A DNA stretch of 64,000 nucleotides. It comes from Botryllus schlosseri. Taxonomy: Eukaryota. The stretch covers positions 30,940,001 to 31,004,000 of the forward strand of contig CM119372.1 in the NCBI GenBank assembly GCA_051294905.1. Direction: 5' to 3'. This document shows positions 1 to 64,000 of this stretch, piece after piece. The translations under genes were made by a program, and so were the position numbers. Below the pieces are notes generated by a model. The model was not told the origin of the DNA and made no database searches. It worked only from the letters and a program-made list of their open reading frames with translations. Position 1 is the first letter of the stretch. Each line of letters begins with the position of its first letter.

Positions 1-69
1 TGGCACGAGTCGACTCTAGTATTGTGTACTCTTAATATTGATTATGACTTCACTGGAATGCAGGGTTGG

Positions 70-170
70 CACGTGACGTCATGAGGTTCACGTTCGCGTT
101 CACACAGAACCTTTCAAAAAGGTTCGCGTTCACACGAACCTGAACCTTTCAGAGGTTCACACCATCCCTA
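70..170 (-). mobile_element. Terminus of hAT-type MITE (same family as 12255-13262); remainder not recognisable or outside window
   Basis: 70-170 is a near-identical reverse complement of 12255-12355, ending in the TIR ...GTTCACACCATCCCTA with repeated GTTCAC/GAACC subterminal motifs. Confidence 0.85.
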
Positions 171-711
171 ATAAATATACTGTTGCTTCCATGATATTAC
201 ACGTATTATACGTGCGTGATGTGCCTATTGAAGTTTTCCCAGGGCGATGAAGCTACTAATTCCATTTTTATTGTTTGGTTTCGTTTCAAAGAACATTTGT
301 TTTCGCAGTTTGATGTCGCTGTCACTGATGTGTAGCATTGCGACGAACAGCAGAGCTAGGTTCACTGGGTTATTGTGGAAATGTTGACCAATGGATGAAT
401 TGTACGCCGTCACCTGTACAGTAGGCCATTCAAGATAAGCGATATATTGAGCAAATTGATATTGACCGGAGGTTCCTGTATTGCCGAATAGAATTGTTAC
501 TATAAACTTCCCAACTTGTACCACTGCGGACACTGCAACTGAACTGATTCCTACAATGCCACGTTACGGGATATAGGCTATCTACATCACGGTAACGCGA
601 GTGCGATACATTGGCACTAACCAAATCATTATTTTCGTGGTACGACAGTTTGACGTTCGTAAAACGGACTAGATTGAAATAGCGAATAATGATAAGTAAA
701 AAAGCCCTCAC

Positions 712-796
712 CATAGGACCGACGGTAGGCGCATATCGGGATGCAACTTCTCCTATACGATCGATTGAAAATTTGGAAGAGTTCCACTTGATAGAA
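712..796 (-). pseudogene. GPX4: GPX4/PHGPx-like glutathione peroxidase pseudogene, C-terminal exon
   Basis: tttcag|T TCT ATC AAG TGG AAC ... CCT ATG|gtgagg encodes (N)SIKWNSSKFSIDRIGEVASRYAPTVGPM, matching the GPx motif IKWNFTKFLID..G.VV.RY.P. Phase fits the upstream exon (AA|T = Asn). Confidence 0.85.
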
Positions 797-1424
797 CTGA
801 AATGCGAAACATACCGATAACATGATAACGATAAGTAACTATGAAGCGTGGAAGGTCGACGTCGAAACAATTCTTTGCCGAAAATCGTATAGGAAGTACA
901 TACATAAATGCAGTGAAACTAGCTCCTGAACTATTTCTACTGCGCTAGTTGGCACGAAGTAACCTCGGTGGAAGGCGATAACCCGTTGAATAGCCCCATC
1001 GCTTCAGTAATTTTTACCAGGACCCGCATACTAATCACGCTTCACGCTGCAATGAGCATTTTTGCAATTGATATGGTTGAGCCGACAAATATGTAAAAAT
1101 AATGAGATTCAAAACGTTATGCTCGTAGCCATTTTTCAGTACGGGCTTGCCTTGCGTGGAATCTAGGGTATTTTCAAAAAGAAAGAATTCCAAATCAGAA
1201 TGGTAAAGTACTCGAGTGACAGCCGTGTGCCACGCGCACGCTGCAATTATTGCAAAACTACGATATTGATGGATAATCCCTAGAATTTGAAGCTGGTACA
1301 CAATTGCTAACATTTCAACGTCGTAGCCATAACGTATCTTACAAAACAATGGTTAAGGAGGAGTGCAGACATCTCGATTCTGCGACCTACGCGAAAGGCA
1401 TGTGACAGACGAATTATAACTTAC

Positions 1425-1590
1425 TTCGTCAGATCAGAGCCCCTTTACCGTTTTTCTGACTCTTCATCCATTTGAACAACGGCAAAGCATCGTCGCCGTT
1501 GACTTCAATTTTGGAGAAAAGGTCGTAGGCCTACTTGGCGTTGTAAGTTTTCTGCGCGAATTCCTTTATAATTTCATTAGTTTCTGGTTC
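1425..1590 (-). pseudogene. GPX4: GPX4/PHGPx-like glutathione peroxidase pseudogene, central exon (disabled)
   Basis: ag|GAA CCA...AA|gtaagt encodes EPETNEIIKEFAQKTYNAK[*A][31 protein letters not shown], matching GPX4 EPG.N.EIKEFA..YNVKFDMFSKI.VNGDDAHPLWKWMK..KGKG. Contains an in-frame TAG (TAGGCC insertion) and a 5-nt TCTGA duplication giving frameshift/stop. Confidence 0.88.
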
Positions 1591-2401
1591 CTCTAAAATA
1601 TCAAGATATTCTATGAAGACTTACTGCTATTTGGAAGGCAATCGGGTGGCATTCATTCATATCTATATACTATTATTACAAATGACCCCATTCCACTATA
1701 CGACCGCATTGGTCCTCTGAATAACGTTAGATTCGCAGGTCAAAATAGTTGTCACACAACCGACGTGGCAAAATACATGCATTGCATCTGTTGCTGCCAA
1801 ACCAACTACCTGCGTTACAGGTAGGACGTATGAAGAGTCAGTATGGTATGGTCTGTCAGTCCAAGTCGGTGGACCACCTATTAAATACTTGTTTACTCAA
1901 AGAGTTTCAAAGTATAGCAAATGATATGAAATTCCTTCGGTTTATAAAACTCTACATTTTCATCAATGTCATAGTACCATGGGCAAACCACTATATGACA
2001 GTGTTGGGATGACTCGAGTCACCTTTCTCGTATGACTTGACTTGACTCGAGTCATTTTGCTAAAATGACTTGACTTGACCTGACTAGGCGTATCAGAAAT
2101 GCGGATTGACTCGTGACTCGGAGCAAAATTCACGAGTCAATTTCAAGTCATCAAGTAATCGGTGTCGGTAAAATTCACTGCATCTTCCATATGTTCGGAT
2201 TGTTCACGAAACGCTGTTGTAACCAGTGAGAGCGACCGATCATTCAATGATCGTATGTTTTACTGAGTCCCCATTGTTTTTTCACAAATATATTGACAAC
2301 AAACGAAGTGATCGAAGCTCACAGCTTGTGTTGTCGTAAACTAATAGTAAAGTAATTTAACAGCAAAATATCCATTTCTGTTATTTGTTCTTACCTTAGC
2401 C

Positions 2402-3549
2402 CAGTGGTTCCCAACGTGGGCGATATCGCCCCCCAGGGGGCGATTTGGCGGTCTAGGGGGGCGAAAATAACGAAGGGGGCGATGGGGGGGGGCGAAAACG
2501 GACGAAGGGGGCGATAGGGGGTGAAAACAACAAATGGGGCGATAGGGGGCGATGGCGCGTTAAAACGGCTTTATTGGAGTCGGGACCGTAACTACCGCAC
2601 CCCAACCCTCCCCCGCAATTGAGGGTGGGGGGCCCCGAAGCCGAAGGAAGCCCAAAATTATTTCGTGAATTAATATGAATGATAGAGTAATTTGATATTT
2701 TTATGAATGATAGAGTAATTTAATATTTTAATGTATCTTGATGTTTGGGGCCCCGTCACCCAACAAAATCCGCATGATTTTATGGAAATGGGAGACTTCG
2801 GCGTCGGCCATTACTGCGCCACGACGAACCAAGACATATGAAGTTAGAGGCCATGTAACATGCGACTCCGAGAAGTGTGCCAGAAAGATCTGCAGCGAGA
2901 AGACCTTGGCCGAAAAGGAATGCCCTTGTGCTTACCGAAAACTTCGATATATATACATATATGTTTAATTGTCTATAGGCGCCTCAGTGGCTGGCGTCGA
3001 ATGTTCCTGTCCTGGCGACCTTAGCCCTACAGGACAAATGCCCTCCCGCAAGGAAAAAATTATTTGCCAGTAAAGAAATACCAATACGAAATCATGTGCG
3101 TCTTTTAGTTTGGTACGTTTTGACGATTTCCATATCTTCTGGCATAGCAGATATAGGAGGTCACGAAATAGCATCATGTAAAGAAGTCAATATAACAACG
3201 ATTCCGCCCGAAGATGTTCAATTATTATTTACGGGTCCTACCTTTTTCAGCATACCACATTGACCATATTGACCGATATGAATTTGTCGCGCTTCGCGCG
3301 TTTAGGCGAAATACGGTGACTCACCAAACAGTACATGAAATAGGGTATAGCTAATACGTAGCGACAAAAAGCCCACAGTCTGAGGGGGGTCTGGGGTTTG
3401 GTTTATCACCCTATGGGGCCAAAGACCAACGTTTTTTCCGGGGGAGGGGCTGACGAAGTGCTGTTTTTCGGTTCCCAATATTTGGGGGGCGATGATCGGT
3501 GTTGAGCTTCAAAGGGGGGCGATGAGTCGAAAAAGGTTGGGAACCACTG
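2402..3549. mobile_element. hAT (Charlie/Buster-type) MITE carrying captured internal sequence
   Basis: TIRs CAGTGGTTCCCAAC / GTTGGGAACCACTG; perfect 8-bp TSD CCTTAGCC (2394-2401, 3550-3557); GGGGGCGA subterminal repeats. Confidence 0.93.
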
Positions 3550-3768
3550 CCTTAGCCAAACATCTTGTTTTATTGAAATTGAATTCGAATATAGCTTATA
3601 CTCCTCAACCATTGGCGCAGGCTTGAATTGTATCATATCAATTCGTTTCTCTATTTTGGCTGGTAACTATGAACTGAGGCTATGCAATTACTTACGTAGT
3701 TTAACAGTTTTACGTATATGTGAGAGATAGAGCGCCTTCTTGCGTGTACTGTACATTCAACTCTATAT

Positions 3769-4894
3769 TAGGGTTACCATATTTCTGCAACCCAAATTCC
3801 GGACACTTTAGTGCCCACTAGTGGATTTCAAAATTAGTTATGACGTCACAATAGCAAAGCTTTGCTCACGGATCAGAGGTGGCCACGATCCGGTTCAGGA
3901 GTATGTGGCTGTGTGTTGTGTAACCGGGACCGAAAGCACATGTTTTCAGCCACTTCGAGCGCAAATAAACAATGATTTTGATCCCACACTATAGGGTAAT
4001 CGATGCAACTTCTGGGGGGAGGGGTGCTTGCTATATGAATCAAGTTTCTATATGCTTCTGGTCGTTAAATTATTTGAATGAATTCTGTCAATGATATTGG
4101 TTGTTCCGGGGCCTACGATACGTAGGCCCCGGTTGTTCTATGTATTACTATTTAAATACTACTCTCCGCCCACATGATCAGAGTTAGCGGTACAGCTGGT
4201 GGAGGATGATGAGTTCGAAAATACAGGGAGCGTAATTGCCCATCGTTAAGTCATGCTCATGTCCTACCGATAAGATTGCTTGTCAGCCTTATGCCGGTGC
4301 GCGCTACGGAGATTTATAAACACCCCATATCCAGTGATTTCGACTCCATCTCCAATTCGAAAATGTTCCGTGGCCCAGATCAAAATTTGACGAGCTGATT
4401 ACAAAACGAAGTCAACGCCTTTGCTAAGACTTACTCACGCGCTATTTTGGAAGCTTATTACATTCAACATATTCGCAAACTCCAGAATAAAGGCAAGCTT
4501 TGAATTAATCTTTGAATTAGGCATTCAAATTGCCTTGACGATATCTAGGAATATACCGTTCTCCTATAATTGCCATTACAATTAGGATTATTCCGGTAAA
4601 TGAAGGTTGTTTTTATTCACATTTTATCGCAGTTTTTGCGAGGATGGTAGTCTCTATATTAAAATCAATAAATGTGATAGCAAATCGCGCGCAACGCGAA
4701 GAAAAATATCATGCATCAGCATAAATATTCTAAAAAAATACTGTTTTCATGCTGATTTACGAAAAAATTATGATCCTACGTGAAGTCTTCAAAATTCCGG
4801 ACATTTGGCATATTTTAGAAATTCCTCCCGGACGCTAGCTTGAACAGTGAAATTCCGGACATGTCCGGGAAATTCCGGACGTATGGCAACCCTA
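3769..4894. mobile_element. hAT (Tip100/Blackjack-like) non-autonomous element
   Basis: TIRs TAGGGTTACCATA / TATGGCAACCCTA; AAATTCCGGAC subterminal repeats at both ends; TSD degenerate (CTCTATAT vs ATCCATAC). Confidence 0.8.
4107..4131. mobile_element. 25-bp hairpin insertion with 7-bp TSD (candidate minimal P-like element)
   Basis: CGGGGCCTACG-ATA-CGTAGGCCCCG (perfect 11-bp arms) flanked by direct repeats GTTGTTC (4100-4106, 4132-4138). Confidence 0.65.
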
Positions 4895-5341
4895 ATCCAT
4901 ACAAAGATATGAACTGACGGCTAGTGGCAATATTAGCATCAGAGGAAGGTCACCAGTGACTGCTTACTTCTTATTCCAGTCGAAATCAATTCAACAGTAT
5001 TTGTGGGATGTCAGACAAACAATGTTATTAGCTTACTATATTTATTGAAGCGGCGCTGCGTAACCGCATGTTATATACGGCAAATGACAAAAGTCCGCGG
5101 GATTGGGTGTGCCACACACACGCACACACACAGCTATTTCATGCAAGATCTCGTCCTATACGATATACGAGCTTACAGCATGACACAGCGTGTCGCAGCA
5201 TCAGGTGTACTCACTCTGACAGTTGCACACTGCACAGTGCACACTATTAATTTTCGGGGTACGACAGCTGCTATTCATACCAGTCAAGGAGCTTAAAAGG
5301 TCACGAGAGCCTAAAAAGGAAAAATTATCAAGACTCTAAAG

Positions 5342-7407
5342 CAGTGATTTCCAAGCGCCGCCCCAGATAGATTTCTTGCGGCCCCCAAAATATATCAAGA
5401 AATCGATTCATGACAAAAAATGAAATTTATATTTATAAAATACTGTTGCTTGGCTTGGCCTCTGTAGTTTTTAAATATAGAATTGCAGGAATTTGCAGGA
5501 AAGTTGTGAGTATAGACTGCTAACGTTACGTCACTGCTGTTTCAATGCAATGTGCCCTAACTGTCCAGTTGAACGAGCAGTAGCTATAGATATAAATAGG
5601 TATTGATAACTTTCAAAACCGGAGGAAAATCCTGAAAAATGGTAAATTTTTCCCACTTCGTGGCCGCTTGACTAAATAAGAAAAAGAGGCTCAACTCCCG
5701 GAAAATAGTTTTTCTTTCACATTAACAGGTGGTTGACTGAAAAAAAAGGTCAACTTTCCAGTCCAGCTCCCGAAATAGCCGCCGTAGCGTTCCTACAGTG
5801 CTGACTTAATGTATATCAGTCGAATTTGGCCCTATATGTAACCAAAATCCTCAAAAAAGAAGACAAAATCTCTAAAAAGACGACATTTGGGCGTCCTCCG
5901 AGGACACTTCAAAAAAAATCAAAGAGGACAAATCATCTTAAAAGAGGACGTATGGTAACACTATGATAACTAAATGTGCAACACGTGACTCACGGTTGAA
6001 TACGCCGAGATGCATACTGCTTAGCCGGCTAAAAGCAGCATAATTGGTAGTCCTATAGTCAGGGCCGTAACTGCCGCACCCCAAACCCTACAATTGAGGG
6101 GGCCGAGCTCGAAGGGGGCCCAAAATTATTTCGTGAATTGGCATAATTCATAGAGTATTTTTTTGAAAATTTACGCAACTTTTTTGAAAATTTTTCGCGC
6201 TATGCGCGATTTCAATTCGCCACATATCTTGATTATTGGGTACTCTTCCCCAAGAAAAAATACGCAAGATTAATAGAAATGGGCTTATCAGCGTTGGCCA
6301 TGACCGCACCACAACGCACCAAGACATATAAAGTTTCAGGCCATGTAACATGCGACTCCAAGAAGTGTGTCAGAACGATCGTCAGCGAGAAAGCCTTGGC
6401 CGTAAAGGACTGCTTTTATGCTGACCAAAAACTTCGAAATACCAAAAACTTCGTTGTATATACAAAATACATATAGGTTTAATTGTCCATATAGGCGCCT
6501 AAATGACTGGCGCCGAATGTTCTTGTCTTGGCAATCTGAACCTCACAAGACAAATATCATCCCGCAGGAAAGAAAATGATATGCCAGTGAAGAAATACCA
6601 ATCTGAAATTGTGTGATCTTTCAGTTTAGTAGATTTGGGCAATCCTACATTTTTGATATAGCAGACAGGAGGTCGCGAAATAACATCATGTAAAGAAGTC
6701 ATACCTAGGGGTCCGTCCGCCGAAGATGTTTTTTTTACTGGGTCTACAGTTTCAAATACACCTCTCACTCCGCTCTACCGGTAAATCTGATTACGTGGGC
6801 AAAGAGGGCAACCATGCAATTCCCGATCTTATTCACCGATCTTATCATGAATTATCAAAATATTCGTGCGTCGCGCTGTCTCACTAAACAGTACAACTTT
6901 AATTTCGTGGCAAAAGCGAACAGGATGCGGGGTCAGTTTATCACCCTATAGGAGCGCGGGGTCCAGAAGAAGTGCTGTTACGTTCCTGCCAACGGGTATA
7001 CCCCCGGAGATGTTTGATTACTATTGAGGGGGCCCATACCTTTTCAAACATACCTCACTCAGCTCTACCGGTAAATCAGATTACGTGAACAGTGACAGGA
7101 TGAAAATTGATCGCAATACATGCAATTCCCGATCATATTGACCGATTCAGTCATGAAACTAAAGAAATTTCTCGCGCTTGGCGCGTTTAAGCGAGAAATG
7201 CTGATTCTCTCAACCGACACCCAATGCAGCAGATAAGTAGCGGTAAACAGTGTACAGTTTTGAAATCTCGCCAGGGCAATAAAACTACTCCGAAATAGTC
7301 ATAATGACTGTGTGGGTCCGTTTCATAGCCGTAGTATTCATGCGGCCCCGACCGTACTCTGAAATTCTAAATTTGGCCCTCACACCGAAAAAGTTTGGGA
7401 ACCACTG
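5342..7407. mobile_element. Composite hAT (Charlie-type) MITE with nested fragments
   Basis: Ends CAGTGATTTCCAAG / TTTGGGAACCACTG; imperfect TSD CTCTAAAG / CTCTATAA; contains a Tip100-like end (~5940-5962) and the CAGGGCCGTAACT segment (6060-~7000). Confidence 0.65.
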
Positions 7408-9524
7408 CTCTATAAAGATTCAGGGCGTGTGGGATTTTCGACAAGTCTTTCATTACACGCACTGCGTAGACTACATATACAATGTACATGTACTCGTACC
7501 TTGCAATGCCTGAACAATTGAACATGCGTTCATTATGACCGCTAATCAACACTGTCCACCACTGCTAATTAACATTGGTCGATGCGGATCACAGACTATG
7601 GCAAGACTTGGTTTGGGGGTACGAATATTCGCCGTATAACGCTCGCTGATATATCTCATGCGTCGATAGAGGCCCGTAGGATAAATATATTCAGCCCTAT
7701 AGGATTTGCCATGATAGCTCTTCTACTGTGAACAACTTCAGTATCTATAAGTCGTAGATATACAAAAAAAAAAGGACCTCGTAGTAGGATAGGTTACCCA
7801 ACTTGAGGTAAAAAAGAAAGCCAGATAAATGCATTAGAACAAGCTTACATTAAACCGGGATTTAAAGCGTTTCGATGACGCCGCAGAGAAAAGCTACCAC
7901 TACCTCAACGCTCCCTTCATCTACAACTGACAAATACTGCTAGCGTGCTGTTACCAGGCAAGGAGACGGGATCAAAAGTGTGATGATTAACGTCCGAGGG
8001 TAAATCATAATTGGATTGGATCAAATGGAGGACGCGTGGCACTTATTACCAAGCTACTTTCAAGCAGCTGCATATCTATGATCTGGGTACTGTGCGTGAG
8101 ATTGGAGCCCGCTTGTCGAAATTAGAATCCGGATTGTTTGCTTCCAATATCTCGTATATCCATCGTCATTTTCAAAGGGGGTATATAATATCGGAAAGCT
8201 CCTTTTGCTTCATTTCCACTCCCCTGTTTGTGTAACGAGAGAACGTCCCGGTGGCTGTCCATGAGGGGTGTTCAAAAACTTTTTGTTTCAACTTTCATAG
8301 GCTTACTTGTCAAATCGTCAAGTTAGCCAAAAATCGGTGCATGCCAAATTTGACTCAATTCCAAACAGTAGATGCCGAGGTCAGCCAAATTGAAATTTCG
8401 GCCATTTTTGAAATAATTGTATTTACGGTAGCCAATTTCGTCACTCCGACATGACCAAAAATCGTGTCCCAGTTATGCCTGAAGAGGCAGGAATGTCTTT
8501 CCATTCGCTTCTATCTTGACAAGGGCCTACGGTGGATTTTGGATGAAGACATCGCCAGTTAACTAAAAAAAGATATGACACGGATTAGCTGGAATTAGTG
8601 CACTTCATTGAAATAGCCACGTTGAAAGGATGGTGAGATCATTTTCAAATAGAGTACTTTACAGACTGAAATTAACGACCACGAAAAGGAAATGACCTGA
8701 CAAGCAGGTAAAATATGGGTAAATATATTTCTCAAGTGATAGTCAATATCTAGAAAAACTTTTGTCGGATCAATGTAGATTTCACGAAATCAAAGCGAAG
8801 TTTGTGACTGTATTCTTCACAATGCATTGTGATATTATGATATATTATTATTTGCTTTTAAGCACTCCTATATTCCTCTTACAAGTGAATTGTGACTTAT
8901 GGAAAATACATTCTATATTCAGTGGAATTAGATTATCCTTCATTATATGTATAGTGAACTCGGGTCATGTATCGATAGGATGCTCGAGGAATCTCGCCTT
9001 TGGTTCATTATGATCACAATTTTTCCTCCAATCAAAAGTTATTGTATTCTTGTCATTTCATGTCCTTCGAACGTTCGCACCACCCATACCAAATACAATC
9101 ACCTGAGTGAGTAACGGGTGTAGGGTGTAGTTAGACAAAGCCCACTTGAGCTCGACGCAAAACTAGAAGTACTTCGCTAATCGAGACGCCAGCTTTGCAG
9201 TTTACGCCAGGCTCGTAGCCAGAGAGGGGCGGTTCGGGGGTCGGAACCCCCTCCTTTAGAAGCGCGAAACCCCGTCCTTTTCAAATGAGCGTTCTGACGC
9301 TAATACTCGGTTGCAGTTCAACAAGTCGTATTATCAGTGTTGCGCTCGGCCAATTACCGAAAGGCGTGTTGCCGATTAGCGAGATTCGTCCTTGCGCCTT
9401 GTACTGCACAATGTAACACGAAAAGATCTCCCGCTGAGATAATTGCGAAATTAGGTCATTCATTGCCGCGCGCTCGGCAATTGTTGCTATCCTAATTTAT
9501 CGCGTCTCCAACAAGCCTAGTTCC

Positions 9525-9685
9525 GCTGGCTTGAATAATCGCATCTGCAATAGGCCCGGTGCGCACTATCATCGTTGGCCTGCCCTACACAATCGCACCT
9601 GCATTGGCGTGGTGTGCACGATATCATCGCTGGCCTACACAATCACATCTGCAATAGGCCTAGTACGAAAGATATCGCTAGCCTA
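9525..9685. repeat. Degenerate tandem repeat, ~3 copies of a ~50-55 bp unit
   Basis: Recurring CGCTGGCC..ACAATCGCATCTGCAATAGGCC.GGTG...ATATC. Confidence 0.7.
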
Positions 9686-10539
9686 ACTCCAGCGTCTTGG
9701 GCCTACCATGCTTTGGCTCCTATTTCCCGATGGCTTGGATAAAATGCCGTTAGGTATATGCTGATTAGCGATTGTCATTAAAGAGTGACATCTCGAAACT
9801 GAATGACATCGACTGTCCGCAAACATGTGCGTCTCGTGCGTACATGCGTAATTGAATTCCGCTAATACATTTTGACTCGCGCAAATCGTCGCCGAGGCTA
9901 CGTAAGACGCAGGACGCATTGATAAGCGCGCGTATTTGTTGTTCCACGTGTTGATAAGCGCGCGTAAACAAGGCCCTTGTTTGAAAAATGTTTTTTAGGC
10001 CATTACGTCATGAAATGTGACGTCATCGTGGATTGACATTGATTGTTGAAAATATATGGTAAATATAGATCCTTTGACGAAATATCTTGCTGTTGAACCG
10101 ACTATTTTGAGGGTTCCAACCATCTCATATCGATATACGTCAGCTTTATCGGGTGGTAATTGTCCGACGTACGTAGGCTCATACAACATCTTTCTTGGAA
10201 AGTATTTACACAATTATGGCATAATTTTACAACTTAATAAAAACACATTTTTAAAAACCTTTGTACCAAACAGGTGTTTTAAAACACCGTTTGTTTTAAA
10301 TGCAACCCTATCTACATCACAATGTTTCATCGTGCGCTTCTTGTAACATTCATTTGGCCTTTTATGATTCCCAATGAGCAGTTAATGATAAGTTTACCGG
10401 CAGTGCAAACATCTACGATACAAACGAAGTGCAGGTAGCAAAAAATGTTTGACTTTGTAAACAATTTTGACAATTTTTTGACCTAACCCTACGATTTTGA
10501 CATATTTAAACATATCAAAAAAATCGACCTAGTCATTAC

Positions 10540-11556
10540 TAGGGCCATTTAAAGTCATTAAAGTCATATTTTTTTCTATGCATCAGTAAGTCGTGAAATC
10601 AATTTTAACGCAAAAACCGCATCCATATGGGGTATATTAAGAAAGTTATAAAGTCATATAAAGTCATATTTTCCTGGTTAGGTCATATTTGAGTTATAAA
10701 GTCATATTGTTGTATACTTTGAATAAAAAGTGCCAATTGACGCAATTACGCACTAAGAAAGTAAGGCAATTTCCGATTGAACGAAGGCAAACTGTAAGGT
10801 TAGCCTACATAACATTACAGTCGCAGACCTACGAGGTCACACATTGCATTATGAGGTCACACATTGCATTGTGTTGCTACACAATCTGTTTTACTTCTGT
10901 GCACTGAAGTGTGACGTCGTTTGAAGTTCCGAGACTTCCACAAGTGAAAGAAATAGTCAACGCATGGGAAGCTGAAGGAGTTATTGTAAAGAGCGTCAAA
11001 GATTCAGTGAACGATCCAAAGTTGACGAGTTAACAGAAATATGCCTCCACTACAACAATATTTCAAACTTGATACTGAAAATGTAACGTACACTATCAAA
11101 GAGGCTCATGCTGATCTAAATGCCCTCGAATTCGGAAAAGATCCTCTTGAGCTCAAAAATTCTTTTAAGAAGCGACTGGACAAAAACGATGTGAAACAAA
11201 TTATGGAGCTACAAAGACAAGACATTTCACCAGCGCTGTATGCAAAACTGCAAAAGTGTCAACACACATCAGCGTCTGTGGAGCGCTCATTTCCCTTACC
11301 AAAGTCATTTTTACGTCCAAATCGTAACTTAAAAGACTCAAACATTCCACACTACATGAAACTACCACAAAAGTGGTTTAAAATAAAAATGGATGCGTAT
11401 TACTGTTATATTGTTCATGTTTTACTCGTCAGTTCCATGAGTGACGTTGGTTACATGTAAAAATACACGATTTTCGCATAAAGTCATATAAAGTCATATT
11501 TTACCAAAAATAAAGTCATATATTTGATTTTTTAAGGTCATATAAAAATGGCCCTA
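10540..11556 (+). mobile_element. Internally deleted hAT element with transposase C-terminal remnant
   Basis: TIRs TAGGGCCATTT / AAATGGCCCTA; perfect TSD GTCATTAC; AAAGTCATAT subterminal repeats; ORF 11041-11460 has TSASVERSF, the hAT C-terminal catalytic Glu/dimerisation motif. Confidence 0.92.
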
Positions 11557-12254
11557 GTCATTACATTACATGACAAATCCCATGATACTCAACTTCTATA
11601 TTCTGCCACCATGACGGAACTTTAACTGTGATGTAACAATCGAATTACATAGTATGACTCTTTGGGAATTACTTTGAAAATATGAATATGACTCTTTTGA
11701 TTAAAAAGATTCCCGAACCATGGTTGACCCCAGAGCCCCAATTGCGTTGAGTTATAGATCATATAAAGTCCCCTGCTATTACTAAACGGCGCTTCTTGAT
11801 GCGATGGAAACATATTTTCCCGGCAATGATCTACACGTGCCCACTGGCGCCTTGTTGCGAACCATACCCATATTAATCATAGAGTTAGCACGAACCATGT
11901 CATCCTTAATATTACATCCCCCGTCATTTTTTTTCAACAACCATGAAGTTGGTATATATTTCCTGTTGCTCCTGCTGTTCGCTAACGCGGCTAATCCATT
12001 GCAGAAACATTAAACCCGCAGACGATTTTATATTTTTGGTCGTACTTCGCAGCTTACATAATAAATCATCCAAACAAGAAATATCACAAGAACTATCAAC
12101 GACGAGAGGAAAGGAACTCGGTAAATTTAATCGAGTCAACCTATATACATTTTAATAGTGTGTAACTGTGCAATTATGCGTAAAGTAAAGACATAGTATA
12201 TTAGACTTGTATATCATCACTATTCTACGATTCTACTACTACTATGCTGTTTTA

Positions 12255-13262
12255 TAGGGATGGTGTGAACCTCTGAAAGGTTCAGGTTCGTGTGAACGCG
12301 AACCTTTTTGAAAGATTCTGTGTGAACGCGAACGTGAACCTCATGACGTCACGTGATGTCATATTTCTAATTTCAACCCTTTATTTCAATTAGGTGATTG
12401 CCTATATTAATGTATTGTACATTACACGATACCTAGCGACAACTCGGCCCACATAATGGCACAGTGCTGAAGTATATATTGACGTTTTAAACTCCGCCAA
12501 ATGTATCAACTGAGGCAATCAAAGGATAAAATATTCCAATAAAATCAATATCTCACGTCGCTTTGCCGACAATTTCAACGAGGACTTGCCAGGGAATATA
12601 AGCTTACGCCTGCACGGTCTCAGCCTGACCGAACAATGCATTCAGCGTCTGAGTATTGCTACATGGATATTGAGCATAGTGTAAAACGGGTCGCTATACT
12701 TGCTACCAATATTACCCCATTAACAAGTTATACAACAGTAGCCAACACCCCAATCGAACGGATTTGGTTTTTATGATACAGTAAACATATGTAGTGAAGA
12801 TTGACCCCGTATACGCCTGTTAGATTTTACATCAGAAAATGATATCAAGCTCATTGATTGGTTGAATAAGCATCATTCGCTGACTACATGCAGTGTATTT
12901 CGCTCTTGATGTTATGTGATTGAGGGTCAAGCTCAGAGCAAAGAGTCACTAAATATTCACAAACAAAAACTGGATATTTCGAGCAAAATTTTGTAACAAT
13001 GCAAGTAAATTTTTTGAGATTGTCAAGGGGCATGCTCGTTTAGTGTTGATTTTGTTATGCTGCCTGCGCCATGCATAGAGTCACCCGCAGTTGAAATGCA
13101 ATAACTTGGAACCAAAGATGTTAGAATGAAGTGAAAATTGCAATATATGAAAAAGGTTCATAGTGCAGAACCTACCAAGGTTCTGTTGTGAACGCGAACC
13201 TCAAAATTTCCGAGGTTCACACACAGAACGCGAACGTGACCCTCGCGTTCACACCATCCCTA
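12255..13262. mobile_element. hAT MITE inserted in the last codons of the GPCR gene
   Basis: TIRs TAGGGATGGTGTGAAC / GTTCACACCATCCCTA; TSD CTGTTTTA / CCGTTTTA (7/8). Confidence 0.92.
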
Positions 13263-14299
13263 CCGTTTTACTTGCTTGACCCGACTGGTTCTTGATCGCC
13301 AATTTATTCGACTTTGGTCGGGTTATCACAGTAGTCGAATCAGCTTTAATCCACCACCTCATCGAGATACACGCGGATTTCACAAGCTTTTGCAACTCGC
13401 GTGAGCCCATGTAGTAGATTAGCGGGTTGATGCATTCCGTGATACGTAACACACTGTGGGATGCCAGCATCATAAACATTTTCACTGTCGCATCCATCCG
13501 TCCCCAGTTCGCCATGAAGTAGAGCTTGGTTCCATAGTCGCATGAATATGCGAAGAAAACAGTTGCGACGATGGTCATTAATTGTTTGACAGCGTTTTTG
13601 TCCTTGCGCGTGGTAGATTTTTGTTGGCTTGCGGAGGTTTTTCTATTCTTCAGGAATAGTAGAAGAGCAGAGCAAAACCCAACAATTAGCAGGACTGGAA
13701 ATATGATGCCAATCGTTGTCGCAGATCCCAAGATAAATTTGGTCATTGCGCCAACGTCACGTCTCCCCCCGCAGTAAATGCCTTTTGGGGTTGCTATTGC
13801 CGCTACTGAAAAAAGATATGGGGGCTGGAAGTATCACAGAGAGCAGCCAAGAAATTACAACAAGAGCGGTGTACTGTTTTGTATCACTTTCCTTGTCCCG
13901 GTGCGGAGTGACGGCCTTCACGACGATGATTCGAAATCGCATGCAACTGAGCAACATCACATGACCCAGGGTCACTATGGTGGTAATGTTGTCAAGGGTG
14001 AACGTCATGAGACACATGAAAGTAGGCAAAGTGAAGTTTGATGAGTGTAGTGATACAAGAACATGCATAGGGCTGTTGCACGCTGAAAGTATATCTGAGC
14101 AACACATCCCGATCAGTATGACGTGAAACGCGGTTCGTTTTGTATGTAGCAAGATCACCATCATCGCCGTACTTCCAAGCACTCCGACGACTGCAAGAAA
14201 TGAGAAAATACCCAAAATGATTGCACACTCTACTTCACCAAGTGCGAACCCTTCTGCGGTATGACTCAGCGACTTGGTGGTCAATGAAGTGTTGTTCAT
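13249..14299 (-). CDS. Intronless rhodopsin-family (class A) orphan GPCR, ~349 aa if one frameshift near 13809-13824 is corrected (pseudogene or assembly error)
   Basis: ORF 13757-14299: N-glycosylation site NNTS, TM1-4, TM2 Asp (CCSD), TM3 Cys, DRY-position CMRF, TM4 Trp. ORF 13249-13746 and its upstream in-frame extension: ECL2 Cys (GIYCGG), TM5 Pro, TM6, TM7 NPLIY. Confidence 0.88.
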
Positions 14300-14884
14300 A
14301 TTGCAACTGGCTCTGCCAATCTTCGGATACGTATCGAACTGCCACTCTATAAATCCACATTAAAAGCATCGAAAACTTCTTGCTCCAGAGATACCGTAAA
14401 CGGTATACGCAAGATTTCCAATGCCGTTTATACAGACTGTAATTAATGTGCTTATTTCGGGCGAACGATCCATATTTCAAGTAATCCGACAGTCGTAAGA
14501 GGCAGAGAACTATATACTCAAAGGTGTATAATCTATCGAATTGATCACGTCTGCGAACGCATATTAAAAGCAAGTCATATTTTACATCACATTCCGTTTT
14601 TTCATAGAATTCGTTCCCCGTTCTATTTTCGATTTCACGGAAACGTAATGAAGTCAAAGACGCAATTAGCCTCCGTAATTGGATCCTTGCTTCAAGTCAC
14701 ATGTGTTTCGAGAATCGATTGATTGTGCATCTCGCTGATACCCAATGAATTTTAACTTTAAAAATCTGAAAAAAGATATGTAGCACTTAAATATGGTCAA
14801 ATACTTGATACTCGATAGAGATGATGGAGATGGTCTCATCTCACGTAGGTATACATTCTTTATCATGTTCTGTTGATGACAGAC

Positions 14885-15172
14885 CAGATGTACTCAATCT
14901 GGGGGGCATGAAAACATCTGAATGGAGGCGCGAAGCTTCGGTCAACTGAAATATCTTTTCGCGTTTGGCGCGAATTACCGTCAATTCATTGTTATCCGAA
15001 TTTCATATTTGAGAATTTCTCTCATCAAAATGAGTCATAACATTCCATGCGATAAAACTATCCGTTGGGATTGCTAGTATTCTGCTTGCATTCTGTGATA
15101 TGACGACAAGGGGGGCGCGGAACTTTTCACTATCATAAAGTGGGCGGGTCTAAAAAAATTTGAGAACCACTG
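14885..15172 (+). mobile_element. ~300-bp Charlie-type MITE (family also at 15945, 36980, 40621)
   Basis: Right end TTTGAGAACCACTG; internal sequence alignable by eye with the other copies; no clear TSD. Confidence 0.75.
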
Positions 15173-15251
15173 GGCTATAGACGGTAATGACTATTCATGA
15201 GTTTTGCGCGGGTTAGCCTCGGGCGGGCCCATAAATATTAATTCCTTAGTA

Positions 15252-16440
15252 CAGGGGTGGGGAAACTTTTGAGCTTTCGGGCCGCATTCAACATTTGAAT
15301 CCATTCACGGGCCGCACTATATAAAATTGGGATTATAAACCAAAACGCAATATTGGTATTTGATTATATAGTGAGGACATGGAGATAATATATATGCTTA
15401 TCTAAAACAATCCAAATATTGCTTTGATGATATCGTACACGCGTCAGAAACAGTGGCGAGATTTCATAGGCTGGTAGACCTCAATAACCAATTTGTCGAA
15501 GCTATAGAGATGAAAGTCGGTTGTCCCGACTCTTAGATCAGGATTGAAATTTATATCTGTGAGCAGCGATCTGTTCATAGATTTACTAATTCCACTTTTG
15601 GTTCAGTTCGAGGACACACAATGCATGACAGCGTCATAACCATTATAGCTTCAAACACGCTTATACTATATGTAGATAAAACATGAATACCATAATTCTA
15701 CGCATACAGAGAACGAATCTACCTAAGACACGCGCGAATCACTTTTTATAGGCACATCAATGAAATAATTAAAACTAGAGTGAACAATCTGAAATCACAC
15801 TCGTAATCCGAATTATGTCAAGCTCGTTTAGGTTTCCTGTGATGTTTAGCAGCTGCAACCTTTCAAACCGCGTGGGCCTTGAGATCGGTCTGTCGCGCCA
15901 GAAAATAAACATAAAAAATAATATAGGAAGTATTCACAGTAGAACAGTGGTTCTCAAACTTTTTCAGACCCCCCTCTTATGATGGTAAAAGATTCCGCGC
16001 CCCCCCCCCTTATCATCATGTCACAAAACGCAACCAGGATGCTAGCATATAACCTAACGGATAGTTTAGTGGCATGGAAGGTTATGACTTTGGATGAGAG
16101 ATTTTTAAATATGAAATTCAGACTAAATACAGAGCAATAAATATGAATGGGATGTAAATCGCGCCGGGCGCGAAAACTTTTTTCAGTTGAGCTCAGTTTC
16201 GCGCCTCCCTTCAAATGCTTTCACGCCCCCAAGAAGGCGCATCGCCAGTTTGAGAGCCACTGCCTTCGAATTATCATGGTGAAATATACCAACAGAAAGT
16301 TTAATCAAGTCCCTGCATTAATGCGATTTTTAATTCGCAATAATTCAATATTTTAATAAGTTTATTTAGACTCTCGCGGGCCGCACAGGACGGTGTGGAG
16401 GGCCGCATGCGGCTCGCGGGCCGTAGTTTGCCCACCTCTG
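15252..16440. mobile_element. hAT (Charlie-type) MITE containing a nested MITE
   Basis: TIRs CAGGGGTGGGGAAAC / GTTTGCCCACCTCTG; perfect TSD CCTTAGTA; GGGCCG subterminal motifs. Confidence 0.92.
15945..16262 (-). mobile_element. ~300-bp Charlie-type MITE nested in 15252-16440
   Basis: TIRs CAGTGGTTCTCAAAC / GTTTGAGAGCCACTG; homologous to 36980-37287. Confidence 0.85.
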
Positions 16441-17968
16441 CCTTAGTATATCTTGAGCAATTGAATACAGCATCAATATGGCATATACAATTGTACAATC
16501 AAATTCCCTAGATCAGTGGTTCCGAAAGTGGGCGCCCGCACCCACCTAAGGGCTTTGGCAACCTCGGCGGGAGCGCTGGCTAGAAGGGGTGCTGAGAGTA
16601 ATGGTTATGTACCATTGGATATTGTTTGGGACAGTCCTTAAATTGATAGCCCTATTTGCTCACGACATTCACATTTATGAATATATGAACCTCGTCTTTC
16701 GCGATTCTACTATAGGCGCCTTCAATTGCAAAGCGTCATCAATGCAATCTGCAGATTTTGATTATCATGCAACAATTAATTTTTTAACGAACCAACCAAT
16801 CAATCAAACAAACAGGGAATAGACTTTTCATTCAAACATATACATTATACATATACATTCAAACCCACGTAGAGCGAGGACGGTGAAGTTTTAGGCGAAG
16901 TACGATGATTTGTAAAACAAATTTCCTTGTGCTATTTTTCACTGATAGTGTCCGTCTTAAAATTCGTTCCAAGTTGTGACTGACAACACCTACATACCAT
17001 ATATTGCGTGTAGTCAGTGAATTAAATCAGCGATTCTCAAACTGAGACACTCGTACCCCCAAGGGCACGCGAGAGATTCTTTGGTAGAACTTCATTTTTT
17101 CTGGCGCTGTGATGATCTTCTGCAACTTCCAAACCACTTCCAAGAACAAATTTATTTTTAAAGTAGCATCAAGCCGATCCATATCGGTGAAATGATGTTT
17201 GAAAGTGTATTAAATGTGGTGAATCGTTATTGTCTTTTCCAATCAAGCGATCGTGCATCATCTAGTTATTGCTGTTCTAATCATTAGTTTCCAGTTTCCA
17301 ATTCCTCTGTTATTTAAAACGCTGCAGTTACTGTTGTTACGGCTGTTGTATTGACGCCGAGATTTTGGTTAGTAAAAGCCAACGAAAGAACTGTCTTTTG
17401 TTTGCAGGTACGACAATACACAGTTGGTTTTATTTTGTCGTTCAATTGCGTATACTTTATGAGACATTATTTTCAACTGCTGGTATCCCATACATGCAAA
17501 ATGTACATAGGTTGAATGAGTACGCAGTTAAAAGTTTACGCACCCCTGAAATATATCAACATGAAAGTCTACGCGACAATGTATAGTGATGAAAAATTCG
17601 AAGTTAGGGGAGGGGTTGGGGGGAGTTTGATACCATGGTTTGTAGTCTAGGGGGCGTTGTGAAAAACATTTTTGGGAAACACTGCCCTGCATTTACCAAG
17701 TCTTATCCTACATCAGCTCTCTCGGTATATCTCGTCACGTGGATTGAGAAAGATTACAATATTAATCGTGATATAGCCTACGCAAGTGCCAACATTATCG
17801 ACAAGTCTCATTCATCAGCATTGAAGAAAAAAACAGCGTAGTAAAACGGTAGAAAAAAATAGATAAGTCCTCCGTTTGCCGTAATATATTCTGTCTCGTT
17901 CACGAATCGCGTAAAGCCAGATTAGTTCGGCGCGGAATTAAAGTGTGTGAGTGCGTGTTTACATAAAT

Positions 17969-19560
17969 CAGGGGTCGGCAACCTTTTGCTAGTCACGGGC
18001 CAAATTTCGAGTGTACAACATTTTGGCGGGCCGGAATTTTTCTTAATAGGCTACTATATTTATCGCTCACGTCGGTATATTACCCTACAATGCTGCAATC
18101 TCCATCATACAAATCACAAAAAGAGCAAAACACATGCATTTACACTTCAACAACGCAAAAAAAAATGTGACACTTGGCGTAGCTTGCTTTGTGAAAGGTT
18201 TTCAACTTCTGGTAACAAGTCAGATGAAGCAAGAATCAGACCATATTCTAAATGGGCGTTGGAATACGTGATCTTAGCTTGCTCTTCTTGAATTTCATTG
18301 TTGAAAACAAAAGTCGATGCCATTTCTTTTGCATTGTTGGTCAAGCTGGGATGAAGACCCTTTTCAAGAACGTATTCTTTGTCAAAGTCATTCAGCAATA
18401 TGCTCGTTGTATGAAATTTGTCATTCAATTCAACTGCATCGCATTTCAAATGGGCCCATTTGAAATTTTCTGGCAATGGTTTTGGCGTCCACATTAAACG
18501 GAGCACTGGGTAGTCAGAATTTATTTTGTACAGAACGAATGTCGGAAAAGCGGGTGAAAATTCAGTAATTAAATTTCGTATATCACAGTTACAAATGAAT
18601 AGTGCTGGTACGAGGTTTACTCTCCTCCAGTATAGGAAAGTGGGCATAATTTTCTTTGTACTGTTGACATTCCCAGAGTCGCAGTTTTGTTTCGAATGCG
18701 TCTCAACATCTCATGTAGCCTATTTAGTTGTTTTCCCCTGAAGTTGCAAATTCAATTTGTTTAGATGTGACGTTAAATGTACTACGAAAGCTAGATTAGA
18801 TACCGATTTTCGATGATAAGATTATGAGTCGGCTATGTTTGTATTTTCAAGGAAAGCTGCTATTTCATTTCTCAGTTCATACACTCGTGCAAGCATATAG
18901 CTTCTCGACTTAATGCGCGAACATGGCAGATATACAAGACATCGCCATATTGATGCTCTGCTTCTAGTAATATCTGAAGTCGGCTAACTGTCGGTGATTC
19001 AGTTTGTAAGACAAAATCAGCTTTCACCATTGTGTCCAAAACACTATTCAGGTTTGTTGTCTAGGCGTAAAATGTCTTCTGGTGAATTAAACTACTGATG
19101 ACTAACCTACGGATGCTAGTTATCTATACTGAAACAGGGAAAGTTTGAGATTTTGTCATTGCGTCTGAGCAGAGGAACGGCACCTTTATTGTCGCACCCT
19201 ATCTGAGTGGCAAACCCTTAAAAAAGTATGGTATACCCTCGGTTGCGCGATACATCCGCTTGATAAGCACTAGTCTAGTCTACTCCACAGACATTCTCCA
19301 TCTCCTACTTTTAGTACGAGATAGGCTACTAGTCGGCCGCCTTCCCCCAGTTTTATGGCGTAACAATAGACTAATACGACGTAGGATACTTTATATCGGA
19401 GCAATGCCGCATTCTTTCCAAGCAGTGATGCACTGCAGATTGGAACTCATTACGAAACGGCGGGCCGTATTCTCGTGGTAACTAGTTATTTCGTCGCGGG
19501 CCGGACGATTTCGCTTGGTGGGCCGGATCCGGCCCGCGGGCCGTAGGTTGCCGACCCTTG
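17969..19560 (-). mobile_element. Degenerate hAT Charlie/SPIN (GTF2IRD2-like) element with broken transposase
   Basis: TIRs CAGGGGTCGGCAACCT / AGGTTGCCGACCCTTG; TSD ACATAAAT / GCATAAAT; minus-strand fragments MLARVYELRNEIAAFLE, LAFVVHLTSHLNKLNLQLQGK and C-terminal ..QVSH, with stops and frameshifts. Confidence 0.9.
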
Positions 19561-19980
19561 GCATAAATGCTTCGACGGGGCAGCCCGACGGGGTCAGGAG
19601 GTCTCTGCTATTGGGTGTTATATCAGAGGTCAGCAACCCGTGGAAAGCGACACGGTTTCTCAGGACATGCCAAGTGATTTGATCCTTCAAAGGCACAACC
19701 ACTTTGCTAACGAGTAGCCTAAAACATGAATTTTAAAACTGAAAAATCATCACGTTCGCCGGGACATGGATCCCACCGCAGCTGGGATTTGTAACGGTGC
19801 TGATACAATGCTTTGCAGGGGTGTCAAACTCAAATTACGTCGCGGGCCGGATTCAAACCTTCCAAATGCTCGCGGGCCGCGCCCTTTGCTTTTCACTTGA
19901 ATACTTTATTACCAAGCATATATGGAATAGTATATTACAATTGTGGCTCTATCATAGTGTTCTAAGGTTTTATTCTAGCT

Positions 19981-20813
19981 CAGGGGTGTCAAACATACGG
20001 TCCGCGGGCCGCATCCGACCCGCGAGGCCATTCTGAGCAACTTGAAACTTATTGTTTAATCCAGCACATTTTTGGCAGAAGTTGAGATTTTTAGTAATAA
20101 ATCCCTCGACGTAACTACGAAATAATCCCTCAGGGTTGAGCTCTAACCCAAGTAACCATCAGGAACAAGTCGGTGACATTGACATTACATTCCGGGAAGG
20201 GAAAAAAGTGCAAACTGAGTTGAGAGTTTTGTGGAAAAATGGACCGAATCATAGTATTCAAATTCACAGAGGTGGAAATGACAATGGGATGCCATTGTAA
20301 ACCGTTGTAAAATACATGGAGCTACACGAAGAATATAATTCAAATATCCATGGTTGCACTTCTGTTAACCTTACTCTGGCTCAAAAGGCCTCAGTGCCGG
20401 TCGCCAGAGAAACTTGACTGGTGAATTGGTCCAGTGTTCCTCACCACGAATACGTCGGGCCAACGATGCATTATAATTAATACAGATGAGGGAATATAGA
20501 AATATTTCAACTTATATCGTCGTTAGATACACTGGTTTAGTGGTATATATGTGTATTTATTCGGCCAATCATCCAATTTTGTCAGCTCCATTGTTTGCAA
20601 TTAACTGTGTTGCTCCAATAGAGCCCGCACGATCCGTGATATAAATGTAATATAAAATATTATTATGCATAGCGTTGATAGTAGTGAAATTCCAGTGGAA
20701 AACTAGGTTATCGAATTGGAAGTAACACATTTGAATCATTTGACTGGTCCGGCCCGCGAGTGATCAAAACTTTTGAATCCGGTCCGCGACCAAAGTTGAG
20801 TTTAACACCCCTG
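19981..20813. mobile_element. hAT (Charlie-type) MITE
   Basis: TIRs CAGGGGTGTCAAAC / GTTTAACACCCCTG; perfect TSD TTCTAGCT. Confidence 0.92.
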
Positions 20814-20998
20814 TTCTAGCTAGTAGCAACACCTTTATTCGCGAACAATGGAATTGATGATGATGATTGGCCGATTGAATACACTTATGGACCCCTGCTA
20901 AAACAGTGGCGGTAACGACGATATAAGTTTACCTATTTCTATGATCCCTTTGCTTTAGTCGTAATCTGGCGTTAGCCTTGTGTATGCGTTATGAGGAT

Positions 20999-22437
20999 CA
21001 GACTTGGACAACTAGAAAATTTTGAGCTTTTCCAAATTAGATTGGAATTAGTATTACTGAATTCGCAAAAACTTGGAAATTGAATGGAATTGTGAATAGG
21101 AAATGAATACAGCAAAAATCAGTTCTTATCAAATTATGGTGTATTCCCAAAAGCATGAGAATGGTAAACGTCTGTACGTACACCAAACTTGACTGGTTTT
21201 TCACTATACCAGGGGTCACCAACACGCAGGCCGCGAGGTCATATATTGCGGCCCGCGATCTGATTCCTATCTTGGAAGAACGCGAAATAAAGCATTTTGA
21301 AATGCTAAAATTCATTTTAGTTTCAAATTATTATTGTTGTTGTTTCAAAATAAGCTATTCGCCTGTGCCCAACAACACTATTCCCCACTAGCTGCATTCC
21401 ATCGATGGAGAGTCAGCTGATATCAATTAGCAAAGCATATTGCATTGACGTGCAATGACCCAGACACTGCTAAGACCGAGACGCTTAGAAAACGGCGTAG
21501 GAAGTCCCCACAAGATCAATGTTTGGTATGAGATATAGTCTTTCAGCTAATTACATGTCTGGTATCCCCAATATCGATTCATTAGTCGCTGGAAAGCATT
21601 GTGGGGTATCGTGCGCAGCTCATAGTTCAAGATAAAATGATGTTTAAGATCATGATATTCCTTGTTGTATTTGTACTACTTAAAAAATGTTCCTTCTTTT
21701 GTGGTAACCATGACAATCGCCCATGTTAGTCAGCTCGGCGTTGTACTATAGAGATTGTAGGATGGAGTGACGACTGATTTAAATGCCTAATTAGTATCTA
21801 TTCATCCGCGACATATTTTGTTTGCGTGATTTTTCAGCAATTATCTCGTAAAAATGGATATTTATGGTATTATTGCCCATAATACTATAAATATGAGATA
21901 TTATACCGGTAGTAGTGCATTGATATACCGAAATATCTATATAAGTTGAACTACTCTATTTACACTGCGCGCAATAATATTTTCAACTCCCTTTAGATTG
22001 GTCACGCTCCGCTTTGCGGAGGGAGCTACCCATTGTTACGTGTATGAATACTAATTAGGCATTTAAATCAGTCGTCACTCCATCCTACAGTCTCTATAGT
22101 TGTACTAACGAAAAGTTTGGAAACCTAGAATGTTTTTCGCAGACTACAAACTACTATGCCACCAGGCTATTATTCGTCACAATAACTATTATGACGGTAC
22201 AGTGTAAGTAAGGCGATGGAGGCTTTGCAGTGGATTTCCCAGCTCGAGAGGGATATTCCTGTTAACTCGCTGCAAAATGCCTCGGACAAAGATGCATTTT
22301 CAGGAAAACGACAAATTAGATTTGAATTAGAATTAGAGCATAGAAACATTTCATAATTAGATTAAAATTAGATTACTGGCATTTTGCTCTAATTTAGTGA
22401 AATTAGACAACTAGAATTATCTAGTTGTCCAAATCTG
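20999..22437. mobile_element. hAT (Ac-type) MITE with nested insertions
   Basis: TIRs CAGACTTGGACAACTAG / CTAGTTGTCCAAATCTG; perfect TSD ATGAGGAT; AATTAG subterminal repeats. Confidence 0.92.
21747..22098. mobile_element. P-element-like MITE with long TIRs and 7-bp TSD
   Basis: ~50-bp near-perfect TIR TATAGAGATTGTAGGATGGAGTGACGACTGATTTAAATGCCTAATTAGTAT; TSD GTTGTAC on both sides. Confidence 0.85.
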
Positions 22438-24533
22438 ATGAGGATTACAGGAGATTAAATTGTAAACGCGGTCTTTGTAATTTGTTGTAATCTAATAAAT
22501 CACGATTCATATTTCTCTAGATCCCGTAGAGCTTTTGAGTCGGAAATCGTACAGCAGCGCGACCATGCACTGATATTTGATTATCTTTTTGTGTAAATAA
22601 TATATTATCCATGTAAACTGCATATAACGGTACGGCATTGTCGTTTACGGCTCTGTGAATAACTATTTTTTGATACATTATTCTATGAAACTCGGCCAAG
22701 TGTGCACTTTTTTGCCTTTTTGAAGATGGGCGTCAATGTCACCGATTTGTTCCTATAGTGGTAACAAGTGTGAAACCAAAACACCATATTCGAGTGATTT
22801 TAATGTGGCCTAGGAATACAATCGACATTTGCTGTCTTGAGGGAATATTTAACGGAAGTATTTCTTCAGAACAAATCAACATTTGTAACAAATGTGCTGA
22901 ATAATATAAGCATTTTCGATCTACTCGTAATGGCTTCGTGGGCCGTTTGAAATCGTCTGGTGGGCCGTATGTTTAACACCCCTGCTTTAAAGTGAATGCG
23001 CATTGAACCACGACCGATTGCTAAAAAGATAGACCCACTAATAATAAAGTAGTAGTCCTAATAATATTAAAACAAATTTCTCTCTTGTCTGTTAACACAG
23101 TCTACTTCAGTGTTTAATTTTGATCATTAGATAATTGCCAGTGCTAAACCAAACATTTAAAATGTTTGGCACTCGATTTGTTGATATTTTGACATTTGCC
23201 ACATTGTATAAGAAAGGTTGCCGCCCGACTTCATATTACAGGATATTCCTGATCGCGATGTTAGCATAATTTGCCACAGGGATTGTGAAATTGCCACTTA
23301 TGCTTTCAAAACTATACCCGGGGACAAAAAACAGGTAATTATTCGTCAGACGGTCTCGTTTCAATCTTCGTGACCGTCAGAGTGTACTAACGTACGTAAA
23401 GTTACACCGGCTTTATATCAATGCATCTTGATATTACTATTTGGAAACTCGCCGTTGTTTAGCGGCGCGTAAAACACTGGCAGCTGCAGATAGTTTGACA
23501 ACAACACTAGCCGTAGTCAACGTCAATACAGTTTTATGTACATCATGAATATTTCATTGATTGTAGTGAGTGGAAAATGAACAAGGACGGCCTTATAGGC
23601 ACAGTACTAACTATACACTGGTCTGCCTAGTTCATACATCTTGTTCTACGCAGTCCGAATTTGATTAGTTTTGTTATTGGCGGGCAAATAGGAGGGATAT
23701 GAAATGTGGGCAATGTGCAAGCGTGCGTGGTGGATGTGGTCAGAACAAGACGAGTTGCTTTGAATCTGCCTTATATCCCACGACTGCGCTTGCTGGACAT
23801 ATCAATCACGGAGTACAAAACCAATGCGTTGAAATTGACACTTGATTAGTTTCGGAAGTTTTTATGTTGGAAACTACGACCACATAAGCAGGCTACGCAT
23901 ACGCATTCATCCTGTATCGGATATTATTTTAGGTAGTTGTATCATGTTTTTGAAAGAAAATCTCAACTCGTGCGAAGCTGCTTTCGGTGATAGATAAAAT
24001 GTGTCGAAGCGTGAGGTGTCAGGCAGGTGCTTTTGCTTGAAGGTCGCATCTGTATGGAGATACCAAGTTTGTTCACAGTGTATGGAAAATGGCAATTGTT
24101 ATCCATATATTCTGGTATCTGGCTACGTATACTGGGGGTTTGCGAGTTCACTCCCGTTATCGTTAGTAAAGAGCTCAGATTTTACAGACGTGGGCCTCCG
24201 GCGTATACGTTTGTAACAATTGTAGCACATTGCAATTTGTAACACTCCTGACCTCATGTAGCCTACTGTAAGTATAGTTGTACACCGTGCAGTGTAGTTT
24301 GGTCGAGGTTCGATGTAATCGGTAATGTATTGGTTTGGAATATCCACCGGTAGTGAGGAATAGCGTGCCGTCATGATTCAGTCAGGTTGGACTTCACGCT
24401 GTGCTGACGTATCTTCGTTTAGCGGCTTTACCAGAGATTTTGGCCGATAATATTTTATGGCAATCGCTCTGTTATGCTCAATCGATCACCCGTAACACAT
24501 TTTGTCACGTTAACTTACGCAAAGTCGATAGAC

Positions 24534-27007
24534 CAGAGGTCTCAAACTCAAATGTGCTCGCGGCTCAATTTTCTGGATTTTGATGGCGCCGCGGGCCGCA
24601 GCACCAATAATAGCGGTATTCAATGTATTTGCCAATAGGCGCTATTTAACGGGACCTTGTAGACTGGCATTTCATCAGAGGTGGTCAGTAACGAAGTACT
24701 TCTACTTTTTTGAAGTACTTGAGTAGTTTTCCTCTACTTCTAGTACTTACTCAAGTAGATCTGATTTTCACTACTTCTACTTCTACTTCGAAATATCATG
24801 TGATCTGCTTACTTACTTTTCGCTATTTTCAGTTTGCCAAGTAGAAGTAGTTTAATCCTACAATCGGGAAGATAGCCTGAGGAATTTTGGGGCTGTTTTC
24901 ACGGAGTGTCAACATCTAATTTTCATAAAAAATGAGTAAAGCCCAGAATTTTCGTCGCGCTTCGCGCGCAGTGGATGCGGAGTAGCCAGTATGATTTCAC
25001 GAAAGTATTGGTGAAGATAATTTAGGTAGTGGGTTGACCTGGTTCCGTTCACACCGCATTGCCGCCCTTCGCCCATATGAAATATTTCATCACATAATAT
25101 ATGGCTTATCATAACGTTTGAAACTGATGTTTCGCAATCTTAGCATTTATTTATCATATCGTAATCTAGCAGTCCATAACGTGTTCTAATCTGGAAAAGT
25201 GGACTCTGACATTTTTTTAGTTTTAGAGCTGTTTTAGCATACCACCTTTGAAACTTTCTGGATTAAAGACATGAAATACATTTTCCGCTTTTGGAAGTAG
25301 TATTTATATTTCACTTTCAATTCCCAGTATCATATACTTTCAGTTCTAATTAATATCAGATCTTTTGTCTGGATAACATACATGTTGAAGTATAAAAGCA
25401 AGTGTAGTAATGCCTTTAATTTCCGGAAATAAAGGTATACACAATATGGCATTTTTACGATCCGCCATATTTTTTATTAACGTTTACTAATCGCGCAAGG
25501 TGTTCACACCGTATCCTATACAACTTCTCCGCATTCCTCTTTGACTAAACTGCGGGCCTTATAATATGGGGGAGGGCGCGATACCATGATATTTTCTAAA
25601 ACGTGCTGTTCGAGTAAACAGAGGATTAGTATCGCATTTCCATATCAATACTAGCATTTTCATCCCATGATGCGGACGAATGCTTATGCTGTCGAAAATT
25701 GGATACCTCCTGGTATGCATCAATATGAATCAAGCTCGGAACCATTCGCATAGCTCAATTTGCACCTTTTGACAATCCATGCGAACGAATTACGATCGTT
25801 TTCACAACTACTTACTTACTTGAGTAGATTTGAAGTCAAACAATTCTACTTCTACTTCGAGTAGTTTTAGGTTGCTTATGGAGAAGTACCTCCACTCGCA
25901 CTTGAGTAGATTTTTTAGTCTCTACTTCTACTTCTACTTGAGTAGCTTTCTTGACTACTTTGACCACCTTACTATTGTGAATTCACGACTAGCACGAAAA
26001 ATTACAATTTTAAATATTTGAATAAAATTGTTGTTGTTCTTGGCATAGTGTGTCAAAATAATTAGTTATTGACACCGTGTAATCGTATAAATGCATCACC
26101 ACATCGTAAAAACTATAAGCTAAAAGCTAAAAGCTATAAGCGTTATAATTTTGCAGCGAGCGGACATTTGACGTGCCACAATATTAGGTTGAATTGCAGG
26201 CCTCGGTAGAATATTTTAGAATTTAACAAAGGTTGATCTGACATCAGAACATAGGAGCAGCATAGCCGAATCTGGGTTTCCGGCATACTCCCGATAACTG
26301 GGCTGTTGATCATGTCATTACCAAAGTCAAATTAAATAAAAAGGTCCGATCACCGAAGAATTCATTGGTGTTAGAGCTGTGTAGTGTGTAGCGTACCACT
26401 ACCTTACTCGCCACCCTTGAATAACGATAATAACATGGATAAAGAGACCCATGATGACGCAGGATGTAACTAACTATACAGCAGGAGGCAACAGAATGCC
26501 AATGGTTGCCACACCGGACTGCTTAGCAAGCTAAATACGCTACGCACCGTAAGCTACGGTTTTTTGATAAATTATATTCTCCATTACAGTCTGATAGTTT
26601 GTCGCGTCCTTATTTTATTGTAACGTTTAACCCGACACTACTCGAGCCATTTTTATTTTATCACCCATTCAGTCCGAGTTCGAATAGGCTAATTCTACAA
26701 AAGGTCATGCCCAAGTCCAAATCACAATTTTAGGTCCCTAATCATCAGCAGGTCAAGTTTTACCATCATAAACAGGTAATGTGACGTAATAGCTGATTTA
26801 CCACTGCAGGCTAACTTTTGAAAGTGATGTGATAGTGACGTTTAATGAGTAGAGTCTAGTTTTTGGAGTGGTTTTAGAGTGAATTTGAAGTTTTCAAATC
26901 GAAAAACAATGATATGTGGCGGTTAAATATTGTCGAATACTGCAAAATCCCAAATGACGACGCGGACCGCACAAAATGAACTCGCGGCCGTGTGTCTGAT
27001 ACCTCTG
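24534..27007. mobile_element. Probable Charlie-type MITE with nested Tol2-like element
   Basis: Ends CAGAGGTCTCAAAC / GTCTGATACCTCTG; flanks CGATAGAC / CAAATAGAC (near TSD). Confidence 0.55.
24676..25970. mobile_element. hAT Ac/Tol2-like non-autonomous element
   Basis: Left end CAGAGGTGGTCAGTAACGAAGTAC; right end ..TACTTTGACCACCT; dense TACTT/GAGTA subterminal arrays at both ends. Confidence 0.75.
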
Positions 27008-27324
27008 CAAATAGACAGTGGATGCCAAACATGCGACCCGCGATCCCGCCCGCAATGCAATGTGAGTAAATGAACAAATGCTTGTATTGTCCAGCAACTT
27101 TCCATCAGAAGTTTTTATTGGGAAATACTTTCACGTAATAATCCCTCAAGATAGCAAATGTCAAACATGTTCAAGTGTTCATGTGTCTTATCACAGCCTT
27201 CCGATGGCAATGTTGCATTTTCACTCCGGTCGCTATTAGTAACGAATCTGTGACATCGACACTCACAAGGTTAAAAAATTGGACTGCGACGTGCGTACTC
27301 AGCTCATAGTTTTTTGCAGGACGT

Positions 27325-27353
27325 CGATCACGTGATCGGTTGCGCATAGCGAC
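27325..27353. promoter_or_regulatory. Candidate promoter element: palindromic E-box (TCACGTGA) adjacent to an RFX X-box-like site
   Basis: Perfect 14-bp palindrome CGATCACGTGATCG immediately followed by GTTGCGCATAGCGAC, in a CpG-rich patch ~4.5 kb upstream of the TMEM181 start. Confidence 0.35.
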
Positions 27354-30266
27354 GGTCGACTAGCTAGAAAGCTAGTCATTTTCACATCTGAGAATGCGTC
27401 CCTACATACTCCCTTTGGTAATCTATTCATTTAAAATCTTTTTTGTAGAGTTGTAAAGGTATCAAAATTTTTCGCTGAGAGTAATGTGCGACCAGTCAAT
27501 GTCTGCTTAATCAGTGGTTGGTACTCTACGACGAAACACACGGCACTTTAAAAATCCGTCAAGGCACCGAATTCGTCTGTGTCCACTGTCCAGACACCGT
27601 TCAATTCATTACAGTCTATATAGCAAAATAGATTACAGTTATTGCAATGACTATGAGACTCGATTTTGATTGTAAGATATGGCTTTATCGATCGAGTACC
27701 ACGTAAATCGTAGAAATATATTTCACATTCTGTTATCCTTCGTGGTAGTGTCGTGTACGTACTAGTAGAATTTAGAGATACTTGCAGCAATCGTGAGACC
27801 TGATTTTGAGTGCGTGCTGCATCCGACGAAATCAATGTCGATTACTGAGTGTAGTAATGAAGCAGCGCTGTGAGCTAATCGCAGAAACGAGTACAGCAGG
27901 CAACAGCAGTATGAACACATCATGCAATCAAACGAAAATCAAATCCATAATAAATATGGGTCGCATAAGGATTTAGCTCGGTAACTCGGTACTGTAGATA
28001 TCGGCGCCGCGGTTGGATCCATTTTTCTGTAGCAAATAAGCAGACTGCGAAGTGAGGGCATAGCATTGCTAATAAATGTTGATTTCAGGTAAGACTACAC
28101 CCTAGCCGCACTAACACTTGTGATATTGGTGCTAAACTCAAGAAAAGGCAGTGTCACGCAGGATATCACGCGCAAATGTGTATTCTACGGTGTAGAGCGC
28201 GTGTATGTGGCACTAGACCATTAAACTAATTGAAACATTTTTGTGCGGTCCGCGAAGGCACCGAGAAACGTAATAGAGATATTGATAAAAATGAGCAGTA
28301 AAATATCTAATTACTAGAGCTAGTTTTGATTCTACCTTTTCTTAATTTATTTTATGGTGATATATATTCAGTTATAATCCCAACATTGCATTTTCTGACT
28401 TTATTGTTACCACAATATACCGTCCCCGGGGCCTACACATTTGAAACGGCTCGGTTGCTAAACATCTTAGAAAATCAAAAGGGTAATGCCTTGGTTCGGA
28501 TCAAAATCGTAATTTTCGATTGGAACTTTCAGTGTAAAATGTATGAGACAACAGTAATTATGTTGATGTCGTCCATGCGGGTTATGAAGCTGTCAGCATT
28601 ATCTGTTCTGAAGCTTGACCAAACGCAGAATCCACAGATCTTTAAGCCGGTCGTTGCTCACATCCTATCCTGAGAATCGGCACAACCTATTTTCCTCCCT
28701 AATTTCGACCAATTGATTGAGGATGGCCTGCTTTCTAAATCTCGATGATGTTTCTGACACATGTGGGTTATCATCAAAACAACATTTACATTGTTTTGTT
28801 ATATGTATTGTCTCCATGTTTTCGGTTACTTCATATATTCTAATAAAAAGCTTGTGTGTCGGCGTATAATTACGATTTTAGTATAGTGCGGCCCGCGAAT
28901 GGATTCAGATTTTGAATGCGCACCGAGCTGAAAAGTTTTGCCACTTCTTAGCTCGACGAATTTCATACTTTGATGTCAGTGTTCAGTACCGCAATGGCAT
29001 TTCGACCCCACAAGGCCAAGTATTTCTGCTTGCATTTGCCCGAAAGAGTGGGCTTGTCAATAACTTACAATGCACTCGCGACAATGCCCAAGACAGGATG
29101 CAATGGCATGAGCACTATGAAGTGAACAGACAGCAGAATGTCGAAACGCCCTTGTACGATCTCTCAATCAAACATCCAACTCAGCCTAATGCCTGATGTA
29201 ACGTAACAGTGTTCAATCTTGATTTTTCCGCCGTCTTTCTTTTCCAGAAGCCTTCCCGTGCACCTGTCATTCCCTTTGCAGTCGTCCTTTACCTGATCTT
29301 CTCTGTTTTTTTCAAGGACGCTATAATAACAGCGACGTAGGGGAGGAATAGTCCAGATAAACACTCGACACTTTGTAATATGCTACTGTCGATACTCGAG
29401 CAGGGGTCCCACGCGTCGATGGTGGTGGAACAACAGCAATACAGATTCGCAAACCTCACAGGACACTAATGATGTGAGGTACCCGCTGATTGCGCCACTG
29501 CGCCTGAAACTGGTGACAAAGTGGAAAATCTCCTACTTTGCCGGCGAGTCCCGCCGATGCTATGATGTAAGGTCTGGCGACATGGTGCATCAACTTATCG
29601 GGAAGAGGTGCGAGAGGCAGTGTACAAAACGACAGGCATGCATACTACAATGCCAATTAGCCAATTTATAATGTTTTCGTATGCGACTTGTCACCCGAAT
29701 GTCATTCTCAAAACAATGCTACGTACCGATTGATTTCGGCGATTTCAAACTTCGTTCAGATGCTGTGGGAAGTAGAAATGTTTGCGCTATTCATGATTAT
29801 TTCTTAAATATCTATTAGCAGAAATCAACGCTTTGAAGGCGAGTCTGTAGTACACAGCGCACCCGGCTGTTTATGGCAGTTATCTGATGTCACATGGCCT
29901 ACTAAGCCCACAAATCGGCAGTTGGTTATAGGCAGTAATGACAATATAGGTACAGGAACAGGGTTATTTAAACGTCATAGCAATCTACTTGTATAACCTG
30001 TATTTGGGGGCATTAAGCCCCCTTCAAAAACGTAACAATGATACCACTGTAACTGTACATTGTACAGTACATGTACGAGTAACAAATTCGTTATCACGCT
30101 GTTAGGTTAGCGCTATTTACTTACGTATCTAAGGGATTTCAATAGACAAGTCCACGGCAATATTTTGGCGAAATCGTCACTTGGTCAAGCGATTCCTCGT
30201 GAGAAATCAGATTGACCTCGGCCGCGAAATTTTAAAAGCTCCATTGACTGATTAAGGACTCTTCAG

Positions 30267-30791
30267 TAGGGCTAGGTAAAATCGAATACGTGAGTGATTC
30301 GATTCTGAATCCTGATTTGATTATGCATGGAGTCGAGTTGAGTATTCGGGTATCACTCAGTATGACGTCACAACAGAGTGTACCATGTCAATGTTCAAAT
30401 ATGTACCGTACCTTTTATGTCACCACAAAGAATAAAATGTCTGTTATCCGTCACATTAAAGATACATTGGTATTTTTTCGACCATACCTATTTCATTGCA
30501 CTTCTTGACAATGGTGTGGGATGATCACGAGTTCGGAAATGTGCTATTTTCAGTAACGTTCGTAGCTTTGTACTAAGTCTCCTATGCTGCGACACGGCCA
30601 ATCAAGGTTTCAAGGCTTTCTCAGTGGAAAATTAGTATCAAAACTATAATTCTCGTTAGTAAATTAACTTTCAGTTGCGAGGGGCGTATAATTTCTGTAT
30701 TCGAAAAAATCGTATTTTACTACTCGACTCGAATCATTGATATTAATACTCGATTCAGATTCGAGTACTCGAATCATTGTGCCCAGCCCTA
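30267..30791 (+). mobile_element. hAT (Ac-type) MITE, family copy 1
   Basis: TIRs TAGGGCTAGGTAAAAT / ATTGTGCCCAGCCCTA; perfect TSD CTCTTCAG; colinear with 59198-59712. Confidence 0.93.
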
Positions 30792-31808
30792 CTCTTCAGC
30801 TTATCTCAGCGGTGTCAGCACGATCAGCAAGACTATGTTCCAAGTAGAATATGATAACGCAACATAGCATTTGAGAATTTACTGAAGAAATCACGGTGGT
30901 TCTTATCGTTATGGACCGGCGAAACATCTCTATTTATTATGTTTATAGTACTTATGCTAATCTGAGAGATATTATTGCCGAATAATGACGGTGAATCGCG
31001 GGAGAAAAATCGATTTCCCCGTCGGAATGATGAATCTGACCTCACGGTAATTGCGATCGCGCGGTTACACATCCCTTTATGGGTTTTATCGATTTTCAAG
31101 CCGGCTTTTGATTTGATGGAGTTCCCGCATTGACATTACGCGATCGGTCTTTATCACGCATATAAGGTAGCTAAGGTTCTAAAGAATGCGTGATGAAAGC
31201 ATAAGCCTACGCCGGAAGCAGGATCACTAAATCAATGTGAATCTTCGAACTCTATTCTGCTTGTGCTGTGAGCAACAGTTTCGTTTAGGCCTTTCACTAT
31301 TACGCAATAGGGTAATATGGGTTTGTGCTTCAAAAATCGGCCTAATTTTCTCCGGATTTGAGTAAGATTTATGTTTCTCTTTTCGAAAAGCAAATATTTA
31401 TCAAAGCACTTTAGATTGTCCATCTCTCACTCCAGTGCGTGTATATAGACTTTATATAATTAATTGATTAGAGTAGCGTATCGAGGTGCGCATAATTAGG
31501 TTGGAGAAGAAAACTGTATCCGACAGCATTTCGAAATATCCGCCGATACCAGAAGTTTCATTCTTGCCAGCTAGAAATTTCTTTCCTTGTGTTCCATGTT
31601 TACATGGAATTGCTTGAAGAAGTAAAAGTTGTCATTCTATACATGCAGCAGCTTGTCGTATAATTTTGTGTGTAATGTGGAGTATTCTTCTTATTTCTTT
31701 GACCGGCTACTTATCCCATTTTGAACACAAATTATATCCTTCAAGTACAAGATTTCTGCTTATAAATCTGTACCTTGTATTGTCTTCTTATTAGCGTTAG
31801 GTTCAAGT

Positions 31809-32026
31809 ATGACGCGAGATAGCGCGCATAATTTTATCGATAGTGCAATAGATACAAACCAAAGGCCGGAGCATCGCAAAAAATCATACACGGAGAAGTT
31901 GCTGGAGTACCGAGAGACTGTGGATAAGCCCCCGTCCGTTTGCGTGAGATTGTGCATGGCATTTGAAGACTACATGGTACCGGATTCGGTGCTGGACTCC
32001 GTACACGCAGCGTCACCAAGTGCAAG
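31809..32026 (+). CDS. TMEM181: TMEM181, probable first coding exon
   Basis: Acceptor-like AG at 31799-31800, ATG 31809, strong donor AAG|gtaagc in phase 2, which joins exon 61059 in frame (..SPSAR-SIQMRLY). Assignment rests on phase and weak resemblance to invertebrate TMEM181 N-termini. Confidence 0.6.
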
Positions 32027-35022
32027 GTAAGCCAACTTTTGAATATGGTGATGATGTACTTTTGAACAAGGCCTAAAAATGCGTGCACTATGCAGCGTGG
32101 ACTGTACACTGTACAGTGTACAATCCACCATGTAAAGCACAGTATTATACACCATTGGCCAGAAAAAGCATTGGATCAAGAGCGTTAGATTCTATTACGC
32201 ATCCTATAAACCCTGACACGTATAATGTACAAAAGCCATGCTGCTTTTGCATCGCATGGAAATGAATTGCTCGAAAATAAACGTGAGTGTCAGATCCACC
32301 ATGAAAAACAGTTCAAACAGATAAATATTTTATTACAGACCAGACCTGTAATATAAACTTACCATAAACATATTGAGAACTCCTTTCGCACCACGATAGG
32401 GAAACAATTTGCGTTGTAACATTTCCGTGATACTATATCAAACGCAACAGGCAACAATGTTGGTTAAAGTCAATGAAGTAATTGCCGCATTTTTACGATT
32501 TCATGCGATTTACGTCATTCCTTTCGCCATGATTGATCAAAGCTCCAAGTGTAGCAACTTCGATTTGCGTTAGTCATCCTCCGATTTCACATAAATTGCA
32601 TTACAAAGGTATGCATATTGTATACCAGGAAACGAGTACGAAAGTAAGTTGTCCAAGAACAAAAACACCACAAAAATCATGTTTTGAACGACGGCCGTGC
32701 GCGGTTTAATCTCGCCAGAATGCAAGTGAACGCATTAATATATGTAGGGCTAGGCCTACTCTCTGCAAAAATGCAATGGCGCCGTAACTCAGGAAAAGAC
32801 AACAACAGCATAGTTCTCCCTGTGATTCTTTCAAGTTTGTATCATTGTCGTAAAGCATTTGGTGAAGAAAATACCAATATGGAATTATTATTTCATTTTT
32901 TTTGTAAAATAGGCGTTAGATTGTACGTACAAGAGGTACACGCATTCGTTTTTAAAGTGCTTTTATTTATGGACTGGACATATTTCTGATTCAGTTCCAC
33001 AGCAATACTTCTTTCCAAGGTATAGCCTAACTAATGTGTATCAATGTAACCGTAACTTTGTAAGATTACTGATTAGGGTCAGTATCAAAATATTAGACGC
33101 TCGTGAGATTGATAATAATTTCCTCAAAGTCGCCAGCAACTGGAAACCGATGTCTAGATGGAATGAGATACGCTTCTTTATCACACGTGCGTATAGTTCT
33201 TAAATTCTGGCTATATCGTAACGAGAAGATACTGAAAACGACTTGGATATAGCGGACTGGTCAAAATTCAGTCCGTACATAGCATAGTGTTTACACAGCC
33301 TATTTGTGACACCCATACTTCACACTCCTTTGTCAAAGAATCGCAGCATTGGTACAATTCACGCAAATGTGAGTGAGATGCATCATAACATCGAGTATCG
33401 ATTCGGTAAGAGTGCTATCGATCCTTGTCATTTCGAGTCGAAAGCCTGGATGCGTAGTAGAAAATTCAGCTTTGAAGTGGATACATCCATTATACTGCAC
33501 CATATTATATTAGGCGTATTTGCTTGTGACTCTAGTCGCTGGGATGTTTCGAAACATGCAGCGAAGACGTCAGAGCACGACAAAAGGTCCTCTTGCACAT
33601 GCAAATTTAGATTTCGACATTTATCTCATCTTTAGTTATGCCACAACGATTACGTTACGTCATTTTACTGTTGAGATTTTTTAGTACCCCAAATTGTTGT
33701 CCTGGTTAAACACCAGTTCGTGAAGTAGCTTTTGATAATATAAATATAACTGCTGGTGCTGGTACATAGAAACAGATGGGGTTGTGTATCGGTGTGTGTG
33801 TCCTAGGCCAATGAGGTGAACGGGGTCATGCTCTCGCAAATGTTCCGCAAGTTTTCGCAAATTGATAGGAAGTAGATATGCTCAACTTAAAATTATCTTC
33901 GCACTTCGTGCAATGTCACTAGAATTCTTGATTTTAACATAGGTACCCCTCTCTCGGAATAAAAATGAAAAAATTCGTAAAATTTACAGATTGTGGTCTG
34001 TCTGCGCAATTATGAGAGAGCTCCATACTTCTAGTTTCCTTAAACATATCAAATACTTGCCCCCATTTGTTCTGGGTACGCCTTTGGCGTACACTTGTAT
34101 GTGCTGGTGTCGGTGTGTGAAATGGGTTGCCGGAAAGGGGCTGCGCAAGGTGCATCTTCAAATAATCGGTATGGACAGGGAAGGGACGATACGACCGAGT
34201 GGTCATCTAGTCAATCCCTCCCCTAAAGAGCATACAAATTATATCTCAATCTTAATGTTCATTCGTGATGGATCATTGGCTCTCGTGTCTATAGTCAGGA
34301 GTATTCCTGTGTCTACCACATAATTTACGGTCCTCTACCTATGAATCACTAATGAATTGACAGTGGGTCATCAACAAATGCAACACCACTGTCGTCGATA
34401 CGCAATACGCATTACGTATTCTGCACCGGAATTTACGTGATCTATTCGTTGTCATTTCTGATCACGCGAAGTCTTATCGATCCTTAACGATTGTATCAGT
34501 GATGTATAGGTCAAGATTTTCGCATTGAATTCGCTTGAACAGAACAGCTGGAATAATGTATTTATGAGATCAATATGACACCTCTGACGTAAATTCCATG
34601 TCCTAAAATAAGGACGATTCTCGCTGTTTACGTATGTATTTGCTACATCTGCAATAGAATCGCTTGTTTTCGGGTAATAATGCGGATAAGATCGATAGTG
34701 AGTGACCTCTGTAGTCCCGACTGTAGGGCCTATCCTTTCAGGTCGCGTCGCAATAAATATATCACCTGGATATATATGTCTGTTATCATAGGATATGAAT
34801 CTCGACCAACCTAGAAAACCATAAAATTGACGATATCGGTCTTTGAAGGAGTGATGTTGAAAGTAAATCGACTAAAATACTTTATTGGCTAATATTGGGA
34901 CAATTTTAGTTTATTTTACAGTCTATTAAGAATTGCATACCTTCCGACGTTCCTACCTAGTACCTACATGCATAATATTGATTGAAATGTTGTACCCGAT
35001 TTATACCGCGGTATAAGTCTAA

Positions 35023-35694
35023 GGTAGGATCTGGTCTCGTGTGCCATGAGTGCATTCACACACGTATATCAGGGGACGTACACGGGTGGAAACACACAGT
35101 CTATTCGATAAGAGGGGAGTACGCTCCACAGTCAGTGATGAGCGGATAGTGCTTTTCGAGACTCCGAATCCCTCCGACAACTTTAGTGTCTGAGGAAAAG
35201 TCCCTCCGACTCCGGAGAGTTCAATCCCAGACTCCGAGATACTCCGATGAATCTCGTCAAGTATCCGAAACAGTGGCAAGCATGGTACACTTGGTAATGT
35301 GTTTTAATAAATTATTATGATAATAGGGTTGGCCTCGGAGTATTGTCTACTCTCCAGTCCCCAAAGCAATGCAGATGGCTGATATTTATGCACTTGACAA
35401 TCATTTTTGCATGTTACCCGTCATATTACAACTTTACAAGGTGTCAGCTGTCTGTGTTTTGGTTTGTAATCATAATCAAGAGTGTATTCGGGTCAGAGCT
35501 ATCCAAAGATATCGGAGACAAAAGTTACAATACTCCGAAATTCTCCGAAAAAATATCTGTAGTAAACTCCGACTGTCCCAAAACCGGCAAAACTCCGCTC
35601 CGAATCCACTCCGACGCCGCTCCGATGCTCATCACTATCCACAGCTACGTTTTCGAGTTCAAGTGAGACCGAGATCGACTCCAGAAGTCCTACC
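35023..35694. mobile_element. PIF/Harbinger-like MITE
   Basis: Ends GGTAGGA.. / ..TCCTACC flanked by TAA on both sides; internal ACTCCG/CGGAG repeats and inverted GGTCTC/GAGACC subterminal segments. Confidence 0.55.
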
Positions 35695-36729
35695 TAACTG
35701 TCAGAAATTTATCTAGTTTCCTCCTCATCATGTGATACGCGTAAACCTTGTCTTAATCAATTATAGAAGTTGGCAGATATGTTTTTTTATATCATCATTT
35801 TACGAACGGTCACGTCCAAGTCCAAATCACAATTTCCAGTCACAAATCATCAACGGGTCGTGTTCTATTACAGTAGCCGGCAACTTTTTGTATGCAGCGT
35901 GCCAGAATATCAAAAATGTCAATTTTTACCAGCTTGCGTTCAAAACATTCAATTTATTAATATTTAACGTTTCAAGCAAGGAATACCACCAATCGTTTTG
36001 TTGCTACTGGCAACGGCATCCGTTACGCCAGTGATTCTTGAATTATCGGTACAGAAGGGAATAGATTTTGGTCTCTACTGCACCCGACCGATCGCTTACA
36101 TCCACGTAATATTTACATAATTTATTTTCAGTCGCGCAATGATCGATCTTCTGTGGTCGATTTGGTCGTTTCCAAGTTCTCTGTGTTCGGCACCATATCC
36201 AATAAGTACAGGCCAATCAGTGTTGTTACGATGATATGGTCAGATGCAATACAATATCTCCTTCTGAGCGACAAACACGATTCCAGATTCGCATTTCGAC
36301 ACGGGGCCCATTATTTTCCTCGGTGGGTTTCATTTGATTCGTGCGGCTCACGCTGCGGGCGCTGGACTATTCGGCGCTGGTCACTTCGGCACCTTGACAG
36401 TGTACACATCAATGTGAACTTTTTGTCCGGCATGTGGCGGTTACTTTGTTTCAAGGCTTTATCGCCGCCAATCATTTTGCCAACGCATACACCGCACGGG
36501 AATCGCATGGTCGCATGTTGTCCGAAACTTTATGTCTAGGTCGTGTCTTCTATAGCGTGAAAATGCCCAGCGCCGGAATGCCGGTTCATAATTTTAGCTC
36601 GCTTAAGTTGCACAGTGAGCACTTCTGGACTAAAGCATCCAAATGGTTTCACCCGATATTCAGTTGACGTTCTTTCATAACTGCTAATACGACAGACTGA
36701 TTTCTGTACATTATGCGTAGCTTTTATGT

Positions 36730-37971
36730 CAGGGGTGGGCAACTATTTTCCTCCGCGGACCAAATGAGAAGTAGAAAATACATTGGCGGGCCGACTAAAA
36801 ATTTTTTGCTATATTCTTCGGCGTCTTTTAATTATATTTATAAATTACAATGTTAATAAATGCTGCTCAGTGAATGTGTTGATGAGTTGATGTGATGAGT
36901 GATGAGTTGAATGATGAACATTATACATTGTGGCCTCTCTTGAACCCCCTATCCACGTTCTTCTGTTAAGACTCCAAAACAGTGGTTCTCAAACTTTTTA
37001 GGCACGCCTCCCTTTATGATCGTAAAAAATTTTGCGCCCCCCCCCTTATCATGATATCACAAAATATTAAAAAGTGCAACCAGAATGCTACCGATCCCAA
37101 CGGATATAGATGGCATGGAAGGTTATGGCAGTTGATGAGAGAATTCTGAAATATTAAAATCGGATAATACACAGAGCAATAACTATAAGCTGTGGGTAAA
37201 CCGCGCATAGCGCGAATTGTTTTTCAATAAACTCCTGCTTTGCGCCCCCTTCTGATTCTTCCACCCCCCCCAATTCGAACACCACTGCACGGAAATGTAA
37301 ATGCAATAGCGCAAAAATTATTTTCTTGGTTACTGCCTTCCGAGCAGTGTACAGCTTAAATAGCCTTGATGTCGAGCGAAGCTTGCAATTTTTCTGAACT
37401 TAGCCCTCCCTTGACCAAGTGTTTCGTGTTTTGTCATAAGACCGACTTTAATTAAAATACTTAATCTCGGCGACATGCTCGGCAAAAACTATAAGAACGG
37501 GTTTACCCCTGACTACAGTATGGAAATATTCAGTGCTCTAAAGTCTAAACCTTGTTTGAATTTCAGTTTTCGGCTTTCTTTTTTGGCATGCCCGTTAATC
37601 CTTTATGGGTGATAGGCTACATAAGATGAGTCATATAGTAATCGCGAGCACTGATTGACTTGTGTTACGAATTAAGGATTTGGAAACATCACGTAACAAT
37701 TTGAAACACATACCGTATAATGGTAATGTGACAATCGCAACAAAGAAGGTTTGAACTAAACTAAATTGAAAGAGTGATTGCTTGTGACTTTAATTGCTAC
37801 TTATACTATGCCAGATTGCCTTTATTTTGAATCTGGATTACGCATGCGGGGTACGAATACCTAACCTACCTATTACCTACAGGCAGCGTAATCGTGGAAT
37901 ATTAATGAACAAGCGTCAAAGTATACGAATTTCCACGCAACCTTTCGCGGGCCGCACTTTGCCCAGGCCTG
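36730..37971. mobile_element. hAT (Charlie-type) MITE containing a nested MITE
   Basis: TIRs CAGGGGTGGGCAA / TTGCCCAGGCCTG; TSD TTTTATGT / TTTAATGT (7/8). Confidence 0.85.
36980..37287 (-). mobile_element. ~300-bp Charlie-type MITE nested in 36730-37971
   Basis: CAGTGGTTCTCAAAC ... GAACACCACTG; colinear with 15945-16262. Confidence 0.82.
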
Positions 37972-38123
37972 TTTAATGTTAATTTACGAACTAATTTTGG
38001 ATGGGCTACAAGCTTTGTACATTTTGAAAACTTCTGTAACTTTTGAAAGTGTTGTGATAGTGTAGTTTGATGAGTATTCAGGATGTTGGATTAGTTTTAG
38101 AGTGAACTTTAGGTTCTCACATC

Positions 38124-38411
38124 CAGTGGTGGTCCAACGATTGGGGAGGCCCTGGGCGAGACTTCCGGCGGGGGGGGGCCTATGAGTATGTAATCGCAGA
38201 TGTAGAGACTTGATCATTGTCGGGATATGGGACTTAATATAACAAATGTGGAGATTTGATGATTGACCCATCCGAACGGAATCATCTTGATTGGTACGCG
38301 GATTTCAACGTCTATTCGCTACAACCCTTGAAGAAAAGCGCTAAAACCAAAGAGGGGGCCCTTCGACCAGAGGGGGGGGGGGGCGACCGCCCACCCCAAA
38401 AGCCACCACTG
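38124..38411. mobile_element. Short hAT MITE
   Basis: TIRs CAGTGGTGG / CCACCACTG; perfect TSD CTCACATC; GGCCC subterminal motifs. Confidence 0.88.
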
Positions 38412-39429
38412 CTCACATCCACATAATAGATGTGGCATCTGGCAGAAAATATTGATGAATACTTTAAAATGCAAAATGTATTCGCTGGCCGCTCAAAATG
38501 TTCTCTCTGGCCGCGGGAGGCGTGTTCGAGACCTCTGGTTCAGAAAGCGAGAAACGAAACCACCTTGGTGCACAGACAGATGTCATTCTGCTTAGAATCA
38601 TGAACTCTTATTTGATCTGAACTGAACTTCATTTTTGTTATACGTCTTTCTTTGCAAATCGGAGTTTATAGTTTAATTCAATTTCTAGTTTCAGCGAATT
38701 CGGTAATTCTAATCTAATTTGGAAAGAACCATGTAGCTACAATGCTAATTTTAATGCAATGAAATAAAAAAATGTGTAGATATAATTTTAATCGAATTTG
38801 GAAAAGCTGAAGGTTTGCTAGTTGCTCAACTTTGGCCAGCAGAAGGCAGTCGTTGTTTAGATGCTGCTTGGAAAATCGATGTAATGTCCGTCAGTGGCCG
38901 CTAGTGAGCATCAGAAACGAAGTACGTCTTTGACACCGGCTCTTGTTTATCTAAGGTTGACGTGTTGGCCAGGAAGTTCGCTGTGTTCTCACGTCTATTG
39001 TGTAGATGAAATTCCTGATAAGATATTTTTGCCGACGGCGAATTCTACCGATACAGCATTAATGCTGTTTGAATCGAAATAGTTCGGATTAAGGTCGAAA
39101 ACTTCTCGAAGCGAGCGTAGGGGCAAAGATTGCGAACATGGAAACGTGAGTAACTGATAACCTATTGCACTCATTCTTGATATGTTTTGTTTCGATTAGT
39201 GACGTGAAAGCCTAATTATGACTCTATAATTCGGCGAAAATTTAAAACGTTGCAATCCATTTCGGGGAAACACCTTGATTTCGCTGGATTACTTGTTGCT
39301 ACTGTGTATTATTATGTTATGGTTGTTGCTAGGGACTAATCAGAGTTCATTGCATTTTATACCTGCAATAAGAGGTAGGCCTACTGATATTATGTAATTG
39401 TACATATTGTTTCATTACAGTCTTACATT

Positions 39430-42400
39430 ATTCCCATTGTTATTCCATGGGACTTAATCCTATCTCCAGTAAGTCTATCTGGCCAGGTTCAATCAGCTGT
39501 GGTGAAATCATAAGGCCAAAGTGACCTAATCTGATGATAACCCTTTATGCATGTATGCAAATTAACAGACAGATAAACATACTTAGATTGTGTGCTGGCC
39601 TGGCATCAATTTCAGTGATTGTCAATTTGACACTGTATATAATTTAGTAGCGAAAATTGGATCCACAGATTGAATTGACACTGGTACCAAGACTCTCATA
39701 AATTAGTTTTCTAGGTGCAAGCATGTTACTATGATCTTGGCAGAATCCGATCAAGGCTCAGTCACATCTGACAAGGTGTGAGCCTGGAGTAATTTATCAT
39801 AAATAGGGCTGCCATCAGTTCTATTGTAAACATTACATATGCATAGCCTACAATTGTTGCACCAGTATAAGTTGGTCCATGGAAATTAATATGTTCAATA
39901 ACTTCAGCAGCTATTTTTTGCTTCCACAGAGTGTTGTTCAAATGTTGGTCTGTAGCTTGTAGTCTTCCATGACAAGTAGCCTACATAGGCCTACAGCTTC
40001 TTTCCGAGTATTTGCTGATGATAGTCCTACCGACCCGACTGGTTTGATTGCATTCATTGTGTTTGAGGAAATTTTGAACTGATGCTTTGAGTAGGCATGT
40101 GCCAAATCACTAAGTAGCCTATCTGTTCGAGCAGCAAATGCTTTTTATGGTATAGACAATGTCTAGGCCTATGCTTCATAATCACTGTATATGATATTGA
40201 TGAATATTGTAGTGAATTATAGTACAGATATGGAAGATACGAATAATATGGGCATTATTGACTCAGGGCTATAATAGGCTGAACTGCAATTGTGATCTTG
40301 ATAGAGTTGCTTGCATGTCGGTATCATGCTGTGAATAATATTTGCAGTTACTTAGCTGTGATTGTGGATGTAGGCGACTGAGCAGCACATCATACCTGTG
40401 CGATGGTTTTTTACCGCTGAATCATATTCTGTGCCGTGTCGCACGATGAAAGCCTTTTGGCAATTCAGAAATACTATTCGCAAGCTCAGCCATGTCATTT
40501 GAGAGTATGATCCTAGTCAAGTGTACCTCAGTGAAAACCAAAGGAACTTACCCATTATTCACACTTCACCCAATGAAGAATGCCTGTCACCTGATCCAAC
40601 CCATTCCATATCCACTAGACCAGTCATTCTCAAACTGGGGGGGTGTGACAGCGTCTAAAGGGGGTCGCGAAGCTGCGGTCAACTAAAATTTTTTTCATCA
40701 TAGTTTTTGCTCTGTGTACAGTGTAGGCCTACACTGTATAGTTTGAATTTCGTATTTGAGAATCCTTTCATCAACACTCATAACCTCCATGCCATCAAAC
40801 TATCCGTTGCGATTACCAGCATTCTGGTTGCATTTTGTGATATGGAGATATTATGAGGCACGAAATTATTCAATATCATAATGGGGGCGTGTCTAAAAAA
40901 GCTTCACGTTTGCTCTACTATTGTAAAGTGCGACTTGAGCTCTTATTCAGCTTCGGATTAGGAATTCCCGATATGGAATAAAGACATATTTTAAGCTTTC
41001 AAACTTGCAAACCCACTTGGTCCATTCCTGTTCCAGCCATTCTGACGTAACTGAGCTGTGAGCGCTGATCCGATTGTCTGTGGCAACCCGCTACACAAGT
41101 TATATAACATGGACGTGATTGTCCCATGGTGTATGTTGAAGTCTGAACACCTGTGATATCATGTCTGAAGTTCGGATGAGGTGGGAGTAATCGGTCAAAG
41201 TCATCTTTGGTATTTCGGAGATTTTGTGGAAATAATAGACAATACTGTGTTGTACTGTGCAAAAGTAATCCTTTCGGCTTTACAAGTATTGGTTTTTAAA
41301 TGATTGTTATTGATATAGTGTAAAAGAAATGACAAGCGCAATTTGTGCATTGTATTGATATATACATTTTTGGAGTATCCAGCAAATAGTGTGATATGGG
41401 TACGGTGAAAGTATATTGACTTCTGTTGGATAGGGTAATGTTGTAAGGGTGGGGTTTCAATGATATGGTCATTTCGTCATCAGTACTTTCAGAGATAACT
41501 TGGAACACAGAAGGAACCAAACGAGACTGCCCACGTTGTTGGTCTGCCTGTATGAATGTTTGATGTAGGCAAGAGTTGAGGGCAGTTCTGAGCGACAACC
41601 TGCATTTAATTCTATGGTCATATATCTCATATCTTGTTGGTAACTAGATGTTACCAAGAAGTAGGCTGCCTTTGATACTTGATGCACTGGCAGTGAAGGA
41701 CAGAAGGTACATGTCTTTCCTACCAACATTGTGACTTGTGACTTGTAAATGATTTTCACATAAACTGTTTGGGTTTTGAATATCCCTTACCAACTGTAAC
41801 TTCGCGTCTCATTTTCTGATAATTTCATGATGCCATTGTAGACAATCCAAGAAGTACAACTTACTACGAAGCTGCCTCTCTAGCCATTGTGGCCAATGTT
41901 GTTTTAATAGCGGTTGTGATGTAGTGCTCGAGTTGGATTTGCGTGTGTACATAGTAGTAAAGATTCCCTATCTATCTTGAACCAATAGTGTTTAGTGTAT
42001 AATTGGTCCTGAATATTAAAGCATGCTTGGCAATGGCAATTCACCTATCTTGTGGCTCAGACCATCCAGCCGTATTAGTGCTAAGATTTTAGAATGGACT
42101 GTTGCCGGAAAAATATCGAACTTGAAGGTGTGGGAAAGTATGAATGAGTCCAAGCTTCCGCGTAAGTGCTTTAGGCTATGGGTGGAAATTGCTTCATCAA
42201 AGAAATTGCCTTGTGGTTATCATGTCGCTGATCGCCGGTTGACGAGTTATAGCTATCTTCATGAATGTATTCTGCACTTCAGCAATTCCATAACACATTT
42301 CATGCCCTATGCCGAGATCGACTTTCACAAATCTGCGCAACCCGCTATCGCATTCGTCAGTATTAGCAAGTGGGCTGTGCACTTTCGGTTTCATGTTACA
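39430..42400 (-). mobile_element. Highly decayed non-LTR retrotransposon (LINE) ORF2 remnant; boundaries approximate
   Basis: Minus-strand fragments near 40430-40550 read FGFH*G...DHTL and IVFLNCQKAF-IVRH, resembling LINE RT motifs QFGFR.GRST.D and VFLD..KAFD.V.H; CpG-poor, strand-biased composition over the region. Confidence 0.55.
40621..40880 (+). mobile_element. Truncated ~300-bp Charlie-type MITE inserted in the LINE
   Basis: Starts CAGTCATTCTCAAACTGG; colinear with 14885-15172; right TIR missing. Confidence 0.75.
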
Positions 42401-43679
42401 AAAACATGGAAACAATCACTACAGGCACGGTATGCAAGGATTTGATGTGTGGTGCTATCATGAGCACCATCTCCCCATCGAAAATTATCAGGCGTGTATC
42501 CTCCATGAATTTGATGTTTCCGGGGCCGTAACAACACTTTGTCAGCCCCCAAACGCTGGTGTTGGACCCCCGAGAGGCATAAGTTTCCGGGCATTATTTT
42601 CCTCTGCGGATGGCATTTGTGCCGCCGGACTCAGATTGCAGGGACAAAATATTCGATGCCGGCCATTTTGGCGCCTCTACTTGTTCATATTGAAGGTTCC
42701 GGCCAGCATGCGGCGTTTTCTGTTCAAGGTTTTATTGGCGCTGATCTTTTTGGCCAGGTAGTCCGCCGAGTGGCACGTTGCGAGAAATTTCATATGCCTT
42801 GGTGTGTCCTGGCGGTTAGTGATTTAAGAATACGGGGTTTGATACTATTGAAAGATGGTGGTATCAACTTAACCCTTACGAGGTGGGCGTATAATATTTG
42901 ATATGGCATGTCTCCGACACCGATTTCTCCATGTTGACACGTCCTAGACATCGGGTACTACGTTTTTTAAAAAGCTGAGACTTTTCCGATGTATTTGGTA
43001 CCTTACTCAAAAATTTTGGGTTGTAAAAATAAACAAAAAATTAGAAATGAAATAAAATATGGTTATCACCTAAAACTTCCGGATATTTTCCGAGTGGGAA
43101 ATATTGTCGGAAAATCTGCCAGAACATCAGAAGTCGACATGTACGGTTTTCTGTGTAAATTTTCACCGTTTCAAACATCAAAACGTTTTCTGGAGAGTTT
43201 TCTGAGGGGGATTTGTAAATTTTGGTCACGCTTCAGTGATTTTCAAGATCTAGGTCAAGTTCAAGTGCCAATTCAGTCGCCATACGAGTCATAAACAGGT
43301 TTACTATGCGTGCAAATGGTTGGATATGACAAAAGAAAGCATATCGCGTTGTTTTGTACCATAAACCGGACTGTAGGGGCCGATTGAGTCTTGATCATGA
43401 ACTTGACCTTGATGACCACTCACTGACCACGCCCATTTGTAAATTTTATATGTATTTTCCATTTTTCGATATCTGACGAACCGCGCGGTCTACAACCATG
43501 GTTGACGGCTTGTTTGAAACCAGGCAACAGTGGCTACGCACTGAAGCATCATATTCCTCTCTCTGACGCCATCCTGAGGGTCAGCCTTGAAAATTGAGAG
43601 AGAGAGAGATTTTTTGGTGGGAAAAGCTTGTTTATTTAAACTTATTAAAAAACCTCAGACATGTCACGGGGTGTCAATC

Positions 43680-43900
43680 AAGGGTGGAATCGGTAGAGGG
43701 CTATACTCCGCCCACTTTTAAACTGGAACGGCCCAGATTCAAGTCCTGGTGGGGTCACGGTAAGAATTTGAAAAGTGAAGGTCAATTCTGCAAAATATGG
43801 CCCCACCTCGTAAGGGTTAATTCATGAACGATCGCTGGTACTGCGGTTTCCCAGATCCCGGTAACTTGATTGCATGTCGTTTGACGCAAATATTTGTCAC
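43680..43900 (+). mobile_element. Possible tRNA-derived SINE fragment
   Basis: A-box-like GTGGAATCGGTAGAG and B-box-like GATTCAAGTCC followed by GGTGGGGTCA; degenerate. Confidence 0.3.
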
Positions 43901-46900
43901 GTGGCAGTCGTATAACCGCGACAAAATACGTGCGTTTATCGCGTCCAGATCAGAATCAAGGTTCACACTTATATATCTTTCTTTAATACATACGGTCTTC
44001 GATCATTACGATTAGTTCCTGTCCTTGAAGCCTTGTAGCTCACAAATGAAAGCTTGTTGGCGTTCCGGCATTTTAAACTTCACAACTTTTCGGACACCTA
44101 CAATGGTACCAACCACAATATTAAAAGTTCCTGGCGATTCTTGAAATGATAGCGAGTCTTACCACCGTGCCAAAAGTCTATTTGAAGCGAAATTTAGTGA
44201 GATTACTTGTTCGATTTCTGGCTACTCGCGTTTCGTATGACGTTCGTTTGAGTCGGCCAAGGGCTCACGATCATGTATCTTACCTCCCAAACCTATCACC
44301 ACGCTAATTATACTTCAACATATATATGAGACAGCTAAGTTCAAAGGTGTGTCTAGAATTGTGTTTGAATTGAAAAAAAAAACGGCTTTGAAGATTGTGG
44401 TTGGGTCTTCATCCGATTTCAAATCACTGTTTATGCTAAACGTGATGTGGATCTCGACATGCACCGTCAAATATTTGACAATTTGGATATATTTTTTTTC
44501 ATTTTCCACCTATACAACAAATTAGTGACGAGAGATTTCCATATTGGGTAGATGCCGCATACTTTTTCCAATTGTCGACACTCCAGCCTTATGAAATATT
44601 CAAAAACCGCGTTCGTGTCAGCCTATGGAATTTTTGTTCAAGCTGAAAATCGTACATTGGTTGCGCCTACATGTCACAATTGGTTGCATGCAAAGTAACT
44701 AGGCTAGTTACAGTCGAGTTTTCAATTTTTTTTTTTGGCAACGTTTGATCCCGATAGACTTGAAAAACGTCTGGTTTTAATATATTTTGACCATGTTTAT
44801 ATTTAAAAATGTATGTTAAAGCTCTGTACCCAGAATAATCCTAAATTTTCGCGAAACTTTTGAATTTATTCGAGTCTCTACCTAATTTGAATGCACGTAT
44901 GGATTTATAGGTGAAAAGTCCGACATCTCATAACAACGGATATATCATCTATCTCTGAAATACCTTAACTAGTTGAAGAAAATCGCATGTGCGCGCGGTG
45001 TCGGCCACTATAATGATTAGGCCTATGGAAAGTCCTATATATAATTAGAGCGGGCGCCTTGATTCGAGTACGCGAACCCGAATCGAGCATAAATTGTAAC
45101 AAGTAGTGAAAAGCGATTTTTATGATTACTGAAATTATTCGCTCCTTGCCACGAGTTATTTTATTATAAACGGGAATTATAGTTTCAACACTCTCTTCTC
45201 GCCGCGGAAGCCGTGAAAGATCTCACGATCCAACACGCACGTAGCATGATGACGGCGCAGCACGCGTTAGCGTAAGTTACATTTCCATGAAGCAATGATT
45301 GACACGCAGCACTGTTATAGAAGCGCTATGAAATTGATTAGGTCGAAAGAAATACCAATTACACTGGTCAACAAAAAAATCATCATGGATGGTATGAACA
45401 ATATCAGGGGCGCTGAGCCCGTGTATGCCATTAGGTTGTCCAAATTGGCTGTAGTTTTTAAGATATCAGCGAATGTAGGTATATTTTTAAATATTTTTTA
45501 TTTATTCAAAGCTTGGTATTATTCCATCCGAACAGCCGATACCAAATGTTTTAGTCGTCTAAATGCGCGAAAACCACCAGAACTAGCAAAAGGTATAGGC
45601 ACAGTGAAATCAGCTAATCGCATCTGTGCTGGATAAATCTATTCTTTTTGATATATTCAACACAAAAAATGAATACGAAAAGAGCCAATTCAGCAAAAGT
45701 AATGGTATTTTCGGACTCGGCGCCACCGACATACCTGGATCGATCTAACATATTATGATTTTTGAATCCTTTTGTTGGCCTGTGTTATCTTTGATGTGGT
45801 ATAACTGGCGTTATTTTATTTGCGGTGGCATAACGTTATGTAGTCGGGACTTCCAGCCATTCATATTGTCATGGTGTAGTCGCATGCTTTTGTAATTGTT
45901 TTAGACTTCGTACTTTCACTTTGGTGTGTTGCCCATGCAAGGTTCGCTATCGACACGCGATCCTCACACTCGGGACGTCTCGTCTTTGTTTCCTCCTCGA
46001 AAACACGTGTTTAATTGTGCCGTTTATCGCGACACCGCTCCGAATTTGCGTTTGATTTGCGCGGTTTAATGAACCTTCTAAACGCGATATTGACCGAATT
46101 AGAACGCGGCTCACGCGCGGTTGTGTGCTCTGAGCGGTGTGGTTGTGTCGTTTGTGTCACCCGTTTGTTTCACAGGGTTTTGATACGGTCCCGGATAGCG
46201 AGAATCGAATATATTTAGATTGTTAGCGTACTATCTGGATTAGTGGTCTGTTGGCAGTTGTAAGGCTGACAGTGATGGGAGAAATTGGTTGGAAGTGTCA
46301 GCGTCCCCGAGCTAATTGACAGTGATTTCATGTATCGGAACTGTTTGAGAACAGTATATTTATGATCTTTTCGGGATATCAAATTAGCTGCTAGAAAGCT
46401 AAGTATCATAGATGTATTATACGCGCGAAAGACATATTCGGGTATCGCTCTTTATGACGCCATAGCAGCCTACGGATGATGCGGATGGTTAGATTATGTG
46501 TAGGATTGTAGGCCTACCTTGTTCGCTGTGTGTTGATCTCGTCAACACAGAAATATCGTTTCCACCCGCTATACTAACACATGCAGTTTTGTGAGCACTG
46601 CAAGTTTTGGTGCTGTGAGAAAATGTATCGAAACTATACTTCTCGTTGACAATATTATAATTGTACATGTACAATTGTATGATTTCGGTGCTCGAGAAAA
46701 ATCGTTAGTTACTACTCAACTCGAATCACTACAATTGACCAATTAACTCAAAACATTGTGCCGCACGTGGGGTAAACGAATGAATCCTGCCTTCGAAATT
46801 ATATAACCAGTTAATAATTCTTGGGAGATACGCCCAGAAGAGATTTGACGATTGGCTAAATTAACTAACCGAATACCGGTACCATCTTGTGTTAGTGGTT

Positions 46901-49900
46901 TTCTACTATCGTGGTATCCCGTGTTTGGGGAGTTTGTGCAATAGTATTTGATTTGTCTCTGCTTTAATTCGACCTGGAATGACATTGGTCATTATTATGA
47001 TTTAGAAGCGCTTCAACTTTTATGTTCAATTGCGTATGGGTGATATATCAATATATCCCATAACCTTTCGTTTCGTCTGATGCCAATCTAGGAAGTTTTG
47101 GATTTGTGATCGTCTGGTCAGCCAACGAGATATTTTAATTTCAGCTTTGTCCTGATCCGAGCTTTAAGCTTTGGAGATATCATCGATCAGCGCAACTCGG
47201 GTAACGCGATTATTGGGAGCTTTCAATCAAAACCGCCTGGCTCAACCAGAAAATACGTAGAACCTGTCGAGGGAATATTCATGCTGATTGTTGCGAATAA
47301 TGTGATTCGATTTTAAATAAATTCAAATCGTACGGCATTGAACTGATTCGTTTCGCGAATTAGTAATTTGTATTTTCAAATGCCCAGATTGCCCGGTGCC
47401 CACTCACCTCTTGTATGTAGCATGCAGTGCGTCGACAATGTAATATCGTGCTGGTTGACGAGAAAATACATGAACCAATCACGAATTGTAAACTGATCTT
47501 ACCAGCTGATTACCAGCTGATTGTTTGTATCTAACGTACTATTCCAACGTAGACCGGCCCTAATTTCCCTCTTTTCCTCCTAATAGTCGCAAAAAGAAGC
47601 ATTATCTTGAATATTTCATGCAGTCTTCCTCCGACGGCATTACGCCTATTACCTGTTTGATGACTCCCGCCTCAAACATTATTTCGAACATTCGCGACCA
47701 TGTCGCGACCTATTTAGTAGGTGTCGGTAACAGCACTTCACGTGTATTAAGTGGGTGGGTAATGTCTGCGTTGTAGATGCATCACGGCAGATGCGCAACG
47801 CTTATGTGCAATTACGACGTATCCATCCACCCATTTGTCAATGGAGATGTGCATTGTGCAGTGTAATGTGGAGCGTTTGATCGTAAGGAACGTATCAGTC
47901 TAGTTTCAGGTTCAGTATGTAGATAGGTATAGGGATGAACAAGTTACCATCGGTTTGGAGTATATTACGTAGAAATAAATTAGGAATTCATGATTTCGTC
48001 CTCTAATAAATCCTTGTGTCATGCTCATCTCCGACAGGTAGGGTAAAATATGAGCTCTTGAAAACTCGCAAAGCTTACAAATTTCCTTTGGACAAATGTG
48101 ATGGTAGTGCTAGGTAGCAGTCGTGGTCAGTCCGAAAAAAAGAAGGCAAAAGTTAAAACGCTCACCAACATTTTACGAGTCTGGCGACTTTCTGTCCGTT
48201 GTTTGTGGCGTGAGAATCTAAGTTTACGGCCGTGGTTCCTAAGTTTTGACTCGAATCTGATCCAGCCAAGTCAGGAATGTTTTTTTTTTCATTTTGCAGT
48301 CTTAACTCGTAAAACGAATGTTTTGTGGATCTCAACCTTGCGCGGTAAATAGGCTACTGTTTATGCCCACACTCGACATGCACTTATATTATAAACATGC
48401 GTAGCTGACATGCGTAGCGGACATGCGCAGTGCGCACCTCTTCCTGAGGTTGGCTCTTTCAAAACGAAATCACTTTGTTATCATCGAAGCTACATATCAA
48501 GACCTCTCTTGCGCTGGTGTTGACGCAATCAGTGTCTTTTTCGCTTCTCCGGAGAATTCAGAGAGAGTGCGCATTCAACTAATATTGTTGTACTGTACAG
48601 TGTGCACTGCGGTATGCACGCAGGCGCGGTTGAACTCGAACTTGAGTCTGAGCAACTCTGCCAGCTGAACAGTCGGTGAGCTCAACATAGTGGCTGTTGA
48701 AGCAAGACAGAGAAACAGTTTTTATTGAGTAAAAATTACATGGAAACAATAAAATACAGGTTGTAGCGATACGATACACTTGTTCAAACCCCATTCGAGT
48801 TTGAAATGCGCTGATGGGCACGACCCCACTACCTACTATTATTGTCATCACAAAACTACTGCTGTAGTCTTGCGGCGAGTATGTTAGTAGCTTTGTTAAT
48901 TTGAACTGATGTGCATACTCGCTTTACTTTCATAATGATTGGATTTTTGTCCAAAGTATACCTGTCAAGTAGAAATTTTGATACGTGGATTATTCAAGGA
49001 GGCAGTTTGATTCTTCTGCTCCGTGTTAAGAGTTCAACTTCTAAAAGGTCTACATTTCCATACCAAAGAGCCCTGGTGATTTCATTAATGTTCTCCGGGT
49101 ATCACAGCCGCCGGGATTTAATATTTCGATACCGAAGTCCTTGTGAATTATTTCAATATCATGTCAGGATCTCGATCCAGGCTAAACATCCAAGTTCGAT
49201 TTTCAGTCGAAATCCACGGTTTTTATTTTCATGATCGCTGCGGATGCAGGTAGGCTACCGGAATCGCAGATTCTCGTGTCATTGATTTTTTTTCGGAGCG
49301 CTATCGATTGTGCGTCACTAATTGGTCATGTAGCAGCACTGCGTAGTTAGTATTCACTGCCATTTGGAATTCTGACGGTGTGATCAATAGCAAAGCGTGT
49401 GTTTCCGGTTCTTGTCCGTGCGTGGTGATAGGTTATGGAGATATACCACATTATTGGTGATAAGTTTTGGCCAAGTTCGTATGTTAGAAGTGTGTAGCGA
49501 CCAACTGCCTACCAGATCAATTCAGCGTGTCCGACAGTCGTATGATATAGTTATTAGCAACGGAAGTCTGTAATCTCAAGCTTAACAATGAGACATATAA
49601 TTAGCCGGTACATCAATGTTATTAGTCTCACGCGTTTGTGCGGACGTGGGATAGGATGTAGGAATGGTAGCATATGTTTTGCTCTTCGTGCAAGCATGCA
49701 TGGTTTAATGATCGCAATTGATTTGGAAAAGGTAGTTAGTTTGAAAACCCTGGGTCAAATTCGGGTGTCTTCGATACTGGGCTGCTCGCAGTACTCGCTG
49801 ACTACCCAATCAGATGTAAGTGAAGCTTTTAAAGGCATATTTGAGTACAAGTCTCATATGGTATTTCCAAGGCATGCATTTAGTGTTTGGAATACAAATG

Positions 49901-51915
49901 AAAAAAGCGTGAGGTTTTAAAGGTAAGAAAGGTGGCGTGGAGCTTAGGAATGTAGTTCGGGACAACTTGTGTAAGCACATTTGTGCACTCTTCAAAACTG
50001 CATGATGTGTCATCTTCGCGTCAAACGCGGGATGGCTAATGGAATTGCAAGGTTTAATTTTAAAACTATAGCCCCATTATTGTGAAACAGCGGTAATATC
50101 GCGTAGTTTTCATGGCGATATTCCTGAAAAATGGTGGGGTGGGAATCCGTGTGAAAGCTTCCTTGAATTTGACCAGTGAATTTTAGCTTTTAGGAATGAA
50201 AATAATGCGCCCTGAAAAGCTGAAAGGCTGCCGACAGGAGCAGAAGTCGAAAACAGTACTGCAATAGCTTATAGTGCAAGTAGACGCATTCTTGTATAAG
50301 TAAAAGTAGAAGTACTGCGTTACTGACGAAGTCTTCGTGGATCTTCCATAACTAGCCTACTGCCAGCGAATTGTTTCGTAATGGAGATACGGATTCTCCC
50401 CTGCTACCGTTTCTTTCTTCATTTTCAACAAGAGTGGGTAACGATTTGAGCGAGTGTCCTATAATCGCGATAGCGACCACTGCATTACCATCATCGCAAT
50501 TGATTCATGTAGCGACCCAATATCGCAACACTTAACGGCGTTAATCTAATCGCGTTTGCTGGTAATTGATTTTTTGATTTGTCGGCATGAGCTGTATTGT
50601 CCAATTTAGAAACAAATATGACTCTTTCGGTTGATATCACCAAATGTTAATCAGGCCGATGAATTAGTGGACAAAAATCAATGTGTGTGGCAGTAATCTC
50701 CAATCTGTCAGGAACTCAGCGTTTCTTTTAGCATGGCGCCCGTACAAAATTGGCGTTTCTCTAAAATTACCAAAGTATCTTCGTTATCTGATGAAGGCTG
50801 GTAAAACCAATTCTTGTTTTTGGTGTCGTGTGTTTCGCCACATCGCTGTAAAATACCGGACTTAATCCAATCGATGCGCGGATCAGCGATTTTCACCGAG
50901 AAAAAACTGTATCTGGTTGTTTGTAGTTTGTGAAATACCGTGATCTGTTGCGAGATACGTCGCTGTGAATTTCTATTGCGTTGTCATTAGTGTGGGCTAC
51001 CTTGAATGATTGATGTTGTACACCCATTTCAAATTTTCAAGTTATTTTTTACGAACACATATACTTTCAATACTCTTCTCAGAAGTCGACAAATAGGTCA
51101 TTCGGCAATTTCTGACCGCGTGAAATGGCCGAGCTCACCCAGTTAGTCGTTCGCCGATCACCGTCACCAAAATATTTTCGAAATTGCAACTCTTTGTATC
51201 GCCAAGTTGTTATACGTTAGTCATAGTGATGCATGCTGGGGCACATATGAGTATCAACAAGTTTTCGTCGAAAACAATCTTGGCAATCTTGTAAAGCGTA
51301 TTAAACCAGACTGGAAGCTTCATAATTTCTGTTTGAAACAGTCGTAATGTTACGGAAAGCAATATTTTCTCTCTGACCCTTCGCCTTCGGATACATCCAA
51401 ATTTCATTTGAACACGAACAATAACACTAAGAGCTTCATTCGGATGCGTGTATTAACAAATACTTCGGGCGAAAGATTGAATTCGCCCGTTTTTACATTC
51501 GGATGGGGGTTTCAACCTCAGAAATCGTAAAGTTATCAAGTTCAAATTTTGACCAGATTTTCATTTTCTTGTAGCTCAACTATATTGTCGTGTAGCGTGT
51601 GAATCGTCGTTGACTTTGCATTGGGATCAAGTTCGTTGACTCTGGATCGCGCTGAAATTTAAATCGCAGTTTTCGGTTTGGTTTTATTTCGGCCCCGGAA
51701 CGATTAGGCCTATTAGCATCCTCGTACATCCTCGCAAAGTATTGTCACAAAGTGAATTGAATTGAATTGGTTGGGCCTTCATGTGGCATAGAACTGGCAT
51801 TTGTCTTTCTTTGTGGTCGCATGGAAGGTACATCTTCAAACTTTCCGTATCAATACAAGATTCGAATTAACATCGCACGTACCCGATTTTATATTGCTGC
51901 ATTTGCGGGTTTGAA

Positions 51916-52716
51916 TCACGGCCCTTTCGCCGGTCGAATTTTCATCTCTGTATACCTCATCGCCATCTTAACACCGCGCTCTTGATCGTACCACAACATC
52001 CACCCGAACACGCGGTTTAAATTCGCAGCGTAGCAGCCGTTGTACCACCAGCCTCCCTCGCGGTTCCCGGCGCAATTTCTGTCGGAGTTGTCGTGGTCCG
52101 CGTCTCTCGTCGAGAACTGCTGGCGGTTGGAAGACCATTTCGGCGCTGAAGGTTTCGAGAAGGAATCTGTCGCGTTTCCGGAGTAACCGGACACGCGCAG
52201 TCTGTAATTTCCCGATCCGGAGCCGACGTGAAACGATCTGTACCGTGCGGTTAAGTACGTCCCGTTTCTTTCGATCATGTTGATTTCCAATTCGTACCTT
52301 ATCGATTGTGTCAGCTGGTGCAGTTTTTCCAAACCTAGCCAAAATTCGGCGTGTTTATTACCGAATCCGTTTACGTAATCGGCCCAATCTCTGTCGAAAG
52401 ACACAATGCCGTCTGTCCGCCTTTGGAATACAGTCCATTCGCTCACTGCTCTTTTCACTTTAGTCTTCCTAGGCCGTTTATTCCGAAATAGTTTGAATGC
52501 CCTTTGCAGTTCTTCTCTGATTATTTGCCTTACGAGCGTGGCGTTAAAGTCTTTGGAAAGCAACGCGGTGCTATCGGATTTCAAGTTTCTTGCCAGCCTG
52601 TTTTCTGCGTGAATTTCGTTGCAATGTTGGCAGACCAAATCGTTGAAAGTCGGCGGAGTGTTGTGGGCACTGATGCTTGAGATTACCAAAGCAAATAACA
52701 CGAATGAAACTTCCAT
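51916..52716 (-). CDS. Secreted fibrinogen-related domain protein (FReD; ficolin/angiopoietin/tenascin-like), 266 aa, coding region intronless
   Basis: Signal peptide MEVSFVLFALVISSISA at ATG 52716, preceded by tttcag acceptor; FReD motifs WTVFQRR.DG.VSF.RDW.DY..GFG, EFWLGLEKLHQLT, YRLRVSGYSGNA.DS, FSTRD.DHD....C, GGWWY..C..ANLN. Confidence 0.93.
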   Translation of the reverse strand: MEVSFVLFALVISSISAHNTPPTFNDLVCQHCNEIHAENRLARNLKSDSTALLSKDFNATLVRQIIREELQRAFKLFRNKRPRKTKVKRAVSEWTVFQRRTDGIVSFDRDWADYVNGFGNKHAEFWLGLEKLHQLTQSIRYELEINMIERNGTYLTARYRSFHVGSGSGNYRLRVSGYSGNATDSFSKPSAPKWSSNRQQFSTRDADHDNSDRNCAGNREGGWWYNGCYAANLNRVFGWMLWYDQERGVKMAMRYTEMKIRPAKGP

Positions 52717-54511
52717 TTCTGAAACACGCACTAACTGTACAGTACACAGCTGAAGCAAGATTGTACTGTTTGAGGACATTGTATGATGTTCGTGTCTTTA
52801 TATCCATACTTTCTTTTTAATTCGTGCGTTAATATGCCTCATTATGTTTTTTGGTAATATTTCTTCTTCATAGATAGTGGTCGATGGTGAACTTTGGACG
52901 CCTGTCGATGCGATGCTGTAATCTAGGTACGTGCAGTGAGATAAACATATCGATTTGTACGCGTAAAGCTCTTTTGTGGTCGTGGATGTCGCGGTCTTGT
53001 TAGTCAGGGCCGGTGTCACGCTGTGACTCGGTGAGACGTGGGGCTGGCGAAAAGTACTACGCGCGCATTTCTGAATTTTTGAATGGAAAAATAAAGAATG
53101 CCGTCTGTTCTGTAATCGATATCGAGTGACAGTCTTTATGAAACTCTGTTGTGACGTAATAAGGATTTATCTCGGGAACAATACTCCATGATATTAGTAA
53201 TTGATGACGTAGTGTTTGACTGAATTAGTCTCCGTATCATAAACAAAACACTTACGTGGGGTGACCATTGACCGCCAATTCGATTTTCCAATGAGCTGGT
53301 CGGTATTCGGGGTAGAGTTGGTCAGAAACGGAGTACTTTTTCGGAGCACTAGACTGGCTACCTCTACTTCTACTTGAGCAGCAACGCTGACTGCGCTGGC
53401 CACCTCTGATTCGAATTGCCCGTTTTTCGTCTTGGAGGACAACTTCCCAAAAGTTTGAAATAGACAGATTCATAATTGGGTTGGATGGCCATTCCGCCGA
53501 TTCTATACATTGAAATGATCCGGTTCTGTAACCGAAATACCCGACTCGAATCAGTGACTTACAAATTTCGAGTAACCAAAATGCTTAACCTTAGTCGTTT
53601 GATAGTGGTATTTACGGCTGGTATTCCATAGACTAGCCAACGATGTAATCTGAAGTATGCAGACTAAATACAGATTGCGACGAACATAATGCGTGATAAT
53701 CACCCTGGTAACGATTGTCAATCCGATTATGTTCAGTTAACGCAACCAGATACTGAAATAATGGGTAGGTAAGTGTGTTAAGGCGCTAAAAGTGGTTTCC
53801 GCCGTGACTTCCGCCATTTGATGGTGACAATAATATTTAATCAGGTACGTGGAATAGAACCATGCGTGATGCGACCTTAACATCCGCCACTTAGCATATG
53901 CGACTAAGGTTGTATGATTGGGGCATTGGAATCTGAATCGAGCACTGAAACCTCAATTATTCGTGTCGCAACAAACCAGAATGGCTGCGCACGTTGGTTA
54001 GAGTGACACATCTGTGGAGTCGTGATCAACCCACATCATTTTTACAAAGCGCAATGAACTATGCAACCCCGGGTGTCAAACAAGCGGTAGAAGTATTAAG
54101 TAGGAGTGTAGGATGTAAAGTGCGAAAGTATCACCGTCAACGACCCTAAGTTGACCCAAGTATGGCAAATTTAAAAGACAAGTTTAAATTGTTTACATTT
54201 TTCCGCTTGAGTGATCTCAAAATTAGGGAATTTTTGAACGGTCATATATATTTTGTTCTAGTTGACCGAATATGATGAAATTTATTTTCCTGAAATCATA
54301 AAATGAAGTTTTGTAAGCATGTCGTACCAATTTTCATGAAATTCCGAGATAGTGGGTGACATGGCCTGGATCAACTGACATGGAATGACTCAGGCATCGT
54401 CGAAAGAAGTCTAATCTTCTGTGGACCTGGTATTATATTATTTGTGGCTGAATCAACGGTACATGTTTGAAATTCTCGCATGTTCCGTACTGGTATGACG
54501 TCGTAATAAGC

Positions 54512-54994
54512 CAGGGTCGGGCAACTTCTCCAGGCGGCGGGCCGGATATCGGTAAATGACGTACTTGGCGGGCCGGATTCCTAGTAATCGTGTATTTATC
54601 CACCTATACAATTTTACCTATGCCTATGCAATATTTTATACACCTATGAAATCGTATATAATGTGAATTTTAAGTTGAAACATGACTTTAGTACCGTATT
54701 ATACTTCAATGAGATCTGTACTCGATCAAAGTTGTCGACAAGTTATTTGAACTCCAGTTGCATGTCGGACGTAGAAACCCTTGGTACAGACTGCACGTGA
54801 GCATTAGTTAAATTGGAACGCAGCTTTGTCTATTCATTTGCATGGTCGACAATTTTTGCTCGCAAATGTAAGTAGACACGAACAGAACAAGTAGTTTCAT
54901 GGCCAACTTTCTCCAGCCACATTATCTTGTAAGACCGGGAAATCTCTGCGGGCCGCTTAAAATATCTTCGCGGGCCGTATGTTGCCAGTCCCTG
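54512..54994. mobile_element. hAT (Charlie-type) MITE
   Basis: Ends CAGGGTCGGGCAAC / GTTGCCAGTCCCTG; TSD TAATAAGC / TGATAAGC (7/8). Confidence 0.85.
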
Positions 54995-55689
54995 TGATAA
55001 GCGATACTCTGATTCTCAACTCGAGTCGAAGCCTATAATACTCGATTCATAATCGAATCACCCAGGTACTCGATATTGTCAAGTCCTATATGCGACAAGT
55101 CGGTAAGATTAGGGATAAGGTTGGGTTAGGATTCGTTTTATAGGTTTAGAATGACACATGCGAAAGTTTCGTTATACTGTCGTTTTTCAATGGCGCACGA
55201 TCAAAAGTTGGCTGCGATTTAGACGAATAAATGAAGTCTAGGCCTGGAGATGGCGTCTGGAACTGTAACATCTCGGATACTATTCATGGTGATGAATGAA
55301 GCGGCGCGCAACCTTGCTGATAGCGATCGTTGTGGATCGAAACACGTATTCGGGCGATAACGTCTCAAGTGTAGAATCTAATAATTCTCGTCCAAATAAA
55401 TACGCGGAAGTTACTGACGTATTGACGTGTGCCGCTGTAAAATCAGGACATCGGAATATAAAATTCAAGTTGCGCCACCTGGCACACGACTCGGTATTAC
55501 AACTGGAGAGCGGAGATGGGATGTATAGTCGGTAAATCATATATGCTTGGCTCATTGTTTATAAATAAACACGATGGCGTACATAACACCCACCTAAATT
55601 ATCGGCACGGATCTTATACGAAGTATCTAACATGTTGCCAGCCCTTATCCGTTGCAACGGAATACCGATTAGGAATGGGCGCAATGATT

Positions 55690-56104
55690 CGAGTGGGGTG
55701 GTGAGAGATTATTTTGTTTCGAGTTCTGAAATTATACTCTTTTACCGCTAATAGTTTATAAAGCAATGAGAAATCGTAGTTTCGATGCCATTACCCACTG
55801 TGAAAGCCACAACATACCAAACATGTAGCCTAGTAGAGAGTCACGCGCGGTGATGGAAATGACGTGTCTGCAGAGTCGCAATTAACATACGGTATTGTCA
55901 CATAGTGCAATAAAATAGGTCGAGAAAATACTAAATTAACTTCAATGTGATGTAGAATTACAATTATTTTCTTCGTGGTCGCATAGAAGTTTCATATTTG
56001 AACTTCCCGCGTCTTTCATCCACGAGTGACATCATTATGAGTGGTAGGCTACTCGAATATTCGACAGAATCGACTCTCTCAGATACTCGATATTGCCCAG
56101 CCTT
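55690..56104 (-). mobile_element. Decayed inverted copy of the 30267/59198 MITE family
   Basis: Ends ..ACTCGATATTGCCCAGCCTTA; internal sequence is a diverged reverse complement of 59198-59712. Confidence 0.6.
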
Positions 56105-57193
56105 AATACGATGTTACTGGCCGTAAACGCTATGCAATAGCGGGCGGCTTTCAATCTGTATTACCCGATAGTGCTTATGTCAGTTGAAAAGTTGAGCAAT
56201 AAGCATTAATGAGCAAATTGAGCAATGAGCATATTCATTGTCCAAATTACTTTGGAAATAATTATGATTTCCGGATGATTGATGAATAGTAGCTTTCATA
56301 GCTAGTGCAGTACGTGGGTGTTTCTGCAGTGTGTCTAACTTACTGGTATTTCGCACGTTTTTCAACGACCCGGAAACTCGGTTGGAGCGGGACGCACTCT
56401 TGCTTGATCTACAATTGCAAATTTTGGGCCCGACTCCTCAACCCGTTGAAACACTGGCCTCATTGTGACCCCAAAAAGTCGCATCTCGACCAGGTTCATC
56501 AATTGTTCACTCACTCATCAGAAAGTGAGCTGCCGAGCTAATTTCGAAAATTGTAGTCTGTTCTGAGTCGGACACATTCAATACTTGTTCCGCCTGTAGT
56601 GCCATCGAGTCCCTCCCCTTCCGATTAAAAAAATAAAAGTAAATAATAAAAAAATATGCTCTTTCGTTTTACCGCACATACTACAAATCATGGATTTCGA
56701 CATACTAATACTAATTACAATACTGCATTTAATTGTAAAGCGCTGCCAATAACAACCACGATTAGAGTTATAAGATAGCACAGATACTGACAAGATGAAT
56801 CGATTTCGCGCGGAGTGACGACAGCAATTAAAAGGGCCATTTCTACCCCATTAAAACAACAACAGTACGCACTACGCATGTCGCTTAACAGCAAATCGCA
56901 AGTGAAGTTAATCAGTGCAGCGTTCCGAAGTGCGCACTCCAAAGACAATTACTATTTCTTATTGGCGTATATAAGTGTTCGCAGAAGGCATCACGCGATT
57001 TACATGCCGCCGGGTCTCATTAGCGGCGTAGTGGACGATTATATCCAGTATGTTAAACGGGTGGACCCAAGATTGCCTTTGTTTCTACAGCACATCGGCG
57101 GTATATAGTCACCCTTCTTTGGGGATAATCCTTACTGACGCGAAAGGTAGTTAAGCCTGCTCCCGTACAGTAAGAGATACTATACGCGACCGA

Positions 57194-57477
57194 ATGGACC
57201 GGCCCGCAGCCGAAATAATCGAATTCGTTCGGTTCGAACCTAATCGAATACAAGCTTTGGACTATGTCGTGGTGGGACGGGCGGAGTCCCCGCAGGAGTC
57301 AGTTTTGGGGAGGTTACTGTCCGGCGGGCGCGCGCATGCGCGGAAGTACTTTGCCGACGTGGAGAGGTTGCAAGATAACTTCGTCTTCGTCCCGGCTTTT
57401 GTTGTTTTTCTTTGCTTTGCGTTGTCGTACTTCAAGGGCGTGCTGGAGGGCGTGTCCCGAAACGGAAAATGTCAGAA
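57194..57477 (+). CDS. TMEM181: Candidate alternative first coding exon of TMEM181
   Basis: GC3-rich open frame, acceptor cccgtacag at 57170, donor GAA|gtaaga in phase 2 joining exon 61059 in frame (..GKCQK-SIQMRLY); includes a hydrophobic segment FVFVPAFVVFLCFALSYF. Confidence 0.5.
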
Positions 57478-59197
57478 GTAAGATATGCTGTAATGATTTG
57501 CGGTGGTAACGTTGATAAAGGGCGTGGAGATGGATTTTTTGCGTATCTAACTATATGTAATGTATCTAGAATGGAGTGATGGTTAGCAGCCAATCCGTCA
57601 CTTGTTGAATGTAACATTTTTGGAAATGAAATAACTGTTATCAATCGGTATGAAAGCGATGCATCAATATTGTATCAATGAATTCGACAATGAATTTTTT
57701 TCACTGAGCATGAATTGTGGAATACGGCTCCAGGTGAATTCGGTATGTAGAATTCGTGACACCGCACTTGGTATGTATGTAGTGATGTGTTCGGGTTAGG
57801 GTTAGGGACGGAGTAAGAGCATAGAAACATTTCACAAATTCGATTACCGGCTTTCATTCTTACTTGACAATTAGAATTACCGGTATCTAGTTTTCCAAAT
57901 CTGCATTGACCGTAGATATTCCACAGTGACATATTGATGTTTGATAGGGCGGAATTGATGGCTTCAGCAGTCTTCTGTGAACTGGTACGTGCGGAGTCTC
58001 GTGTATGTTTAAATTGTTCCTTGCTCAATGTTCATTTTCAGTGTTGACCCGTTATTGAATCCGAATAAATTCACGAAACCACCGTACCGTTTAGGACGGA
58101 GCATGGACCGGATCCGGATTGGATATCTGACGGACTTTTTCATTTTTAACCAGAGCCGGATCAGTACTTTTTCTGATACGGCCGGAGGCGGATCGGGGTC
58201 GGACCAGAGAATTGAAAAACAGGATCGTAGTCGGACAAGAGAATTTGTCGATCCGCTCCGGACTAATCTCTAGTATAGTTGCGTCACACTTGACGCGTTA
58301 GGCGGTCAATTACGCGCATTGTTTATGACAGTTGTCCGACTACGGTACTCTATTTGAAATCCGTTATTATGCATGACATCATTTATGACTTCAGGATCAT
58401 GTCATCGTGTTAGCGTGACATGATCGCGTCGATTGCCGAGTGCCAACCACGCCAGTTATTTTATAGCATTTAGTAGTGGATGGCACATCGGAAATGTTGT
58501 GGAAGTTCCGGCAGTGTGCTGTGTCGTGATTTCCATCGACAATCCGAAGTTGGTCACCAAACCGTATCAAATACCCTCTCGAATGTCACATCACCCAGCA
58601 TTTAGACGTAGGAAGCATGTCAGGAATCCATATTGAGATCGAATATTTCAGACTGACCTTTTCCCTGGTTGGCGGTTGAGCTTTATCTTAATGAGAATCA
58701 AACACGGTTTGACGGCAAAGTTGCCGGCCACGACGGGCGATCCCTACTAAACTTAATTAAATGAATCTGCATTCTCGGCGGATGTGTCGAGATTTCTTGT
58801 GATTGTGTTTAATATTGGAGACTATTATTTATAAATTACTCTTGCTACCACTATTCAAACACATTGTGCTGACACGCCTTGATGGTCTTGATCTTACAAA
58901 ACCGTCAAGATACGTTGTAGGCGTGATTCATAATAAAACTCCATGCGTCCGGCGTGCAGTAGAGATAGGAAATTCAGCATTGTTTCGAATTTGAACTTGT
59001 GATGTTAGCCAAGTCGCTGTGCGATTTTAATTAAGCTTGGAATTTCTACTGATTTTTAGTTGTCAATTAGACTTCAAACGAATTAGAGTCGGTAACAGGG
59101 TTGGACTTGTATTTGGTTGTAACGTGGAGATATTTCAAGGTTAGGATTCGGAAATGTTAAATCCGCCCGCCGGCGTTGGCCGTTAATATCTTAACAC

Positions 59198-59712
59198 TAG
59201 GGCTGGGCAAAATCGAGTATCTGAGTGATTCGATTCTGAATCACGTAAAATGCTTCGAGTCGAGTCGAGTATTCGAGTATCACTCATTATGGCGTCACAG
59301 CAGAATGTACTATGTCAAAGTTCAAATATGCCCCTTTTATGCTAACACGAAGAACATAATGCCTGTTATCCGTCACATTAACGATACTTCGGTATTTTTT
59401 CGTCCATACCGATTTCATTACACTTCTTGACAATGTTGTGGGATGATCGTGACTTCGGAAATGTGTTATTTCCAGTAACGTTCGTACCTTTGTACTATGT
59501 CTCTTATGCTACGATACGGCCAATCAAGGTTTCAAGGCTTCAAAAGTGGAAAATAGTATCAAACCAATAATTTTCGTTAGCAAATTAACTTTCAGTTGCG
59601 AGGAGCGTATAATTTCAGTACTCGAAAAAATCGTCTTCTACTACTCGACTCGAATCATTAAAATTAATACTCGATTCAGATTCGAGTACTCGAATCATTG
59701 TGCCCAGCCCTA
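59198..59712 (+). mobile_element. hAT (Ac-type) MITE, family copy 2
   Basis: TIRs TAGGGCTGGGCAAAAT / ATTGTGCCCAGCCCTA; perfect TSD CTTAACAC. Confidence 0.94.
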
Positions 59713-61058
59713 CTTAACACCTCACATTCTCAAGCCTGCTATGTAATCCTTGTTGATCATTCACTTATCACGCCATTGAGAGTCATCCGCGTGCCCAGGG
59801 TGTTAGCGCGATTTGGTTAGCAGACCGCCGGAAATTGCGAATTGCTAATGGTACCGCGTCTCGTGTCGCTAATGTTCAATGCCGGCGCTTGCGATTGTTG
59901 TGCACTTTCGGCTGCCCACGAAGTCCCGTGTAGCTTCATTTTCAGGCCCTCTATTTGTGACGTGGACCTACTTACTCTCTCCAAGTGTTGCATTCACACT
60001 TTACCTAAAAATACACGCTTGCTTTTAATGCCCTTTAGCACAGTCTTATCGAAAAGATCCAGCACTCATGGTATGCATGTGCTCATACCGTGTGTATCTA
60101 TATAATGAGTCGGTGTAAATGCAGCGAAAACAGCAAGGACAAAAAATAGACTACGTCCATTGAGCTGAAGGGGTGCTCATGCTGTTGATCAGGTCTCCCA
60201 CTCTCGGAAACTTAGGTTTGGAAGATTTGTAGAGTGTGGCGTCACGGCGCGAAATCCGATGCACTCAATTCATGGCTATATTGACGAACTAATGATATTA
60301 CTTAGCCACCCGTCACTATTTTTCTCGCCAAGCCATCGTCGGCATTCTTTTGTTGTGTAGCAAGGGTGTGAGAGTTATTTCCGCCACCCACCCCCTCACA
60401 CGATTGGAAGCAACTCACTAACGCAATAACGAATCGAAAGGTCACCACATTTGAACACTCAGCATGATTACTCACACCAAGTAATTTGTCATTGCTTACC
60501 CTCTCGCAAGGCGCGTAATTACAATGATAACACTAACTATGTTATACAACATACTGCCGACGAGGGGGAAAGATAACCGTCAGTACGTAGAGTCACGTCT
60601 GTTGGTCACAAATGTCGGGTGATAACATTGCTTTGAAATAATGGAATGAAAGGGAAACGATAATTTTAAACTGTGATCGTGTTTTAAATGCGGTTGTATG
60701 AGGTTTTGATCTGTTAGGATTTCATCTTGATTGTGGCGATGTATAGGATGCGTGATAACTAGCTGGTAGATATCAATCGCATTATTCTTATCCTGCTGTG
60801 TTTATGGTTAATTCAGAGTGCATGCACCCTTCAGATGTGTAAAATTGCTTATGGTGTCAAAATACTTGATATATGTTATGGTAAATTCGGCGATTCATTC
60901 GTCGGTTATATACTTCTTTTGTTGATATCATAAGAGGGATTTACAATCGCCGACGGCTATATTTAAGACGATTTCATGACCTCACCTGTTGTTGGGTTTA
61001 ATGATTATGTCGATTTGATTTATGGAAGCTGTTTTACTGAAGTTTTCTTTTGTTTCAG

Positions 61059-61162
61059 GTCAATTCAAATGCGGCTTTACACTCTGACGAAGCGGCAGTT
61101 TGCGATGGTCTTCGTGGTGTTCTTTTCATCGTTTCTTCTCACTGTTCTGATCGGACTGGCAG
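61059..61162 (+). CDS. TMEM181: TMEM181 (GPR178) exon encoding the first conserved TM segment
   Basis: tttcag|G TCA ATT CAA ATG ... GCA G|gtactg encodes SIQMRLYTLTKRQFAMVFVVFFSSFLLTVLIGLAG, closely matching TMEM181 MRLYTLSKRHFVLVFVVFF.CF.LT...G..G. Confidence 0.92.
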
Positions 61163-62288
61163 GTACTGCACAATCGTAACTAACGAGTTATTCGGCACTT
61201 ATAAATACTATGTGGGGCACTCGACTTAGATGGCAAATTCGCTGACTGCCACCTTGACGTGAGATGTGGCCATGAAGCGCGTTCGTAAATGAATTGGCTT
61301 ACGAGCAGAAGGGTAGTAACACGCAAAAGAAACTGCGTAGTTCTGGCGTCGAGCACTGCGTATGATGAAATGGTGTGTTGGATATGACAACAATAATTGG
61401 TGAATGAATCAAAATTCGAATCATTAATAGAATGCGCCCAAAAGCACACATCTTATAAGCCACCACTACTGTATTTGTTTTATAGCTGGTTCGTGGTACA
61501 GAACTTGAAGATAGCTTTCAATACAACATCCATTGTAGCAAAATATTTATTCAACTCGAAGAATTTTCGGGTGGCTCTTTTCAAGTTTTTTGTAAAAGTC
61601 AGAGGCAGGCACAATAGTCATCAATGGTACTCAAGTAGAAGTTGAAATAACGTCACAAATTTTTATTCAGTACAGGTATAAATATGGATGTTAAAAGTAG
61701 GCTAGTTCATAAAGTAGACATGGTCAAGGTATCGTTCCTTTAGTAGTCTTTCGAAGGTGCAAGATGCATCTAATGCAAAATGGATAATTCCACTACAAAT
61801 TATGAAATGTGCGAAAATATATTCAGTTACCGTAATACAGCGGCTATTCCGCCCGCTCGTTATGAGGATTTCACTCGTAATTGTAATGGGAACATCCCGA
61901 AACTAATTTCCACTTTACAAAATCTGAAGCTTAAAAGTAAGTAGTAATTGTTTGGTGGAATTGGCGTATTAAAAAAAATAGAACAGCTGACTACAAGCAC
62001 TCTGAAAGATTAAAACTACTTCGTCATGGACCATCTCAGGTAAAAGTGTACGTGAATCTACAGGACCACAGACAAAATTGTATTAATATGGAGCTATCAA
62101 TTGAATTGCAAGTCATATTGGACAAGGCCAGGCGTACCCAACCTTTTATACAACGCGGCTCCCTTTGAAAATTTTAAAAACTAAACGCCACCCGCTTATC
62201 ATGTTAAAACCTTTAAAAAAATCAGAAAAACATCGTATATACAGTTATCGTGTATACAGTTATAGTGGATTGGACATAGGTTATAGAC

Positions 62289-63362
62289 CAGGGGTTCACA
62301 GCCATTTGTTGGCTGTGGCCCATTTTACGGTTTGAAAATGTTCTGTGGCCCACCTCTTTTCAAGTCATAGTGCATTTCAATGTGTGGGAGGCTAATCGCC
62401 GCCGATATGGCTATTTCTCTATAGTATACGTATTTTTCTTTTATTACTGTTAAGTGTTCATATTTAAATGTCGATTCGAGGGAACATGAAATCGCGCTGA
62501 CGAAAAATTTCAAGGTAAATAAATCCCCAACAGACACCCAACGAAATAATTATTTGCAACTCAGAGCTCTTCCAATTGAGGGTTAGGGGTGCGAAAGTTA
62601 CGGCCCTGCAATATCGTGTAACTCTTGCGTGCCTCCTCTGTTCCACTCAACTCGCGAAACCCATAATGATCCAATCTCTGCATTCACTGTGTGATTGGGG
62701 GCTCAATTCCACTCTGGGGGGGAATACTAAACCCATTCTGGGCCCGCTTCAAACAATTCTTTGATGAATGGGATACTACAGAGAAGTGGGGATTTTTTTT
62801 TGAATATGCTATTATTACAATGTAGGCCTACCTAGTATATGTCTTGTACCTTTTGAAGTCGCGATGTAATAATATCAAATCCAATGATACCACCAATTCG
62901 TGTGACTCTTACATTATGTACAGTGATTTCAAGGCCGGAGATTTGTAGACCGACGCCAAAGATTAATGTGCTGTGCCTACTTCTCAATCCATTATGACCC
63001 AGCCGGAATACTTGGATATTTCAGCATTAACTTTCAGTTATTATATCATCGAAATTATTTTCGATGCTGTTGGCCGGAGGTTGTCATTGCTGGGGGTACA
63101 AAAGCCGATATATCCCCACCCATTTCGACTTGTACATTCGTGACTCTATACGTACCACCAAGTCCCATCAGAGTTGGATAAAAAGCTTTATGTAGCATAC
63201 GTATAATTCAATAACATCAATATATATTTTTTAACATATGAACAAAAGAAAAATGCAACTAAACTTTCACGAATTCTACAATTTTCCAAACAGCTCTGTG
63301 GCCCACCCAAATTACTCCTGTGGCCCACTAGTGGGCCATGGCCCACCCTTTGAGAACCCCTG
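62289..63362. mobile_element. hAT (Charlie-type) MITE in TMEM181 intron
   Basis: Ends CAGGGGTTCACA / TGAGAACCCCTG; perfect TSD TTATAGAC; TGTGGCCC subterminal repeats. Confidence 0.92.
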
Positions 63363-63671
63363 TTATAGACAGAGGGTAAATTTAAAAGAATTAGCATTTT
63401 TCAAAATTTTTCATGGCCTCTGAAAAAGGCTCGTGGGGCCCCCTAGGTTGTCATGGCCGACATGTTGGGACTAGGCGTTACAAATTTCGTTTGTGACATC
63501 ACACTATTGGTATCATATTATATGGTAATTGCTGTAAATGTTGGATCCGTCTCAGATTATAAATTTTCCAGTATGCCGTTTGTACCGGTAATGTTGCGGT
63601 GGTGGTGGCTTATCTCAGAAATGAAATCCAACTCCGCGGTTCATGCATACATGTAAATTTGTGCTTTTCAG

Positions 63672-63727
63672 GTCCGAAAATTATAAACACGTCTACTGTC
63701 AACAACACTGCCGAAGTACATGATATA
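63672..63727 (+). CDS. TMEM181: TMEM181 next exon (gene continues beyond window)
   Basis: ttttcag|GT CCG AAA ... ATA|gtgagt encodes (G)PKIINTSTVNNTAEVHDI, in phase with the previous exon and matching TMEM181 GPKVIQTS. Confidence 0.88.
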
Positions 63728-64000
63728 GTGAGTGTCGTTTGCTTACTGTTTATATCTCCATGGTCACATGTCGCATACCTCTGGAATTCTTTGCTTCGAA
63801 GAAACAGCTCATTAATGAATCAACCTGTAACGCTTGGAACAACTTTACGTTGATTTGGTTTTGATATTTATAACCATGACAGACAGTGATATGTATCGGA
63901 GATTAGCATGGATTTGGATTGAAAAGAGGATTTGACGATTTTGGTTAAATTTGGATCAACTTCAGGTTTTTCATTTCATCGAAACTGCCTTTGCATCTCT

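Follow-up and report, generated by a model that had tools for sequence, protein, structure and literature searches.

The window, a stretch of 64,000 nucleotides of the Botryllus schlosseri genome, carries 11 copies of the palindrome TAGGCCTA and 23 copies of two related seven-letter words, TAGCCTA (12) and TAGGCTA (11) (Table 1). Markov models of order 2 and 3 predict 0.46 and 0.83 copies of the 8-mer, and 4.55 copies of the 7-mers are expected. The original prediction, made from the letters alone, had listed at least 11 palindromes against about one expected, and about twenty 7-mers; all 11 coordinates proved exact. Seven of the 34 words lie at 39.4-40.7 kb (scan statistic p=0.003), where a paralogue search over 39.0-40.6 kb found none. 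The clustering in old sequence claimed earlier was upheld, but the accompanying LINE label was not confirmed: 0 of 10 ORF pieces of the clustered stretch matched a reverse transcriptase (RT) or endonuclease Pfam family, and 16 RT-like ORFs used as tblastn queries had no match in the window. Neither a pogo end nor a transposase piece was found in the window, for which the original prediction had noted no visible full-length donor.

Table 1. Scar words and related sites in the window
Feature	Position	Strand	Evidence
TAGGCCTA scar, 6-nt insertion at TA, in decayed GPx-like fragment	1526..1533	.	paralogues and empty site
TAGGCCTA word, scar status doubtful	9655..9662	.	one homologue, substitution instead of gap
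TAGGCCTA word	32751..32758	.	word match; no usable homologue
Variant TA-GGGAC-TA, 7-nt insertion, TA duplicated, starts GGG	39330..39338	+	7 letters missing at 39329 in X6, X9
TAGGCCTA, common to other samples covering the site	39376..39383	.	ungapped in X6, X8, X9
TAGGCCTA, common to other samples; extra 2-nt insertion inside in X7, X8	39986..39993	.
TAGGCCTA scar, polymorphic; empty TA allele elsewhere	40164..40171	.	6 letters missing at 40163, X6-X9 (4/4)
No scar in the window; X9 reads TAGGCCTA, X7 single TA	40386..40390	.
TAGGCCTA within dispersed repeat, ambiguous alignment	40724..40731	.	mixed gap classes, 17 homologues
TAGGCCTA word	45018..45025	.	word match
TAGGCCTA word, G..C context	46509..46516	.	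word match
TAGGCCTA word	51705..51712	.	word match
TAGGCCTA word, G..C context	62823..62830	.	word match
23 seven-letter words TAGCCTA/TAGGCTA	574..61704	.	about 5 expected by chance
7-mer starts, first half	574, 9679, 10801, 17774, 18047, 18716, 19322, 19715, 24259, 26685, 33023, 37613
7-mer starts, second half	39844, 39977, 40115, 42172, 44700, 48350, 49251, 50353, 55826, 56045, 61698
Cluster: 1.4 kb of old, low-copy sequence holding 7 scar words	39376..40731	.	scan statistic p=0.003

Comparison with homologous sequences identified some of these words as insertions. The site at 1526 lies in the decayed remnant of a glutathione-peroxidase-like sequence, with a sub-threshold GSHPx match over 28 aa (E 7e-4); all four paralogous loci are 6 nt shorter, and L002 and L003 show a clean empty CG-TA-C, confirming the 6-nt insertion originally proposed for this site. 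The scar at 40164 is missing from all four other samples, one of which (X9) has its own scar at 40387; at this second site the insertions of X9 are placed behind 40387 and 40388, and X6-X8 show C>T at 40388. The comparison of paralogues and haplotypes suggested with the original prediction thus reduced both 1526 and 40164 to a single TA. Direct evidence of insertion covers these two of the 11 window 8-mers; homologue comparison gave nothing usable for those at 32751, 45018, 46509, 51705 and 62823, and the word at 9655 may be a chance occurrence. For the 7-mers at 26685 and 37613, homologues are 5 nt shorter, in weak alignments.

In repeats, 8 of the 36 private 6-nt insertions and 11 of the 27 private 5-nt insertions are scars, that is, 19/63 overall, at 1.2-1.9 per 1,000 substitutions. 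Scars were found inside repeats that are 92-99.7% identical and are therefore as young as the GG-ended pogo families described below. A 20-kb read alignment, swamped by repeats, displayed no scar rows. Paralogues, alleles and private insertions alike fit the ITm footprint form, an insertion at one TA with the TA duplicated on both sides. The words TAGGCCTA, TAGCCTA and TAGGCTA are, genome-wide, 5-6-nt insertions at single TA sites, and these scars still differ between individuals; the view of them as the product of a genome-wide micro-insertion mutagen was borne out by the private insertions and polymorphic alleles.

A genome-wide k-mer count, also suggested at the outset, found both words enriched: the 8-mer occurs 43,701 times in all contexts (control 9,854) and the R-flanked 7-mers (R..Y context) 76,921 times (control 12,496); the scars number roughly 100,000. 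The spectrum of cores is narrow. The 9-mer GG(G/C)CC (GGG+CC) is enriched (1,535 vs 264 in the control), whereas GG-W-CC (354 vs 520) and GGG+CCC (29 vs 32) are not; GGCGCC was counted 100 times against 48. TAGGGTA is not enriched, nor is TAGGCC followed by bases other than TA. In the G-TA..TA-C context just two products rise above chance, one with 39 copies against about 3 and the other with 14 against 0.3, while GC, GG and G cores and bare TA do not. Independent end trimming was rejected, as it should have added about 100 copies of TAGCTA to the 664 kb and none of these was seen, and so was a 3-nt cut of GGG ends, given the counts of GGG+CCC and TAGGGTA. In a literature search covering free-standing words in the running text of openly available papers, TAGGCCTA was unmatched as a whole word and whole-word matches of TAGCCTA/TAGGCTA were unrelated by title.

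The best explanation of the scars is excision of TA-targeting elements of the IS630-Tc1-mariner group, and the genome contains candidates. Four DDE_1 pogo families (2.8-2.9 kb, 22-26-bp TIRs, copies 94-99% identical) duplicate TA and have ends reading TA-GGG...CCC-TA; next to the TA, their TIRs start with GGGTAGAGT, GGGGAGAGT and, in two families, GGGGAGACC. Their DDE_1 catalytic domain, with a DDxD triad, matches PF03184 (E 1e-25 to 7e-19). All three GG-ended proteins checked (L111, L122 and L131) carry DD35D, with HTH_psq just below cut-off in L111 and L122 and HTH_Tnp_Tc5 at cut-off in L131; judged by these predicted domains, they would belong with the Fot/Fot-like elements, which are defined by DD35D plus HTH_psq and/or HTH_Tnp_Tc5. 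A GG-ended MITE of 1.38 kb is represented by 657 ends at <=1 mismatch (7 in the control; median identity 95.5%). Empty paralogous sites of the GG-ended pogo elements and the MITE reduce to one TA. A sensitive IS630 search (NF033545) returned GG-ended pogo elements as best matches and no other ITm family, and a loose first-look search for DD34E/DD34D elements (Tc1/mariner proper) gave 0 matches for PF13358, PF01359 and PF01498; pogo proteins that clear the DDE_3 cut-off in a separate comparison likewise escaped the DDE_3 search.

Elements and scars share their flanks. The base before the TA is G in 68/123 element ends (55%) against 22% of all TA (p 2e-17), and in scars its frequency is.52 for the 8-mers and.47 for the 7-mers. 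No difference was found between the flank pairs of elements (45) and scars (56; p 0.18), the -1 base differed weakly between element ends and 8-mers (p 0.04), and agreement beyond -1 was modest (r 0.32-0.42). Taking the two outermost bases from either end of the four pogo families gives the core GG+CC, a correspondence valid solely with a 2-nt stagger.

On this match of ends, cores and flanks, the scars are probably excision footprints of GG-ended pogo/Fot-like (DD35D) transposons and MITEs. The element inserts at TA, preferably G-TA-C, and the TA is duplicated. When the element leaves, its transposase would nick one strand at each end, 2 nt within the element, so that either flank would keep a 3' overhang of GG. 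Joining these with zero overlap and filling in the two overhangs would give TA-GG-CC-TA, and one mismatched G:G column in the overhang alignment would give TA-GGC-TA or TA-GCC-TA. The enrichment of GGG+CC but not GG-W-CC was counted in favour of GG-ended pogo excision, although slippage within the G runs of old scars could also account for GGG+CC, as could a 1-nt-overlap product of GGC ends. About 500 recognisable copies face some 100,000 scars (about 200:1, or about 100:1 per intact donor end); a few hundred mobile copies would accumulate such a number, since the scar of each jump would outlive the stay of the element.

Conversion of an element into a scar was not caught at any site, and none of the 4 samples showed an element allele at the 6 scar sites compared. 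Two homologous TA sites were seen empty, MITE-filled and scarred, one with a rearranged junction; these three-state sites amount to 2/292 homologues, in line with background (0.5-1.2%). A tandem array on C3 was discarded as a further three-state site since all 4 units carry the element, and the apparent scar at L274 is a substitution. The CCG- and CAG-ended pogo relatives do not fit the scars. CCG-ended pogo elements with open frames are present, yet TACCGGTA accounts for 0/36 private 6-nt insertions; as a mirror scar of these elements the word was dismissed, being enriched 3.8-5.8x but mostly repeat-internal, with any 6-nt gap at 1/33 sites.

Comparison with known systems, drawn from excerpts of the cited sources, places the scars near Tc1 and Tc3 of Caenorhabditis elegans. 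Footprints there have a TA duplication around two terminal bases per end (+4 core), and a +4 scar follows 78% of somatic Tc1 excisions (PMC13148408); TACATGTA is cited as a Tc1/Tc3 excision footprint (PMC3520976). A 2-bp stagger is given for Tc1/Tc3/mariner/IS630 (bioRxiv 10.1101/659086), and Tc1/Tc3 share NHEJ repair and this stagger with the mechanism proposed here. Unlike the NHEJ scar of C. elegans, which is somatic in these excerpts, the roughly 100,000 scars here are inherited; their core is GG+CC, 3-nt cores outnumber 4-nt ones, and 2-nt cores such as TACATA/TATGTA of Tc3 are not enriched. GG/GG overhangs are unable to pair, yet the commonest product requires a mismatched overlap, a point against GG-ended pogo excision. 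For the donor, a close comparison is with the pogo superfamily, Fot/Fot-like elements and Passer (DD35D), but the excerpted texts on these mention neither GGG/CCC ends nor the footprints of such ends (PMC7386202, PMC9976928, PMC7325037). Natural empty sites of the pogo-type MITE Emigrant/Lemi1 in Arabidopsis likewise keep TIR bases, but in two reported cases rather than as a genome-wide signature (PMC1636448, in part).

The original prediction had attributed the scars to a TA-targeting transposon with GGC...GCC termini. Its TA duplication is upheld and an excision origin is the best explanation; the proposed termini found no support. A TA-duplicating element with such ends and Sleeping-Beauty-like 3-nt overhangs is an unlikely, though not negligible, source: a 3-nt overlap with a central mismatch would give GGC/GCC, and 2-bp GC microhomology GGCC. 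This fits the strict two-product spectrum as well as GG-ended pogo excision does, including the restriction to two above-chance products in G-TA..TA-C context, and the spectrum tracks pairing strength (76,921 > 43,701 > 1,535 > 100 for GGCGCC, with 48 in the control). Moreover, the 7-bp footprints TACAGTA/TACTGTA of Sleeping Beauty/ZB are, as excerpted, also two reverse-complement 7-mers differing in the middle base, and the canonical Sleeping Beauty ones arise by the 3-nt overhang route (bioRxiv 10.1101/659086); they derive, however, from CAG ends with 3-nt overhangs, a corresponding GGC-ended donor was not found in this genome, and the many shorter footprints that Sleeping Beauty also produces are missing from it. 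Because scars are still forming, a GGC-ended donor should be present, whereas DDE_3, Transposase_1, HTH_Tnp_Tc3_2 and Zator-type searches (first looks loose) gave 0 matches, IS630 matches were pogo, and in 1.6 Mb the sole transposase-bearing family with TA-flanked TIRs starting in GGC was an ISL2EU, which duplicates AT. The search for TIR elements of the form TA-GGC...GCC-TA with a DDE transposase, proposed together with the prediction, thus yielded none among the surveyed transposase families or the TA-flanked inverted repeats of the 1.6 Mb. Two longer palindromes and one more pair that starts with GGCC (L250) are further putative candidates in the 1.6 Mb.

ISL2EU/PHIS elements, with ends reading ATAGGCC...GGCCTAT, are a very improbable source despite their look-alike flanks: a young 4.7-kb ISL2EU (DDE_Tnp_4 + YqaJ; copies 99.6% identical) resembles TA-GGCC...GGCC-TA, and the genome holds 891 DDE_Tnp_4 candidates. 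At the empty site of L057 it is AT that proves to be duplicated, in an A-AT-T context; the TIR therefore begins with AGGCC, which matches the published description as excerpted (PMC4482050); sister families share A-AT...AT-T (16 PHIS families or copies inspected), AATAGGCCTATT accounts for 0/56 8-mers, and the flank of most scars is G, so that this donor is largely refuted. Other candidates were set aside: hAT elements with TAGGG...CCCTA ends make 8-bp TSDs, absent from the scars; Harbinger families with TTA-GGC ends have a 3-bp TWA TSD, and TAGGCC with other bases is not enriched; Tc1, mariner, Zator and IS630-like elements had no matches or wrong ends; and Sailor (DD82E), in the excerpt available, starts with GT or CC and has a TATA TSD (PMC8533490), whereas the scars duplicate TA only. 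A host process apart from excision, either templated or untemplated addition at TA breaks or abortive integration of transposon end fragments, would accommodate the high scar:element ratio, the lack of a caught conversion and the near-absence of scars of CCG-/CAG-ended pogo. It is nevertheless improbable, given that ITm footprints are defined by just such a form, a palindromic core of fixed sequence enclosed by duplicated TAs, slippage is unable to make GGCC from TA, and the flank bias of the scars equals that of resident elements. Least credible is a selected protein-binding motif or repeat-internal word, even though 22/36 tested 8-mers are common to homologues, many within young transposon copies, and an abundant TACATGTA palindrome in Phytophthora was interpreted as a binding site (PMC3520976, in part). 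Copies that differ do so by an exact 5-6-nt gap, scars are private to single copies and polymorphic, and shared cases are largely one scar copied along with its host element. Such an origin is refuted, while some sites may have been co-opted later.

Transposon activity is usually counted from surviving copies. With about 500 copies and about 100,000 scars, excision would be far commoner than copy number suggests and a measurable source of small insertions. A 5-nt scar shifts reading frames and a 6-nt scar may introduce a stop codon, as the one at 1526 does; scars are also polarised, polymorphic markers and may mislead motif searches. The strict two-product spectrum makes a testable claim on germ-line end joining and on how the transposases of a pogo lineage that has received little study cut DNA. 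We tentatively propose, as a possibility somewhat short of even, that one widespread GG-ended pogo lineage together with faithful germ-line joining writes this two-product signature and supplies about one third of all 5-6-nt insertions in this genome. If so, scar density would be a cumulative, datable counter of past jumps reaching far beyond the surviving copies, and the scars would provide a natural read-out of the joining of unpaired 2-nt overhangs.

The palindrome TAGGCCTA occurs 11 times in the window, at every position named in the original prediction, against 0.46 and 0.83 occurrences expected under Markov models of order 2 and 3, respectively, and the 7-mers TAGCCTA/TAGGCTA occur 23 times against 4.55 expected. 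In both of these scar words, a duplicated TA surrounds the core, GGCC or GGC/GCC. A cluster of seven scar words lies within 1.4 kb at 39.4–40.7 kb of the window (p = 0.003), a stretch whose earlier designation as a LINE was not confirmed. The excess was also found in a sample of forty 10-kb stretches, taken at even intervals from 16 contigs (25 versus 3.7 for the 8-mer; 104 versus 37 for the 7-mers), and across the whole genome (495.5 Mb), where TAGGCCTA was counted 43,701 times versus 9,854 for the reversed control and 3,071–4,194 under Markov models, and R-TAGGCTA-Y 76,921 times versus 12,496 for its control. The genome-wide counts therefore indicate an excess of approximately 100,000 sites or more. 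A literature search confined to text, outside figures, supplements, Repbase and subscription journals, did not find TAGGCCTA as a whole word and matched the 7-mers only in five papers unrelated by title.

Insertion of six bases at a single TA, as had been proposed for site 1526, was borne out: all four paralogues lack these bases, and two of them show a clean empty TA. The site lies in a decayed GPx-like fragment (window ~700–2000, minus strand) inside a 1.3-kb segment that recurs at four other loci, L002–L005 (71–79% identical). Within 679 kb, homologues were available for 36 8-mer sites. A 6-nt gap was the majority state at 10 of these, the word was shared at 22 (in many cases a single scar multiplied along with its young host transposon), and the other 4 showed substitutions or other gaps; at 66 7-mer sites, a 5-nt gap was the majority at 15 and the word was shared at 27. 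Moreover, in an unbiased catalogue covering 1.36 Mb, TAG(G/C)CTA accounted for 11 of 27 private 5-nt insertions and TAGGCCTA for 8 of 36 private 6-nt insertions. The same all-versus-all catalogue also contained TA to TATA changes, often after C, in 48 of 120 private 2-nt insertions; these were not enriched in the G-TA-C context and therefore possibly reflect a second TA-duplicating process.

Contigs of four other samples from two studies were compared over window positions 39150–40560, an interval picked for its scar density. The scar at 40164 was absent from all four, and the five other scar words were kept wherever covered. At 40387, one sample had an TAGGCCTA of its own and another a plain TA. 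A 7-nt TA-GGGAC-TA insertion at 39330–39338 was likewise polymorphic, being missing from two samples, and so were an extra four nucleotides, TATA, at 39630–39641. Pairwise counts in repeat pairs (41, 12 and 3 distinct scars per identity bin) gave 1.2–1.9 scars per 1,000 mismatches across 86–99.7% identity, and the process is therefore recent and steady.

Only two kinds of core exceeded chance in the G-TA...TA-C context, GGC/GCC (39 versus 2–4) and GGCC (14 versus 0.3); GC, GG, G and bare TA showed no excess there. Independent trimming of the two ends was rejected, as it predicts ~100 extra TAGCTA in 664 kb and none were seen. Genome-wide counts in the R..Y context were 1,535 versus 264 in the control for GGG+CC (Markov 390–630), 354 versus 520 for GG-W-CC, 100 versus 48 for GGC+GCC, and 29 versus 32 for GGG+CCC.

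A DDE_1 search of the genome returned 72 matches. At the 40 loci inspected, four 2.8–2.9-kb families end in TA|GGGTAGAGT, TA|GGGGAGAGT or TA|GGGGAGACC, two others in TA|CCG and one in TA|CAG, the ends being unassigned at several loci. Named relatives occur in molluscs, a leech, a barnacle and Hydra (1,296 matches at E<=1e-30). Copies of the GG-ended elements (GG-pogo) are 94–99% identical, and a 1.38-kb GG-ended MITE is common (657 ends; median identity 95.5% over 20 copies). Together with 146 matches to another GG end word, and without most of a further 743 that belong mainly to an unrelated repeat, this gives ~1,000 intact GG ends; neither GG-pogo ends nor transposase were present within the window. 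Empty paralogous sites of these elements reduce to one TA. The base before TA is G at 68 of 123 element ends, 52% of 8-mer halves and 47% of 7-mer halves, versus 22% of all TA. Unordered flank pairs did not differ between 45 elements and 56 scars (p 0.18); a single-position test of element ends against 8-mers gave p 0.04.

Several features of individual copies were also recorded. On the plus strand, TAC follows the element in 19 of 20 MITE copies (L286–L305) and GTA precedes it in 8, whatever the element orientation, an asymmetry that is perhaps chance. The terminal G-run varies from 2 to 5 among GG-pogo copies L133, L134, L138, L142 and L143; L133 has lost one G at both ends, and one end of L138 reads TA-GGC-GGAGACC, as if a cut end had been rejoined with an added C. 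At 460–492 kb of contig C3 (L266–L274), four repeat units, three at 6-kb spacing, each carry the same GG-pogo end and an identical flank.

An ISL2EU family (DDE_Tnp_4 plus YqaJ), the first donor candidate, has apparent TA|GGCC ends and was discarded: at its empty site the duplicated dinucleotide is AT, in agreement with the A|AT|T target reported for this group (PMC4482050) and with its sister families. This young family has ~190-bp TIRs starting AGGCC, an AT duplication, convergent transposase and YqaJ frames, and TAGGCCTA between the two genes in 9/9 copies seen.

Coordinates of window features and of the young ISL2EU family
Feature	Location	Strand	Details
hAT-type MITE	window 2405-3549		CAGTGGTTCCCAA ends, 8-bp target duplication
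7TM receptor over two frames	window 13249-14359	-	
Fibrinogen-related protein, single frame	window 51916-52797	-	PF00147, E 1e-48
Young ISL2EU family	L056:3038-7732, L057:2299-6994 (contigs C7, C11)		99.6% identical

Tc1, mariner and Zator-type models found no match in the genome in a loose first look, and the DDE_3 search among them overlooked pogo proteins passing its own cut-off. An IS630 model gave 48 matches with pogo at the top; two non-pogo matches were inspected, a group of 1,400-aa frames being left out, and proved to be an exon of a paired-box gene and a frame resembling Merlin. At L327, a Merlin-like transposase frame has a pol-like frame of an LTR retroelement on one side and an env-like frame on the other. 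Both PHIS, with 891 candidates, and pogo are common in this genome, while no Tc1/mariner transposase was detected.

The scars are likely excision footprints, as originally read, with pogo as their most likely source. Scars and GG-tipped donors share a TA target, TA duplication and a matching flank bias; the donors are young, and the scars are as young as the donors. Staggered cuts by IS630-Tc1-mariner (ITm) elements are described as leaving 2 or 3 terminal nucleotides on the flanks, with repair by NHEJ (bioRxiv 10.1101/659086; PMC2874221), 78% of somatic Tc1 excisions as leaving a +4 scar (PMC13148408), and the pogo element Passer as leaving 0–4 bp (PMC9976928). A 2-nt stagger on GGG ends would produce GG overhangs, whose filling with zero overlap would yield GGCC and whose joining with a one-column G:G overlap would yield GGC or GCC. 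This second route would be similar to the skip-ahead filling that has been attributed to polymerase mu.

Against pogo, no insertion was seen as both element and scar. One clean homologous site exists in three states: filled by the MITE in L298, carrying TAGGCTA in L044, and empty in most of the remaining copies. A second such site has a rearranged junction; such sites (2/292) are at the background rate. Furthermore, CCG-ended pogo is present, yet the mirror scar was not detectable in homologue comparisons or private insertions. With a TA-duplicating donor that has GGC ends and 3-nt overhangs, close to that originally envisaged, pairing by itself would explain why abundance falls from the 7-mer through the 8-mer and 9-mer to the 10-mer. 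No such donor was found in transposase searches of the genome (Tc1, mariner, Zator-type, IS630 and DDE_1 loci), and this source is considered less likely than pogo. For pogo, assuming a mutation rate of 1e-8 and 500 copies, the scar rate would require ~1–2e-5 excisions per element per generation, which is not extreme. Scar formation is real, genome-wide and ongoing, and the scars are most likely a known kind of footprint whose scale and spectrum are unusual.
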